From assembly GCF_902459465.1 (NCBI RefSeq), contig NC_047064.1, positions 14,942,001-15,006,000 on the forward strand: a DNA stretch of 64,000 nucleotides, written 5' to 3'. This document shows, in pieces, positions 1 to 64,000 of the stretch. This DNA is from Asterias rubens. Taxonomy: Eukaryota. The notes beneath the pieces are model-generated. The model saw only the letters and a program-made list of their open reading frames with translations, had not been told where the DNA came from and ran no database searches. A program made the position numbers and the translations under genes. How positions within the stretch are numbered: position 1 is the stretch's first letter; the number at the start of each line of letters is the position of its first letter.

Positions 1-1494
1 TTTCCCCAAAAGTATGATCTTTTATCACAAATAATCATTGATAAACTTTTAATACAGACTTGAAAACCATGGTGGTTTTTTCTGCTTCAAGTTCATGCTT
101 TTGTTACACTGAAAAGAGGAAGCTTAATGAAGCTTAACTTATTGTGAACATTGCTAAATAAGATTGTTTTTGAATACTTAATTTCTACATCTGAGAAAAA
201 AACAAGGAAAACTCATAGCAGATATTATGCTGATTCTGTAAGTTGAAATTGTCAACACCACAACAATTTCTCATGATCAACAACCCCGTCAGCAAGAAAA
301 TACCACACCCCGAGGTTCTGGCTGTTGAGGACACCACAAAAGTACAATATCGCCCTCTCTAGTCAGAGGCCCAACAGGTTGTTTGTCTCAAAAGGGGCCC
401 ACATGCTGTATAGTTACCGTGGTAATGGTTTCTTCATATGAAGGTCAAAATAATAATAAGCTCCTTGCTTAAAGATAATCCTTGTACCCGCCAGTAGGTT
501 TCTTAAAGGGTTTGGGTACTTTTTGTACGACACAAAACACAATACGCCACAGATTTAGAAAGTTTTCTTTAAAATATATATTTTGCTGAGGTCCTGTAGT
601 TTTTTTTTTTTTTTAGAGATGAGTAAAACGTTTCCGTGTTCCTGCTAGTGCTAGCTCCCATTTAAAAAAAAAAAGCAAACCCATGAAGTTTTGATTTTAA
701 TGGTGCCAGATTGACCCACTCGGGTTAAACTTTTAATGTGTGCATTTCATATTTCCACAATATGAATTTCAAATCGCTTTTGGATTGCTTGCTCATGAAA
801 TTCATTGCTCAAAATTTAATAAACAGAGAACTTTTGTTCATAAGGATGGCAATTTCTCAAGACAAATAAGAATATATAGGCCTATAGTGTAATTTGTGCG
901 TTAAGTTTTGTCAACAATTTAGATTTAAAAAAAGGAATTCCTTTGGAATATCAGGTTTCAAAAATAAAAATTTACGTAATATTTTGTTCTCTACAATTAC
1001 ATAATTTGTTTTGTTCTTGACTGTGTACACTAAGGTGTGGCCTTCTGTAAGAATAAGGTGTGGGTGCTTTTACAGCATTTACAAACTCTTCACCATGTAC
1101 ATATAGCCTAGGTAGTGGTCTGCACCAACTTTTTACCCAAACCTTTTCACCTCCTAAAGTGTCCTTAGTGTGAGGTCAAGCAAGCTAGCTGACCCTGACA
1201 GAGGCACCCTGAACTGGCCTGATTGACTTCCCATATGGTGGTGGTTAATACCCAGGGTTGCAGTATACCCTTGTCTGGGATCCAAGTTGTCCAAAACTCA
1301 CACAGTCCAGAAAACACCTTCTTGGAGCCTCCATCTTGTTTTTAAGACTACTTATTCCATTTTCATAAATAAGCAGGCTACCTTCTACAGATGGTACAAG
1401 TGACATGGGCTCAATATTATAAAGCTGTTTTTACCTGCTCGAAATAAGAATTTGGGAGATGTCAGTAATAGTTTATGCAAAAAAGTAAAAACCA

Positions 1495-1669
1495 CTGCCG
1501 TCGATTTTACAAAACTCCTAACTTGAGACTAATTTTATGACTTAGGACGAGTCCCAACCCAGCACTGTAGCATGCAGACCTTAAGATTAATTCCTAAGAA
1601 AGTTAGGACGAGTTAGTTGTCCTAACTCGAGATAAGACGAGTCCTAACTCTTTGAGAAATCGACCCCAG
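1495..1669. mobile_element. MITE family D (about 175 bp)
   Basis: Close match to 56151-56323; termini CTGCCGTCGATTT ... AAATCGACCCCAG. Confidence 0.7.
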
Positions 1670-2939
1670 TTATCTTATTTTTGAAACAGGGAGTAGGCCA
1701 ACAATTCAAACCACTTGTTATCAGAACAAAAAGAAAACTTTTACTACAGCATTCGGCAAAATATATGGCCATTGAAAAACTAGATAAAGGTAAGACAAAT
1801 ATGACTACACAGTTTCTCCAAACATTTTTCCAGTGAAATAATAATCTTGCATAAGTAAAAAAAAATGTATAAATGTATTTTTTTACAACCTCTTTACAAC
1901 AAGATTAAACAAAACAATTTTGTTGTTGTAAAAACCACACTGCTTGTTTGTCACTAAGTGCCACGCCCCTCCACCCATCAGCCCATTCCAACCCAATCTT
2001 TCCAGTTTACAAGTTAAGCTCTCAAACCCACTCCACCCCCTCCCCCCCCCCATCCCCATTCCCACCTGCACCTTTCAAGAAACAAAATACGAAGAAAAAA
2101 AAAATGAATCAAGGATAGTAAAAACTGCCGATTTTTCATCATCCAGAAACCTTGCAGACTGTAGCAAAGTTTGAAGGAACCAGTGACCTTAGCCTGAGTT
2201 GAAGGTCCCAGAATGTCCCACATAGAGGGTTCTTGCTTATTTCAGCATTTTTACTGTGTAAGGGACGGCCTGAACATGTCCTCGCCTTCAGTATGCTTCC
2301 AGACTCTATTTAGGGTCAACTAAAAAAGTTATTGTAGTGTGTGAACAAGTCAGACTGCCTCTTGCAGACAGTAGAAAACAAAAGGAAACTTTCAGCAAAA
2401 TTTACCTTATTTCGAAGGACTTTGATTTAGTTTGATTGCCCATTGAAGGTTTTTGAAATTGCTTTCATAAAATACTCGGTAATTTCTGGTCATTTTTAAA
2501 TGGACTGCTTTTTGACAACTTAACTTTACAAATTGTTTCATTTTCAAAGTAAGTCTACAACAACTGTAAAAAAATTCTTACATATTGTAGAAAGACTTAA
2601 TATTTCTCACCATGAAAATCCTTCTTGGACAAAAAATGAAATACAAATCTGAATCACTGATTGCTATTAAAAACAAAGTTTGCACATTTTATCATCAAGA
2701 GCTCAAATTGTTATATTTAATCTAAAAAGAATAAGGTCTAATTTCAATCTAATTTTTTTGAGAGAATAGTAGCAAAAGAAGATCAATTATGAACTTTTCA
2801 TATGTATACTGGGGTATTAGGACGACAAATATCCTTTTCAGAAATGTTACGAATACTTTGAGTACAATTTGTTCAATGTTACCTTTCTATCAGTCACTGT
2901 ACTTTTGTAATCTTTTTGCAACTTCCCCCTCCGAAGCGT

Positions 2940-3190
2940 AAAGTTTGTGGTAAGCCTTGAACTAAAAGTAACACAACCTGTTTGAAACCTTAAATAATTC
3001 TGTTTTATCATAGTGTAATTGCGGTCCACTGTAACTAACAATTAGAGGTGTACTTAGTGGTGTACTTTTGATAATGAAAGGGTTTTGGCAAAGCCAGAAG
3101 TCTGTGTTAAGCCTTGAACTAAACAAGTTGCGTAACCTTTCTGAAACCGCTACTAATTCTGTGTTATCAGTGTAGTTGCGTTCCACAGCA
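2940..3190. repeat. Diverged tandem duplication, period about 157 bp
   Basis: AAGCCTTGAACTAAA...AAACC...TAATTCTG...TTGCG.TCCAC occurs twice. Confidence 0.65.
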
Positions 3191-4077
3191 ATTAAGAATC
3201 AGAGTTTTGTACTTTCGATTCCCAAAGGTTTTGCTCATTGATGATTAAAACATAAGAACACGTCGGTAAATCTCACAATCAAAGATACCTGAAAGGGATT
3301 ACTTCCGAGTTAATTTATCCTAATACCGTATGGGTTCATGGTTGTGTACTTTGAATTGCTGTAGGTGTTTTGTTAATGAAGTCATGAAGGCTAGTGTAGT
3401 ATAATAGGTGGGGAGGACCAGCGTGACACTTTGGGTGGGTTAACGACAAAATTTCCTGTAGAACCGGAATTCACTTTAATCTGGCCAAGGTGGTTTCGTT
3501 GTATTTGTTTTTAGTCTGTGGGTTATGTTATGGTTTAGACTGGACAGGCAGAACCAAGTCATAAAAATTACTTGACAGGTTTTTGTTGATTTGTTTTTTG
3601 TTTGGGGGGGGGGGGGGGGGTTGGCAAATAACGTAAAGTCTGTGAGCAAAGTTTGTATCAACCAAAAGCAGCTTAAACTGTCCACAAATAACAGCAGTTA
3701 TCAGAAAAAACATGGAGCTGTAACTTTTGCTGCCTTTTTTTGGTGTAGCCGTTTTTGCTGGACTTGTCTATAGACAGAGTTGATTATAATGCTTTTTTCC
3801 TGATGATAAGAGCAAAATCTCATGGCCCTGCTTTACCTATATTGAAGAATCATGCTTACTGAAGCAGTGAATTCTGCGCTTATCTTGCAAATCAGAAACC
3901 ATTAGATGATGTTACAATCCCCATGGTAAAAATGCAGACAAATTCTTGCAACGGTTGTATTAAATTTCTGCTGTAGTGGCGAAAAAATATCCAGTTCAAC
4001 TTCATCCCATATCAGATATCTTTAACTTAGGTATGTTCGATACAGTTCTGGCCCAAAAGTTGTACAACCCTTTTCTT

Positions 4078-4463
4078 TTAAAGACAGTGGACACTATTGG
4101 TAATTGTCAAAGACCAGTCTTCTCACTTGGTGTATCTCAACATATGCATAAAATAACAAACCTATGAAAATTTCAGCTCGATTGGTCGTCGTAGTTGCGA
4201 AATAACTATGAAAGAAAAAAACACCCTTGTCACATGAAGTCGTGTGCTTTCAGATGCTTGATTTCAAGACCCCAAATTCTAAACTTGAGGTCTCGAAATC
4301 AAATTCGTGGAAAATTACTTCTGTCTCGAAAACTAATTAACTTCAGAGGAAGCTGTTTCTCACAATGCTTTATAACGTCAACCTCTCCACATTACTCGTT
4401 ACCAAGAAAGGTTTTATGCCGATTATTATTTTGAGTAATTCCCAATAGTGTCCACTGCCTTTA
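4078..4463. mobile_element. MITE family A (Kolobok/T2-like, TTAA-flanked)
   Basis: Terminal inverted repeats AAGACAGTGGACACTATTGG ... CCAATAGTGTCCACTGCCTT; about 385 bp; the internal sequence recurs elsewhere in the window. Confidence 0.8.
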
Positions 4464-4764
4464 TTGTTACTTGTGCAACAAGTAAAGGTTTTTCTATCAT
4501 TATTTCACCGTCCCAGTGCTATGAGATTATTATTAGCAATTTCCTATTTTGTTATGATCAAAGGGTTGTCAAATCAAAATCCATCAAATAAATGTTTTTC
4601 TTAGAAAATTAATGTTACCCTTTACCAATCAATTATTTTGGTGACCACTCTTGATCAATAAACTCCACAGTTACCAAGAGCTCCAAAATAAGCAAAACAA
4701 ATATTTATGAAATCCATACAAACTCCACTAATGACCTTATAGTTCTGAGTGCTGATTTGTACAT

Positions 4765-5119
4765 AAAAGGCAGTGGACACTATTGATAATTACTCAAAAT
4801 AATTATTATCATAAAACCTTTCTTGATTACGAGTAATGGGGAGAGGTTGATAGTATAAAACATTATGAGAAAGGGCTCCCTCTGAAGTAACGTTATTTTA
4901 GAGAACAAAGTAATTTTCCACGGATTTGATTTCGAGACCTCAGATTTAGAACTTGAGGTCTCGAAATCAAGCATCTGAAAGCACACAATTTTGTGTGACA
5001 AAGGTGTTTTTTTCTTTCATTATTATCTCGCAACTTCGACGACCGATTTGAGCTCACCAATAGAATTTGAGATACACCAACTGTGAAGACTAGTTATAAA
5101 TAGTGTCCAGTGTCTTTTA
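4765..5119. mobile_element. MITE family A, opposite orientation to the 4078 copy
   Basis: Same TIRs; the internal sequence is the reverse complement of the 4078 copy. Confidence 0.75.
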
Positions 5120-5883
5120 GGAAGTCAATTTATCGCAATTTGTTTTTTAAAATTTTGTTTACACATTCCCTGATTGTTTCCAAAATAATTCAAAGTCATT
5201 TCATGAATCACTTTAAGAAACAGTTTGTATGGTATGTATTACATTTCTTTTTAATCAATGAAGAGACAGTTCTGGGGGAGACGTAAATGGGTGAACTGTG
5301 AACTTATGAAATCTCTCAGAGGGGTGTCCAGCTTTGAAATATGGTCTACATTTGACCCACATGTGGTCAGCATACAACTCTGTATCCCAGTTATGCATTA
5401 AACCCAATACTGTAAATATTTAACAGTTTTGAAAATAATTTCTCGCCTAGATGCTAACTTTTGACAGTCCGTACGTGTCTTTATTTTTAATTGCTGTTGT
5501 TACTGTTTTTCAATTCATGGTTTTACTTATGAATATATAAACAAAAAGATCTACGTTGAAGCTTTTATTACTGGGATGTCTTATAATTACCTGGGTATTA
5601 GTGGGGGGTCCATCTTCAAGGTCAAAGGTGAATCTTTTATGGCTGCGTGTCTCATTTTTCAGCCGACCTTTATTCGAACTCTCTATATTATTTTCAGAGG
5701 GTAGGAGGGTTCATTGTACGTTAATAATTGTACTCTTAGTGAGACAGTAGGGGGTTGGTAGGTATTACGTGTAAATTAGCGAGGTCTGGTGATAACGAGT
5801 GAAGGAATTCACTATGGCCCTCTATGGGCCAACTAAGGACAGGGCTTCAGAATTCATCATTAAATAATAACTTTAAAAGTTCA

Positions 5884-6335
5884 GCAGCTGATTTCAAGAA
5901 ACACTTCGATTAATCCTAACTCGAGTTAGGAGGAGTAACCCGTCCTAACTTATGAAGGGTTCAATGCGTCCTACATATTTGGATACGCAACAACACTTGC
6001 TCCCACCATCTGTAAAAAAAGTGGTTGTTGGTCAGGCTGCGTTAGTTGTAGCGGCCCCCGCCTATGGGACAAACTCCCTCCAGAAATCCGCCAGTCTGAC
6101 TCAATCATAACATTAAAAAAACTGTTGAAGACTGAACTGTTCAGAGCCCATTAATTTTTTTATTTTTATTAAGGGAAACAATGTGTGGTGAAGAGGTTTT
6201 CAACTAGTGGTTTAAACCCGCAGAGGCCTGGTTCTTGATAATTTTACCAAAATGATTATTATTATGCGGCACTGAACCCATCCTAAGTCCTAAGATTAAT
6301 CCTAACTTAGGAAGAGTTGGGTTAATCGACGGCTG
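5884..6335. mobile_element. Family D-like copy split by a nested insertion
   Basis: D-like sequence at about 5884-5970 and 6270-6335 flanks unrelated sequence that includes an arm of the 8367 hairpin family. Confidence 0.5.
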
Positions 6336-6672
6336 CGTACCTTATGTAGACACAAAAACACAATGTACATGTACACAGATTTGCATTAAACTTACACGCT
6401 TGAAGATAATGATAGTAGAAAGCTTCCTTTAAATTATTACTGACTGAGGTGCTCTTTTTTTAAAGAAACGAGTTCAACAAGTCACAAAAATTATTTTAGC
6501 ATGTAAAACGCATTTCATGTTGATAATAAGGCTCAAAATTACGTAAATAATAAAGATTTACCTGGCATGTCTGCTGCCACCTACAATCCTAGCCAAAATG
6601 TTTGGGCCACTCATTCACAGCGTTACAATAAACATTCCCTGTCCACTTCCCCCCTGACAATAAACATTCTCT

Positions 6673-6737
6673 CCCCCTTCCCCCATCCCCCCTTCCCCCG
6701 TCCCCCCTTCCCCCGTCCCCCCTTCCCCGTCCCCCCG
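6673..6737. repeat. C-rich minisatellite of (CCCCCCTTCCCCCGT)-like units
   Basis: About four to five units of C-runs, read directly. Confidence 0.8.
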
Positions 6738-7389
6738 CTCAATGGTGATTGGATCGCAGAAGACTGCAATGAGAGCCCACAAGATATGGCCGGGATCGTA
6801 GCAAGTCTCCCTTTATTAAAACTGTCTTATTATCCATAGTATTTTCCTCTTTTTTTTAACCATAAATAATTGTTTTTAAACATGTGCAAAGAGCATTGAG
6901 TAGGTAGCCTTTGTTACAGTTGTTTTGTTTATCCTGGAATCCAGCCAACTGGACATTTCCTGTGCTGTTTTGAGCCTTTCAAATAATTGGTTTAAGTTTC
7001 GTTGTGGAAATTGGCCATGAAGATCAGAACTAACCTTGAATTGCTCTAAAAATATTACAATCCATCTGGGCTGATTCTCCCACGGATATCCTTCCATTCT
7101 TTACGTCCAAAGACTCTGAGAGTTCATGGTTTGAAAAATAGAAAAAAAAAAATAGAGTTTTGTTCTTAAAAGTGCATTGTGTTACTTTTTAGGGCGAGTG
7201 GTTACTATTACAAAGGTGGAGCTACTACCCCAACCCCCTTTTTGCTGGTTATCTCACTGACTGTGTTTAAAGTTGCTGGAAATGTTTTCTATTATATCTT
7301 AATACTAATACTCGGTTCCTATATAGTGCTTTATCACACCTATAAAGGGGTGTATCAAATACACTTGATTTCTTGCAAAGTATGTGGAG

Positions 7390-7700
7390 CCGCGTTTTGA
7401 GACGCATTCCTTTAATAAAGCACCATGTCATGGTTTACACGGTGCTTTGGCGCAATACGCTGCTGATCAAACCAGGCACACCAGGGTGAACCTGGTGCTC
7501 TAGGTTCTTTTATGTGTGTTTCACAACATACAGGACTAACTGCTTTACGTCCCATCCGAAGGACAAAGCATTATGGTTAAGTGTCTCACTTAAGGACAAG
7601 GAGGTCATGACTGGGACTCGAACCCAGTCCACACTGTGTTGATCAGAAACACCAGAGCTTGAGCCAAGTGCTCTTAACTGTTAGCCCACGACACAGCACT
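7390..7700 (-). mobile_element. tRNA-derived SINE
   Basis: The minus strand has a box A-like start and box B GGTTCGAGTCC (7614-7624), then a TCCTTAAGTGAGACACTTAACC core also seen at about 40300. Confidence 0.6.
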
Positions 7701-8029
7701 GTATGACGTCTGGCTGGATCAGACATGTTATTCGTTTAACTTTAGTCTGATTTCCGTGTAGAATTTGTTTTGCCTTTGGAGAAAAGTGTGTACTAAATTG
7801 AAAATTTTATTTGAGCCTGCATGATGTTTACATGGAGAATAGCTCTTGTACTCAATAAAATTTTCCTATTTTTTTGTCTCCAATATTACCCAACTTCATG
7901 CCTGTTGTATGCGAAATTGTTAAATCTCTTCTGGTTTTCAGAATCCATTTGAAAAAAAAAAGGTAACAAGAATCTTAAGTCTCAAAGCAATGAGTGCTGT
8001 TTTTGTCCTACCAACTATTTTATCAAATA

Positions 8030-8512
8030 TAAATTCATAAATACCTCAGACAGTTTCGCCATTCCTATTGGTGGAGAGCGCGTCACATGGGTGTGTATAA
8101 ACCTTCACTTATGACCAGTAAAAAAAGTGTTGAAACATGGGCGTGACATGCGAGCATGCACCTGTGCTTATAAGACAGTTTCTTCATTCCTATTGGTCGA
8201 GAGCATTGGCTGAAACAGTTCACGCGATACGCGCGACGCGCACAGCATTCCCTTATAAGGAGTGGTGTTGTGTTAAAAGAAATTATTGAACAACTATAAT
8301 TTTTGCATTTATTTTACTTTTTGACCGAAAAGGTTTTTATGAATTGGAAACAAAGTGTGTTGAATCGGTTTTCAACTAGTGGATTAAACCCGCCGAGGCC
8401 TGGTTCTTGATAATTTACCTCAACTTCTTCTCAGTAAAATTATCAAGAACCAGGCCTCGTTGGGATTAAACCACTTGTTGAAAACCTCTTCACCACACAT
8501 TGATTCCCTTAT
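8030..8512. mobile_element. Interspersed repeat with an internal hairpin of about 120 bp (8367-8486)
   Basis: Inverted arms GGTTTTCAACTAGTGGATTAAACCCGCCGAGGCCTGGTTCTTGATAATTT / AAATTATCAAGAACCAGGCCTCG...GTTGAAAACC; one arm recurs at about 6195-6245. Confidence 0.5.
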
Positions 8513-8800
8513 TTCTTATATAGTCAGATCTTCAGGAGAAAAAAAAAAGCATGTTCTGCTGAGTCTATATTTAACTAATATATATCAGATCTTCTGAGGG
8601 ATTTTTTGTTCCCCTCCAGGTGATCCTGAAAACTCAAAATGGCACAATCAGCAAACCCCACAAGTACTCTCAGAGGACTGCTGCCTGTAAATTCTGCTGA
8701 GCATAATTTCAGATATTGTGTTTTATCCATTACTTCAAAATGTTGTCACTTGCTGGTCTGGGCTCCAAAACAACCGCACAGATGTTGTCTTTTGTAAGAC

Positions 8801-9179
8801 TTAAAGGGAAGTTACACTTTTGGTAATTGTCAAAGACTAGTGTTCTCACTTGGTGTATCTCAACATATGCATAAAATAACAAACCTGTGAAAATTTGAGC
8901 TCAATCGGTCATCAGAGTTGGGAGAAAATGATGAAAGAAAAAACACCGTTGTTGGACGAATTTATGTGCTTTCAGATAGGAATAAAAGACTTCTACTAGC
9001 TAGAAGTCTTGTAATATTTTAGTGAGAAATTACCTCTTTTTCAAAAACTATGTTACTTCAGAGGGACTCATTTCCCAAAATGTTTTATACTATCAACAGC
9101 TCTCCAATGCTAGTTACCAAGTCAGATTTTAAGTTAATATTTGTTTTGAGTAGTTACCAAACGTGTACCTTCGCTTTAA
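8801..9179. mobile_element. MITE family A variant (AAGGGAAGTTACAC termini)
   Basis: TTAA at both ends; TIR AAGGGAAGTTACACTTTTGGTAA / TTACCAAACGTGTACCTTCGCTT; internal similarity to family A. Confidence 0.75.
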
Positions 9180-9342
9180 AAGCACTGGACACAATTGGTA
9201 ATTACTCAAAATAATTGTTAGCAACTTACTTATATAACGAGCAATTGAGAGCTGTTGATTGTATAAAACAACGTGAGAAACGGTTTCCTCTGAAGTAACA
9301 TATTTTTTTGAGAAAATTACCAACGGTGTCCAGTGCCTTTAA
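9176..9342. mobile_element. Internally deleted family A MITE sharing a TTAA with the previous element
   Basis: TTAA(9176-79)AAGCACTGGACAC ... GTGTCCAGTGCCT-TTAA(9339-42). Confidence 0.7.
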
Positions 9343-9492
9343 GTTTGTTCTTCATTCTAGACATGGGACTGTTCAAGATTTGAAACATTAAGAAGTCATT
9401 GAATTCTACTCTAATTTGCGTCTTCCCATGTTGACACAATTTCAGTTTGTTGCAGCCACTTGTTTTCTCCATTTTCAACAGGGAACAATGTT

Positions 9493-9876
9493 TTAAAGAC
9501 AGTGGACACTATTGGTAATTGTCAAAGACCAGTCTTCTCACTTGCTGTATCTCAACATATGCATAAAATAACAAACCTGTGAAAATTTCAGCTCAATCGG
9601 TCATTGACGAGGCGAGATAATATGAAAGAAGTAACATCCTTGTCACACGAAGTTGTGCGCTTTCGGATGCTTGAAATCGAGACCTCAAGTTCTAAATGTG
9701 AGGTCTCGAAATCAAATTCGTGGCAAATTACTTCTTTCTCGAAAACTTTGTTACTTCAGAGGGAGCCGTTTCTCACAATGTTTTATACCACCAACCTCTC
9801 CCCATTACTCGTACCAAGTAAGTTTGTATGCTAAAAATTATTTTGAGTAATTACCAATATTGCTCACTGCCTTTAA
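9493..9876. mobile_element. MITE family A
   Basis: TTAA at both ends, family A TIRs and internal sequence. Confidence 0.8.
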
Positions 9877-12800
9877 AGCTGGGGATAAAACCTTCTTGAA
9901 ATCTGAACAAATCATCTTGCAAATGGAATGTTTTCTTGTGTGTAATTTCCCTTGACAAATTTCCACATGGTTTTCAGGATAAGCAAGCAACAGCTGAATA
10001 CCAGTAACAAGCAATATGCAACAAATGGATACTTGGCGAGTAACCCTGTTTTTATGGTGGAAGAAATTTCATGCTAAGCAGATTGTTGTGCTTAGCAGCT
10101 CTATGAAATTGGGCCACGTACAGCAACCAGACCACCAAATGATAGTTTGCTGTAAAGAGTAGAACATTGACTTGAAATAGTCCATTGTCAATTCAGGAAA
10201 TTAACTATACTCTGATCTATTCAGTTATATAGGACTATAAAGTCAAGTGCTTGTGACTGATTGTTGCCAAGGGGTTATTGTTTCAATCTGTTTTTGGCCA
10301 CATCATCTTTTAAGGTTAAACTACATCACTGGTCTACAGAACAGTAAATTCATTCCAATAGTTTCAAGACTAGTGAAAAAAAAAAAAAATCAGGTTATCC
10401 TGTTTTAGTTTGAAACTAAGTCGTTGCGAGGCCCGGAAGAAGGATGTAATGAAACATTACCGGAGAAAGGGTGCAAGCAATTAATGTGCAAAAGTGTGTT
10501 TCGAGACAACTATAAGCGGAAACATTTAATTGTTTTTTTTTTTCCCTGCCAATATTAATCATTATGGGAAGGTAACATTCTGCATGTGAATGGGCAAACA
10601 TGTCTTTAAGGGTCATTCAAGCAACACACATGTAACATCAATGCCATGTTTTTCTCAGGAGCCATTTTATTGCTTACAGTTTTCTGCTACTGGGACGGAA
10701 AGTACTTTGGGTGCCATAAATCCTTGTACTCATTTTTGGAGCACATAAGAAGTTGTTGAAGGATTTTGTGGACTTTCATATGCATGCTTGTTCTATTTTG
10801 GTGTAATCAAACTAATATGCTGGTAACCTTGGTTGTCTTTAACTGTTTTACCCAAGTCCATGTATGACTGATACGATAAATACAATTTAAAAATTGCATT
10901 TTAAGGGGGGGGGGGGAATTACTAAATATGAAATTTGTCTAATGAAAGGTTCTGTCAGTTAAGAAAATGGAGAAAAGAAAAGCATAATTGTTTTTTGGGG
11001 ATGAAATACTGCAATTAACAATTGTTAACCCTTTTCTGAACACATGGTTAATTTTTGGTGATTATCAGAGAAAGAAATTACAACCTGTTGATTGTTGTCT
11101 ATGTAAATGTTTTGCCACTGAACCATGTGAAATGAAGTTTGTGATTGGTGAAGACACTATAGGCCTGTTTGGGGGGGGGGGGGGTTGGAATGTGAAATTG
11201 TTCTATTCTTTAAACGCTCAGTCTAATTGTTTGGCAAAAAAGAAATATGGAACTCAGCAACTTCATTCCCAAGGATTACCGCATAAGTAAAAGTTTCTTG
11301 GCAATAGCACAGATATCCAAAAAGAAGCTCTTTAATAATCTTGACTCATAGCACTAATAGCAAACTTTTATTTCCAGAGCAAAACGTTTAATGTTCCTGA
11401 TATAATTACCAGAAAAATCCACCCCAGTATCCTGGGGGGGGGGGGGGTACCTGTGATGTGATGCACTTCACAGCTACTCAGGATTCGTGTAAACGTCTCC
11501 TTCCCCACAAAGGGATTGATCCCTTTAAAAATGAGTAATGTAACATTTCCAGACTTCCCTCCCACTTATTATTGTTAGACTCCAGAGCTGATGTCCTTCA
11601 CAACAGCTTTACTTAGCGAGAAAAGAGTCCTCTTTAAAGTGACAGTTTCCTTCAATATTGCTTTAATACATCAAATGTTGTGGCCTTTTCAATATTGAGA
11701 AAATAGATTTAGCTGTTGCAAACTGCTTATAGATGCAAAACATACTAGTTTAGTGGCCCTATGATGGCAGGGTTTTTCTCAAAGGCTAATCTTGGTCTCG
11801 GGAGCTGGCTGTTCCTTTACTGCTGAAGTGCAGTATTCTTGATTCATTTGATTTTGTGCAATTTCAGCCCAATTTCATAGACCATTTCATAGACCTCTGT
11901 GAAATTGGGTCCAGATTGCACCAATTCTGCTTTAGGTAGAAATGATTGCTCAAAATTGATTTGTTAAGCAGAAACTAGCAGAATATTATTTTTTATTTTT
12001 TTAAATGCTAGTCAAAGGTTGTACATGTGGTGTGGCTGGTAACCATATTCTGGTGAGCATAAGTTTGTTGTGCTTAGCTAGGAATAGTTTTTGGTACAAA
12101 GAATGCTTACCCACACTCCTATTAAAATGTATCCCTTTTTTTCTTTAAGATTTTATAAAGCAGAAATTTGTTCCTGTTTTTAATTAACCAAATGTGGCCA
12201 TGACGTGTCACAGCAGACATTAGTTGTGTCTACATGTAGTCACCCAGTTGTTTAGAAGTTTGGGGTTTTTAATTTTCAGTTTGTCTAGTGGACAGGTTTC
12301 CATGTCTATAAGGTTTTTTTGGTCAAATCTATTTAAAAAATGCCAAAGATATTTGTGAGTTGTTTGAAACAAACTTTGGGAATGCGTTTATGTTCGTGTA
12401 TTGTCACAAAATATAACTTTTCAAATTTAGTATTTCATGTTTCACCTCACGCAAAAATGCACTTATGTCCACCCAACGTTTGTATACACCTATGTATGTG
12501 TGATAACTAATAGTAAAGCAACTCTAAGGTTGAAATCATACCGGAACTTCTTAAAGTTTAATTCTATTAAAATGGAAGTTATCTTATGTTTATGAAGATT
12601 AAATACAAGTGTTTTATCCATGACTCATTGGTCAGAAGAAACTGCTACCATAATTCAGTGAATATTAGTGAACAACTGCTCTGGATGACTAAGTATTACC
12701 TCACAACAAGCAAGATATTCTTAACTTTAAAAAAAATGGTTTTACACATTTTAAAAATAAAACAAAATATCAAAATATCACAAAATATGTTTGAAAATAC

Positions 12801-13229
12801 TATGTCAAAGACAGGGAATGAACGTCGTTTTGGCAGTTGAGAATTCTTTTTTTGTTTGTAAGTGTTTATTTATTTATGATTGACTGGCACCATCCATCTA
12901 GTATGGCATATCCTTAATCACACACTAAAGGAAACAAAGTGAGTCACTAATCTATCTGAACACAGTGAACATCTAGAGATAATTGGGAAGAGTGTCTACT
13001 GTGTCAGCCAAAAAAGAAAACATCCATTACACAAAAAAAATGGCGACATAAGCAAGCAGTTCCGAACTGCTGACTTGACAAGGGCATACCGTTCCCCAAG
13101 CCCTGGTTTGGTTGGTAGAACCAGCAGCTAGCCTAGCCTCTACACAAATTGTCTGCTTGCTCAGGCCTTTTTCCTGCCTAGGTGTGTACAGCCAGCTAAA
13201 CTACTACCCATAGGAGTTTTACAGGACTG

Positions 13230-13290
13230 TGATTGGACTAAAGAATGACCCCTATGTCAGCTATCCCATAATAAGAGGAATAAAACCAGC
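13230..13290 (+). promoter_or_regulatory. Probable collagen core promoter
   Basis: Inverted CCAAT (ATTGG 13232-36), CArG-like CCATAATAAG (13266-75) and TATA-like AATAAAA (13279-85), about 110-160 nt upstream of the ATG. There is no upstream ATG between these and 13391. The TSS is not directly observable. Confidence 0.45.
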
Positions 13291-13370
13291 GGTATTTCTG
13301 TGTATCGGAGAGCCCCAGCCGAGGAACTGAACTGAGGCCACATCTCCAGTTTTTAAAACTTTATTGAAGG

Positions 13371-13409
13371 GACTACAGAGATTGTACATCATGTATAGCT
13401 TTGTAGGTC
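13371..13409 (+). promoter_or_regulatory. Collagen 5' stem-loop around the start codon (LARP6-type translational element)
   Basis: CTACAGAG (13373-80) pairs with CTTTGTAG (13399-406). Inside lies ATTGTA-CAT-C-ATG-TATAG, giving the same 6-nt and 5-nt bulge spacing as the human COL1A1 element as I recall it. Confidence 0.75.
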
Positions 13410-13475
13410 TATCCACCCGTTACAGGCGGTTACTCCTGGTCATAGCTGTTCTGTTCACCATAGCCGAGGCCCAAT
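13391..13475 (+). CDS. Exon 1: signal peptide [28 protein letters not shown]
   Basis: ATG at 13391, hydrophobic core and AEA|Q cleavage-like site. Phase-1 donor T|GTAAG at 13476 matches the phase of the VWC exon. It lies within the collagen 5' stem-loop. Confidence 0.9.
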
Positions 13476-16400
13476 GTAAGTCAATTTTATTTTCTATTTT
13501 TTTCCCCCCCAAGTATAAAGTTTCCAAAGAAGTTGTGTTTTTTTTTTTGTATTCTTGATTCAATCTCATGCATGATGGTAAAGTCAACAAGCTTACTTGT
13601 GTGTTTGGAAACAAAAAAACTTTGAGCACAAACAAAACAAAATGTTTATGAAATTTTTTTATCCTGTGTTTTTCACAAAGTTTTTTTAAAATTTTATTGC
13701 ATGCTTTTAAGAATTACTTACAATCTGAATGATGTTTTATCTCAAAGCACTTTTGAAATGCTCTGCATGCCTGCCTCTCTCCCACATACCCCCTAACGAT
13801 CCTTGCCAAAATCGCTAAAAAATATTGTGGTTTATTACTTGATTAAAAATTATTTACGGACCCAAAAAAAAATTCAATTGTGAATGGGTATTTATCATCT
13901 GTAATCGTATATTCTTTTGTACAGTGGGAGAACTTGTGTGGACAAGTTCATTTGTTTTTTAAATAGTCTTTTGTTGTTGTTCTATCATTGGGCTGTACTC
14001 TTCGAAGTTCCAGTTTGAGAAAAATTCCTTCATTGAACAGACCAGTTGAAACAAAAGTCTACTCATCGCAAAGCAAATTATTGTACATATTTCCAGTTCC
14101 AACTGTTTGGTGATACTTTGTTTGAAAAAACATGTTGTTTTATCTATGAATACTTCCATGTCAAGAATTTTGGTTTTGCCGTAAGCGGCTTCTACCGATT
14201 GCAAACCAAACGCAGAATATGTTTTCCATAAATCAAGTCTTCAAAATGATAGAACGTCTGGTGGATATGAGTAACTTTAAGTTGTTGTTGATTGTACCCT
14301 GTTGTCCGTTGTTCTACTAGCTCCAAGGTAGTCCATCATTTATAGCCTCAGTGTGTTAGACTCTGGGAGTGATCAGATAGCAGTGGTTTGAAGTTGGTGA
14401 AAGCAAATCACACGTTGACTCGAGCGATGACATGTAAGGGACACTTGATCAGGAAATGATCATTTAAAGACTAAATCTTGATTCAGGACAGAGCTAATGG
14501 TTCCAAAACAAACACACTTCAAAACTGATAGAAGATCGTTTCCACTATTTTGAATTCTCTGATTGGATTAGATTGTAGCCTTTGTACAAAAGATCGTTGT
14601 AAGAATTGTCTTGAAAAAAATTTGGACTGATAAAAATCCGTTTATTTTATTTCTAATTGGTGAAACTGAAAGGAATCACTTGCTGGTGGTTGAGTTTCAC
14701 ATTTTGCAAACTTGCCTAAAGTTGATCTTGTCTGTTGTAAGAGAAAAACCGTTCAGAGAACAATGCAGATACTTATAAAGATTGTGTTCTATTTCTATCC
14801 ATTTAAGTATTCCATGTTTTACCAGACATATCCCCTCCCCTGAAAACTAACCCTTGTGTGACCATAGCGGTCACAAGCTTGTACTGAAATGCCCTCAGTG
14901 GAAGAAAACAAAAATTATTGGACTGATTCAACCTTTTTTTCCAATGTTTCCCATATTAAGAAAATTAAAATCATTTGGTTCCTGAATAATTTTCACGACA
15001 CTTTTCCTGAAAATAACAGGGCAAAAAATCAACAAGATTAACAATGCCAGGGCGTATGGTGATGATTAAATACATAAATTAATGGTCTTGACAGGACTAC
15101 CTTTTTCTTTCCAGTCTGCTAAAAGCAATTAAACATTTTAAAAGAAACTCCCTAATGAAAAACACTTGCTACATTTACAATTTGTTCAACACCAATTGGA
15201 ACACACTTTGCCAAGTATTGTCTTGTCTCGCCCCTGTTTAATATTCATGAAAGAGAGGGAGGAGTCAAGTTTTTGATTGACATTTGGTTTTTGTGCTTTG
15301 TAAGAAATAACTGCTGGCTCAGCAACTTGGATCAAAAGGCTTTAAAGTTATGTTTCTCTGCAAGCTCAATGAAAAGTTCCTTTGTTCAAATTTCTTTCTT
15401 TTTTACTAGGATTCATATGTAGTGATCTTGTTATTAGTTGTCGTCTTTGTTGAAGATTGTCATGAAGTTGTTGGAAGAGTTTCTATGTGACTTATTTTGT
15501 GTTTTCTTGAGATGTTTATTTGCTGGGTGGGGGTAGGTAGTTTCAACGGAAGGAAAATATTACCAAACCCAGTTTTATGTTGTTGAAGATTGTCTTGAAG
15601 TTGTTGGTAGAGTTACTACCTGTTTTGTGTTTTCTTTGCATGTTTGTTTGCTAGGGGTGGGTGGCTGTGTTGAAGATGGTTTCAGCACATGGACAATTTT
15701 ACAAAAACCTAGATTGTTTTGGGGAACTTTTCAAAGTTGTGTGAGAATATCACTCGGTAAAGGCAGTGTGCCAAGTCTACCCAATTTGAACAGCTAAATC
15801 AGCAACTTTTTGTGAGATTCTTGAATGACCCTGAAGGATCTGGCAGATGCTGAGGTACCCTCTGACCTGACAAGGCTGATATTAGTTCCACTTGCTCTGG
15901 GATCAACCAAAAAGCTAATAACTCCCCTCCAAGATTGATTAGAGCAATTTAAACTTATGTTCCCCCCTAAGGATTGCCCTGCTCTCGTTTTTTGTTGTCT
16001 TTCTTTTGGTGAGCATGTAAGTTTAACAAGGCTTGATCGGGTTTCCAAATGACAAACCGAGCAACCCTGAAATTTGGGCCCCAAAGAAGTCTCCAATTGA
16101 ACTCATTTCTTTGATAACAGTCATGGGACAAATATTTTGAATTATACCCTCCTCTTTTGTCAAGGCTACTGGTATTTCACATCATCTTGAAATATCATCA
16201 AAATGCAGGGAAAACAAAGTAACTTGAAAGATCATTTTTCAAAACTGTTTCCTCGGGGGGACACAAAGACCCAGCGGCCAGCCTGTCAGATTAGTTGAGC
16301 AGGCATAATGGCAAACAGCCATAAAACTTGGGGGAAAGAGTTAACAGAATTGACTTGTGACCTCGGTGAAGCTGGTTTGGGCCAATCAGAAGTTGCCTCG

Positions 16401-19400
16401 CAAAAGCAATTTAACAGCTGACGTTGCAAACTGGAGTCTGGGCCTTGCTCTACGGTGTAAAGGTTGGCCATAAAGGGGAAGTCACTGGGAAGGTCAAAAT
16501 ACAGATGGGTTTCCCATGGATTTGGATTTGGAAGGCCATTGAGGTATTTTTTTTTTTTTTTTTTTTTTTTTACTTACTACTTTTTTGTATACTACCCAGG
16601 GTTCCAAATTACTACAAAGAGAGAAAAAAAGGAGGTCACATGATTTTGCTCTGTCAGCAAATGCGTGGGGCAAAAGGCTTTTCTCAGCAATTTTTGCTCT
16701 GAAGGTAGTAAACTGTTGGTCGATCGCGCACACAGGTACACATGGGAGGCTCTGATTGGTTGTACTGTTGGTCGATCGCGCACACAGGTACACATGGGAG
16801 GCTCTGATTGGTTGTACTGTTGGTCGATCGCGCACACAGGTACATATGGGAGGCTCTGATTGGTTGAAAGTGTGTTAGTGTTCTCTTCTAACTGATTTTG
16901 AAGGAGAAAAACAAAGCCTCTGATTCGGTTGGGAATGTGATTCTGTTTCATTTTGTTGTCTTTGTATTGTAAATCAGAATGTAGTAGGCCTATGACATTC
17001 TGTAAACAGTTTCTAATTAAAAACTGAAATAGATTCAGCCACGCATGGATGTATTTTTATGAAGTAAAGGCAATTTCCTAGTCCAGGTTTCTTTGTTCAA
17101 TTAATTTATATTTTAATTTTCAAAATTTTTATATAAGTCTTTTCCTTTGCAACCTGTTGGAGTTACTCTTCATGAAAATGAATACTCTGAGGTTAAAAGA
17201 AATTGCAAAGTTTTGCCTTCCATCTAGCAGTTTCCCTTCGACTACCAATTAATTTTGTTGTCGCTTTCATTTCTTGCATTGATCCCCCTGAAGTTTCTAC
17301 TCATTGGTAAATTTAAGCACTTTGCAGTTGTTTGCTGTTTCATTGCAGAGCGATTAAGCGTTGAAGATTTGCAGTCATTTGAAAGTTGCAGTCATTCCAA
17401 AACAATAATGAATGAAAAAGTATCGCTTGTGATATCTGAACTCTTTGTTTTTATCAAAGATGATCACGAACTTAGAACGCCAGCAACTTTCATTACTGTA
17501 GATTATCTGTACTCGTTACTGATTTGGTGTTTGTTTTCTGTAACTTTTATGTTGCATTTGCATGGACAAGCATGTTGTACATACAAGTAAGCTATGGTGG
17601 TTTGATATTGAACACCACAATTTTTTTTCACTTTTCTGAAATTTACTTTTTTTTTTTTTTTTTTCTATTTCTAAAACTTTGGGCTTCTTTAGCTTTTCTC
17701 GGAATGATCATGCATGAGATTGAACTCTTTATCTAAAAATTCTTGTTGGCATGTTATAAGTGTTTTTTTTAATTGTATATTTTGTTGATTTTGTTCTTTT
17801 GTGTATTTACTGTATTGCATGTTTGCCTGTTTGAAATGATTTGTTATTGTATTGAATTGCATTTAAAATGTTATGCTTGTTTTTGATTTTGCATGATGTT
17901 GATGTTCCTGTGTTTTTTTAATTTTTATTTTATTTTTTTAATTGCATGCATGACCAATTGTTTGAAACTGTCTGTCTTTGAACTAAGTTTCTTTCCAAGA
18001 TTTCTGTCAAGTTTCCACCTCTAAAACACATGTCTCAAAATTACTTTTGGACTGCATGATATGTTTCAGAAACTGCATGTCTCGTTTAATTTGAACTGCA
18101 TGACAAACAAAAGTTACATGCGTGATGTTTTGTAACAGCAAATTTTGTTCCAAAAAAATAAGCGCACATTTATGTGCAGACATTGATAGAGAGAGAAATG
18201 TCTTCTCAAACGTTTTGCAGCGTTCCTTTTTTTTTCTTCGGGAAGGGCCAAAAACTTATAAATATTTGTAGACGATTGCCCAAATCGAACCCCCACCCCC
18301 ATAAAAATCTTGAATATGAAGGAGCACAAAAAGTGTTATTAGATGTTCAATTTTTTAGATATGCTCTGTGATTGGTTAGCTGTGCTTGACTGACCAGTCA
18401 TCAGCCAATGTACTCCAATCTAGTAATTAGGAGGAATTATTGGCAGAAATGTTGAGTTTAATGGTTTTGTTATTTGCATGTTTCGATTTCAAGTTTTAAA
18501 GGTTAGTGTTGATCCATTTTTAGATTCAATTAAAAAACATTTCATGAAAATGAATCCAGATTTCTTCTAGAATTTTTATTTTTTTTCTGTCGGAAGATTT
18601 AATTTGAAAATATTGTTTTAGACAATAGTATTTCTGCAAATATTCCATCTGAAGATTTTGTTCCGATCTTTGTTTCTTTCCATAAAACAAGTATAGCTAA
18701 ACATTTTGCAAAATGGATCAACAAAAACCTAAGATTTCTTTCATTTCATTTTGATTTTATGTTGATGTTTTAGTTACTTTCTGTGCAGTCATTATGGTCC
18801 ACTTGTTTCTCCTCCGGGACTCTGGCTTCCACTGATCATGTGACCCAAGTCACATGATTTCTTCCCTCCTTCAAGTAGAAAAGGCTCTACAGTTCGAACC
18901 TGGTGACTTTTCAAAACAAAGAGTTGGTGTTGTTGATTCCATATATGCTTTATCCATCTTCATACCCCTGTTTCTATGGCCTCCTCCCCTCTATTGTCAT
19001 ACAGAGCATTCTGTAGCCTCCCATGTCATTCTGTTGCCTCCAAGATCTGCAACCTGGTTGCATCATTTCTTACATTTTCCTCGTCTGTCTGTAACCTCCC
19101 CTCCTTATTGTAGTTTCCATATCATTCTGTAGCCTCAAAGATTTTTTGTGAAGCCTCCTGTTTTTACCCGCCACCGTTTTGTAGCCTCAAACCTCATTTT
19201 GTTGTCGCCCACATCATTGTTTTGACTTTTGTTGATAGTAGTTTTGACCGCTGTTTTGAAATTGTTTTTAAAGTAAGAGAAGTTTGTCTTTGTTTGATGT
19301 TGTTGACGGATTTTTGTGTCTGCTCTCCACACAACCATTAAAGTCTCCTTTGCCATTTTTGTATTCTTTGTTTGTTGAATTACGGAGAGTAGAGTGGCTT

Positions 19401-22400
19401 GGAATCTTGTTTGTGTGAGGATGTGAGTGAGGTTTTGTGTTTTTTAAACAGTTTTATGAACAGTACAGAAAACAATTTATCCACAACTAAAACTTCAATA
19501 GAATAAGTAAAGGTTGATGTAAACTTAAGAAAACAATAAAAGTATGAGACATGACTTTTGCTGACGTTGGGTTTTGACATAAAAACTAAACACAGACCCA
19601 GGTACTCAACCCAGGTGTAGTGCATTTGTTTTTTTTTGTATTTGAAACCTTCGAACATAAGTACATAAACATGTAAAATTGTCCTGGTCAAGACCAAAGT
19701 AAAAAAAAAAAAAAAAAAAGTTTGATGACAAGGAAAGTGGACCCGGAAATGAAAACTTTGAATTTGTGGAATACTAAATGATTAAAGAATATTTAGTTTT
19801 GGTCATGTCACCTTGAAATCTTTTGAAGTTACAACTTGGATTTATACCCATCCATCCATTGATTTAACACGGGAAAAAAATCCCATGATATCGTTGGTGG
19901 GCCTTAAAAATGAGAGGCGGTTTGCTGCGGAAAGTTTAAAAATGTTTGATCGTTCACCCTTGCCAAATAAAATTTAATATTGGCATTGATTGAGTTTAAA
20001 ACACCGATTCAAAACGACTATTGAAAATTGTGATGATTTTGAAACTGGATAGTTCGCGTGCCACATTTTGGTTCCAGTGTTGCCAGGAGCTGAGGAAGAT
20101 GCCTCGTCGTCGTCAACGTCGTACTCAAGCTCGACATACTATGAGAATCATCTTCCGTGTTTTCACTTGAACGAGCTCTACATGCACGGATCTGAGTGGA
20201 AGTATAATGATTGCACAACGTGCTTTTGCGATAATTCCACAACTAGATGTGACATGGAGAGTTGTCCGCGATTACCATGCTCTGAACCTATCAAGCTTGA
20301 GGGTGAATGCTGCCGAAAATGCCCTTTCTGTAAGTAAGCTTTTGAATCAAAGGGGAAATTAATTTACTTCTTGGTGGTTTTATTTAAGAAAAATAAAGAT
20401 TAAATTCTTTTAAATTTAAGGGCCTTTTTAGTTAAAAATTGCATTCTCAAATTACTAAGGAAGTAGTGTTTTTTTAATAACCTATAAACTGTATAACCTT
20501 ATAACCTAAATTTTGTTCAATCAAATGATGCCCATAAGAAATTCCAATGACATTGAAATGGCATTAATCATTTCCGGCCCCTATTTCTTGCTAGATGTAA
20601 TGACAACTGCAGTATGTTTGAATACTTTTGTGAAATCAAATTATGCCGAAAAAGGAAGTCCGACAAAAATGAAAAAGCCACTAATAACTTCCCGCCCTTT
20701 TTTCTTGCTAGATGCAATAATAACTCAACTGTCGCCCTCATTGACGGGGGCCTCAGGATCTGTAGCAGAAGGAGAGGAAAACAGAGTCCAACTTGATCTC
20801 GGCATAAATTTTGTCGATTCACAAGATACCACATCAATAAATGGTAAAAAACTCTGGCAGTTAAGTGTCTGGACCAGTCGAGATAAAAGGGGCGAAGCTG
20901 CGAAGGTTGGTTTTGTTGAGCAAGCCTTCTCGACGGCCCAAGAAAACACACCCTTGCTAAAGAGGAGTCCATTTCGCTTTCGCTATATAAATTACCCGAT
21001 GGACTTGACGGGTGAGAGATGTTCAGATGTTAAGTTCATTTGTGTGAGATTGGCACAGGGGGAGAAGCCAAACCCTGATTTTTTCTTCAGTGCTGAGCCG
21101 GATGATGAAGTGTTGAAGGAGTGTATTGAAGCACCTGCCTGTCATGGTAAGTGTGTACTGTAAAAAAAGTTGTCCGTTTGTCATTTAAAAAAAGTCAAAA
21201 GCAACTATTTGAAGTTTTCTTCATTGTATATTTTGTATGCGGTGACACCATGTGTATAGCTGCTTGCTGGGTAGATTATGTTCTTTTGAGAACTGTCTTG
21301 CTATTTATTCTAATGCTGCAGAATAGATTTCTTTTTGGAATTTGAGAGATTTCTTGGTTCCAAATAGAACTGGTTTAAGTAGATAATGCAAAATGCCGTG
21401 AGCCCTGAACCAAATAAACAATGATATCCTGACCATGAAAAAACTTAAATCCCACAGTTTTCTTCATGTTTTTGATGTTTTCTTCATATCTTCTAAAATG
21501 ATCTGAATAAGAAATGATAATAATGCATTTTTACCTCAATATTTCTGTGGAGGGTGCTGCTGCAACTTACGCCTACAACAATATTTTCTAACTCTTTTGA
21601 TTTCAGGTGTTGTCATAAGGGGTCTGACATGGAGCTACAAAGCAATGACTGTAATTGCTGGTCAGGCAAACCCACTCTTCATCAATGCAGTGGCTCACTT
21701 CACCTCCACCAGTAGTAGTGTGTCCGGGAACAGACTATGGCGTCTTGGTATTTTCGGATCCAAGAATGAAGAGGGGACCGGGGAACGGTTCAACTACGTC
21801 CGACAGACACTGCCAGCAGCAGATGCCAATATGCCGTTGGTGGACGGAAACGATATCAAGTATGCCGATGCTATGGCAGAGTTTGATATCGCAGCAATTG
21901 GCTGCAATGGATTCAATTATGCGTGTATGGAGCTGACGAAAGGGGACAAGCCATCCCCCGATTTCACACATTCGGTTTTGGATGACGAGGACGGTGACAA
22001 TATTCTGACGCTTTGTGAAATGGCGACATGCAGAGCTGGTAAATATAACTTACAAATTGAAATAGTTTCCTGAAATCTTTTTCTAAAACTTTGCCTCAAC
22101 TAGAAATACAACAACTGAAAAGTTAAATAGCTTTCTGCAAATGTTTTCAAAACTTTGCCTTATCTAGAAATACAACAACTAAAAAACTTCTACTATAAAC
22201 AATCAAAAGAAAATAGAGAAAGACTATTCATGTAAATTGACAAGTTTCTTATTCTTGTTTTTGCCCAGTATCGCACATTTTAGATATTGACACTGAGCTT
22301 AAGTATGGGTCGATCCTTGATAGTCGTCCTATCAACCCCTTCAGCATCACCATGGAGATCGATGGTGGAAATGTTGGAGCGGCAGGCGAGGACCTCTGGA

Positions 22401-25400
22401 GAGTCAGTGCCTTCGGCAGCGAATCGCCCGACGGGCTCGGGGAAAAGTTTAACGTCCAGTCCCAAGTCCTGAACGAGGAGCAGCAGGACATAACGTTGGA
22501 ACTTCTTCGACCGATGGATCTCGGTCCCGTCAATTTCAATTTTGACATGACCGATCTGACTTGCAAACAGGTCAAATACATGTGCTTGTCGTTCAGCAAG
22601 CTGGACGAGGCCACCACAGTGTTTTCGTTGCATCCTGTCCCAGACGAAAGCGTTCTCACACAGTGTGAACCGACTCATTGCGAGGGTAGGTAACAAAGTA
22701 GCATTTCAGTAACCTTCTTTAAAAATTGTAAATTAACAACATCAAGTGTGCACTTTTTATCTCTGTTCTGATTGAAACGGCTTTTTATTTGCAGTTTGTA
22801 TGTAAGTGTTTAATGTAAAAAAGGATTTTAAAATCACTTGATGAAGGTATGGTGGTCCCATATCTCTGAATTGAAAATTTGTGCATAGATTGCAAATTTT
22901 TATCTAGAATATGCATTTTATTTAGTTTGTGTTTTAAACATTCAAGTTTTTATATGAGTTTCTTAGAAATGTGAATTTAAGATTGTGATGGTCTTTCTTT
23001 TTCTTGTTACTTTCTTCTTCTGTAGCTGTTTATGCTCGTCAGTTAGCCTGGGACTACGAGTCCGAGGAGATCACTCTAGGAATGAAAACTCCACTCGTGT
23101 TGAGTAGCACAGTCCACTTCACACCAACGGGTGAGAATGTCACAGGCACGGACCTGTGGAAACTCACACTCTTCGGAGGGAAAAACAAACGGGGGACAGG
23201 GGACAGATTTACTCCCACCGAACAGCTCCTCGATGCCTCCCAATCTGCTACACCCTATTATTCGGGGTCAACCCTACAATTCGACGGCATCTCGACCAGG
23301 TTTGAACTGGGGGCGTTGGGATGTGCCGAGTATGACTTCTTCTGTATGGAGTTCTCACAGGCTGAGAATTCTCAACCTGAGTTTCATTTGCTGTACGAGA
23401 CGAACACGACATCTTTAGTTCATTGCAAGAGAATGGAATGCTCATCAGGTGAGTGCTTTAATGGCTTCAATATTGGTGTACTTAGTCGTTTTTGATTGAG
23501 GAAATCAGCCGGTAAATAAACACAGGAAGAGGATGCTTGACTTACTGTCGCCAATTGTTACGAGCCTTAATTAAAATCAAACTTCAAGAGAATAACAAGT
23601 TTTTCAGACACAGTTTTTAGAAAACACTAGGAAACGACGTCATTACTTATTCAAACCAAGGTTATAAAATTGAAAGGGTGTGGTTAAATTAGCATTGATA
23701 AGCCTTTGGAAGACTCTGCTTGGGTCGAAACGTCAAGCCATTGTCTATCTTTAGCCTGAAAATAATATATGCGGACATGTCTCTAACCTTTTAGTTTGAA
23801 TTGCCTCTATTCTAGATTCTAATTTCGCAAATGAAACTATTTTTCGATCGAGCAGGTTTCAGAAATTTGATAAAAGGTCTTTAAAATATGTTTCTTTGGA
23901 TTCGTCTTGCAGTGTTGTCAGCGGAAAACTTCCAAGCCCAACTCGTGAAGGGCTCCATTGTCGATGGCCGCCGCAGCAACAGGCTACAGCTCAGAGCCTC
24001 AGTTGACAGTACCGATTCTGGCATTGAGGGCGACGATCTCTGGAAGATGAAGGCTTACGGCAGCACAAACTCTGATGGGAGTGGGGTGAGGTACAACGAG
24101 TTGGACCAGGTGCTGACCAATCTTCAGCAAGACACGGGCGTGGCAGCTCATGATACCCTGAACTTTGTTCCTATCGGTCTGAATTTTGATATGGAGGAAC
24201 TCGGCTGCAGCGAGGTGAAGTACATCTGCCTGGAGTTGCAAAGGGACCCCAGCTCATCTGTGATTTTCTCTCTGGAGTCTGAAGGCGGGCTAACGAGGTG
24301 CATGGAGTTGAGATGCGAAGGTGAGTTGTTTCATCAAAACCAGAAATTTAGTTTATTTCAATCGGAAATTCCTAAGCATTCAAGGAGCATGCAGTTGTGG
24401 TTAATTAAATGTAAATCTTAAAAAGTTTGAAAAATGCTCACTCTTAATGAACAAATAAATCAATTGTGGTTCATCTTCTTTTTGTATTTGAACTAAATCT
24501 AAACAATCGTAGGGTATTTTCTTTTCTTACATTTACAATTTTTAAACCCTGAAGAAAGGCACTCTAAAACTTTGAATTGGTGGGCAAAAGAAGATGTACA
24601 AAAATGTCCACATTATATTTATTGAGAAAATAGAATGAGCTGTTGCAAACTGTTTATCAACAAAAAGCACCTGTGGTATAAACGCAAATAATTGGTATGG
24701 CCTGATGGTTCAACCCTAGCAGAATCTGTCTCGAAAATATATTTATTTAAACATGTTTTTGTTTTGTCATTTAGGTGTTTATGCTAAGAGTGTTACCTGG
24801 GACTATCAACCAGGGAGTATTACCCTAGGCCAAGACAGTCCTCTGGTAGTCAACGCAATGGTAGAAATGGCCAACATGGGTAGCCCGATCTCCGGATCCA
24901 GCCTCTGGCAACTCGGCCTATTTGGCAGCAAGTCCCCAACAGGCGAAGGTCGACGCTTCAACGCCAAGAGACAGATTCTGAGTCGGAGTCAGGAAAGATT
25001 GGATTACGCCAAACTGGGCACCACGCTAGATTTCAGCAATACGGGCACCATCTTTGATATCGGAGCAATCGGCTGTACAGAGTATACCCACATCTGTGTT
25101 GAGTTTGAGCAGTCTCAGACGCCGAGGCCCGACTTTTATTTCTTCACCGAGGATGGCTCCTCATCTCTGGTTCAATGTCAAGAGAGATCCTGCAACTCAA
25201 GTAAGATTTAGGAACATCTGTTCTCTTTCCTCCTAGAAAATAATTGTTATCAAATTTTGTTGGTATTATCAAAGGTATTGAAAAGTGTGTATTTTTAGAA
25301 AAAGGACTTGGTCTAGTCTTTGATTTTGAAATGGTAAATCAAAGGACTAGGTCTAGTCTTTGATTTTAAAGAATCAATTACTTTCAGTGATCACACAAGA

Positions 25401-28400
25401 CATAAACTACATAGCAAGACACTAATATCTTTCCAATCGTAACTGTTTTCTTTTGCAGATGTTGCTGTGAAGCCTTTAACCACCAACTTGCGAAGAGGGT
25501 CGATCGTTGATAATCGTCCGATAAACCCGATACGGTTGGATCCAATGATAAGCAGTGTCGATCTGGGTGTGGCTGGAACAGACCTGTGGCAGCTATCGGC
25601 CTATGGAAGTAATAACGACGATGGAGCAGGCACTCGCTACGCTGAGCAATCTCAAATCCTCAACCAGAGACAAACCAATAAGATGCTTCCCCCCGATGGG
25701 GACGAACTTGATTTTGGGCCCATCGACATGAACTTTGACATGACAGGACTTGGCTGTGCTGATGTTAGATTTATCTGCACAACATTGAGTCGAGATCCGA
25801 GGGCGAGTGTTGAGTTTACGCTAGAGCCCCAGCCAGATCAGTCTGCACTGACCAGCTGTCAGCCCTTAGTCTGTGAAGGTAAGCCACATCATTTTGTAAT
25901 AATTTTGTTGTTGTAAAAAAATATGATTTCTTTTGTAATCATGTAGAGTCTTTGTGAGATGGATGTGAAGTTTTATAAGTGAAAGGTATTCTGATCAGTG
26001 CTCTACAATTTCTCCTCTAGGTATTTATGCTGAAAAGCTTGAGTGGACACTTGATACCGCAGAGGTTGTCCTGGGTCAAAAGAGTCCGGTCATCATCCAT
26101 GCAAACGTGACAATGGCCGACTTGGGATCAGACATATCTGGCCAGAAACTTTGGAAGGCCAGTCTCTTTGGCAGTAAAGACCCAAACGGTGAGGGTGATC
26201 GATTCAGCGAGAGTGAACAGATCCTAAACCAAGAAGGTATCAGTCAATCTGCCCAACGAGGATTAACGATGGTCCTTCCGGACAGTTCCACTCTGTTTAA
26301 TGTTGGAGCCATTGGGTGCACTAACTGGAGATACGCCTGTTTAGAATTTGGACAGATCAACAGCCCAAAGCCTCCATTCCACTTTTTCACAGTCGGTGGT
26401 GAGCCAACACTGATCAAATGCCAAGAAAGACCCTGCTCTTCAGGTAAGATAATTTGTAGATTAATTTTTAAGGAGATATTCATTGTTTTCAAACACTAAT
26501 ATGGGACAATTTGACAAATTATTAACATTTGGTTCTTCTTCATCTTCTGCCAGGAATAGATGTTCTTTAGTCACTGACTCAATCTTTGGTTATTAAATTA
26601 ATTTGTGCAGTTTTTTTTTCGTAGTCTTCAAGCGCTACCACTACCTTTTTAGTGTTATCTATCAGACTTACATGGCTATTCTTATTCTGTTCATTTTCCC
26701 TTTAGCTCTAAAACTTAATCCACTGCAAACCTCTATTACATCTGGCTCCGTTGTTGATGGCAGACCGCAAAATCGAATTCAAATGCAAGTGTCAACAGAT
26801 GGTAGTGATGTTGGTGTCGACGGAAACCGTCTGTGGGAACTAGCAGCCTTTGGTAGCAGCAACCCTGATGGATCGGGGACAAAGTACCTTGAGAAACGCC
26901 AGGTTCTTACCCCAGCTCAGGGCGACACTCCTTTGAATCCTGGAGAGCTCCTGGATTTCGAAGTTGTGGACTTTGATCTTGACATGAGAGACAACGGATG
27001 CGGGGAGGTTCAGTATGTATGTGTGGAACTCAGGAAAAATCCGAGAGCATCTGTGGACTTTGTCATCGAGCCTGTACCTGATGAAAGTGCTCTGACAAGT
27101 TGTCAGCCAGTCAAATGTGATGGTAAGTACACTCAACTCTAGCTATAAAGAAGTTCTGCGTGTAAAGAATACTCTTATCTCATTTCTGCTTTTGTGGTTT
27201 TGTGTTTTGTGTTCTCAGGGGAACAAAAGCTCTGGACTCAAATTCATAAAGACTCTTAGCACAAAAAAATCCTTAGCACAAGAAAAATTTCCTTGGCAAA
27301 AATGTTTACCATCCAGAATACAGTTACCATTATAGTCTTTTATACTCGAGTCTTTTCTTGCTTAACTAAGAATTTTTTTGAAGCAGAATATTCAGCTGAA
27401 CAGCTTGATGAAAGTTGGAAGTAGCGATGCTGACATATTACAGCTTGGTCAGTTGATTTTTCTGGCATACTTCATAATACTCATACCCATGTTGTTTGTT
27501 TTGTAGGAGTGTTCTTCAAGTCACTTGAATGGTTGTATGAACATGACACCATCATGCTTGGTGAGGAGACGGACATGACCGTCTTTGCCATCGTTGAGAG
27601 CAAAGAAGCCACCAGAGATGTTGAGGGGGAGGGTCTCTGGCAGTTGAATCTCTTTGCAAGTCGCAGTGACGACGGCGTCGGTGAACGTAACCGCTTACAG
27701 AGACGTATTCTCAAAGAACCAACAGCTAGCCAGCCTCTTGCCGGTGGGACCCCCCTGAATCTCCTCGATGTCAAGGCATCGTTTGATTTGGGTGCGATAG
27801 GATGCGGTGACTATGGGTATCTCTGCCTGGAGTTTGAGAGGGGCCAACGTCCAGAACCAACATTTTACATGTTCACTGAGGCTGGGACAGAAACACTTGT
27901 CAGCTGCAAGCAACGAACATGCCAATCAGGTGAATAAAAAAATTAATTAACATAATTCTTTAAAATACTCCTTTTTTCAGGAGACATCCACATTAGTTTG
28001 AGAATTTATGAACCCCCAAAACTTGCATATCACGGTTTCTCAATTGAATTATACTTATTAGAAATCTTTCTTCTTTCTGAACAGCCATTGGTATATCAGG
28101 CATGGAGTCATCACCTATCTCGGGAGATGTTGTCGAGGGTAGACCAGTAAATCCGTTGATTTTCAACCTCTCGGCCATCCCCGCTCCAGACACATCAGGC
28201 CTCAGTGGCACAAACCTTTGGCAAGTGAGCGTCTTTGGCAGCGACAGCCCAATCGGCGAGGGCCCAGAACTGAATCCCCAGCAGCAAGTTCTCACTGGGG
28301 ATCAGCTTGATTTGGACCTGGAACCAGGAAGCCCCATTGATTTCGGAGCTGTAGGCGTCAGCTATAACATGTTAGGCATTGACTGCGCTTCAATGGGTTA

Positions 28401-31400
28401 TATCTGCGCTAGACTCAGTAAGAACCCTGCTGCGAGTATTGACTACACATTGGAAGGGTCACCAGATGAGAGCGTGTTGGTGGATTGTCAACCAGTGGAT
28501 TGTAGAGGTAAGAAGCTTGAACACAAAGTTCTTATAATTATGTTCAGTTCTTTATGACTTCTGTTTGGAGAGCTTATTTCAACCTGTTAATTGTTATGAA
28601 GCTGTTGCCCAAAAAAATATGCTCTCATAATTGTACCTTTGTTTCTGAAGCAATTGAGCAATTCCATTTGTGTTCCACTCACAGGTGTTTTGGCCGAGGC
28701 AATGAGCTGGGAGTACACTGAAAGAAACACTGTGATCAACCAACCCAGTCCGTTGACAATTGACGCCATTATCTTCACAAACGATAGCCGGCAGTTGTCT
28801 GGTTCTGATCTGTGGCGCTTGGGTCTTTACGGGAGTAGAAACAATAACGGCACAGGCCCACGTCTCAACTACACTGAGCAGATACTGAACGCAAGAGCAG
28901 CTTCAACATCTCTACCCAGCGGGTACCCGTTGTCTCTACGGAGTGTGCAGACTGAGTTTGATATCGGTTCACTTGGATGCTCAGAATTCACCCACATTTG
29001 TGCAGAGTTCACCCAGGGGGAGAATCCATCCCCAGAATTCAAGTTTGAAATTTCTCGGGGAAGGGACGTTATAACTGAATGCATTGAAGTGGAATGTGCC
29101 GCAGGTAAGAACAGACAAAATCCATTCAGTTTGAAATCAAATCTTTGGATAGAATCCATGAATTACCCCTATCAAATTGAGCTTTCAGTAACTCTTTTTT
29201 TTTGTATTCACTCCTACAGATGTCATATTGTCTGGGCTTTCTGCTACAATGTCCGACAACAACGTTGTTGAAGGTTCCGGTAACCTGTTCAGACTTCTTG
29301 TCCGAGCCACGCCTGCCCAAGACTCAAAAGGTGTTGCTGGTACCGGATTGTGGCAGCTTGATTCATATGTCACCCCTGATCCGACATCAGATATCAAGCT
29401 GGCGCCACAGACTCAGATCCTATTAAAACCACAACAAGATCTTATCCTCAGACAAAGATCAATCCTAGACTTTGGGAGCGTCGATTACAAACACGATTTG
29501 ACATCAGTACAGTGCAATGAGATGGGCTATCTATGTGTTGAACTCAGCAAAGGACCCTCACCGAGTGCTACGTTTGATCTGCTAACCGTACCTGAGGGAA
29601 GCATCTTAAAAGCTTGCAATCATTTGGAGTGTAAAGGTGTGAGGGCTAACAGTATTGACTGGTCCTACGAAGCAACCAACGTGGTTCCTGGCGAACAGAC
29701 TCCATTCTCTATTCAAGCCAGTGTCTCAATGGCTGATGGCACGCGGGAACTAAGCGGAGACGGCTTATGGAGGCTTGGTCTCTTCGGAAGTCGGAGTCCA
29801 GATGGGATCGGAGAGAGGCACGACTTCGTTCATCAAACCCTCAACGACGATAAAGCAAGTCAAATGATCGAGTCTGGTAAAAATCTTGGCTTGGCTGACA
29901 TCAATACACAGTTTGATGCTGGTGCTCTGGGATGCACTGACTTCAAGTACGTATGTGTAGAGTTTGCAAAAGGTGACAATGCAGAGCCCGATTTCAGCTT
30001 CACAGTTGCAAATAAAAGAAGTGAATATGCAGAGGAGAAGATAGTTTCCTGCAAACCAGCTCCTTGTGAAGCAAGTAAGTTCTACTTCATTTATTTTATC
30101 AAAAAAAAAGACAAATTTCATACATGTACCCTCTTATAAGCATGATATTATTAAACTAGAAATAGAAGTATTAAATGTAATATTTTATGGGTTTGCTCTT
30201 TCTTTCTCTCTCTCAAAAGGAGCTGAGTTTATCAACTTGAATGCAAATCTCATGGACACCAATCCAATCCTAGAGGATCATCGAGACAATGAGGTCTCCC
30301 TTTCCACTGTAGCTCTAGCTGGTCTCGACAGCAGCTCAGTCATGGGAGAGAACCTCTGGAAACTCAAATCTTACCTCTCCCCTAACCAAGACGGTAGAGG
30401 CAGGAAGTACGCAGCCACCGAGCAAATCTTATCCCCTACCCAGCAGAATGACCCGCTGAAGCCGGCTGGCTCTCTGATCTGGGATGACATGAGCGTGCCG
30501 CTTGACATGTCCGACTTAACTTGTTCCAAGACGCCGTATCTTTGCGTGACTCTGGAGAAGAACACGGACCCTTCAATGGAATTTACAATGCATGGAGTTC
30601 CAAATAATGGTATACTGACTGATTGCGTCGACATCACAAGTAGATGTGAAGGTATGCTGTTCAATTCCATCCATCTTTAATAAAACGTTTAAATAATTAT
30701 ACACTATTGAGAAGAATCCTGCTGTTTACGATAAACGACAACAAAATTGTTACTTTTTATCTTGCACAATTTTTTTTTCTTCTTTTGGACTTGAATAGAG
30801 TATACAAAATATTTATTGCAAGATAATAAAGTGGCTCATATTGCTTCATTCTTTCTGAAAGTTTGAAGGGTTCACTGCACTTCAGCCAACCTCATTAATG
30901 CATTGCACACAACAAGCTCCCACATCATTGTCCAATTAACCATGATGTCATCATTGTTTTTCCTAACACCAGGGGTGGTTGCCACGGGCATTGAATGGAG
31001 CCATGAAGCCAACAACTTCATGGCTGGACAGCCAGCTACTTTGAGCCTCAATGTCGCCATCCCAACCACAGAGGAGAGTCGTGACGTTGACGGCCTGGGG
31101 CTGTGGCGACTTGGCCTCTTTGGCAGTAGACAGGCGGATGGAGGGGGCCAACGATTGGGAAATGTCGACCAGATTTTGAACTCTTACCACCAGGCAAACG
31201 GCCTCAGCGGTGGGAACCCCCTGCAGCTCAGAGATATAACAACTCGATTTGATCTAAGTCAGATTGGGTGCACCGACTATCAATATCTGTGTGTGGAGTT
31301 TGACAAGGGGCAATCGGCTCAACCTGATTTTGCTTATAGAGTGTCGACGGGGGAGAACACGCTGGTTTCCTGCAAGCCACAACCATGTCGAGGTACTTTA

Positions 31401-34400
31401 ATTTTGTTGTTAATCAAGTACATATTATTCTTGTTAACCTTTTTAAATTGTTGGACATTTTTGGTTTGAGTTGATATACTTGGGGACACTTTGAAAGAAA
31501 AACCAAACAAAACAAAACAATAAAGTGACATTCAGGTGAGAGTTGTGGTAACACCTTGTGTAAATCTCTTTTTAGTAGGATTAAACCAACACTCATTCAG
31601 AAATCATTTTCTCAATCTTCATTCATTTCACACCATATTAATATGTTGTTAGCCAAGGTGTCACAAGCAAAGAGTTTGTTTCACTAAAGACTTGACATTC
31701 TGATTTTACTTTTTTTTTGCACAGGTGTTTATCTCACTGGTTTGGTTAGCCAGCCGGGCGTAATGGAACTCCGAGAAGGGAGTACAACAAATGAAATTGA
31801 GTTCTCCTCGGTGGCATCGAGCTCTCCTCTTGGTGGCGGAGTGGAAGGCCTCAATCTCTGGCGGTTGGCTGTCTATGGAAGCAGCCGGCCGGGAGGTAAT
31901 GGCCCCCGATACGGCTTCCAATCCCAAGCCCTGTCAGGTTATCAGAGCAGTATTCCTCTCCGGCACGCAGGAGATAGTCTGGACTTCCGCACCGTCCGAA
32001 CCAACTTGGACATGAGAGGAGTCAGGTGTTCTGATGTGAGACACATCTGTACAGTGCTTAGTAAAGACCCAATGTCGGTGCCACCGTTTCAGTTGATGGC
32101 GATTCCAAGTGAAGAAGTGTTGAAGAGTTGTTTTCCTGTACCAAGACGTGCATGCACAGGTTAGTCCCGAACACTTCTCAGTTTTAATCGTTGAACAATT
32201 ATAAGTGGCTATTGTTCATATATATTGAACAACTGAAGGAAGCTACTCTTCATAAGTTGGAATTAATCTGTGGTAATTTGTGTCGGATTTCAAGTTTTAG
32301 CAAATTCCTCTCTCTTTGTTTTCCTCAGGTCTGGTGTTAAGCAATCTTGATTGGAACATTGACAATGGAAAACTTCTCAACGACCAAGGGAATGATTTTG
32401 ATCTGGATGTCCGAGTGGACTCCCTCCCAGGTGGTGCCCAAGTCACTGGGAGCCGCCTCTGGCGAGTGGGCACCTTCGGAAGTAAAAACGGCGATGGGAC
32501 TGGAGACAGATTAGGCTACCGAGGGCAGATCCTAGATCGGCAGACAGCCTCTACTTCTCTCACCCCAGGCTCCTTCTTGGAAATGGACAACATTCCCACA
32601 TCATTTGATTTCTCTAGGCTCGGCTGCGGGTTAGAGTATCAGTTCTTTTGTGTGGAATTCGCAAAAGGCTACAAGGCTGAACCGGACTTCAGCTTAAAAG
32701 TAGAGAGCGGCAGAGGGAACAGTCTAATCAAATGCAGGGAGGTTGAATGCAAGAAACGTAAGTTTGTGAATTGCTGTTAAAATATTTTTTGTTTAACTTC
32801 CTCCATATTTATAAGATATTGATATTGAAAATAAACCACTTCTTTTCTTCAGTATCTGTTATTATTATAGTATTACTTTTTATCTTGCAGCTGTGGAAAT
32901 TGCACAAGTTAGAGCAGACATTGTAGGAACCAATCCAGCTTTGGTGGAGGGATCCACTTTCAATAGAGTGATGTTCACTTTCGAAGCAACCACAACCCCT
33001 GACAGTGGCTCTGTGTCTGGCGAGAGACTATGGGACTTGTCAATCTTTGGAAGTCAAAACCCTGTTGGTGATGGTGTCAAACATGCCCTTAAATACTCCT
33101 ACAATTTCAATAGATATCAAGAGGCTAAGACGGCCACAGGAGGCGGTGTAATAAATTACGGTTTTGTTGACACCAATTTTGATATGACTGGCTTAGTGTG
33201 TAATGACATCAACTTTATTTGTGCGACACTAAGAAAACATGACAGTCCCTCGCCAGATTTTGAGCTCGTACCGGTACCCGATAATCGTGTCCTGACAGAC
33301 TGCTTTAGAATCAAGTGTGATGGTAAGAAGAATTGACTGAAATTGTTCAATTATTTTTCATTTGAAATACACTAAAATTACCGCTGATTTCACAAGTCTG
33401 TACACAGCAAAGCCTGTTGACATTATCCCCTAGTTGGATTATCAAATGTAAACTAGATCTCAATCGAGTGAACTTAATCAACATATAAATATATTGAATT
33501 CACAACTTCTGTAAAAAGTGTTAAACTTAAATAAATAAATTGTTTTTTCCTTTTTTTTCCTGCAGGTGTGATTGTAGATGGTACTCGGTTAGAGCTGTCA
33601 TCACAAAGTGAAGAGCTTGACCCTGGCGTGAATGAGATGGATTTCTCTGTTTCTGTTGTATCGAGTAACAATGGTGCAGAAGTCGAAGGCAATGACTTGT
33701 GGAGGCTGGAAGTGTTCACGGCTAAAGACAGGGATGGCATTAAGGACAAAACCGTCCTGCAAACTCAGTCTCTGACCCCCAACTTGGCGAGTAGAAATCT
33801 TCGCGCCGGGTCACAGCTGATGTTCACCAATCTTGCGGCGGAGGTGGATCGCAATCTTGTCAACTGCCAAGGGAAAACGTACATTTGTGTTAATTTATAC
33901 CGTGGGGACAGACCCTCTGTTGATTTCAGACTCGAGGGTTCCTCAGACGGGGCTCTCACGAACTGCAAAGAAGTTAGCTGCGCCAAAAAACGTTAGTTAG
34001 TGGAAAAGAGCTACTTTCGAAGAATCTCAGAATATATCTGACACTTTTCCTTCGACTGTTTTTTGTTTACTGTTCTTCTTTCAAAAAGGAAGGTCTTGAC
34101 TGTTCAAATTTACTTCTTTTCTCTGATAATGGATGAAAGAATGTGGTGTAGTGTACAGTGGAATTTTTATGTTTTTTTTTGTGTGCATGGTGTTTAAAGT
34201 GAGATACAAAAGGATTCTTCATGTTGTGTGAGTTACTGCAAGGTTTGTCTGAGGTTTACTTTTCTGCTTTCTGTTTTCTTGTCATTTGTTTGTTGGTCAT
34301 ATCATCTGTATGTCAAATCATTAACCCTCGTTGAGCAATATATCATCACAGCCAACAACACCACTCTACCAAAGAAGTGTCAATTCCCTCAAAAATTACG

Positions 34401-37400
34401 AAGCCAGAGTCTTGGTTAGCATTCTGTTTGACCCTTTTGGATATGTTTTCCCTCCAATATTAACTAGTTCTTTCTATTTTCTTTTTGTTCTCTCCTTCTT
34501 GTGTTGTTACCTGATCGCCTGGATCCTTCTGCCAACAGCTGCCAATAAAATTGTAAGCAATCACTTTCCCTTCTTTTATTGATTTAGCTCTGATACATTT
34601 TAGTGTTTTCCCCATAACTGTCAATATTCTATGCAAACAAGCATTTCTTCACTTCTATAAAATGTTGACTTTTAAAACTGATTTCTTTAACACTCTGACA
34701 ATGATGTTTAGTACATTCTGTTTAGTCGTGGTCTTATCGAAATCATGAATTTTTGATACTACTTTCAAATCCTATTATTTATCGGGATTTTTGTTTTGTT
34801 GTGGCAGTTTGGCGCCAAGGGTGACCGAGGACCAAAAGGAGAGCCTGGAGAGGCCTTCGGAGGCGGTGGCAGCGGGGTGAGTATTTGAGAAGGAGATAAT
34901 TTTTGGAGTAAATCGTTTTTATAAACTGTGTCCAGAATGTTGTTAAAGACTTGTAAAACGATAACCATGTTTTTAAAATAATTTGTTAATGTGTCTTTTC
35001 TTCTCACCTTCATTTACAGTTTGTACCAAGAGCTGGGCCACCAGGAAACCCAGGACCCCCAGGACCATCTGTAAGTATTTATGAGTTTGCATTTTTTGTT
35101 AAAGTATTTTTAATCATTCTTGTTCTGCTTCTTTATTTTTCACATCATTATTGTGTTTGTTTTGTAATCAACTTTGTTTCCCCCCCCCGTGTTTCTCCTT
35201 CTCCATGATAGGGATCTCGTGGTGAGATTGGTGATTCAGGACCATCCGGACCCTATGGACAGAAGGTGAGAATATAAAAATTACAAAAACCTTTTGATTG
35301 GTTTAGAGCACGCCACATGATATGTCTTAGTTTTACTGAAAAGCCGCAGGAGTGTGACATGCCATATCTGAATCAAACAGTTTACTATACCCTTGGCAAC
35401 CAATACATTATACCGATAGCTACTAGTGTACTATATCAATAGCAAATGGTGTATATTTATAGAACACTCCTAGGATCACCTCGTTGTTTTAACCATAGCA
35501 CTGAAAGCATTCAATATTTGTATACTGTCATATTGCCGACCTCTCTATCAATTCAACCTTGTAAAAAATATTTCTTGTTCATCTAAAAAAAAAATCATGT
35601 TTTTCATCCTTTCAGGGAAATGCTGGATCTCGTGGATTGAATGGACTTCCCGGTCAACCTGGACGCGCTGGACCACCAGGACCCCCAGGAACCGTATGTA
35701 CTATTATACATATCCAGTAGTGAATGTTGCAAACTAAACCATTTTTGTTGCTGCTCTCTAAGTTTTGTCTTGAAGTTATACAAAAACGATATCTCATCAG
35801 AAAAGAAATGGTGCATGCACTGAATCCGTTTCAACTGAGAAAGCTGCATTTCCTTTACTTTGATTGTTCTGATTTTATCTGCTTTATGAAGTTTATATAA
35901 AGATGCATTCTGTATAGTGAAAAGTTGATGATGTTATATGAATCATCATATTTTTCACACACACAAAATAATTGTTGGCTTGTTTTTATTTTTGGCGATA
36001 AAAAACACATGATGGTTTTCAACACAAAAGACTGCATGCTTTTTTGTATAATGCCTTTTATTTTAAAGTTTAATTTATGTTCAATTGTTTTTTTTTTTTT
36101 AATCCTTCCCTCCCCATCACAGATTGCCCAGAGTGCCAACATTGGACAACAATCTTACAAGGGAGTCCTCCCAGGAGCCTACCAGTACCCACAAGCCTCC
36201 GTTCAAGTAAGTTCTGGTTATTTCAAAAATCTTCCTTCTTGGAACATTTTTTCGCTCTCCTTGCCCCTCCCCCAACCACATACCTTTGTTAGCAAAAGCA
36301 AAAGCAATGTTCATATTTAAGACTTTCTTCTCTCTGGAACTCCTCTCTGGAAGGAAAACAGTTACAGGCATGTGATTTCTCAGGATTTTTGTTCCTGTTA
36401 TCAAAGTTCTTAAAGCCATGAGCCTTCAAGTTTTCTAAAGAAATCGCTTAAAGCCATTATACACTTTCGGAACAGAAAAAAAAAGTTCACAGATTTACAA
36501 ATTATTTACAGGGTTTACAGAAGGTAATGGTAAAAGACTTCTCTTGAAATATTATTCCATGAAATGCTTTACTTTTATTAAAACAATTATCAATTCTCGA
36601 CATCGAGAATTACTGATTTATAGTAAACACATGTCATGACACAGCGAAACAGGCAGAAACAAGGGTGGGTTTTCCCGTTATTTTCTCCCGACTCCGATGA
36701 CCGATTGAGCCTAAATTTTCACAGGTTTGTTATTTTATATGTAAGTTGTGATACACGAAGTGTGGGCCTTGGACAATACTGTTTACCGAAAGTGTCCACT
36801 GGCTTTAAGAAAGAGGTTCACATTGTATGTAAACCTGTAGTTTTGTACTTCTGTTGATGCATACTTTCTGTTAATTTCCAACATGTTAATATCCCCGCAT
36901 GATATTCTTCCTACTAATGTCTTGTTACCACATTACTACAAAGTAAAATGATTCTCAAAATGCTTTATACTATCGAAAGCTGCTATACTTCTTACCAAGT
37001 AATATTTTATTGCCATTAATGAAAAGTGATTACCAAACAAGTCCCTTCGTTTGTATTCATTTTTTAATATATTGCTGTTTTGACGTTTTTGTTTACAGGG
37101 ACCCCCAGGACCACGTGGTCTTCCAGGTAGCGCAGGAAACCGAGTAAGTTGATGTTAAAACAAATCATAAGGTTTTTAATTCTCGATTCAATAACTATCA
37201 TTTTGTGTGTTGATGATATGTGTTTGGGAAAACATTTGTTGACCATGATTTTTTTAATTTGCATTCTAGGGAGCACAAGGTTTGATGGGACCTGCTGGAC
37301 CTACTGGTGAGCCCGGACCCTCTGTAAGTTGACTCCCCAAGTTGATTATATTTTGAGCAAGTCTCTAGTGTATCTTAAATAAAATACAACTTGATGGAAG

Positions 37401-40400
37401 ACTCTATCTTCTCTCTTAAGAAAACCAAACTTGTTTTCAAATTGGATCCGAACGGAATTCTTGGAAATAAAAACCTCTGTTGCTTGGACATATTGAACAA
37501 GACTTCTCAACTCATTTCTGTCTGGCATCTTTTCCATTAAATTTCTTCTCCGTTCTAGTATCTTTCCTGTGAGTTCTATCAACAAGTCAATAAGCCTTTT
37601 TGAGGTATGGCGGACAAGATACGCGCATGTAACACGCCGCGACTGATGCCACGCTCACCATGTTGGTGGTCATTAGGTTTACGTGAAAACGCCGCGTCGC
37701 CTAAAATGGGCACTTCACTGAATAACATATGTTCTATTTCTATGGTCAATATGCACAAATTTACCACAACTTTACAGTGTTGTAGCATTGTGTCTGCCAT
37801 ACCTCAAAAAGGCTTATGAAAGCGATTGAAGCTTTACTTTAATGGTGAATTAACAATTAGATGCATCAGCTTTGGATCAAAGACCTGTTTTTTTTATTGG
37901 GATTTTGTTTTGTTTTTCTTTTCTAGGGACCATCTGGACCCGCTGGACCCCCAGGACCTCAGGGACGTGGTGGTGATGATGTAAGTGTTTGTTTCAAATA
38001 GAAATAAGTTTTAATCGTTTCCTATTGTAAATGATAATGCTGGAAGAATTAAGACCCTCTACTCCATAAACCAGCAGGCATTTTGATCAGAGGAAATTGA
38101 ACAGAGGAACTATTTGATGACTTAAAAAATGTGCTCATTTATTTGAGTTAGATATAAAAAACCGTACTTAAAGAGGAACATAAAACTAAAGCATTATGGC
38201 TGAACAAACCGCATATAAGTGATTATTAATAAAGTATACTTGGGGATTTGATAGGGTGACGATGGCAAAGATGGAGCCCAAGGACCCTCTGGACCACCAG
38301 GAAGCACTGGACCAAGAGGTACCCCAGGCAGACCAGGATCAAGTGGCATGAAGGGACATGCTGGATTCCCAGGACTTCCAGGAATGAAGGGAGAGACAGG
38401 AAACAAGGGAGACCGTGGATCTGATGGTGCAACTGGCCCCTCTGGTGCCCCTGGTCTTCCAGGAGCCCAAGGTTCACAGGGAGAGAGAGGACGTAATGGA
38501 GCCCAAGGAGAGGCTGGCCCAGCTGGTTCTGATGGTTCCCCAGGATCCCAAGGACCTTCTGGCCCACCAGGACCATCCGGTGCCCCAGGAATGCCAGGAC
38601 CATCAGGAGCAAAGGGAGATGCTGGTTCCCAGGGAGGACGTGGACCACAGGGTCTTCAGGGTGTACGTGGTGAGCGTGGATCAGATGGTTCTTCAGGAGC
38701 CCCAGGAGCACCCGGTGCAGCAGGACGTGATGGCAGCGTTGGATCCAAGGGAGCAACTGGTGCCCCAGGACCCATGGGCGCACCCGGATTCCAAGGAGCT
38801 ACTGGAGCCCCAGGACTTCCAGGAGCAGTTGGAGCATCTGGAGCTAAGGGAGACCAAGGAGCACCTGGACCAAGTGGTGAGCGTGGAGAGAATGGACCAC
38901 CAGGACCCACCGGTGAGAGTGGACCACAAGGAAGCCCAGGAGAGTCTGGACAAGATGGAGCCAGAGTAAGAACTCATCACATTTGTTTTTCATGTATTGC
39001 CCCTGAATTTGATTATCTTTAGTGTTAGGTATATTGCTAAACTTCATTTGTGAAAATTCTTATCAAGCCTCTGGTGCATCTTTGGAAGCCATGAAAGGCC
39101 AATAATTATAAACATTCTTGTATTTTGATCAGTAGTTTCCCGCCCTCGAAATTGCACACAAACTTGTCATTCTTAAACTAGCGTCTAAGTTATCACAATC
39201 ATTGTTCTTTCCAGCAAAAAGATTTATTAATTTGAGCATCCAATTTACCTTGTAGGACCCTTGTAAAATTTGAGTTTTGAAAGTATCATTTTTGAATCTT
39301 TGTAAAATCAGAGTATTGTTAGTTTTAAATGATTGTTTTTCTTTTCCTCAGGGTTCCCGTGGATCCCCTGGACCAACTGGACCAATTGGTGCCCCTGGCG
39401 AGCGTGTAAGTAACTTTTAATCCATCACCCAAGTCTAAACAAGTTAAGGGTTTAACTAAGAGTATATGACTGGAGCTGGACTTAAATCTGTGATCCCCGG
39501 ACTAACTTGCTGGCGCTGTACAAATTGAGCTATCTAGCCCCAAGGTTGGCAGTCTGTTTGGGGTACCATTCAAAAACCATTTAATCTTTAACTGCTATGT
39601 AGCCGGGGATCAATCCCAAGTTTAAGATAAAACCTGGGAAGCAATGAGGTGTGTGTATGTGTTTGTTTGGTTTTGTTTCTGTTCTGGAATTTACATTTGC
39701 TTGTCTTCATTTTTTCCAGGGATCAATCGGACCAATTGGAGCCCCAGGACCTGCTGGACCACAGGGAGCTAAGGTAGGTCTTGTTTATAACATGAGTAAT
39801 TTGAAATTGTTTAAATTTTATATTCCTAAAGATCTTGTAAATATGTAATAAATAATAAATGATATGAATATTTATAATGCGCCGGTATCCATCACACAAG
39901 ATGCTCATGGCGCAAACTGGAAAATTAATAGAAAGAGAAAAGTATAGTAAATACAAAGCTACTACAAGAACCAAAAGAAGAAGATTTGCTGAGTAACCCA
40001 ACTTAGAAACGTTAACGGTGTTGAAATCATGAAGTAAATGGTGCAGATTCTAAAATAATTCTTTATTTTGTATTGTTTAGGGAAACACTGGAGAGCGTGG
40101 AGCCAGAGGAGAGCAAGGACAGAAGGGATCCGAGGTAAGTCCAGAATGAACAAAAAGTCTTGAAAAATGTAAAGAGTAAGAAAGATAATAACTCATGGAG
40201 TATCATTGCCGGGTGTTCTATGCACCCGACTCCAGCTCTGGGATTTCAGAGAGGGTTTTCTTTTTTCAGAGCTCTGGGTTTCCAGCAAGATGTGGATTTG
40301 AGTCCCGGTTGTAACACTTAACCTAACACTTAATGCTTCATCCTTTGGATTGGACATAAAGCTGTTGGTTCTGTTGGTCCCGTGTGTTGTGTAATGCACG

Positions 40401-43400
40401 TACAAGAACCCAGTTACACTTTTCAAGAAGGGTTTTGCGCGAGTATTTCTTGCAGTGGCTGCTGAACTAATGCACCCTCTGAGACGCTTTTGGATGAAGT
40501 GCTCTAAAGAACAATAATAATAATTGCATCTCGCTTCAAAGATGACAGTAAATACATACCTCAAAAATGAAAATAATACTTTGGGGATCTTGTGAGACAT
40601 TTGATATTTGCGATCGTGGAAGTTAATAATATCTTTGATTTTTGTCTCGATGCTTACATCTTGAGGATGCTGTGATGGCCTCATCTGAGGAGAGAACAAA
40701 ATGGAGGGAACTTTGCCATCTTATTCATGTTAAATTCTTTGTTCTTTCTTGTAATAGGGAGAGCCAGGACGTGCAGGAGAGCCAGGAATACCAGGATCAC
40801 GTGTAAGTTTTTTATCAAAGTTCTGGAAAAGTATTTGTTGAAGAACCAAGCCATGTCCAAATTGCACATCCTTTTGGCTGTGGCTAACAGTAACTGTCAG
40901 GATCCAAAGAAAAAGTCATCAGTTGGTGCACAGCCTCACTATTGGATTCAATTTTGTGGTCTGACTCTGCATTTGAAACTTGTTGATCACAATTTATTGA
41001 CAACAACAAATTCAGGAAAGTAGGACAATTATTGACAAGTATAAGTTTCGTCTGAACGACTTACTAGTATATCACTTTATTATTAAAAAAAATTCTTTAA
41101 TGACAAAATAATATTCAATCTGAAAAGTTTCACACGTTCATGTTTCCAAGACAGAAGACAACTATGCTGTTGAAGTTCACAGAATCCTGTTTTGACAGAA
41201 TGCTATCTTCAAATTGAAAATCATTTTCAAATTTGTCTGTTTTTTGTTTACTTTGTAGGGATTGACCGGAGCCCCAGGCAAAGAGGGACGTGATGGAAAG
41301 CCAGGACCAGCTGTAAGTATTTCTCCTCCACTCTCTGTGTCTCCGTTAAGGCGCGGTCACACAGGCCTCGATAATGAGAACGAAAACAAGAATCTTAACA
41401 CAGACGCCCTTGATTGGTTGAATGAGCGTGGGGGGTATTCTGCGTGGAGCAATTCAACCAAAAGAATGCATCATCTTCGCGTCATGATCGTTATCGTTTT
41501 CTTTATCGCTGCAGTGTTTCTTCGGCTTTTACTCGAGGAAGTTGATTCCTGACTTCTAAAGATGCCATTTGTATGATTAATAAGAAGGCCTTGGATGAGT
41601 GCATTCTGCTTAAATGTGATAATTACCTCCATTTTTCTCTTTCTCATCAACAGGGACCATCTGGTGATGACGGTCGCCCAGGTAACCAAGGAGCTCAGGT
41701 AAAACAAAAATCTAGTCTTGTCTAAGCCAAGCATTTTTATTAAATGCTCTCTTGTTTGAAAATTTAAGAAATTACTCCGCGGTAACACAGTTAATCACGA
41801 TCCTATAAGCTAAAGTAGTAGTCCCAGCCTATTTTCTATACCATCCACCCGGGTAATAGTTAATAAGCAGGATAGTTCTTTTCAGAACTGAGAAGTCTCC
41901 CGAACCCCCAAATTGATAAAACAGTATGATCTGTGGGAGTAAGGTGTTGCTAGTTTAAGTGAGATACATTTCTTGAAAACTAAGTTTTATCATGGGTCTA
42001 CAACAAGTTGAATGAATGCCCATTTCTAAAATTAACTTTTTGTGTTTTATTTCTTTTCCAGGGAGCTCGTGGACTCCCAGGAATGCAAGGACTACCAGGA
42101 GCCCCAGGAGCAACTGTAAGTCGGCCATCTTTTCCGTTTTTGAGATCTTCTATTATGTGTTATTCCACCAGGTCATTTAAAGATAATTAACAAATGCATT
42201 TTTAAGCTTGTGTATTGTTGTTTGATTATGCTTTCTCAGTTTTCTACCTTTTATTTTAAGCTGGAAAGGTTGACTTTCAAATGTCAATGTTTAAAAAATT
42301 GATTACTTAATCCAGTTTTTTGTGTTTGACTTCCTAAAGGGTGACCGAGGAGCTGATGGTGCCCCAGGACCATCCGGTGCTCAGGGAGCTGCAGTAAGTA
42401 TTAAAACCCTCTTCCCCATTCCAATCCTAAATTGCAATTCCTCCTCCATCTTTATTTTAGAGATATACTGGCGTCCTTCACATGCCCCCAAGGCAAAGTA
42501 TATACCATTGGTTTTAGGAGCCATCCGATAGTTATAACCCTATTCAAATGTTGATAATATGTGCAAAAAAACTTTGTAGGGTTTTTGAGATATTTACCCA
42601 AAAATCTGGAGTGGTTTTTTACTTCCAGGAAGAATGATCCATAATTGGAATACACAATCTGTTTCTGCGTGAAACGCTTCTCAGGTTCAAAATTTGCTGA
42701 ATCCCTTTCTCTAACATTCCTTGGAAGGAAATCAGTTCTCAAATTGATAAACATTATCAACAGTTGCAGTGCTTCTTACCAAGTTAGATTTTATATATTT
42801 TTTTTAGTGGAGTAATTATTACAGGTATATCCTCCCTCTAAAACATAGAAGGCTTACACTGACCCCCCCCCTCCTAAAAAAAAAACCCAAAACACCAAGT
42901 TGACAAGATGCTTTGCAAGCCATACATGGATGTAGAATTTTTTTTAATTATTAAGATGGAGGAATTATCACTGTTTTGTTTTATGTGAATTCCACAGGGT
43001 GAGGCTGGAAAACAAGGAAATGCTGGACCCCCAGGACCCTCTGGAAGCCCAGGATCTCAAGGAGAGCGTGGACCATCTGGACCCCAGGGAGCCGGTGGAC
43101 CAATGGTAGGTATAACTTACTCCCAACAGCAGTCGCGGAATACTTAATGATAGGTTCGATAGGATGGAACAAATATGTACCTGAGTTTTACTTCATAAGA
43201 TGCGGATTGCTATAAAGGAAATTAATGGGTCGCAATAACCAATCTACAAGGTATATTTTTTTGATTGGTAAAAACACAAGTACAAATGTGAGTTTCCCTT
43301 CAAATTTTGGCCCAAAGAGGCCTTCTTTTTCAGATAAGAAGCCATTAAAGAATGGCATCCACATTTGAATGACATGACCCTTTCGTTATTGTGCATAATA

Positions 43401-46400
43401 GCACTCCACAATGCTACAAATAGAAGCTAAATACTTGAACCACGGACGGTGTATAACTTAAGCCAATCTTGTGTTTTTTTTTCTTTCGATAGGGACCCCC
43501 AGGACCAAGCGGACCCGTTGGTGAGGTTGGACCTGCTGGAGATGTTGGACCACCTGGTGAATCTGGACCCTCTGGACCAATGGGACCACGTGTAAGTTAC
43601 CACTTAAGAAGTTACCACTTTGTTTAATTCCAATATTTAAAATGAGACAGAAAATTTTTCCTAAACCGTTACCTGTCACTGAAGTGTAAGTTGGTAAACT
43701 GGTCATGCTGTAAATTAAAAAGTCATTTTTGTTTAGAAGATATGTTGTTGGATTGATTTAATATTCTGCTTCTTTGTTTGCTGCGAGTGCCATTGATGAG
43801 CCCAAATTGTGTTTCCTCTTTTTAAATACTATGCAAAGACTACTCTAAAATATAGGTGTCAGCTTAGCAACTTCAGATGGCGACATCTTGTTGTTTCCAG
43901 TTTCATTTCACTTCATAACTTTGTAGTCTTCACCATGTCAAGTCTTTTTCACAGTACCTCCCCTTCTTCCCCATCCAGTAATTGTAAAACTAGCCTTTTG
44001 TTAAACAGACTGTTTTCTTTTGTCTTTGCGTAGGGCGAGCGTGGATCTGGTGGTGAGCGTGGACCCGCTGGACCCTCAGGTCTTCCAGGAAAGCGTGGAA
44101 CAGCTGGACGCAGTGGATCTGATGGAAACAAGGTAGGACTAGTCTTATTCATCAATCTATAAAAATCCTGAAACAAGCTCTGTTCTAGGTGCTTTATAAT
44201 TGTTCACTGAAGCCGATTTCACAAAGATCTAAGATTGATCTGAACTGCAAATCAGTCGTGTGATGTCACAACACAAATCACTATGGTAATACTGACAATT
44301 TTGTCTTGCGATGAATTTAATTGCTTTGTGAAATCGGCTCAGATCTCAATAACAAGAGCTCTTTAATGGTGTCGATAATGGGCCCCTTTTGTTACATTTT
44401 TTTCAAACACATAACTTTGCGTTATGCGTAAATACAGTGTGCAGCATGTGAGTTTTCAAAAGTCTCTCGTGATTGGTCTGACAACCACTTCTGCGTAGAA
44501 AATGTTGAGCTCTACATGCAGCTCAAAGCCAACATATAATAATAATAACAATAATAATAATAATATGACTTGTAATGCGCACATACATGTACATTATCCA
44601 CCCTGCTGGGTGTTCAAAGATGATGCCTATCTAAGAAATGTCATGGGAATCGCAGTTTTATGTGACCTTACTAAAGTCGTTTTTAATTATTTTCATTGTA
44701 ACAGGGAGAGCCAGGACAGAAGGGAGATGCTGGAATTCAGGGACCATCTGGCCCACAGGTAAATATTCAATTATTCTGTGTTTTAATTTCTTTTCATTTA
44801 TTTAAACAAATAACAATTTTAAATTTTAAACATGAAACAAGGTGTGATCTCCAAAATTTGCAAGAAAACCTACTTTTATTGATCGGTTAAAGAAAACAAT
44901 TATTACAAATTTGTGATATTGATAAACTATTCATTTTGCTTGCAGGGAGCCCCAGGTGAGCGTGGACCCGCTGGACCATCAGGACCTGCTGGACCAGTTG
45001 TAAGTCATTTTGTTCATGAAATTCATAAAGTTCTAATAATTATTTCTGAAGATTACTCTTAATCAACTTTTTTTTTTGATACTACGAAAGTGGGCCAATG
45101 TTGTATACAGCAGTTATTTTTTCTAATAAAGGAAACTTTGGTGTCATCAACCGCACCAGGTAAAAGAATCAAATGATGAAAATCTGAAAAATTTGCAAGG
45201 TACTAATTAAAAAGGTCTCCTAGTTCAAACCTTGTTAAAATGTTCCACATTGCTCACCCTGCACACCTTATTGGTAGATATGTGCACTATAAACGACTTC
45301 ATTATTCTTATAAACAATTGTGTCATAAGAGAAAAACTAATAAATAATCCTTTTATTTTCAGGGATCTGTTGGACCATCTGGAGCCCCAGGACCATCTGG
45401 ATCTGATGGCGCTACTGTAAGTAATATTTAGTTTCTTTCATCTCACATTTTCGGTATTTTGGTGGAGGTCATCAAATACTGAATTTTTTTTGTTTGTTCA
45501 ACTGCTCTTGTCAAAACAATTGTGTCTATTTGGACATTAAAATGGATTTGCAAATTGCATTGTTTGACTCAAAATTACGAATTTGTGTTTATATGAATGG
45601 AAAATGAATATGGAAATCAGATTAAACTGAGAAGCTTTGTTGTTTGTGTAATCTGTTGCTTGTAGAATTTGATAACAGTTAGGTATGAGTTTACCAAACA
45701 ACTTTTCCTGTCGCTTCAGTTTTGTTGTATCTTAATTATTCTGATTTTGATTCGTTTTACAGGGACCCATTGGACCTATTGGACCATCTGGAGCTATTGG
45801 CATGCCAGGAGCCCCAGTAAGTAACACTTTACATTAAGTTGTAAACGATGTGACCTATGTTTACAATCAAACCGCCCTCTGTCGACAAAACACTGTACAC
45901 GTCATGTTTCGCCGGACAAAAAGACGCGTAGTCATGGTAAAATTGCGCGTACTTTCTAGCTGGCTGCCGTAACACAAAGGTTTTGCCCAGTGGTATGTGC
46001 GCAAATCCTATTCTGGTTTTCGAGTGACGTCCGAGGTCACATCGTCTATAGTCCGGTCCTTCAGAACATCAGAACATCAGAAGATAAAAACAAGCATATA
46101 CCTTTGGTCTTCGGATCCTGTACAGATAGATATATACAAGAAAGTAGCCTGTGAAAATTTCATTTCAAAAGGTGGTTGCGCTTTGAGATATCAATCCAGA
46201 GTGATTATGTCCACGCAGTAAGAATAATCCATAATTAAAATACACAATCTGAAAAATGTTTGTGACGGAAACATTCCTCGTATTCAAATATTTTTCCGTA
46301 ACCACATATCAATGATATACTTTATAGTATCAAAAACTTCTGTACTTCTAACCACGTAAACTTGCCAATTTAAACCTTCTTCCCTTCAAGATAAAACATA

Positions 46401-49400
46401 TTTCATTTTTGTTCTTTGAGATTGATAAAATGTTCCAGCTTAAAACTTAATCTTGTTTTTTTCTCCATTTTTTAGGGAGATGCCGGAGAACCAGGACCAT
46501 CAGGTGCTACTGGACCACGAGGAGACACTGTAAGTTTTTGATTTCTTGTCTACTCTTTCCTTTAGAAATAGAAATATTCTTACAGCAAAGAGTTCAGTTT
46601 CTTAGTCGTGGACTATTTCTTCAGGAGAAAATGCCCCAAAACGAAGAGGAGTTGAATCAAGAACTGTAGCTAAAGATTTTACAGATTTGCCACCTCCTAT
46701 ATTCAATTCACTTAAAAAAAAAAAAGGATGATAAAAGTTAACACTTACCTTTTTGAAACTGATTTTGATTGATTGATTGATTGATGAGTTTTTGGGTTTG
46801 TTATTATTTATTTTGGAAAAGCTCAACCATTAATTATGTTTTGTTTTTTTTAAATGCAGGGAGAGCAAGGAGCATCTGGACCCCCAGGACCACAAGGTTT
46901 CGCTGGCGCCACTGTAAGTTTTGGTTACTTTAAAAAACAATTTCTTAAATTAATTAAATACATTTGTTATTTTATAATTTGTTGTTTTCTTAATTCTAAG
47001 TACCAGAAGTTTCCTCTACATAATTAAAAAAACACATTATCAAAAGTGAGTTTTTGAAGCTGTCATTGGAGGTTTTTGTTTGTTTTTTGTATAGTTACGT
47101 TTTCATAATTCTTGATAAGTACGAGAAATTTCCTCTAAAATATAAGTATTCTTACGAGGATTTTTGTTATATTAATTTTTGGTTTTTACCCATATACTAC
47201 AATGTGGATTGTTGTTGTTGCAAACTGAGCCGCAACTGGATGTTTTTTATTTTGTTTGTTTGACAGGGCCGCCCAGGAATCCAGGGACAACGCGGAGAGA
47301 ATGGACCATCTGGAGATAGAGGAGAGTCTGGACCAGCTGGACCAACTGGAGCCCCAGGTGATGCCGGAGCCCCAGTAAGTAGCCAGGGTGTCTTGGCCAC
47401 CTTAACATGCTTGACCAACAGATTTATAATAAATTGAACATGCATATTGAACACAATCGACGTTAAATTTGCATCGGGGATAAACAATATTAATTTTGGT
47501 TTTTACCCATACTTCGATGTGTGTTAGCACTGTATACTCAGTACTTTCCCCCGAGTCCTGTGAAAAAATATCACCGGCATATTACTCGGCTGGGATTCAA
47601 ATCCACGACACTTGAACACATTATCAATATGCGAGCAAAAATTTGAAAAGGAAGCAGCAAGAATACAATTAATTATGTTTGAAATCAGGTTGGCTTAGCT
47701 GTTTCTTTCTTTGTCTTTCAACTTCTGTGGAACCAGGATCAAATATCGCCAGAGCCTTTGCATCTTGAATGGGTTTTCAGTCTCTTGTTTTTTTTAGATT
47801 GAACAAAACTAAAACTGAACATTTCTTTGGGGTCCCCTATTATAATTAGCCTTGTTATTTACGCTTTGCTGGTGGATGTACAACAAAGCAAGTATAATTT
47901 TAGTTTTGCATCAAGGATAATTTTTTTTATTACCCTAACACCTATGTGTACTAAGCACTGTATACTCAGAGTTCTGTAGAATAAACCCACAAGCAGATAT
48001 GCTGTTAAAGACCCTGGACACTATTTGTAATTGTCAAAGACCAGCCTTCTCACTTGCTGTATCTCAACATATGTATAAAATAACAAACAAATACAAATTT
48101 GAGCTCGATTGGTCGTTGGATTTGTGAGATAATAATGAAAGAAAAAACACCCTTGTCACACGAAGTTGTGTGCTTTCAGATGCTTGATTTCGAGACCTCA
48201 AATTCTAAATCTGAGGTCTCAAAATCAAATTCGTGGAAAATTACTTCTTTCTCAAAAACTATGTCACTTCAGAGGGAGCCGTTTCTCACAATGTTTTATA
48301 CTATCAACCTCTCCCCATTACTCGTTACCAAGGAAGGTTTTATGCTCATAATTATTTTGAGTAATTACCAATAGTGTCCACTGCCTTTAACTTCATATAA
48401 AATCTGCTCAAAATCGACAACTCATGGTTAATAATTTGTTTGGTGCTAACTGTAAGTGTTTGATTGTTTACAGGGACCCGCTGGAGCAGTTGGCGCCCCA
48501 GGAGACCGTGGAGAGTCTGGACCACAGGTAAGCTCAAAGACAATGCTAAGCATCAGTTGCCTTAAATACATCAATTTAAATAATATTTGTGCTATTTTTT
48601 TGTGATGATATTTCATTTGTTTGGAAAACTGAAATCATGGTGTAGGATTGCTTTTATGCTGGCATTTTGTGATTATATATTTCCTTTTTTTGGAAAACTT
48701 TGAAATTAAGATGTAGGATTGGTTAACATTTATCCTAGTATTTTGTGAGGATACTTCACTTGTTGTGAAAAATGAAATCATGTGTTGTTTATCTGGAAGT
48801 TCTTTTGTCTATAATTATTATCGCTGGTTGCAACAAGCGTTGGAAAAGTACCAAAAACATTGCTTTTGATCGGACTGTTTTCTTTGAAAATATGAGATCC
48901 CCTCAAACTGTTATGCTTAGTTTCTTTAAAGCTTAACAAGTAGCTGATGAAAATTAGTTTTCTTATAGGAATAAATCAGTAGCATAACGCCAATGAAAAT
49001 ATTGTAGGATATGATTATGATGAATTCTTCAATTGTTTTTCTATTTGTTTTAGGGATCTCAAGGACCATCTGGACCCATGGGACCAGTTGGAGCACCAGG
49101 ACTTGCTGTGAGTATTTTTTGATCATTTTAAGGATAAAAGTATTTGAAATGATGGGACCAACTTTGGGGTATTTCAACTGTTGGAACAAACTTTAGTTGC
49201 AGGTATTCTGGATTCAATCAAATGTTTACCACTTTAAATGTTAATGTTGCGATGAATTCAAATTGCGGATATTTCAAATGTTTTGTGTGAACAAATTTCA
49301 TTTGTAGGTGGTTTGGGTTCAAATATCATCTTGAGTACTTTAAATGTTGGGATGATATAAAGAGTTGGATATTTCAAATGTGGGGGGGGGGGGGGGCGTT

Positions 49401-52400
49401 AAATTTGTTTGAGTATTTCAAATATTGAAGTAAGATCGAGGTTGCAGGTATTTAAAATGTTGAAACAAAAAAATTGTTATGAAGTTTGACTAATGGTTGT
49501 TTTTGTTTTATTTTAGGGACCAACTGGACCAGCCGGACCCTCTGGCCCATCTGGAAATGACGGACCACCAGTAAGTGACATTACTCTTATCTTGTCTGTA
49601 ATTTTAAAACATAACTTGGATCTAGATAAAAAAAAGAAGAAGATTATTCAGCTCTGCTAATCTGTCGTCAGTCAACTATATTAAGCCATGTTTCATTGAC
49701 ACTACGAGCAATCTACAAAACATTTAATTGTAAGATGACATTATGCTTGCCTATGACTACAGCAAGCTAGTCAAAACTTCAAGACCCAAAAATAATTCAC
49801 CCCATGCTAGTTTTGTTAACAAAGAGAAGTTCTCTTAATCCGCCAAGTGAAATAAGTAGTTCAGGCCGACTTCCTACCTTCCACCCAGATAGTAGTTTAT
49901 AAGCAGAACAGTTCTTTTCAGAACTAAGTAGTCTGTAGAATTCTGATATCTACTCCGCGGCAGTAGATTCAAAAGCAAGACTTAGCTCCCAAAACAAAAC
50001 TACATGGCAAAGTAGATATACACACGTGGTACATGTATGACTGCAAACCAAGTATACATTAATAGCTCACCATGCAACACCTCAATATATTCTTGAGCTG
50101 TCACTAAGTTTATCTAACTTTTTAACAACTATATAGGGAGCCCGCGGAGAATCTGGTTCCCCAGGCCGCTCTGGAGACCAAGGAGTTCAGGGACTTCCCG
50201 GACCATCTGGAGAGAAGGGAGACCGTGGAGATGATGGTGATGTTGTAAGTTTACTATCCATCTATCTAAAGACCCCTTTCAATACGCGCAGCGTACTCAC
50301 ATGTGCCTATCCTGGGTGTCATTTTGGGTGTCAATATCATATACAAACATGCACAAAAGAGAGTTGACACCCAAAATTACGCGCATGGTTCTGAGGCTCA
50401 TTCTGTAATGTGTAAGAAATCAAGAGCTCCCCCTTGCATAACGAGAAACGCTAGAGGTGCTGAGGTCACTCGCACGTTTTTACGCACAGAGAACAGCTAT
50501 TGTCCAATGATCTGCCTCTTTTTTCAGGTGCGACTTGATAGGCAATGGTTCTATCTTCCTTCAAGTACAGATTCTCTTGTACGCTTGGAGACTCCCGAGT
50601 AATGACATACTAAGTGGGTTGCAAAGGGTCCTCGGACTGTTCTCATACAACAGGCATCTTTCGTGCTGAATAATCAAGCACAAAGTCATACATGGGTAGG
50701 GTTTAAAAGATGCTGACGTCCTCTGTATGTCAGATGTTGAATTGAAGTGAGGATAGTTAGAAGATTCTTAGGAGACCTCAAGGGTCTGAGCAACTTAACT
50801 GGCGATTGTTCTGGCCACCGATTACATGAAACTGCTTAAGCTCAAAAAGTACAACAAAGTTATTCTTATCAGATTAAGTTTATCAGCCAAAGAACAATTC
50901 CACATATACCATCTGTGACTGGTATACAGCTCTTTTTTTTACTCAGCATAAAATTTTAAAGCGTATTTTCTGCTTAAGCAGCTCTATGAATTTGCACCGT
51001 TCAATTCCTTTGTGTACATTTGGATTCCCAAAATGCCGGACATGATAGGTGCATGCAAGTTCACTGCAAGTCATGCAATTTTCCATCCAATCTTAACAAT
51101 TGAAAACATGCAGTTCTCTATTGATGTTGTTTGTAGATTTATTTTAAATAAATCAACTTATCCTTTTGTTTTACTATTGTTTTAATTCTTGTTTCAATCC
51201 AGGGATCTGCTGGACCCCCAGGACCACCAGGACCTGCTGGACAAATCGGAAACCTTGTAAGTGAAAAAGCAAACCAGATATTGATATTGTTTTTGATTTT
51301 CTAACAAATATTTTCTGGTATTTTATGAGAAAAAAACATTATTTGGATTACATGATAAATTTGATAAAAATGGTTTATGAATACTCAAGAAAACAAAAGT
51401 GGCTATGATACAAGAAAGCAAAGTAATTATGATATCTATTTGAGGACGGTCATGCATTGTCCAGCAAAACTTACATTATTTTTGACTGTATTGATTTTCT
51501 TGCCTCTTTCTTCAATGGAATACTTCAATTGTGTCTCTTTTTCGTTCTCCTAGGGAATCAACGGACCACCAGGACCACGTGGAGGCTCCGGCCCAGCTGG
51601 TATCAATGTAAGTATTTATTGCAATCTCAGAAGTGAAGTAGCCTTCTTTTGTTGCTGGGTGACGTGGACTGACATGTTGTACTTTACAAAATGTGGGGGT
51701 CGAATCCTAGCCTGGTCAATTGCTACACTGTAACATTCATTCATTCATTCATTCATTCATTCATGGTTTAAACATTCAAATTAATTAATGGCAGACAAAG
51801 GCTGAATTGCGGACATTTTGTACATCAAGTGAAAAGATAACAAGAAAGCTAGTCAAAAATGCAGACAAGAAAAAAAACCCAGTAAAATTCACAAGGCACA
51901 AATGAAGAGAGAACACTTGTGTCACTTGCAACACACTTTGCATAGTTGCTTCCCTCCACCCCATGAGTTCAAATGGGTACCGGCGAGAGTTAGCAGGCGG
52001 AATAGCAATATTCTAAGTTGTTTAATGCTATTTAAACCTGATATAAACGGCAGCCTGATGAGTCTTATTGGCTCGGAACAGACTTAACTTTGTCTTTTGT
52101 TTGCCTTACCTTGTGCATCTGGGGTAAAGCACTGATTTTGTCCAGAGTTTTGTTTATGTATGTTGTCAGCGCGTTGAGTATTTTTGATGTTGGATCTGAG
52201 CTCGTTTTACTTGTGAAATTTCAGGGAGAGGCTGGACGCTCAGGAAATGATGGAGCACCAGGAGAGCGTGGAGCTCCAGGAGCACCAGGACCTGCTGGCA
52301 TTGCTGGACCATCTGGAGATGCTGGACCAGAGGTGAGTCATCAAGTCTTGGAAACTTTACAAGGAATTAACTTGGCGTTTTCCTCTTAAATGTTCTTCGT

Positions 52401-55400
52401 AATATGAGTTTACACTTAATTAGATAAGAAAACAAGTTGGATTTCATCGGTAACTAGAGTTGGTTTATTGTGCTCCAGGTAGAGGATTAATATTGTAATA
52501 AACACTAATGTTCAATTTGACCAATTCTACAGGGTGAGAATGGACGTGACGGTGCCCCAGGACCAAGCGGAGCTCGCGGAGATAAGGGAGACCAAGGACC
52601 AGGAGGACCAACTGGACCACCAGGAGCCCATGGCCTTGCTGGAGCCCCAGGACCATCTGGACCCGCTGGTGAGCGTGGAGACTCTGGCTCATCTGGACCT
52701 GCTGGACCCGCTGGACCCTCTGGAGCACGTGGAAACACTGGACCTTCTGGACCCGCTGGCCCATCTGGACCTGCTGGTGAGCGTGGATCTAATGGAGCAC
52801 AAGGAGCTAAGGGACACCCAGGACAGCCAGGCCTTCCCGGAATCCAGGGACCACCTGGAGTTGCTGGAGAGATTGGATCCCCTGGTGAATCTGGTGCTGC
52901 TGGACAAAGAGTAAGTGCTCACGTTTTATATAGGAGGAGAGTCTTTTGTTTGGGGTTTGTTTTTCAAATAAAAAGTATTACTTAAAGGCAGTGTACACTA
53001 TTGGTAATTGTCAAAGACGAGTCTTCACAGTTGGTGTATCTCAACATATGCATAAAATAACAAACCTGTGAAAATTTGAGCTCAATCGGTCGTCGAAGTT
53101 GCGAGATAATAATTAAAAAAAAAAAAAAAAACACCCTTGTCACACGAAGTTGTGTGCGTTTAGATGGTTGATTTCGAGACCTCAAGTTCTAAATCTGAGG
53201 ACTCGAAATCAAATTTATGGAAAATTACGTCTTTCTCTAAAACTATGGCACTTCAGAGGGAGCTGTTTCTCACAATGTTTTATACCATCAACCTCACCCC
53301 ATTACTCGTCACCAAGTAAGGTTTTATGGCAATAATTATTTTGAGTAATTACCATTAGTGTCCACTGCCTTTAAAGTGGAAATTCTTTCCCTGGTCAAGA
53401 ACTGATCTCTCCAGTTTAATCCTCTTGCCAAAATAAGTTCACTAAAACCCCTTCCCTGTGAGCTATCCTACTTTACTAAGTAAACTATTTAAACACAGTG
53501 TTTCATCTTGGGTTTTTGTCTGTAAGTGAATCTTAAAACTAGCAGCAGATTACTTGAAAACTTGTCAGAAGAAACGTCTGAAAAAAGGGTAACATTGGAA
53601 GTTAACTGCCTCTTTCTCTCATTTCATTCTTATTCAGGGACCCCCAGGACAGCGTGGAAACAATGGAAAGGATGGTGTTGCTGGACCCCGTGGATTTGAT
53701 GGACAAGATGTAAGATAATTTCTATATCTTCATTTCTTGAACTGCTCGTTGAAAGCATTTTGTTTATTATTTTTATTATTTTGTAGTGATTGAAAACACC
53801 CAAAAGTCTGAATCTAATACTTTTATGATTGTTTGCCTTTATGAATAGGGACCCCGTGGACCACGTGGATCTGATGGACCATCTGGACCCGCTGGACCTG
53901 CTGGACCCCCAGGACCCCCAGTAAGTTGGGAAGAAGTAGAATATTAATACAAAGACATGTATATAAGTCCATTACAATGCTCCCAGGGCCTTGACAAAAA
54001 AAGTAAACTTCACAAAAAATGTCATCAAAATACATACTTGCGTAACGAGTTTGAAATGGCGCCCTAATAAATATGATGTACAAGAAGTAATAACTCAATC
54101 AATATAAAACACATAATGGATACTTATAAGAATAGACAAGCAGAAAAACCTGGACATGCTGGGAAACCATAGAGTGATTGCTCCCACACATTAAGAATCA
54201 ACTGAACACAAAACAAAATGTATCATCTAGACACAATTCAAGAGACTTTGGGCTAATTTCATAGTGCCGCTTAATATTAAGCAAATTTGTATGCTTACTA
54301 AAGCAGACAAATTTGCTGAAGCATAAGCATATTTCACAGGTTAGCAACAAAATAAGGCAGGTTGCTTGCGCGTTTCTAGGGATTCGCATTGTTGCGTCAC
54401 TCATTTTCATAAAGTAAGCACCGGATGGTTGGCATGGATTTTTTGTGCTTGTGGTTTTAGCAGCGCTATCCATCTACCACCTGAAAATTAATATCAACCA
54501 TTTTACATGATATGTAGCTATAGTAAGCACATTTCTAACTTGGAATTAGAGAATATGTGTACAATAAATTGAGATTGTTATTAACACATTTTCATGTTTT
54601 CTTGTTCTCTTTCATGACAGGGACCCCCAGGAGAGGTGGTAAGTGAAAACTTTCATTTTGATTTTACTCAAAAAAGTAATTTTTACTCATTTAAAGACTC
54701 AGATAATCTCACAACTTTAATTGAATTCAGCAATTTATTAGTAAACATACAAAGTGGTTTTAAAGGTAAAACAAAATTTTTCTTTCATGCAATGTTTTCA
54801 GCAAAAAAAAAACATAAGTAAGTTTTTGTCACTTACAATTTAACAAAAATAACATTTTGTACAGTTTTCTTTAACAACAATTTCTTTGAACAAAAGTCAA
54901 GCAAAATAGCTGCAGTAATCTATTTAAACTACATGGAGATTTCGTTTAACAAAATAAACCCACGAGAAGAAACTAGCTTTTGGTATTCATAATAACCACA
55001 CACTGCTGTGCTTCATCTCTTGTTCATTCTTTCTTCCCAACAGCAAGCTAGCTACGGACTCTCATACCCATACGCCGCCAGCGCAGGAAAGGGATCAAGC
55101 GACCCATACGGTAGCTATGGTGGATATGTAAGTATTCAAAAGCTATCATTCATTGAATCTTATACTCATTGTGATTTACTGGGTTAGTTCTAGCAAACAT
55201 TTTAATTCGCATTTGGAAAAGTTCACATTTGTAAAAAACTTGCAAGTGTGAGAACCAACACTATTACTCTCCAAATGTTCTTGATTTCATTGTGTTCTAA
55301 AGTGCAATGTCCTGGGTTCCTGGGGTGTCAAAATTCTTGGTATCCTAGACTGGACTATTCCACTTAACTGAGGGGGAGTCAATTCCTAGAGTTGTTCATT

Positions 55401-58400
55401 TGTGTGATGTGTGGGCTTTGAACTAGTTGTGCAAACAAACTTCAACATGAACTCTTTATCTGTCACCCTAAAAAAACGTTAGAAGCACCCATGACTCCAC
55501 AAATGTGTAGTCTCTTGAGCATAATAAATTGTATGAACTTAAAATAAAAAAGAGAAAGTAAAGTGATGGGTCATGCATACTAAACAAAATTCTGTTGTTT
55601 AATTCCCGCAGTACGGAGACAAGCCAGTCAAGGGCAAGCCCATGGATAACACCGAGATCAGGAGCGCACTTGCCTCACTCGACAAACAGATCAACAGCAT
55701 CCGCTCACCTGACGGCACCAAGGGCAACCCAGCACGTACCTGCAAGGATCTCTTCATGTGCAACCCAACTTTCCCAACTGGTGGGTAACCCCCCCCTTCT
55801 CCCCCTTTCACTGTCCACCCCTGTGCAGGAATCATATATTGGTACAGTTTACTGTGCTTTTCTGATCAGGGCCCAATTTCATAGTGCTGCTAAGCACACA
55901 AAAATTTGCTAAGCATGAAATTTCTTCCCTGATAAAAACAGGATTACCAGCCAAATTTATATTTACATAGTGCTTGTTACTGGTATTCAGCTTTTGTTTG
56001 CTTATTCTGAAAATCACATGGAACTTTGGTTGGTAAACCTGTTATCAAGGAAGAAATTTCATGCTAAGCAAATTTTTGTGCTTAGCAGCTCTATGAAGTT
56101 GGACCCAGTAGAGTGTGGTTTTGGGTCCCAATCTTGACACGTAAAGAACCCTGCCGTTGATTTCACAAAACTCTTCCTAACTTAGGATTAATCTTAGGAC
56201 TTAGGACGAGTCCCAACCCTGCACTGTAGCATGCAGACCTTAAAATTAATCCTAAGTTAGGATGAGTTACTCATTCTAACTCGAAATAAGACGAGTCTTA
56301 ACTCTTTGTGAAATCGACGGCAGCTCACTTATCAGTAAGAGGAGGGGTTCACCCTGGTGTTTTTCTGGTGTGGTTGGCTGCAGACTGCACCATACACCTT
56401 GTGAACCACTACATTGTGCTATCTAAATGAATGGGTCGCATATCTTGTCGAAAACAAATCAGCACTTTGAGACACCCTTGGATGTGATTTATAAGAAATG
56501 AAAATTGTTCCTACTTTTATTATCATTATTAATTCTTTTTATTTTATTTTATACAGGACACTACTACATCGACCCCAACCAGGGATGCACTCTTGATGCC
56601 TTCAAGGCCCAATGTATCAAGGAGACCGACGAGACTTGCATTGAGGCTAAGGATGTTGAGGTAGCTAACCCATGCCCCCCTCCCCTCCCCTTCTACCCCT
56701 ATCTCTGAGCAAATGCCCCTCTTGAAGCGCGGTTTTAACGAGGAACTCAGAGTTATCTTGAAATTAGGCCGTATCCGAATTGGCGGCTACGGCTATGGCT
56801 AGGGCCGTGTCGTTGTGCATTGAAGTATAGGATGCCCTTAGCAACACCCATGGCAACGGTCGTAGCTGCAGCCGAAGCCACCAATTCGGACACGGCCATA
56901 CTTTATCTCCAATTTGTATTGTGAGATTGCATGTTGCTTAGACCATTACCAAGCACATCTTAAACTGAACCATGAGGCAAACAAAGAAATGAAGTCTTGC
57001 TGATACATTTCACTTTATGTAAAGTGTGTTCTACAATTTGTCTTGTCTTCTCTAGGGTGCAGGGCAATGCCAGGTAACAGTAGTGTGCGCTCATTTTATA
57101 ATAATAGTAATAAGTTTAATAGTACAGTATTTACATAGCGCCAACATTCATGGAAAAAAACAAGCTATAAGGCACTTTGCACAAATTGTCTGTTCCCTGC
57201 AGAGAGCATTGCAGTTAAAAAAGTAAACAAGACACTGTTTCAGAATGATGTGTTTTTTAAGGCTTGCTAAATTTTTGTTTTTTAATTAACCGTTTTGTCC
57301 TCTTTATCTTTCAGTACAAGACTGTCTTCAGTGGTACATCTAAGAGCGTCTACTTGAGCACCCTCAATGACGGCAAAGTTGTAAGTAGTTTAATTCAATG
57401 TTTTTCTTGACAGTAAAATAGGTCTGCTTTAACCAAGCTATCATTTTTAACTGGTCAAATCCGGTTTGACCAAGTTAAAGTTTTTAACTATCATTCTGTT
57501 AAACCAATTTATTATTTATAACCATCTCATCTGGTTAAACCAAGTAGGTTAAATCTGGTAGAAATCCTTTTGATACTTATTCATAACTAATTTGTCCTTG
57601 TTTTTTTTTTGTCTTTCCTTTTTTCCCCTGAAATTCAGATCGAGTACAACATCACCGATGCTTCCCAGCTTACCTTCCTCCGCCTCCTGACCACCAACGT
57701 CTCACAGACCATCACCTACAACTGCAAGAACTCCATCGCCCTCGGTGATGCCAAGAGATCTCTCAAGCTCCTCACCAGCAGCGACGTTGAGCTGACGAAC
57801 GAAGAAGGGAAGAACCAGTACGATGTGATCAGTGACGAATGCACAGTAAGTTTCTATGTCTACCTTATTCAATAGACCCCCCTTGCGTATTATGTCGCAA
57901 GCTTAAACAACGCCCTCACTGAGGTCAAAGGAAGACATTCCATCAGCTGAAAGTTGCGCGTGTGGCGATTACAGACATGAACATATCCAGTGTTTGGCCC
58001 AGGGATGGCAGTTCATGGAAGGGGCCTTCTTTGTCTGTTTTAGTGGAATGATTGAGTTGAAAGAGACGTTATCATTATTCACACAGCAGCCAATACAGCA
58101 ATTGAATAACTTTTTCTTGAAAATGCGCGCAAATTCCGAATAATGTTAATTGATATCTCATAATCTCCAGTTTGCTGTATTAAACAGCCTTGTGCTATTT
58201 CCTTTTTTGAAACTGTTTTTAAAGGCCAATGTTGCAACAAAATTGATGTACTTTTACTATTGGAGAGTTTTGCTTTCAAAGCCCAGAATTTGCTCTTCAG
58301 TTTGGGAAAGTCTGACTTGGCTCAATTTGTATGGAAGATATTTAATGTGTAGGTTCATCAGAGACACTAATTTCAACTGTTTACCTTATTTCCACACCAG

Positions 58401-58695
58401 GAAAGTTGCTGTAATATTACCTGATACAATTGAAATTCATAAGTAATGCTCTGCAGTCTCCGAAAGTCTTGACTTGGCTCATTTTTTATGTTTTTCTGCG
58501 ACTCTGTTTTTAACCGTTTACTTTTTTTCTTTTTTCCCGCAACAGGTAAGAGATGGTGAATGGCACAAGACAAGAGTTGGTTATGAATCCACAACAAGAA
58601 GCAGCCGTCTACCGATCATCGACGTTGCCGCAGGCGATATCGGCGGTGTTCTCCAAGAGTTTACTTGGGAAATTGAGCCAGTGTGCTTCGTCTAA
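13391..58695 (+). CDS. Giant fibrillar procollagen alpha chain, clade A, SURF-module type (sea-urchin 2alpha/5alpha-like); 66 exons, 4,329 aa predicted if all exons are included
   Basis: All exons are bounded by AG/GT with matching phases, and the summed length of 12,990 nt is divisible by 3. Architecture: signal peptide, VWC, 20 SURF, minor helix, 338 Gly-X-Y triplets, COLFI. The N-terminus MYSFV resembles COL1A1 MFSFV. Orthology to 2alpha versus 5alpha cannot be decided without a phylogeny. Confidence 0.95.
15449..15680. repeat. Diverged tandem duplication, period about 133 bp (intron 1)
   Basis: GTTGAAGATTGTC.TGAAGTTGTTGG.AGAGTT...TTTTGTGTTTTCTT occurs at 15449 and about 15582. Confidence 0.65.
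16712..16866. repeat. 3 x 52-bp tandem repeat in intron 1, each unit with an NF-Y/CCAAT consensus
   Basis: Units start at 16712, 16764 and 16816; CTCTGATTGGTT (reverse AACCAATCAGAG) in each. Confidence 0.9.
20078..20329 (+). CDS. Exon 2: Ser-rich linker plus VWC (von Willebrand factor C) domain
   Basis: 252 nt, phase 1/1. Ten Cys in VWC spacing: [56 protein letters not shown]. Confidence 0.92.
20712..21146 (+). CDS. SURF module 1 (type A)
   Basis: 435-nt phase-1/1 exon; LWQL motif, 4 Cys; a duplicate in-frame acceptor lies at 20595. Confidence 0.85.
21607..22038 (+). CDS. SURF module 2 (type B)
   Basis: 432-nt phase-1/1 exon; [22 protein letters not shown], 4 Cys. Confidence 0.88.
22284..22685 (+). 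CDS. SURF module 3 (type A)
   Basis: 402-nt phase-1/1 exon; [20 protein letters not shown], 4 Cys. Confidence 0.88.
23026..23448 (+). CDS. SURF module 4 (type B)
   Basis: 423-nt phase-1/1 exon; [22 protein letters not shown], 4 Cys. Confidence 0.88.
23913..24320 (+). CDS. SURF module 5 (type A)
   Basis: 408-nt phase-1/1 exon; [27 protein letters not shown], 4 Cys. Confidence 0.88.
24775..25200 (+). CDS. SURF module 6 (type B)
   Basis: 426-nt phase-1/1 exon; [22 protein letters not shown], 4 Cys. Confidence 0.88.
25459..25878 (+). CDS. SURF module 7 (type A)
   Basis: 420-nt phase-1/1 exon; [28 protein letters not shown], 4 Cys. Confidence 0.88.
26021..26443 (+). CDS. SURF module 8 (type B)
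   Basis: 423-nt phase-1/1 exon; [22 protein letters not shown], 4 Cys. Confidence 0.88.
26706..27122 (+). CDS. SURF module 9 (type A)
   Basis: 417-nt phase-1/1 exon; [27 protein letters not shown], 4 Cys. Confidence 0.88.
27507..27929 (+). CDS. SURF module 10 (type B)
   Basis: 423-nt phase-1/1 exon; [22 protein letters not shown], 4 Cys. Confidence 0.88.
28085..28507 (+). CDS. SURF module 11 (type A)
   Basis: 423-nt phase-1/1 exon; [28 protein letters not shown], 4 Cys. Confidence 0.88.
28685..29104 (+). CDS. SURF module 12 (type B)
   Basis: 420-nt phase-1/1 exon; [22 protein letters not shown], 4 Cys. Confidence 0.88.
29220..30074 (+). CDS. SURF modules 13 (A) and 14 (B) in a single exon
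   Basis: 855-nt phase-1/1 exon with 8 Cys and two LW motifs; the module junction is at 29636/29637 (CKG|[10 protein letters not shown]). Confidence 0.88.
30220..30651 (+). CDS. SURF module 15 (type A)
   Basis: 432-nt phase-1/1 exon with a weaker AAG acceptor; [16 protein letters not shown], 4 Cys. Confidence 0.85.
30973..31392 (+). CDS. SURF module 16 (type B)
   Basis: 420-nt phase-1/1 exon; [22 protein letters not shown], 4 Cys. Confidence 0.88.
31725..32159 (+). CDS. SURF module 17 (type A)
   Basis: 435-nt phase-1/1 exon; [17 protein letters not shown], 4 Cys. Confidence 0.88.
32329..32757 (+). CDS. SURF module 18 (type B)
   Basis: 429-nt phase-1/1 exon; [22 protein letters not shown], 4 Cys. 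Confidence 0.88.
32891..33322 (+). CDS. SURF module 19 (type A)
   Basis: 432-nt phase-1/1 exon; [17 protein letters not shown], 4 Cys. Confidence 0.88.
33566..33991 (+). CDS. SURF module 20 (divergent, RGD-containing)
   Basis: 426-nt phase-1/1 exon; LWRLEVF, 4 Cys; lacks the type-B Trp and FDxGxxGC motifs. Confidence 0.85.
34539..34552 (+). CDS. 14-nt microexon converting phase 1 to phase 0 (xANKI)
   Basis: CCAACAG|CTGCCAATAAAATT|GTAAGC. It is the only well-bounded candidate I found that reconciles the phase-1 end of module 20 with the phase-0 start at 34808. Confidence 0.7.
34808..35693 (+). CDS. Minor triple helix exons (N-propeptide): 34808-34876, 35020-35070, 35212-35265, 35616-35693
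   Basis: Exons of 69, 51, 54 and 78 nt, all phase 0. Five Gly-X-Y triplets, then the interruption FGGGGSGFVPRA, then 18 triplets. Confidence 0.9.
36123..36206 (+). CDS. N-telopeptide exon [28 protein letters not shown]
   Basis: 84 nt, phase 0/0. A-Q bond of the N-proteinase (ADAMTS2-type) site and a telopeptide Lys (YKG). Confidence 0.85.
36448..36808. mobile_element. TTAA-flanked MITE family B (intronic)
   Basis: TTAAAGCCATTATACACTTTCGG ... CCGAAAGTGTCCACTGGCTTTAA; internal sequence differs from family A. Confidence 0.75.
37099..54638 (+). CDS. Major triple helix, 33 exons, 338 uninterrupted Gly-X-Y triplets
   Basis: Exons: 37099-143, 37270-323, 37927-980, 38255-965, 39352-405, 39720-773, 40081-134, 40758-802, 41259-312, 41654-698, 42062-115, 42340-393, 42998-43105, 43493-591, 44034-132, 44705-758, 44946-999, 45363-416, 45763-816, 46476-529, 46860-913, 47267-374, 48474-527, 49054-107, 49517-570, 50137-244, 51203-256, 51554-607, 52225-332, 52533-910, 53638-709, 53849-920, 54621-638. 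Sum 3,042 nt; all phase 0; mostly 45/54/99/108 nt. Confidence 0.95.
37590..37817. mobile_element. MITE with 28-bp TIRs (intronic)
   Basis: ATAAGCCTTTTTGAGGTATGGCGGACA ... TGTCTGCCATACCTCAAAAAGGCTTAT. Confidence 0.7.
38255..38965 (+). CDS. 711-nt helix exon (79 triplets, contains the GMKGHA cross-link site)
   Basis: Continuous Gly-X-Y between ATAG| and |GTAAG; matches the ORF track 38348-39022 in its exonic part. Confidence 0.95.
40197..40524 (+). mobile_element. Degenerate SINE copy with (AAT)n tail (intronic)
   Basis: Shares body motifs (GAGTCCCGG, ACACTTAA, GTGTTGTGTAATGCACG...AGAACCC) with the 7390 element in the opposite orientation. Confidence 0.5.
44211..44339. mobile_element. Small MITE with D-related termini
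   Basis: AGCCGATTTCACAAAG ... CTTTGTGAAATCGGCT. Confidence 0.65.
48005..48390. mobile_element. MITE family A (intronic)
   Basis: TTAA at both ends, family A TIRs and body. Confidence 0.8.
51734..51764. repeat. (CATT)n microsatellite
   Basis: About 7-8 units read directly. Confidence 0.9.
52533..52910 (+). CDS. 378-nt helix exon (42 triplets, contains the GAKGHP cross-link site)
   Basis: Hand translation gives continuous Gly-X-Y between ACAG| and |GTAAG. Confidence 0.95.
52982..53374. mobile_element. MITE family A (intronic)
   Basis: TTAA at both ends, family A TIRs and body. Confidence 0.8.
55044..55127 (+). CDS. C-telopeptide exon [28 protein letters not shown]
   Basis: 84 nt, phase 0/0, CAACAG| and |GTAAGT; contains a telopeptide Lys (GKG). 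Confidence 0.85.
55612..58695 (+). CDS. C-propeptide (COLFI) exons: 55612-55780, 56557-56660, 57315-57380, 57639-57845, 58546-58695
   Basis: Conserved motifs [54 protein letters not shown] and PVCFV*. BMP1-like G|D site at YGDK. Confidence 0.95.
55869..56106. mobile_element. MITE family F
   Basis: GGGCCCAATTTCATAG ... CTATGAAGTTGGACCC; partial copies at about 9950-10115, 11868-11910 and 54250-54350. Confidence 0.7.
56151..56323. mobile_element. MITE family D (intronic)
   Basis: TIR CTGCCGTTGATTTCACAAA ... TTTGTGAAATCGACGGCAG. Confidence 0.75.
56767..56897. mobile_element. Small GGCC-ended MITE (PIF/Harbinger-like termini)
   Basis: GGCCGTATCCGAATTGGCGGCT ... AGCCACCAATTCGGACACGGCC. Confidence 0.6.
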
Positions 58696-59268
58696 ACAGT
58701 CTTAACCAATAACATTGACTCTTGTGTGAATATAGTAACTTCTCTAAATATTAAACATGTCTCAGTGCTAGCATTCATCAAGTAGCCAATTTTTTATGTC
58801 TGTCTTTTTTTTAAAAACCCCGTTCTAGAGAATGCATTGTCTTATTAAATGACCTCCTTAAAAGTAGAAATAAGCAAAGTAGACTGCCTCATTTTCATAA
58901 AAAAAAAAATACTTTTTTTTATTGATGTGCATTTCCAATGGTGCTTTAAGTAAATGTTTGTTTTTAAGTATTCAGTGTCTCAATGCATGTCCTACTTGAG
59001 CTTAAAAAAAATCCCATAACATTTGTAGATTAAAACACAACACACTATTCCATTGAAATAGATTGCATTAGAAACAGACTACTTTATGTATATCAGTTTC
59101 CTCGCCTTGACTGCAGGCATAGAAAGTACTGAAGTAAAATCAAACAAAACTGTTATATTTTGTAACTATTAAAGCCAGTTGCTGTGGGTAACAATATAAA
59201 ATTTGAAATACTTTCTACGGTTTTGCATTTTATGAGGTGTGTTTAGATGTAGAGTGGTTATTTTAGTA

Positions 59269-59274
59269 AATAAA
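59269..59274 (+). terminator. Candidate polyadenylation signal of the collagen mRNA
   Basis: First AATAAA I found after the stop codon, about 575 nt downstream, followed by GT/T-rich sequence; not verified. Confidence 0.3.
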
Positions 59275-61039
59275 TGACGTGTGCTTTGAAATTTTGTCCA
59301 GAAGGAAAGAATTATATCTGAAATGGTATCCATCAAAGTTTGAAGATTTCGTTGATTGATTCCAAGGTACAGGTCCAAAGTGTCACAATCTTGCCAACTG
59401 TATTTGTCCAACTGAAAAAAAAAGTCTTAAAAGTTTCTTTTTAAAAAACAAAATACTTAAAATTGAAGCAACCATGCTGACTCAGGTCGACCCTTGAGGA
59501 AGTTTCCTACATTCATAAACAAAAATTGTAGTAATCTATATATTTTTATAACAAGTAACCATTGTATAATCTACCAGTATATTGTGATCACACTTTCCAA
59601 TTTAGTGTTTAGGACAAAATCATGCATGTTGTTTATACAAGGGGTTAATCCCTGTAAATTTAAAAAAGTATTGACAAAATATTGCTGCATTTTGAAAAGG
59701 TTAAATATACATCGTGCAAATGTCTTCCATGGGAAAGACTTGGTGCTTCTAAAAAAAAAAAACAGTTGTCTGAAAGTTGCCTTTTTCATTTCTCGGTTCT
59801 CTTCTGATTTATCTCCTTCTTCCACTAGAGGGCGTTGATAAACATGCTCAAAGGGGTATTAACAATGCAAGACCCCTCATAAAAATAGCTGTAATTTGTT
59901 GGGTAAAATGTGAACCCAAAGTGCAATTCAGCAAATTAATGTAGCAGAAAGAATTGGTCTTAAGTTGATCTATTTAAGACAACAATTCTTTGTTCTTCTT
60001 TAGTGATTTCTTGCCACAGCAAGTTGCCTCACTAGTATCCCATTGTGCAAGTTATCAACCTCTCAGCCTGTTGGAGGAAGTGAAATTGGTTTTGTATCAA
60101 AATATATATAAAATATTTGTACAAAAAGATTATGATTTTTCAGTTGCATGAATACACTGCCCAGCTAGCGCTTGCTTGCAGATAGTACAAACTCTCACTC
60201 CACGTGATTCTACTTTGTTCGTGTTTCTTGCTTCACCCTCTGAACCTTGTCTTTATGATCAAACTCACTCCACTCTACCCAAATCTGGCCCAAAAATATG
60301 TTCACAGACGAAGAAGAAGTTTTAAACTTGTGGGGGTTGGCAAAGCATCAAAAATTGTTATTTGTTTGGAGCTGAACCCCCCCCCCCAATTAAAGGGAAA
60401 TTGATAAATCAAAGCAAGGGAAAGTCAAAATTATGACTTAGATCTCAGTGGTGCTCAGTCTTAATTATGATATACAAGCCATACAATGTATGACTTGTTC
60501 TAAGTCTATTCGTGAAAAATAATAATTTTCCTTCAGTGTTTCCAAAAGTAGATTGTCACAATATTACAGGAAGTCTGTTTTCCATTTCTTTTTTTTCCCC
60601 TTCAGAAAATTGTTTTGGATAAGGCCTGAAAGGTATATTAAAACCTACACCATTTGTACTTAAAAGTCAGCCCTTGTACGAAATAAAATGTTTCTACTTT
60701 ATTCATCAAATCAAAGGACCAATATCATGCCTGCAACAGAGGAACCCCCCCCCCCCCCCACCCAAAAAAAAAAGTAAAAGTGGGGTTTTAGACGGATGCC
60801 AAGCAGCTCGTATGGCCCAAGAAATATCCGTTCGAAAAAGTAGTATTAGAAAGCCATTATATTTGGTTGTTAATGTTTGGGAAAGTATATGCCTTATATT
60901 ATATAGAAGAAGAAAATCCCCAAATGCAATAACTGAACTTTATCACACACTTTTGGATCGATCAAGGCCAGCAGAAGGAACAAAATAATCTTGTTCCATG
61001 TTCTTGGAATGACTGACGGTTTTGGTAGAAAGTGGCTGG

Positions 61040-61720
61040 CATAAAGTGTTTTCCTTCCCGCCTAACAAAATCTTCCGCCCTCTCTAGTCTACGGCGGATA
61101 GTCTGCATTCATTGGCTGAAAATTTAAGGGTTTATCGGAGAGTCGTCACTGATTGGCCAACCGATCACGCGGGGGGGGGGGGCTGGTGACGTGAAATTGG
61201 TGTCTATGCTGGTGGAGTAGTTTGACGGACGACCATTTTGTACAATCCACAACGAATTTTAATTTGAGTACCTCGTCATGCATTTAATTAGGAGGGTAGT
61301 GACACTAGTGTTACAAGTTGTCAGCGAGCTGCATACCCGGTGGAACGCCTGCTGCCCCGCCCCTCCCCCGTCTTACTGCATGGGTGTTAAACATCCGTGC
61401 TTGGTTACGTTGGTGGCGCTCATTTCCTGTTCCACATTTTGTATTTTTCCTGCTCTCAATCTCATCCTGTCGCTTCGAACGAAGATGCACTGTTTACAAA
61501 TTGTAACGTTTATAGATGACCTCTCATTAACTAAGCTCTACTCATTCATGAGTCATGACAAGATTCTTTCTACAACACCATTGTAATCTTTATGATTGAT
61601 TTGAACACGCTTTTGAAAAGCAGTTTTTTTATGTCCTATTTTGTTTTGGAATTTGCCGGAGTTCTTCTTTCAACCCAAGGATGATCTCAACACATGATCG
61701 TATGAATTTGAAGTTCGGTA
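61040..61720 (+). promoter_or_regulatory. CpG-enriched promoter-like region, possibly with the first exon of a downstream gene
   Basis: ATTGG at 61111 and 61152, TGACGTGA at 61187-94, GC boxes at about 61057, 61075 and 61354, and a strong donor G|GTAAGT at 61718. No recognisable protein; orientation inferred only from the donor. Confidence 0.35.
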
Positions 61721-62045
61721 AGTAAAGCTACATCATGATCAGTCACATGGCCGGCTTTAGTACAGTACCCAATCCAATCACGTCAACCCCCCCCCCCGTT
61801 TTTGTCCAATACTTCGTACAATTACCCCCCCCCCCCTGCCCTCACAACCAGTTATTAATACTTGTCAAGCACGCAACTAGAGCTCATTCTAGAAAATAAG
61901 GTGCATCCTTATATAATGATTATAGTTTCTGGAAGTAGCACGCAACTACTTCTAGAAAATATCCTGGTGTCATGTGTTTTCAGTAGGATAACAGGAAAAT
62001 TGTTCACAATCAAAAACTGAATGTTTTTTTTTCAAATCGGAAAAG

Positions 62046-62173
62046 TTTCCGTATGGCGCCACCACTTTTTCATTCGAAATAAAATAATATAGGGATTATA
62101 GTATCTAATTTACCTGATAGATATATCCCTTTTTGTAATAAATGAGTGAAAAAGTGGTGACGCCATACGGAAA
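62046..62173. mobile_element. Hairpin MITE
   Basis: TTTCCGTATGGCGCCACCACTTTTTCA ... TGAAAAAGTGGTGACGCCATACGGAAA; related fragments near 63215-63300 and 63830-63855. Confidence 0.65.
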
Positions 62174-63393
62174 GTTATCCTTTAAATCATCTATCCAATT
62201 TTTTAACAATAACACTTACACTTCATGGTGTGTTGAAATTTTTAAAGTTTTGGTTTTACGTTGTGAGAGACAGTCCGCCATTAACAGTGCTTAATGCATG
62301 CACGACAATGGAGCAACGTCATATGTTTTCACACCTTTCATTGGTTGGTATTTTATTGAATATTCCGAAGCTAGTATTGCGTGCAAAATAAATCAAAAAC
62401 ATTATTCAATTACTACTTAACAAATTTAATTACATTTTTGTCCCAAGGCATTATGGCTACTATATTAGAATCGAGAGATATCATAAGGCATGGTAGTAAA
62501 ACACCCCATCCCCCTTAAAACAAATCCGTTTTCCCCCATTTTAGACCAGTAATGTTTTGTTTCAGGAGATAAGAAACCAATCTATGATATATTCTCTTTA
62601 ATATAGACGTAATATTTTTTACGCTTATCGGAATTTATTACAGTATGCAGTTAATCACTTAAAATATTTTAATTTTTTCCTCATATTGGCACACCATAGA
62701 ATCCCAAATAGTAACCACCTCACGTGATCCATCTAGTGACTAAAACAGAATGAAACTCAATCTTGCAGATAGTAATTCTGTTTTGAACTTTCGAGGTTGG
62801 ATGATGTTTCTTTGACTCAATTTGAATGTTGGCATAATAATGCACTAGTGATTTGTACCAAAAATCAATCATTTTATAAACATTTGAGCATAACCAACGA
62901 CAGCATGATTAAGCCTGATGAAAATACAGACTGTGAGTAAACTGCATAGCTTCTGTCACCGGTGCAGCTTGCACAATCTCGCGGTAAACGGGAATCAAAG
63001 TTGGGGACCGAAAACATATGAGGGTCGATAACGTATGACGCTACGATATAAGGCTCACGGGGGGATAGTTTCTAGAAGTAGCACGCAACTACCTCCGATC
63101 CGACCATGGTACAAAATCATTACAATGTTTTGTTGAGGTGTTCATGTGCATATCACTTATCAGTGCAGTCAGGGTATTTCTTTACAAAAGTCATGTGGGT
63201 AGGTTGGATAACTTTCCATGGCGCCACCACGTTTTCACTAATTTTTACAAAAAGGGATAGGTTGTCTGAATCTCATTGAGGTAAATTAGATACTATTATA
63301 CAACACCCAAGCAGATCCTTGTCATTTGATTGGAGGATTGTCCGTCACGTGATAGCAAATAAAAGTACCATTGCACGCTGAGTCACTCGCCGT

Positions 63394-63478
63394 GCTTTTT
63401 CGTTCCATCCGAAAAGTACCATTGCACGCTGGCACGCTGCCAGCGTGCAATGGTACTTTTCGGATGGAACGAAAAAGC
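63394..63478. repeat. Perfect 41-bp inverted repeat with a 3-nt loop
   Basis: Arms 63394-63434 and 63438-63478 were checked base by base. Confidence 0.92.
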
Positions 63479-64000
63479 TGAGTAAAAACATCACTGCGTG
63501 CGCGTGTCTTTGGTAACGCAGCAGGTGTTACTGCAAGAAGGCATAGTAAAATTACTAGCATTCGGCTTCTACAGTTGAAATTGTTTGTTTTGAAAGTTGT
63601 TTCTTTCAATCAAAATGACAAAGTTCTACTTGGATGTTATATAAAACAAATAATGAATGTTTTTCATTCGTGCAATGGTGCGAATATGTTCATTCGTTGA
63701 AAGCTGGAATGTTCCATTCAACTCGGCTCCGCCTCGTTGAATAGAACATTCCATCTTTCAACTCATGAACATATTTGCACCATTGCACTCATAAACATTC
63801 ATTATGTGTATACTATTATTTCATATCGAAGTGGTGGCGCCATACAGAAACTTTTCTGTAGGTTTTATTGATTGAAACATGGAGGAAGGTAGTTGCGATA
63901 GCGTAACCCTCCTCCCGCCATTGGGAGGGTTAGGGTTACATTATATCCCAATAGGAGGGAGGTAGACCCAGCTGGGGCGCTGTATTAATTTTTAAAAAAA

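What the first reader, a model, noticed from the sequence alone, without database searches (positions are those of the whole stretch)
13391..34552. All N-terminal modules are frame-symmetric cassettes: one gene could encode 1,418-aa to 4,329-aa chains
Seen: the VWC exon and all 19 SURF exons are phase 1/1 with lengths divisible by 3, so any subset can be skipped. Exon 1 can splice straight to the 14-nt microexon, giving [18 protein letters not shown] and a 1,418-aa chain laid out like COL1A2 or COL2A1-IIB. Only joins from exon 1 or VWC (both end in T) to module 10 or 15 (both start GA) create a TGA stop. Known: alternative use of the 4-Cys repeats was reported for sea-urchin 2alpha, and COL2A1 skips its VWC exon. 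Inference: a combinatorial splicing system that could tune propeptide length per tissue.
Basis: partly seen in the sequence, partly recalled or inferred. Interest (0 to 1): 0.78.

Follow-up and report, generated by a model that had tools for sequence, protein, structure and literature searches.

The report
Starfish collagen gene: short and giant isoforms
A starfish fibrillar collagen gene hides 20 optional exons (one VWC domain and 20 "SURF" domains) in its first intron; RNA reads show them skipped as a block in most transcripts and included as a block in a few, a switch already described for a sea urchin collagen gene.

Summary
Exon 1 (13391-13475), the VWC exon and 19 SURF exons (20 modules, one exon fused) are all phase 1/1 with lengths divisible by three. 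Only E1/VWC to S10/S15 joins make TGA.

RNA settles the two extremes:
- In one raw RNA run, 464 reads join exon 1 directly to the 14-nt microexon; 4 reads join the last SURF exon to it.
- A 3.5-kb transcript contig from another run carries S12(end)-S20-microexon-next exon in the canonical order.

No partial skip was seen, but power was very low and only S12-S20 was laid. So the data fit an all-or-none switch; combinatorial use is unsupported here. RefSeq isoform models of paralogous SURF collagens do drop 1, 2, 4 or 6 modules.

The architecture is conserved in Patiria miniata: 65% identity, 20 colinear modules, the same fused exon and a 14-nt microexon. There the block is annotated as a separate nested gene. 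The block is bounded by the gene's weakest acceptor and one of its weakest donors.

Exposito et al. (2010) described the same short/long arrangement for sea urchin COLP1alpha. This is a new member of a known kind.

The parts
13391..13475 (+). Exon 1: start codon and signal peptide ([28 protein letters not shown]). It ends in T (phase 1). Its donor AAT|gtaagt ranks 63rd of 65 from weakest, i.e. among the strongest in the gene.
   Evidence: RNA loose ends ...ATAGCCGAGGCCCAAT joined to the microexon, 464 reads. Conserved in P. miniata L001:3756.
13558..13604 (+). Conserved block in intron 1, 85-130 nt after the exon 1 donor. It holds TGCATG (13569-13574) and a TGTGTGT run. Candidate splicing regulator or first-intron enhancer (inference).
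   Evidence: The only intronic stretch of the E1-VWC intron that aligns with P. miniata: 20 and 16 consecutive identical bases.
20078..20329 (+). VWC exon, 252 nt, phase 1/1. Its acceptor is the weakest of the gene's 65.
   Evidence: Pfam VWC E=2.6e-12. Acceptor score 1.1 against a mean of 10.8, SD 4.5. The P. miniata acceptor also has a purine-rich tract.
20712..21146 (+). SURF exon S1 (435 nt, phase 1/1)
21607..22038 (+). SURF exon S2 (432 nt)
22269..22685 (+). SURF exon S3 (417 nt)
23026..23448 (+). SURF exon S4 (423 nt)
23913..24320 (+). SURF exon S5 (408 nt)
24775..25200 (+). SURF exon S6 (426 nt)
25459..25878 (+). SURF exon S7 (420 nt)
26021..26443 (+). SURF exon S8 (423 nt)
26706..27122 (+). 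SURF exon S9 (417 nt)
27507..27929 (+). SURF exon S10 (423 nt). It starts with GA, so it makes TGA after E1 or VWC.
28085..28507 (+). SURF exon S11 (423 nt)
28685..29104 (+). SURF exon S12 (420 nt)
   Evidence: Junction 29104>29220 seen in RNA.
29220..30074 (+). Fused SURF exon S13+S14 (855 nt; module border at 29636/29637, where AAAG|GTGTGAGG looks like a donor but is not used).
   Evidence: The contig reads straight through it. The same fused exon (858 nt) exists in P. miniata. The predicted structure is two beta-sandwich domains, pLDDT 94.9.
30220..30651 (+). SURF exon S15 (432 nt). It starts with GA, so it makes TGA after E1 or VWC.
   Evidence: Junction 30074>30220: 5 reads plus the contig.
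30973..31392 (+). SURF exon S16 (420 nt)
31725..32159 (+). SURF exon S17 (435 nt)
32329..32757 (+). SURF exon S18 (429 nt)
32891..33322 (+). SURF exon S19 (432 nt)
33566..33991 (+). SURF exon S20 (426 nt). Its donor AAC|gttagt ranks 4th weakest of 65. If it is not spliced, the frame reads K-K-R-stop.
   Evidence: The donor and the stop are conserved in P. miniata. Junction 33991>microexon: 4 reads plus the contig.
33992..34538 (+). Intron between S20 and the microexon. It is unique sequence with no AATAAA. It carries read depth while the other SURF introns show about none, so it may be partly retained.
   Evidence: Depth table.
34539..34552 (+). 14-nt microexon CTGCCAATAAAATT (phase 1 to 0). 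It is the common acceptor for exon 1 (short form) and S20 (long form).
   Evidence: P. miniata has a 14-nt microexon at the same place.
34808..34876 (+). First constitutive exon after the switch ([23 protein letters not shown]; start of the minor helix).
   Evidence: Bin-mean depth about 204 (roughly 590x on the 69-nt exon itself) against about 2x on SURF exons in run X12.

Best explanation
This is a clade-A fibrillar procollagen gene of a starfish. Earlier notes of this scan name the species as Asterias rubens. Its architecture matches the sea urchin 1alpha gene (COLP1alpha).

The first 'intron' (21,063 nt) contains a block of 20 exons coding 8,748 nt: one VWC domain and 20 SURF modules. Each module is predicted to be a beta-sandwich domain.

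The exon 1 donor has two partners:
- It can splice to the 14-nt microexon. This gives a 1,418-aa chain whose N-propeptide is only the minor helix, like vertebrate pro-alpha2(I).
- It can splice to the VWC exon. The whole block then follows and exits through S20 to the same microexon, giving a chain of about 4,334 aa.

Shown: both exits into the microexon, the dominance of the short form in three runs, and the canonical chain S12-S20.

Inferred:
- That exon 1 joins VWC.
- That the choice is all-or-none.
- That the choice is set at two weak 'gate' sites, the VWC acceptor (weakest in the gene) and the S20 donor (GTTAGT, conserved), perhaps with the conserved TGCATG block after exon 1.
- That the long N-propeptide stays on or between fibrils, as reported for the sea urchin 2alpha and 5alpha chains.
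For: Gene anatomy:
- Phases, lengths and stop-making joins check out. The full model has 66 or 46 exons, 4,334 or 1,418 aa, and a 1,014-aa uninterrupted helix.
- Pfam finds VWC, Collagen and COLFI.

RNA:
- In X12, 464 reads carry exon-1-end + microexon before 34808, and 4 reads carry S20 + microexon.
- X13 and X14 give 6 and 4 short-form reads and 0 long-form reads.
- An X1 contig of 3,497 nt (depth 39) runs S12 end-S13_14-S15-...-S20-microexon-next exon.

Selection on the block:
- All 20 modules keep 4 Cys.
- Differences between the window and X12 reads in the SURF exons are 15 synonymous to 15 non-synonymous, against 23% synonymous expected (p=0.001).
- The P. miniata ortholog is colinear over 2,897 aa at 65% identity with 6 gapped alignment columns. 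It has the same 19 exons, the same fused exon, the same phases and a 14-nt microexon.
- In P. miniata a 1,416-aa collagen gene spans the nested SURF gene model.

Splice sites: VWC acceptor rank 1/65, S20 donor 4/65, exon 1 donor 63/65, all counted from weakest.

Precedent: S. purpuratus COLP1alpha has 1 VWC and 16 SURF exons in a 22.8-kb intron 1, a 5-kb and an 11-kb mRNA, and 4 ESTs (PMC2852846).
Against:
- Run X1 holds only 0.28 of the sampled words of 20000-28600, where exons make up 0.57 of the stretch. For the 3' half it holds 0.57 of 0.62. This could mean lower coverage, allelic differences or skipping of 5' modules.
- The SURF part had about 2x depth in X12, so partial skips below roughly 20% of long transcripts would be missed. 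Contigs drop rare forms.
- The splice-site scores come from a matrix built on this gene's own 65 introns.
- No tissue labels were available, so regulation by tissue is not shown.
Confidence: 0.72

Rival explanations
1. Combinatorial cassette system: subsets of the 20 phase-1/1 exons are skipped in many combinations, tuning propeptide length by tissue.
For: - Every subset except four joins keeps the frame.
- RefSeq isoform models of paralogous SURF collagens drop whole modules. S. purpuratus alpha-2 collagen has forms of 3,198, 2,918 and 2,638 aa (gaps of 280 and 560 aa, i.e. 2 and 4 modules). Diadema setosum has gaps of 281 and 842 aa. A. rubens LOC117288629 and P. miniata LOC119729772 each have a one-module gap.
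- The title of the 1992 paper on the 2alpha chain reports alternative splicing (cited in PMC2852846).
- X1 holds only half of the exonic words of the 5' half.
Against: - No skip junction inside S12-S20 reached the listing threshold in any of four runs.
- The X1 contig is the full canonical chain.
- The internal GT at 29637 is unused.
- Loose ends at the microexon agree 99% with exon 1.
- All 20 modules are kept one-to-one between two starfish orders with 6 gapped alignment columns. That fits a unit used whole.
Confidence: 0.15
2. The SURF block is, wholly or in addition, its own product. Transcripts that keep the S20-microexon intron stop at K-K-R-TAG and encode a collagen-free secreted VWC+20-SURF protein of about 2,945 aa. 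This matches the nested gene model in the P. miniata annotation.
For: - The P. miniata model LOC119729773 ends exactly at ...KKR.
- The unusual donor C|GTTAGT, which creates the TAG, is identical in both species.
- The intron 33992-34538 has depth 1-2 in X12 (SURF exons about 2) and 3-4 in X1 (exons 39), while other SURF introns show about 0.
- The intron is unique sequence.
- Sea urchin models (S. purpuratus LOC575485 and the Diadema proteins) also end just after a last SURF exon.
Against: - S20>microexon>next-exon junctions exist in two organisms, so the block is not an independent gene.
- There is no AATAAA in the intron.
- Aligners miss 14-nt exons, so gene models that run into the intron may be artefacts.
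- The P. miniata model lacks a signal peptide.
- Retained-intron RNA may be nuclear or degraded.
Confidence: 0.2
3. The long form is splicing noise or a decaying relic, and only the 1,418-aa chain matters.
For: The long form is only about 0.4-0.9% of transcripts in X12 and was not seen in X13 or X14. No protein covering the SURF block of an Asterias or Acanthaster ortholog was found in the databases.
Against: - 8.7 kb of open frame with all 80 cysteines kept.
- 65% identity and colinearity with P. miniata.
- An excess of synonymous differences.
- A well-covered (depth 39) fully spliced contig in X1.
Confidence: 0.03

Closest known systems
Strongylocentrotus purpuratus COLP1alpha (1alpha fibrillar collagen), short and putative long isoforms (Exposito et al. 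2010, PMC2852846, section 3 and Fig. 3)
   Same: - The first intron (about 22.8 kb there, 21.1 kb here) can encode one VWC and a run of SURF modules without breaking the frame.
[quoted passage not shown]
- The short form dominates, and a rare long mRNA exists.
   Different: - 16 modules there, 20 here.
- Sea urchin there, starfish here.
- There the long form rested on 4 ESTs and an 11-kb band. Here the junctions into the microexon are read directly.
- Orthology by sequence was not tested, because I could not retrieve the 1alpha protein.
Sea urchin 2alpha and 5alpha chains with SURF N-propeptides (Exposito 1992; Cluzel 2004, as cited in PMC2852846 and PMC10817530)
   Same: VWC followed by about 140-aa four-cysteine modules before the minor helix. 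Modules can be spliced out: RefSeq isoforms lack 2 or 4 modules.
   Different: These are paralogs (34% identity in the propeptide, 43% in the helix and C-propeptide). Their SURF part is constitutive with partial skips, not an all-or-none block.
Patiria miniata LOC119729773, nested inside a 1,416-aa collagen gene (GCA_015706575.1, JADOBP010000013.1)
   Same: This is the ortholog: the same 20 modules, 19 exons, fused exon, phases, 14-nt microexon and S20 donor.
   Different: It is annotated as two genes. The nested model has no signal peptide and ends by reading into the intron. Exon 1 there ends in G, so the four TGA joins are specific to the window's species.
COL2A1 IIA/IIB; tenascin-C and fibronectin FN3 cassette exons (from general knowledge)
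   Same: One extracellular domain per phase-1/1 exon. Optional inclusion changes an N-propeptide (COL2A1 exon 2 encodes VWC) or a rod of beta-sandwich domains. Tenascin-C also has 'small' and 'large' main forms.
   Different: One exon in COL2A1. In tenascin-C many intermediate combinations are documented. Here 20 exons behave as one unit in the data at hand.

Membership tests
Clade-A fibrillar procollagen | Uninterrupted major triple helix of about 1,014 residues, built mostly from 54/45/108-nt phase-0 exons | tested here: met
   1,014-aa Gly-X-Y run; exon table; Pfam Collagen E=1e-41
Clade-A fibrillar procollagen | COLFI C-propeptide | tested here: met
   Three C-terminal exons hit PF01410 with E from 2e-11 to 6e-15
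Echinoderm SURF-bearing procollagens (1alpha long, 2alpha, 5alpha) | VWC domain followed by tandem ~140-aa four-cysteine modules before the minor helix | tested here: met
   Pfam VWC. 20 modules with exactly 4 Cys each. 34% identity over 1,556 aa to the N-terminal region (signal peptide, VWC and SURF array) of S. purpuratus alpha-2 collagen. Pfam has no SURF model.
COLP1alpha-type short/long switch | Exon 1 splices past the whole VWC/SURF block to the exon before the minor helix | tested here: met
   464, 6 and 4 reads with exon-1 end + microexon + 34808 exon
COLP1alpha-type short/long switch | A long mRNA joins the SURF exons to the collagen exons | tested here: met
   4 reads and one contig give S20 > microexon > 34808 exon; the contig chains S12-S20. 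The 5' junction, exon 1 > VWC, was not tested.
COLP1alpha-type short/long switch | Sequence orthology to S. purpuratus 1alpha | not testable with these tools
   The 1alpha protein was not among the listed hits, and no query of the right length could be given by reference.
Combinatorial cassette-exon array (tenascin-C type) | Transcripts with different subsets of the repeated exons | tested here: inconclusive
   None listed in S12-S20.

The most novel reading that the evidence does not exclude
One collagen promoter may give three matrix products:
- the short procollagen;
- a giant procollagen carrying a rod of 21 domains;
- a collagen-free VWC+20-SURF protein, made when the S20-microexon intron is kept.

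The conserved GTTAGT donor then supplies an immediate stop (K-K-R-TAG). The balance would be set at the two weak gate sites and the conserved TGCATG block, and it would tune fibril surfaces in mutable connective tissue. Public annotation misreads this as a nested gene (P. miniata) or misses it (Asterias).
Probability: 0.18. Interest if true: 0.6.

Novelty: new member of a known kind. Interest (0 to 1): 0.4.

Why it matters
- It extends the sea urchin 1alpha short/long collagen switch to starfish. The arrangement (block in intron 1, 14-nt microexon as common acceptor) therefore probably predates the split of the two classes.
- It gives direct junction evidence, which the 2010 report lacked.
- It corrects gene models. 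About 8.7 kb of conserved coding exons appear in no Asterias protein found in the databases, and they are split off as a nested gene in Patiria.
- It offers a simple, testable splicing model (a weak entry acceptor, a weak exit donor, and a conserved UGCAUG block) for how 20 good exons are skipped together.
- SURF propeptides are suspected players in echinoderm mutable collagenous tissue. Knowing which chain can carry them matters for that field.

Tried and rejected
- The look-up of sequencing runs was busy twice before it answered.
- A HMMER scan of 1.84 billion representatives with the S13_14 exon found no close relative listed. The Patiria ortholog surfaced only later, through word searches and local BLAST.
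- A search with the helix and C-propeptide of an Acanthaster paralog returned mostly vertebrate collagen VII. It found neither the window's short chain nor sea urchin 1alpha.
- P0165, a Logan-derived protein, turned out to be unrelated to this locus (24% identity).
- I looked for the A. rubens paralog next to the window to fix the species. There was no overlap, only a shared ~390-bp repeat family.
- No sequence conservation was found around the microexon between the two starfish.
- The acceptor at 20087 for VWC was rejected because it would make TGA after exon 1. The upstream duplicate acceptor at 20595 for S1 was rejected because Patiria's S1 exon is also about 435 nt.
- A fold search of the S13_14 model gave only generic tandem beta-sandwich matches such as RbmA, complement MG domains and transglutaminase barrels. 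No specific family came out.

Full report
**What is there**

- Exon 1 starts at the ATG at 13391 and ends at 13475 with a lone T before GTAAGT.
- The 14-nt exon CTGCCAATAAAATT lies at 34539-34552 between CAG and GTAAGC.
- Between them I mapped one VWC exon (20078-20329; Pfam VWC E=2.6e-12) and 19 SURF exons from open frames and AG/GT borders.
- Every one of these exons starts two bases before a codon and ends one base into a codon. Every length is divisible by three.
- One exon (29220-30074, 855 nt) holds two modules, so there are 20 modules.
- Trying all donor-acceptor pairs gave exactly four stops, all TGA: exon 1 or VWC joined to S10 or S15.
- I completed the gene with 44 further exons: minor helix, telopeptides, a 1,014-residue helix and the COLFI C-propeptide (Pfam).
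- The totals are 66 exons and 4,334 aa with the block, or 46 exons and 1,418 aa without it.

**Is the symmetry meaningful?**

- The 20 modules are old, diverged copies: 17-46% pairwise identity, 4 Cys each, and an alternating A/B register (same-type pairs about 32%, different-type pairs 25%).
- Tandem exon duplication can only keep the frame if phases are symmetric. Phase 1/1 is also the usual class for extracellular domain exons (general knowledge).
- So the symmetry is inherited. It permits skipping but does not show it.

**RNA evidence (stretch 28901-34900)**

- In raw RNA run X12 the exon at 34808-34876 has a bin-mean depth of about 204, roughly 590x on the exon itself. The SURF exons average about 2x.
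- 464 reads carry, before 34808, the letters ...ATAGCCGAGGCCCAAT + CTGCCAATAAAATT. That is the end of exon 1 joined to the microexon.
- 4 reads carry S20 + microexon + 34808.
- Runs X13 and X14 give 6 and 4 short-form reads and no long-form reads.
- In run X1, one 3,497-nt contig (depth 39) chains the end of S12, S13_14, S15, S16, S17, S18, S19, S20, the microexon and the start of the next exon.
- All junctions are the ones I had predicted. The donor-like GT at 29637 is not used. No junction skipping a subset was listed.
- Both extremes are therefore real. The short form is the main mRNA in X12 (about 99%), and the long form is fully spliced into the collagen message.
- Limits: only about 14 junction reads fell in the SURF part of X12. 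Contigs hide rare forms. VWC-S11 and the exon 1>VWC junction were not examined.
- X1 holds 0.57 of the sampled words of the 3' stretch (exonic maximum 0.62) but only 0.28 of 20000-28600 (maximum 0.57). This is unexplained: it could be coverage, alleles or 5' skipping.

**Is the block functional?**

- Differences between the window and the X12 reads inside the SURF exons are 15 synonymous and 15 non-synonymous. Random change would give 23% synonymous (p=0.001).
- A Patiria miniata protein (LOC119729773, 2,920 aa) aligns to VWC+S1-S20 over 2,897 residues at 65% identity with 6 gapped alignment columns. Each module matches its counterpart at 57-77%.
- Its locus shows a 1,416-aa collagen gene spanning a nested 'gene' that is this block.
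- In that DNA I found:
  - exon 1 (MYSFVGLVSRYRRLLL..., phase 1);
  - the same 19 SURF exons with the same phases;
  - the same fused double exon (858 nt);
  - a 14-nt microexon (CTCCTAGCAAGTTG);
  - the same odd S20 donor, C|GTTAGT.
- Word searches with an Acanthaster paralog and with the Patiria protein found no Asterias or Acanthaster protein covering the block. The long form therefore seems unannotated there.

**Species**

- Earlier notes of this scan name the genome as Asterias rubens.
- I could only show two things. The window shares a ~390-bp repeat family at 86-91% identity with an A. rubens chromosome locus. Its nearest ortholog found is a starfish gene.

**How it may work**

- I scored all 65 donors and acceptors of the gene with leave-one-out matrices. 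Ranks count from weakest.
  - The VWC acceptor is the weakest acceptor (1.1 against a mean of 10.8).
  - The S20 donor is the fourth weakest donor.
  - The exon 1 donor is among the strongest (63/65).
  - The microexon acceptor is also weak (8/65).
- Patiria's VWC acceptor likewise has a purine-rich tract.
- The only conserved piece of the 6.6-kb exon 1-VWC intron is a block 85-130 nt after the exon 1 donor. It contains TGCATG and TGTGTGT.
- From this I infer a two-gate switch. By default the weak VWC acceptor is ignored, and exon 1 waits for the microexon. Where the acceptor is activated, the short introns (115-547 nt) of the block are removed in order, and S20 joins the microexon. This is inference, not shown.
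- The predicted structure of S13_14 (pLDDT 94.9) is two beta-sandwich domains. Matches are only generic, to tandem Ig/FN3/MG-like folds. This fits a beads-on-a-string propeptide.

**A side observation**

- The S20-microexon intron carries reads: 1-2x in X12 and 3-4x in X1. The other SURF introns show about none.
- The intron is unique sequence without AATAAA.
- Unspliced, the frame ends K-K-R-TAG, exactly where the Patiria model ends. A collagen-free VWC-SURF protein is possible but unproven.

**What is known**

- Exposito et al. (2010, PMC2852846) reported the following for S. purpuratus COLP1alpha:
  - embryonic cDNAs with only the short propeptide;
  - a 5-kb mRNA and a faint 11-kb mRNA;
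  - four ESTs from the hidden exons.
- The 2alpha chain was reported to undergo alternative splicing in 1992 (cited there).
- RefSeq isoform models of paralogs lack whole modules: 2 or 4 in S. purpuratus alpha-2 collagen, 2 or 6 in Diadema, and 1 in A. rubens and P. miniata paralogs.
- So cassette use of SURF exons is known in the family, and the short/long switch is known for the sea urchin counterpart.
- New here:
  - the starfish case;
  - 20 conserved modules;
  - direct junction reads;
  - the annotation gap;
  - the gate-site pattern.

**Verdict**

- The best reading is a binary block switch of a known kind (confidence 0.72).
- Combinatorial use is unsupported but not excluded (0.15).

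Noticed in passing
window 33992-34538: The intron after the last SURF exon carries read depth (1-2x in X12, 3-4x in X1) while the other SURF introns show about none. If it is left unspliced, the frame stops at once (K-K-R-TAG) because of the unusual GTTAGT donor, which is identical in Patiria. This points to possible retained-intron transcripts encoding a collagen-free VWC+SURF protein.
   Followed up: partly
window 13558-13604; L001:3930-4003: This is the only conserved block in the 6.6-kb intron after exon 1. It has 20 and 16 identical bases in a row between two starfish orders, and it holds TGCATG and TGTGTGT.
   Followed up: partly
window 29220-30074; L001:17923-18780: Two SURF modules share one exon (the intron was lost) in both Asterias and Patiria. 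The old border keeps a donor-like AAAG|GTGTGAGG, which the transcript contig does not use.
   Followed up: yes
window 20510-20720: The acceptor region of S1 is locally duplicated (...CTATTTCTTGCTAG at 20595 and ...TTTTTTCTTGCTAG at 20712). Both copies are in frame and lie in one open frame, so use of the upstream one would add 39 aa. Patiria's exon length favours 20712.
   Followed up: partly
proteins P0001, P0320, P0321 (sea urchins): Proteins of 4,900-5,500 aa carry about 22 SURF-like modules. P0320 and P0321 also carry FN3 and a tyrosine-phosphatase domain (Pfam PF00102 in the precomputed lists); P0001 only has a phosphatase-like C-terminal end by eye. SURF-type modules are therefore not confined to collagens and fibrosurfin.
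   Followed up: no
window 4078-4467, 9492-9880, 48005-48390, 52982-53375 and others: An interspersed repeat of about 390 bp is present in many copies. It is 86-91% identical to copies in an A. rubens chromosome locus (L002).
   Followed up: partly
window 38255-38965 and 52533-52910: Two triple-helix exons are fused (711 and 378 nt) among the usual 54/45/108-nt exons. The 711-nt one is also a single piece in Patiria (L001:27597-28307, 83% identity).
   Followed up: partly
window 20000-28600 in run X1: X1 holds only about half of the exonic words of the 5' half of the SURF block, but nearly all of the 3' half. The depth of the S12 contig is 9.75 against 39.4 for S13-S20. This is unexplained: it could be 3' bias, alleles or 5' module skipping.
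   Followed up: no
window 13227-13499; L001:3595-3867: The promoter, 5' UTR and exon 1 are 75% identical to Patiria over 279 nt, with two stretches of 93-94%. This fits the collagen 5' stem-loop noted by another reader.
   Followed up: no

What the first reader, a model, noticed from the sequence alone, without database searches (positions are those of the whole stretch)
13371..13409. Collagen 5' stem-loop with a truncated upper stem and no upstream AUG
Seen: GACUACAGAG-AUUGUA-CAU-C-AUG-UAUAG-CUUUGUAG-GUC forms an 8-bp lower stem (two more pairs beyond a bulged G) and can form a short upper hairpin GUACA/UGUAU over the start codon. Known (recalled): human COL1A1 reads CCACAAAG-AGUCUA-CAUGUCUAG-GGU-CUAGACAUG-UUCAG-CUUUGUGG and binds LARP6. 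The lower stem, both bulge lengths and the flanking A..UA|CAU and AUG|U..AG are conserved. The upper stem, including the vertebrate upstream AUG, is collapsed. Inference: LARP6-type translational control of collagen exists in this invertebrate in a minimal form. A similar element may already be noted for sea urchin.
Basis: partly seen in the sequence, partly recalled or inferred. Interest (0 to 1): 0.72.

Follow-up and report, generated by a model that had tools for sequence, protein, structure and literature searches.

The report
Echinoderm collagen start-codon RNA hairpin
A small RNA hairpin around the start codon of an echinoderm fibrillar-collagen mRNA is real, transcribed and shared by several collagen genes; it looks like the invertebrate counterpart of the collagen 5' stem-loop that the LARP6 papers read here call vertebrate-only, but whether LARP6 binds it is untested.

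Summary
Bases 13373-13406 fold into a hairpin around the AUG at 13391 (-14.7 kcal/mol, z -3.55). Only 0.3-0.7% of 39-nt windows in this 64 kb fold as well. RNA reads start at 13321-13327, so the whole hairpin lies in the mRNA. Exon 1 ends at 13475.

A pattern scan of metagenome contigs recovered four more collagen 5' ends: an ortholog, a paralog from the same assembly, and two others. All share one architecture: an 8-bp lower stem, one bulged A, a 6-8 bp upper stem and a variable loop. All 76 pair cells are standard pairs, with one compensatory C-G/U-A swap. The flanking UTR and signal-peptide sequence are at random-level identity.

The untranslated arm matches the human COL1A1 5' stem-loop at 13 of 17 positions (p about 0.001). 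Homology to the vertebrate element is therefore likely.

The segments that form the vertebrate 9-nt internal loop, which human LARP6 needs, are predicted to be paired here (P at least 0.97). One of the five critical loop bases differs. LARP6-type control is plausible but unproven.

Verdict: a new variant of a known element. An earlier report in unsearchable sea-urchin cDNA papers of the 1990s cannot be excluded.

The parts
13321..13475 (+). Exon 1 of the fibrillar collagen gene: 70-nt 5' UTR plus 28 signal-peptide codons and one further base
   Evidence: RNA depth is confined to about 13321-13475. Read starts with adapter before them lie at 13321, 13326 and 13327. Contigs start at 13327-13359. 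Loose ends at 13475 continue into the next exon.
13373..13380 (+). 5' arm of the lower stem (CUACAGAG), untranslated
   Evidence: Pairs with 13399-13406. It is 6 of 8 identical to the human arm. Position 2 co-varies with its partner in the related loci.
13381..13381 (+). Single bulged A, at the position of the first base of the vertebrate B1 loop strand
   Evidence: Unpaired in every fold of the five sequences and invariant.
13382..13388 (+). 5' arm of the upper stem (UUGUACA), untranslated; the first four bases align with vertebrate B1
   Evidence: Pair probability is at least 0.97 for the four B1:B2 pairs. UUGU is invariant in all five sequences and was not fixed by the search pattern.
13389..13391 (+). 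Apical loop UCA; its last base is the A of the start codon
   Evidence: Loop length and sequence vary among the five sequences (3-8 nt).
13391..13393 (+). Start codon
   Evidence: First AUG of the mRNA. It opens MYSFVG plus a hydrophobic signal peptide.
13392..13398 (+). 3' arm of the upper stem (UGUAUAG): the UG of the AUG, the Tyr codon and the first two bases of the Ser codon; the last four bases align with vertebrate B2
   Evidence: UAU and AGC are invariant at synonymous sites in all five sequences.
13399..13406 (+). 3' arm of the lower stem (CUUUGUAG), codons 3-6
   Evidence: The last two bases were not fixed by the search pattern, yet they always complement the 5' arm.
13476..13481 (+). 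Splice donor GTAAGT of intron 1
34539..34552 (+). 14-nt micro-exon joined to exon 1 in the dominant mRNA; the next exon starts at 34808
   Evidence: The 30-nt loose-end consensus maps as 34539-34552 plus 34808 onward.
13162..13285 (+). Conserved proximal promoter motifs (T-rich palindrome 13162-13178, inverted CCAAT 13231-13236, TATA-like block 13265-13285)
   Evidence: Nearly identical in L010. The same three motifs occur in the same order in genomic L007.

Best explanation
This is the echinoderm form of the fibrillar-collagen 5' stem-loop: a cis-acting mRNA hairpin, about 50 nt from the cap, that holds the start codon at its tip. It is shared by the mRNAs of several fibrillar-collagen genes. 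Shown: the hairpin is transcribed, strand-specific and under selection as a structure. Its untranslated arm resembles the human COL1A1 element far more than chance allows. Inferred: at about -15 kcal/mol and this far from the cap it is too weak to stop scanning ribosomes on its own. It most likely serves as a docking site for a protein that gates or coordinates translation of partner collagen chains, as LARP6 does in vertebrates. The LARP6 ortholog is the leading candidate (my estimate about 0.4). It would have to read a bulged A next to a wobble-rich four-pair helix rather than an open 5+4 loop. My odds: real selected RNA structure about 0.9; common ancestry with the vertebrate element about 0.75.
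For: Fold and statistics. Transcription, 5' end and splice donor. Four further collagen 5' ends carry the same architecture, including two different genes from one assembly (L008 and L010). All 76 of 76 pair cells are standard pairs; there is one compensatory swap and two one-sided A-U/G-U changes, and indels fall only in the loop. Among non-orthologous pairs the upstream UTR is 26-32% identical and the downstream CDS 29-44%, against 73-100% and 94-100% for the two arms. UUGU[A/G]C and the last two bases of the 3' arm were not part of the search pattern, yet they are conserved or complementary. Tyr, Ser and Phe codons are invariant at synonymous sites. The human 17-mer matches the UTR at 13 of 17 positions exactly at the hairpin, with 18 of 20000 shuffles as good. 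Four of the five bases critical for human LARP6 are present at the aligned positions (PMC4615758).
Against: No binding data exist. Continuous hairpins do not bind the human La domain (PMC12288881). The critical B2 C is a U. PMC4615758 calls the RRM loop 3 needed for binding a unique feature of vertebrate LARP6. The comparative set is small: five sequences from about three gene lineages. It is also ascertained with a pattern that fixed most of both lower-stem arms, so the shuffle control for covariation is weak (55 of 500). The organisms of L007 and L009 are unknown. According to the abstract listed (PMC7055395, not read here), zebrafish larp6a/larp6b zygotic mutants are viable and fertile with no defect in muscle structure, so even the vertebrate system may be dispensable.
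Confidence: 0.55

Rival explanations
1. A protein-independent structural element. The hairpin itself tunes initiation, by slowing scanning at the AUG or fixing start-site choice in a weak context, with no dedicated binding protein.
For: The AUG sits at the tip of a stable, nearly continuous helix. The contexts before the AUG differ and are not strong Kozak matches. No open loop is predicted for a protein to read.
Against: Strict conservation of the bulged A and of the exact UUGU/AUAG bases, including two G-U wobbles that a purely thermodynamic element could replace by any pair, points to sequence-specific recognition. From general knowledge of scanning, about -15 kcal/mol placed 50 nt from the cap should inhibit little.
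Confidence: 0.2
2. A docking site for a protein other than LARP6, for example a helicase, an ER-targeting factor or an echinoderm-specific RNA-binding protein. The resemblance to the vertebrate element would then reflect shared ancestry of the RNA but not of the reader.
For: The determinants of human LARP6 binding are only partly present. The plant and green-alga LARP6 La modules tested in PMC11988235 bind the human element about a hundred-fold more weakly than human LARP6.
Confidence: 0.2
3. Convergence. The hairpin arose independently in echinoderms around a signal-peptide start that happens to read M-Y/F-S-F-V, and it is not homologous to the vertebrate stem-loop.
For: No intermediate taxa were sampled. 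The apical half and the loop region differ in structure.
Against: The match is at the same position in the same gene family. It uses the same codons (AGC, UUU, GUR) and covers 13 of 17 untranslated bases. M-x-S-F-V has no known protein-level reason to recur.
Confidence: 0.15
4. A DNA-level element: a palindromic factor-binding site just downstream of the promoter, with no role as RNA.
For: The whole proximal promoter and UTR are unusually conserved between the window and L010.
Against: Three of the 15 pairs are G-U, which are mismatches in DNA and on the antisense strand. Antisense folds reach -5 to -10 against -15 to -18 kcal/mol for the sense strand. The reverse strand scores 12-18 bits against 62-69 bits with the covariance model. 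The spacing between the arms varies by up to 7 nt. The compensatory change preserves pairing, not sequence.
Confidence: 0.04

Closest known systems
Vertebrate collagen 5' stem-loop (5'SL) of COL1A1, COL1A2 and COL3A1 mRNAs, the binding site of LARP6
   Same: It spans the UTR/CDS junction of fibrillar-collagen mRNAs and encloses the start codon. It has an 8-bp lower stem of nearly the same sequence, followed by an unpaired A, then four bases facing four bases, then a stem closed by ACAU/AUGU. The codons AGC-UUU-GUR are the same. It is shared by several collagen chain genes.
   Different: It is 34-41 nt long instead of 46-48 nt. There is no 10-bp apical stem and no upstream AUG in it. The four-by-four segment is paired (U-G, U-A, G-U, U-A) instead of forming the open loop. 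The second codon is Tyr UAU rather than Phe UUC, which replaces the critical B2 C. It lies about 50 nt from the cap rather than 75-85 nt. Binding by LARP6 is untested.
Sea-urchin COLP1alpha gene (1-alpha fibrillar collagen of Strongylocentrotus purpuratus, reviewed in PMC2852846)
   Same: The gene layout matches: a tiny first exon, an intron of about 21-23 kb that can encode one VWC and many SURF modules, and a dominant short mRNA whose N-propeptide is reduced to the minor helix.
   Different: That review does not mention a 5' hairpin.
Iron-responsive element in ferritin 5' UTRs (analogy of mechanism only)
   Same: It is a short bulged hairpin in a 5' UTR whose exact unpaired bases are read by a protein that controls initiation.
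   Different: There is no sequence or structural match: no Rfam family matched at E up to 10. The IRE is cap-proximal and does not contain the start codon.

Membership tests
Vertebrate collagen 5'SL / LARP6 site | Lies at the 5' UTR/CDS junction of a fibrillar collagen mRNA and includes the start codon | tested here: met
   Exon 1 and the transcript 5' end were mapped by reads. The triple-helix and COLFI exons lie downstream. The orthologous full ORF in L010 has Collagen and COLFI domains.
Vertebrate collagen 5'SL / LARP6 site | 8-bp lower stem of the CCACAAAG/CUUUGUGG type | tested here: met
   CUACAGAG/CUUUGUAG, with pair probabilities of 0.92-1.0. The C-G to U-A change is compensatory relative to human and to L007-L009.
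Vertebrate collagen 5'SL / LARP6 site | Central internal loop of 9 unpaired nucleotides (5+4) between two stems, essential for La-domain binding (PMC12288881) | tested here: not met
   By thermodynamic prediction only. The aligned bases pair with P of at least 0.97 in all five sequences, against at most 0.08 in human. The open form costs 5.6-5.9 kcal/mol more. Only the A stays unpaired. Not probed experimentally.
Vertebrate collagen 5'SL / LARP6 site | Five loop bases critical for LARP6: one A and one U in B1; C, A and G in B2 (PMC4615758) | tested here: inconclusive
   By alignment, A, both candidate U positions, A and G are present. The C is a U in all five sequences. The effect of that change on an echinoderm LARP6 is unknown.
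Vertebrate collagen 5'SL / LARP6 site | Upper stem of about 10 bp carrying an upstream AUG | tested here: not met
   Beyond the four B1:B2 pairs the upper stem has only 2-4 pairs. There is no upstream AUG in the window's UTR.
Vertebrate collagen 5'SL / LARP6 site | Present on the mRNAs of several collagen chains that are made together | tested here: met
   It is found on at least three distinct genes. C-propeptides of L009 and L010 are 37% identical. L008 and L010 come from one assembly. Co-assembly of these chains was not tested.
Vertebrate collagen 5'SL / LARP6 site | Nanomolar, sequence-specific binding by the LARP6 La module | not testable with these tools
   Needs EMSA, ITC or CLIP.
Any curated Rfam family | Covariance-model match | tested here: not met
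   No match over the hairpin at E up to 10 in 12800-14000. No Rfam family matched the hairpin, so this says nothing about 5'SL membership.

The most novel reading that the evidence does not exclude
The coupling of LARP6 to fibrillar-collagen mRNAs predates vertebrates. The echinoderm hairpin would be close to the ancestral ligand: a helix with a bulged A and tandem G-U wobbles. The vertebrate open loop would have evolved from it by four substitutions that turned pairs into mismatches, together with the Tyr-to-Phe change at codon 2. That would overturn the statement in PMC4615758 that the 5'SL arose with vertebrate type I collagen. It would also give structural biologists a natural closed-loop variant with which to dissect recognition.
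Probability: 0.3. Interest if true: 0.75.

Novelty: new variant of a known kind. Interest (0 to 1): 0.6.

Why it matters
The LARP6 papers read here state that the collagen 5' stem-loop was acquired by vertebrate type I collagen mRNAs and occurs in no other mRNA (PMC4615758, PMC4813270). The LARP6/5'SL pair is also being pursued as an antifibrotic drug target. An echinoderm counterpart on several collagen mRNAs would move the origin of this control element back to at least the common ancestor of echinoderms and vertebrates. It would offer tractable embryos for testing what the element does. It would also provide a natural experiment on recognition: the same scaffold and bulged A, but with the loop zipped up. 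If LARP6 does not bind, the element still marks an unstudied translational control of invertebrate collagens.

Tried and rejected
- **Rfam:** a scan at E up to 10 found nothing over the hairpin.
- **Protein routes to other species' 5' ends:**
  - The C-propeptide exon searched against 1.8 billion representatives returned almost only short fragments.
  - The exon-1 ORF had no word-sharing candidates.
  - The full L009 protein was swamped by Gly-X-Y words.
  - Its C-propeptide region gave one fish hit.
  - None of the 270 stored proteins starts with M-x-S-F-V.
  - The cause is that the collection's gene caller reads collagen helices in wrong frames.
- **Exact-product look-ups:** they failed for L009, L010 and a window ORF. 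For P0002 and P0108 they gave only 3' contigs. P0001 led to transcript contigs of the L010 species.
- **Other DNA collections:** the echinoderm-type pattern found nothing in prokaryotic genome contigs or viral contigs.
- **Non-collagen pattern hits:** eleven of the fifteen metagenome hits are not collagen 5' ends (for example an ORF of at least 310 aa opening MFSFVMLMIGG in L001/L006). They lack the complementary 3' end and score at most 12 bits with the model.
- **Old papers:** the sea-urchin cDNA papers (JBC 1992, PNAS 1989), the 1999 stem-loop paper and two LARP family surveys are not held.
- **LARP6 in echinoderms:** searches for LARP6 together with sea urchin found nothing relevant.
- **Organism of L009:** the ESM Atlas did not reveal it.

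Full report
**1. What is there**

The quoted sequence is at 13371-13409. As RNA it folds into four parts:
- an 8-bp lower stem, 13373-13380 with 13399-13406;
- a single bulged A at 13381;
- a 7-bp upper stem, 13382-13388 with 13392-13398;
- the loop UCA, whose last base is the A of the AUG at 13391.

The energy is -14.7 kcal/mol, z -3.55, with 1 of 200 shuffles as good. Over both strands of the window, 0.7% of 39-nt windows fold as well, and 0.3% of GC-matched ones. The hairpin persists in a 181-nt context, where the centroid fold adds three basal pairs beyond a bulged G. Three pairs are G-U, so the antisense strand folds to only -5.2 kcal/mol. No Rfam family matches.

**2. It is in the mRNA, at the true start of a fibrillar collagen**

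Contigs of three RNA runs and 1671 raw reads of a closely related species cover only about 13321-13475. Adapter-flanked read starts lie at 13321, 13326 and 13327, and the bins before 13305 hold no depth. Every run continues from 13475 into the same next sequence.
- That sequence maps to a 14-nt micro-exon at 34539-34552 and then to 34808, the start of the minor helix.
- Gly-X-Y exons run from 34.8 to 54 kb, followed by C-propeptide exons.
- The 70-nt UTR has no upstream AUG.
- The related species differs at 13356, 13435 and 13450, and at no position inside the hairpin.

The layout matches that described for sea-urchin COLP1alpha (PMC2852846): a tiny first exon, a 21-kb intron holding a VWC exon and the SURF arm, and a dominant short isoform. 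Earlier notes of this scan call the genome Asterias rubens. I could not check that.

**3. Related sequences**

Protein routes failed (see 'tried and rejected'). I therefore scanned metagenome contigs with a pattern built from the window and the human element. It fixed nine bases of the 5' arm (two of them degenerate), then a gap of 3-33, then the AUG and eleven following bases (two of them degenerate). Of 15 loci, four are collagen 5' ends:
- **L010** is the ortholog. It has a 1417-aa ORF with Collagen and COLFI domains, its exons are about 93% identical, and its upstream 1.27 kb aligns at 80%.
- **L008** comes from the same assembly. It has a different signal peptide and a VWC domain.
- **L009** is a full 1414-aa fibrillar collagen whose C-propeptide is only 37% identical to that of L010.
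- **L007** is a genomic first exon with the same intron phase.

All four fold like the window: 8 bp, a bulged A, 6-8 bp, and a loop of 5-8 nt (3 nt in the window), at -14 to -19 kcal/mol. RNAalifold finds the same consensus structure on its own.

**4. Selection on the structure**

On alignment A2, all 76 of 76 cells form standard pairs. The second pair of the lower stem is C-G in three sequences and U-A in two. Two other pairs switch between A-U and G-U. All length changes fall in the loop.

Among non-orthologous pairs the identities are:

| Region | Identity |
|---|---|
| Upstream UTR | 26-32% |
| 5' arm | 73-100% |
| Loop | 0-43% |
| 3' arm | 94-100% |
| Following signal-peptide codons | 29-44% |

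Tyr UAU, Ser AGC and Phe UUU never vary at synonymous sites.

The main caveat is ascertainment: the pattern fixed most of both lower-stem arms, so their conservation among the hits is partly by construction. Three things were not fixed by the pattern:
- the six bases UUGU[A/G]C after the bulged A;
- the last two bases of the 3' arm, which always complement the 5' arm in the collagen hits and never fully in the eleven non-collagen hits;
- the fact that the hits are collagen starts at all.

The set is small, and the shuffle control for covariation is unimpressive (55 of 500). A covariance model built from the five sequences finds no other copy in the window. It gives the non-collagen hits at most 12 bits and the reverse strand 12-18 bits, against 62-69 bits for the sense strand.

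**5. Comparison with the vertebrate element**

The 48-nt human COL1A1 ligand is printed in PMC11988235, and its 3' half is also a common qPCR primer.

Aligned from the 5' end, the elements agree as follows:

| Segment | Match to human |
|---|---|
| 5' arm | 6 of 8 |
| B1 (AUUGU versus AGUCU) | 3 of 5 |
| ACAU and AUGU closing the upper stem | identical |
| B2 (AUAG versus UCAG) | 2 of 4 |
| 3' arm | 7 of 8 |

The human apical 14 nt, with its upstream AUG, have no counterpart. The best ungapped match of the human untranslated 17-mer in the 70-nt UTR is 13 of 17, exactly at the hairpin. Only 18 of 20000 shuffles reach that score.

Both elements share one geometry: an 8-bp stem, an unpaired A, and four bases facing four. 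In human the four positions are G/G, U/A, C/C and U/U, which RNAfold leaves open (pair probability at most 0.08). In the five echinoderm-type sequences they are U-G, U-A, G-U and U-A, paired with P of at least 0.97. Opening them costs 5.6-5.9 kcal/mol. The Phe-to-Tyr difference at codon 2 is part of this switch.

**6. What this means for LARP6**

PMC4615758 reports that five loop bases are each required for binding: an A and a U in B1, and C, A and G in B2. Four of these are present here; the C is a U. PMC12288881 shows that hairpins without the internal loop do not bind the human La domain. It also shows that the loop becomes ordered and partly base-paired when bound. PMC4615758 adds that RRM loop 3, needed for binding, is a unique feature of vertebrate LARP6. 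Plant and algal LARP6 La modules bind the human element only at micromolar affinity.

Homology of the RNA element is therefore well supported, while recognition by an echinoderm LARP6 remains open. From general knowledge of scanning, a hairpin of -15 kcal/mol about 50 nt from the cap should not block initiation by itself. The invariance of the bulged A and of the wobble pairs suggests a sequence-specific reader. I therefore favour a protein-docking role shared by collagen chain mRNAs, with LARP6 the first candidate.

**7. Novelty**

The LARP6 papers I could read say the element was acquired by vertebrate type I collagen mRNAs and occurs in no other mRNA. Full-text searches combining LARP6, stem-loop, invertebrates, sea urchin and collagen found no report of an echinoderm element. 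A review of fibrillar collagens by the sea-urchin collagen group does not mention one. The original sea-urchin cDNA papers of 1989-1992 are not in the library, so an early remark there cannot be excluded. I rate this a new variant of a known kind.

Noticed in passing
window 13475 / 34539-34552 / 34808: In all four runs the dominant mRNA joins exon 1 to a 14-nt micro-exon and then to the minor-helix exon. It skips the VWC exon (about 20053-20334) and the whole SURF arm (20712-33991), so the long N-propeptide isoform is the minor one in these samples.
   Followed up: partly
window 13162-13285; L010 about 950-1100; L007 1690-1790 (minus strand): The proximal promoter is almost identical between the window and L010. 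It shares three ordered motifs with the unrelated-looking gene in L007: a T-rich palindrome (CAGGCC-T5-CCTGCC), an inverted CCAAT box (GATTGG, about -90) and a CCCATAATAAG...ATAAAA block. From memory, vertebrate type I collagen promoters also carry an inverted CCAAT box and a TATA box at similar distances.
   Followed up: partly
L010 (= L021, JACSEG010000475.1) 1-1273 and about 1150-1200: This contig joins 1.17 kb of promoter-like DNA to fully spliced cDNA, so it looks like an assembly of mixed DNA and RNA. It carries an upstream AUG 31 nt before the hairpin, and that short reading frame stops at the UAG inside the 3' arm. The apical loop has four extra bases relative to the window.
   Followed up: partly
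L008 348-3746 (minus strand): This ORF starts with the same hairpin and MYSFVG, continues into a VWC domain and about 1000 residues with no Pfam match (possibly SURF-type modules), and reaches a stop codon after 1133 aa with no triple helix. It may be a truncated isoform, a retained intron or a fibrosurfin-like gene that shares the collagen 5' end.
   Followed up: no
L016-L025 gene tables: The gene caller behind the large protein collections splits collagen mRNAs and reads the Gly-X-Y region in wrong frames (for example 251-, 777- and 127-aa products on one 1417-aa ORF). Collagen relatives from transcriptome assemblies are therefore largely invisible to protein searches.
   Followed up: partly
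earlier notes on this genome: Earlier notes disagree on the organism.
   Followed up: no

Follow-up and report, generated by a model that had tools for sequence, protein, structure and literature searches.

A 20-module SURF array in a fibrillar procollagen gene of Asterias rubens, most probably the COLP1alpha orthologue

A 64,000 nt stretch of the Asterias rubens genome (contig NC_047064.1, positions 14,942,001 to 15,006,000; hereafter the window) carries 20 tandem SURF modules on the + strand, between 20712 and 33991. Their number and their regular order raise the questions of which gene they belong to, whether they are transcribed, and whether the alternation of two module types has any meaning. 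The best overall explanation, with a probability of about 0.8, is that an A-clade fibrillar procollagen gene, most probably the COLP1alpha orthologue, carries them as an optional N-propeptide cassette.

Organisation of the SURF Array

A scan of the window for an LW anchor and four Cys at about +56, +63, +90 and +95 found exactly 20 cases on the + strand. Splice sites define 19 SURF exons, each of phase 1-1 and of a length divisible by 3, with a true acceptor at 20712 and a true donor at 33991. When spliced, they give 8,496 nt (2,831 full codons) without a stop and with 80 Cys, i.e., 20 four-Cys modules (M01 to M20) of 136–146 aa. A preliminary description made from the sequence alone had reported 20 four-Cys modules of 134–146 aa and 2,827 aa in total, a trivial difference. 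Four module queries gave no Pfam profile match for the SURF module above noise.

The modules belong to class A, class B or a third, cap class (support values below are from the module trees). M01 (20712..21146), class A, groups as an orthologue with the position-1 modules of other chains (clade 100/96). M02 (21607..22038) is a class B module of position 2 and the sister of S. purpuratus 2alpha module 2 (100/98), while M03 (22269..22685) is a class A module of position 3, in a clade with 2alpha module 3 (99/77). An expanded block begins with M04 (23026..23448), a class B module of the position-2/4 type, and M05 (23913..24320), a class A module of the position-3 type (clade 99/92). It continues with M06 (24775..25200; B), M07 (25459..25878; A), M08 (26021..26443; B), M09 (26706..27122; A), M10 (27507..27929; B), M11 (28085..28507; A) and M12 (28685..29104; B). 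M13 (class A) and M14 (class B) share one 855 nt exon (29220..30074) with no intron between them. The remaining modules match single positions of other chains: M15 (30220..30651), class A, position 5 (clade 97/90); M16 (30973..31392), class B, position 6 (93/81); M17 (31725..32159), class A, position 7 (98/86); M18 (32329..32757), class B, position 8 (100/81); M19 (32891..33322), class A, position 9 (SH-aLRT 97 for the position-9 clade); and M20 (33566..33991), the cap, which is neither A nor B (100/99).

A Fibrillar Procollagen Gene around the Array

The exons of a fibrillar procollagen lie on both sides of the array, on the same strand. The coding part of exon 1 (13391..13476) encodes a signal peptide, was read directly and ends at a phase-1 GTAAGT donor; its N-terminus is similar to those of other SURF collagens (MYSFV...). 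A VWC exon of 252 nt, phase 1-1, follows at 20078..20329 (Pfam VWC PF00093, E 2.6e-12). The first exon past the cassette is a 14 nt micro-exon (..ANKI..) at 34539..34552, which passes from phase 1 to 0, and minor triple-helix exons with Gly-X-Y frames occur at 34808-34876, 35020-35070, 35212-35265 and 35616-35693. An open Gly-X-Y frame of 765 nt with one unusually long major-helix exon is found at 38255..39019 (Pfam Collagen 2.4e-41) and shows 46–52% identity to other SURF collagens. Colinear tblastn matches place further major-helix exons, as a block, at 42992..53920, and C-propeptide (COLFI) exons at 55612..58689, with Pfam COLFI in three exons (E about 1e-12). A tblastn search with S. purpuratus alpha-2 collagen matched the SURF modules of the window at up to 48% identity (E 1e-50). 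No second collagen gene was found in the window flanks.

The window thus holds signal-peptide, VWC, SURF, minor-helix, major-helix and COLFI exons in one gene. Its four-Cys modules, VWC, minor helix, major helix, COLFI domain and module homology are those of a SURF-bearing A-clade fibrillar procollagen. That the array is a collagen N-propeptide, as first proposed, is supported by these exons and by transcripts that join M20 to the minor helix.

Module Classes and Alternation

The proposed division of the modules by parity was recovered in an ML tree of the 20 modules, where one branch parts all odd from all even modules (UFboot 80, SH-aLRT 83); none of 500 label shuffles was as clustered as the odd/even split (0/500). 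Mean identity in the 20-module alignment is 31.9% for A-A comparisons, 34.8% for B-B comparisons without M20, and 24.5% for A-B comparisons. The alignment also displays the motifs attributed to each class, which are Trp at module position 8, LWxLGLFGS, FDxGAxGC and CxEF in even modules 2–18, and FDMT-like and CxxLxK motifs in odd modules. M20 is about equally far from both classes (25.7% and 24.4% identity). In a tree of 94 modules, B modules form one clade (100/99), and the last modules, including M20, form a third class (100/99). M20 is thus no B module that has degraded, but belongs to a conserved cap class of its own. The preliminary description had treated it as a divergent cap; M20 does stand apart, but as a member of an ancient, conserved class it is not peculiar to this array.

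Typed with HMMs, the RefSeq alpha-2 collagen of S. purpuratus has the order A-B-A-B-A-B-A-B-A-cap, and so do other chains, one of them from Asterias rubens; alternation extends to chains of L. pictus, Acanthaster, Patiria and Apostichopus. Of the two features presented as new, therefore, only the module count of 20 stands; alternation is common to other chains, being already present in S. purpuratus alpha-2 and in starfish chains. The B clade spans echinoids and asteroids and was also found in a holothuroid, an ophiuroid and Diadema. Related modules also occur in hemichordates. Conserved residues specific to B are Trp8 and the Gly before Cys1, and those specific to A are Asn21, Pro124 and the Gly after Cys4; they are retained in 30 B and 39 A modules from at least two echinoderm classes.

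Other chains contain a separate orthologue for each of positions 1, 2, 3, 5, 6, 7, 8 and 9 and for the cap. By the module trees, the window array consists of an ancestral ten-module scaffold (A1-B2-A3-B4-A5-B6-A7-B8-A9-cap), which S. purpuratus alpha-2 and starfish chains share, and of five added pairs of the position-3 A plus position-2/4 B type in the M03–M14 region. The expansion of one A-B pair to nine, proposed earlier, is not upheld, as the positions have their own orthologues and only five pairs are extra. Growth by two modules at a time is retained from that proposal. Mantel-type tests for covariation of the A and B distance matrices did not separate the A-B register (r 0.14, p 0.24) from the B-A register (r 0.005, p 0.49; controls similar).

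AF2 models of two module pairs were all-beta with pLDDT values of 91.7 (M13–M14) and 94.8, and the SURF module is predicted to be a beta-sandwich of roughly 140 residues. The pTM was 0.70 for an A-B pair (M13–M14 of the window) and 0.80 for a B-A pair (S. purpuratus alpha-2 B2-A3), which come from different proteins and so represent an uncontrolled comparison; the two kinds of junction are predicted about equally well. The suggestion that the A-B pair is the functional unit thus finds no support, B-A being predicted at least as confidently. A Foldseek search of PDB and AlphaFold/Swiss-Prot with a two-module model returned only generic tandem beta-sandwich matches (TM <0.45), and for that reason a specific structural relative cannot be named.

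The alternation might be only a historical by-product of two-at-a-time duplication, with no structural or functional meaning. The extra modules of the window gene would fit this, as would the Acanthaster paralogues of 7, 9 and 11 modules, which differ by A-B pairs, and the lack of a register signal in the distance matrices. Departures from the A/B order point the same way: an Amphiura protein has four consecutive B modules, and chains of L. pictus and Diadema contain B-B neighbours, so that alternation need not be strict. A mere by-product is, however, hard to reconcile with the maintenance of class-specific residues across echinoderm classes, with ten positions that keep separate orthologues, and with the defined geometry predicted for both junction types. 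We regard it as unlikely, though it deserves to be taken seriously.

Transcription and Splicing

Contigs assembled from RNA (runs X1, X2, X6 and X17) contain all eight of the GT..AG joints predicted between exons 11 and 20 (8/8), and one contig of 6,849 nt covers exons 11–20. The joints include 28507|28685 (M11 to M12), 29104|29220 (M12 to M13) and 33322|33566 (M19 to M20), with further joints at M15, M16, M17, M18 and M19, and the contigs cross the fused M13–M14 exon without a joint. Their loose ends are the end of exon 10 on one side (the 3′ end of M10, before 28082) and, after 33991, the micro-exon and the start of the first minor-helix exon, so that M20 is linked to minor-helix exons in RNA. 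Exons 10–20, spliced as predicted into the minor helix, are present in four RNA-derived assemblies carrying two organism labels. Word depth for the SURF contigs in run X6 is about 500.

The reading phases show that the whole VWC+SURF cassette can be left out without loss of frame: the last letter of exon 1 is T and the micro-exon, 21,062 nt away, starts with CT, restoring a TCT codon. This escaped the preliminary description, as did an earlier review's account of SURF exons concealed within the 1alpha gene (PMC2852846). The micro-exon is the likely acceptor for exon 1 in a putative short isoform. The only hint of such an isoform comes from run X20, which has 0.86 of the words of a helix exon compared with 0.12 of those of a SURF exon.

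Could it be that the cassette is seldom included and of marginal biological importance, and that the gene in reality makes a short chain without it? The word fractions of run X20 lean in this direction, and in S. purpuratus 1alpha the cassette is absent from all embryonic cDNAs and the long band is faint (PMC2852846). An annotated long protein was also not found: no representative among the 150 best of 281 matches (representatives only) was more than 50% identical to M13–M14, and a C-propeptide search (5-residue seeds) of sea-urchin relatives of 1,605–5,100 aa, a range that leaves out a short chain of ~1,400 aa, returned none but 2alpha-like chains. Against this stand the spliced, cassette-containing contigs of four runs and their depth in X6. 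In addition, an open frame of 2,831 codons over 19 exons has kept every Cys and the class signatures, which argues for purifying selection on the cassette. A marginal role for the cassette is accordingly improbable.

Identity of the Chain

In S. purpuratus COLP1alpha, the first intron of the short form, about 22.8 kb, holds one VWC exon and many SURF exons in frame; the long form has "potentially 16 SURF modules", and only four ESTs together with a faint band of 11 kb spoke for it (Exposito et al. 2010, PMC2852846). Since the in-frame-skippable VWC+SURF cassette of the window matches this published gene, the window gene is probably a COLP1alpha (1alpha chain) orthologue, an assignment reached by gene structure and elimination.

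An orthologue of 2alpha or 5alpha that gained modules would share the architecture (VWC, SURF array, minor helix) and the ten-position scaffold seen in the window, both of which are found in 2alpha/5alpha-type chains. However, the modules of S. purpuratus alpha-2 and its L. pictus relative pair tightly at every position and those of the window fall outside. Best module identities between the window and S. purpuratus alpha-2 are 38–48%, and the C-propeptide exons are 36–55% identical, compared with 74% between S. purpuratus alpha-2 and the L. pictus relative. In-frame skipping of the whole cassette has, moreover, been published for COLP1alpha only. Taken together, this makes a 2alpha or 5alpha identity quite improbable. 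Fibrosurfin was rejected, as the window array is spliced to collagen exons and its modules lie outside the fibrosurfin-like clade.

Proposed Role of the Cassette

As an optional N-propeptide of the probable 1alpha chain, the cassette would provide the long isoform with an arm in which 20 modules, like beads on a rod, extend from the N-end of its triple helix. The four Cys of each module are presumably disulfide-bonded, and the modules would be joined without a linker. Alternation may have been kept because only two-module duplications preserve both heterotypic junctions, A to B and B to A; it would also keep neighbouring modules dissimilar (24% identity), possibly reducing misfolding between adjacent domains. 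The least supported step draws on the 2alpha and 5alpha N-propeptides: by analogy with these, the arm would lie at the surfaces of fibrils or between them and influence how fibrils grow or cohere.

Any link between the SURF arm and mutable collagenous tissue is speculation. That the major collagen chain of the adult, and not merely the minor 5alpha, carries a 20-module arm, and that such arms zip reversibly in mutable tissue, is a very doubtful proposition. If it were true, each (1alpha)2-2alpha molecule would show up to three SURF rods, and the two-module A/B period would let the arms of neighbouring fibrils zip reversibly, giving the tissue its variable cohesion.

Echinoderm-specific candidates for what keeps collagen fibrils together in tissues that change stiffness within seconds are few, and SURF propeptides are one of them. 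To our knowledge they have hardly been studied since 2004, and they are absent from a 2023 review of echinoderm matrix. The present analysis shows that the probable major chain has a hidden propeptide which is transcribed (exons 10–20) and which is twice as long as those known. The grammar of the arrays (A, B and cap; ten conserved positions; pairwise growth) can aid the annotation of badly predicted echinoderm genes, and modules that have no curated domain family now have a confident beta-sandwich prediction. Current views are not overturned, but direct tests of the long isoform and of both types of junction become possible.

Comparison with Known Systems

The closest counterpart is the putative long isoform of COLP1alpha, which has a skippable VWC+SURF interval of about 22.8 kb, the interval here being 21.06 kb. 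It differs in its 16 potential modules, against 20 in the window gene, where contigs cover exons 10–20 and the link to the minor helix. S. purpuratus alpha-2 (2alpha; RefSeq isoform X1, P0179) has the same MYSFV... start, VWC, alternation, cap, minor helix and COLFI, and its modules are orthologous to those of the window at positions 1, 2, 3, 5, 6, 7, 8, 9 and the cap. Isoform X1 carries 10 modules, not 20, and lacks the amplified block of position-3 and position-2/4 modules.

The 5alpha chain of sea urchins also bears a SURF N-propeptide, with 11 modules reported against 20 here; this propeptide is reported to stay on the fibril surface (Cluzel et al. 2004, as cited in PMC10817530). A possible relative of 5alpha is the L. 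pictus chain P0177 (ABBABABA-cap). Fibrosurfin and fibrosurfin-like proteins (S. purpuratus XP_030840939 and XP_030840116) likewise have tandem SURF modules, 13 of which were detected, but unlike the window gene they have EGF-like domains and no collagen helix, and their modules, which are all A-like, fall into a clade apart that has neither B modules nor a cap.

Transglutaminase C-terminal barrels, integrin alpha legs and RbmA, which are Ig-like/FN3-like rods, resemble the SURF array as predicted here in consisting of serial beta-sandwich modules. At the low TM values noted above and 8–13% identity, this is a generic likeness of fold and no evidence of homology.

Exon structure of the SURF array

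The + strand between 20.7 and 34.0 kb holds exactly 20 copies of an LW anchor followed by four cysteines (at about +56, +63, +90 and +95). The 19 SURF exons are bounded by phase-1 polypyrimidine/AG acceptors and GT donors, and all have lengths divisible by three. Once spliced they provide 8,496 nt with 2,831 full codons, 80 cysteines and no stops, and encode modules of 136–146 residues (M01 to M20, from the N-terminus). The anchors, the cysteine count and the single open frame bear out the 20 four-cysteine SURF modules of the preliminary description, and its limits for the array, 20712 and 33991, are those of the first acceptor and last donor.

Only one site in the array carries two modules in a single exon (29220–30074, + strand, 855 nt), where M13 and M14 are joined without an intron. 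This looks like an intron loss at the junction of an odd (class A) and an even (class B) module. The M01 acceptor and first codons are present twice, at 20595 and again about 117 nt downstream at 20712 (...cctatttcttgctag/ATGTAATG and ...cttttttcttgctag/ATGCAATA), and the encoded 11-residue peptides are alike; either a small duplication in tandem or alternative use of two acceptors may explain this.

Gene layout and transcription

Upstream of the array lie exon 1 (13391–13476), which encodes 28 residues and ends in phase 1, and a VWC exon of 252 nt (20078–20329). A 14 nt micro-exon (34539–34552, phase 1 to 0) separates the SURF exons from the minor helix, the four exons of which lie 3′ of it, and three exons that match COLFI reach as far as 58689. 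In fibrillar collagen genes, helix exons are usually 45–108 nt. The major helix includes a 765 nt Gly-X-Y open frame (38255–39019) holding one long exon, with further helix exons 3′ of it, and another of about 460 nt (52521–52982) holding one very long uninterrupted exon, suggesting intron losses in this part of the gene.

Logan contigs from four RNA sequencing runs (X1, X2, X6 and X17) were aligned to positions 28000–33999. The eight predicted GT..AG joints of exons 11–20 were found at the exact predicted borders in all four runs, and no splice joint was seen within the fused exon 29220–30074, which the contigs cross uninterrupted. A 6,849 nt contig from a related organism (about 98% identical) spans the same exons and about 2.5 kb more on the 5′ side. 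Contig letters unaligned before 28082 match the end of exon 10, and those unaligned after 33991 match the micro-exon and then the opening letters of the minor-helix exon that follows it (34808), so the SURF array and the collagen part are on one RNA, and a long SURF-bearing transcript exists. A repeated element, skipped as such in the alignment, lies in the M16–M17 intron (31492–31578); depth there rises abruptly in X2 and X17, and on either side of it contigs run out into unrelated sequence.

Every exon of the 8.7 kb VWC and SURF cassette is phase 1-1 and exon 1 joins the micro-exon in frame, so the cassette can be skipped as a whole. The micro-exon is likely the acceptor for exon 1 in a short isoform, of which the word content of a further run, X20, gives a weak hint (0.86 of helix-exon words versus 0.12 of those of a SURF exon).

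Module classes in the window gene and its relatives

In a tree of the 20 modules, a single branch parts all odd from all even modules (UFboot/SH-aLRT 80/83), a split by parity that had been set beforehand as a check, and the clustering was matched in none of 500 label shuffles. Odd modules are on average 31.9% identical to one another and even modules, M20 excluded, 34.8%, against 24.5% for comparisons of odd with even; M20 is equidistant from the two classes. The class motifs described previously are all visible in the module alignment. The alternation is real, and far beyond chance.

Searched with the M13–M14 pair, a set of 1.84 billion representative proteins yielded 281 with SURF modules, the named ones coming from all five echinoderm classes and three hemichordates. 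Typed with profiles for classes A and B, the alpha-2 collagen of S. purpuratus and an Asterias rubens chain both read A-B-A-B-A-B-A-B-A-?, three Acanthaster chains AABABAA, AABABABAA and AABABABABAA, and an L. pictus chain ABBABABA?, while every module of the fibrosurfin-like and hemichordate proteins is A-like. A 94-module maximum-likelihood tree contains one B clade (30 modules, 100/99), one clade of last modules, the cap class, including M20 (n = 7, 100/99), and A modules as a grade. With wider taxon sampling the B clade gains holothuroid, ophiuroid and Diadema modules (SH-aLRT 79); crinoid and hemichordate modules are absent from it. Conserved residues are Trp at position 8 and the Gly preceding Cys1 in class B, Asn21, Pro124 and the Gly following Cys4 in class A, and seven invariant residues peculiar to the cap. 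Alternation is therefore a property of the family and not of the window gene alone. The array and the outline of its interpretation were described correctly, but its novelty was overstated, as the A/B/cap pattern is visible in chains already public; as far as could be checked, this grammar is unstated in the accessible literature.

SURF-type modules of the hemichordates Glandiceps, Ptychodera and Saccoglossus (search matches P0005, P0009, P0012, P0013, P0019 and P0022) are A-like with no B class, and one such protein begins MYSFVD..., as a collagen does; the module is therefore ambulacrarian, extending beyond sea urchins and echinoderms. The longest array seen, 31 tandem SURF-like modules, occurs in a 5,459 aa protein of the crinoid Anneissia japonica (P0001, XP_033114395) that has neither a collagen helix nor A/B alternation. 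Four consecutive B-class modules occur in a protein of Amphiura filiformis (P0006, XP_072019390), which shows that certain proteins tolerate two B modules side by side.

Origin of the 20 modules

Each module was traced to the first tree clade containing other chains. M01, M02 and M03 group with positions 1, 2 and 3 of the ten-module chains, and M15 to M20 with positions 5, 6, 7, 8, 9 and the cap, respectively. The position-3 clade (98/90) takes M05, M07, M09, M11 and M13, and the position-2/4 B clade (98/90) the even modules M04–M14. The gene is therefore an ancestral decamer with five extra pairs, and these placements support growth by two-module units. The Acanthaster paralogues differ by module pairs and support the same mode of growth. 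The proposal of an A-B pair as the duplicating unit holds for the two-module step; the register of that step may be either A-B or B-A.

Predicted structure

AlphaFold2, with input alignments of about 30 homologous module pairs, predicted two all-beta sandwiches without a linker both for M13–M14 (pLDDT 91.7, pTM 0.70) and for modules B2 and A3 of the S. purpuratus alpha-2 chain (pLDDT 94.8, pTM 0.80). Both kinds of junction look defined in these models, and A-B is not favoured (pTM 0.70 for A-B versus 0.80 for B-A, the pairs coming from two proteins). Fold searches with the predicted structure returned only generic tandem beta-sandwich matches, and a Pfam scan with four module queries gave no match.

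The data establish how the exons are arranged, that a long transcript exists, the three module classes, the ten conserved positions and the pairwise expansion. The N-end of the chain would carry its 20 sandwich modules as a rod, in which alternation may have been retained for its two heterotypic junctions and the low similarity of neighbours. Judging from the 2alpha and 5alpha propeptides (PMC10817530), this arm would lie at the fibril surface; a part in mutable collagenous tissue is speculative.

Relation to known procollagen chains

The window gene adds a long chain to the SURF-procollagens already known. This chain is not 2alpha: module identity to the RefSeq S. purpuratus alpha-2 collagen reaches at best 38–48%, and its C-propeptide exons are 36–55% identical to that chain. 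The S. purpuratus chain and its L. pictus relative share 74% identity. Gene structure and elimination point to a 1alpha orthologue, with a probability of about 0.75. It probably corresponds to the long isoform of 1alpha proposed in 2010, to which transcripts now lend support; that isoform was given 16 modules, and the window gene has 20.
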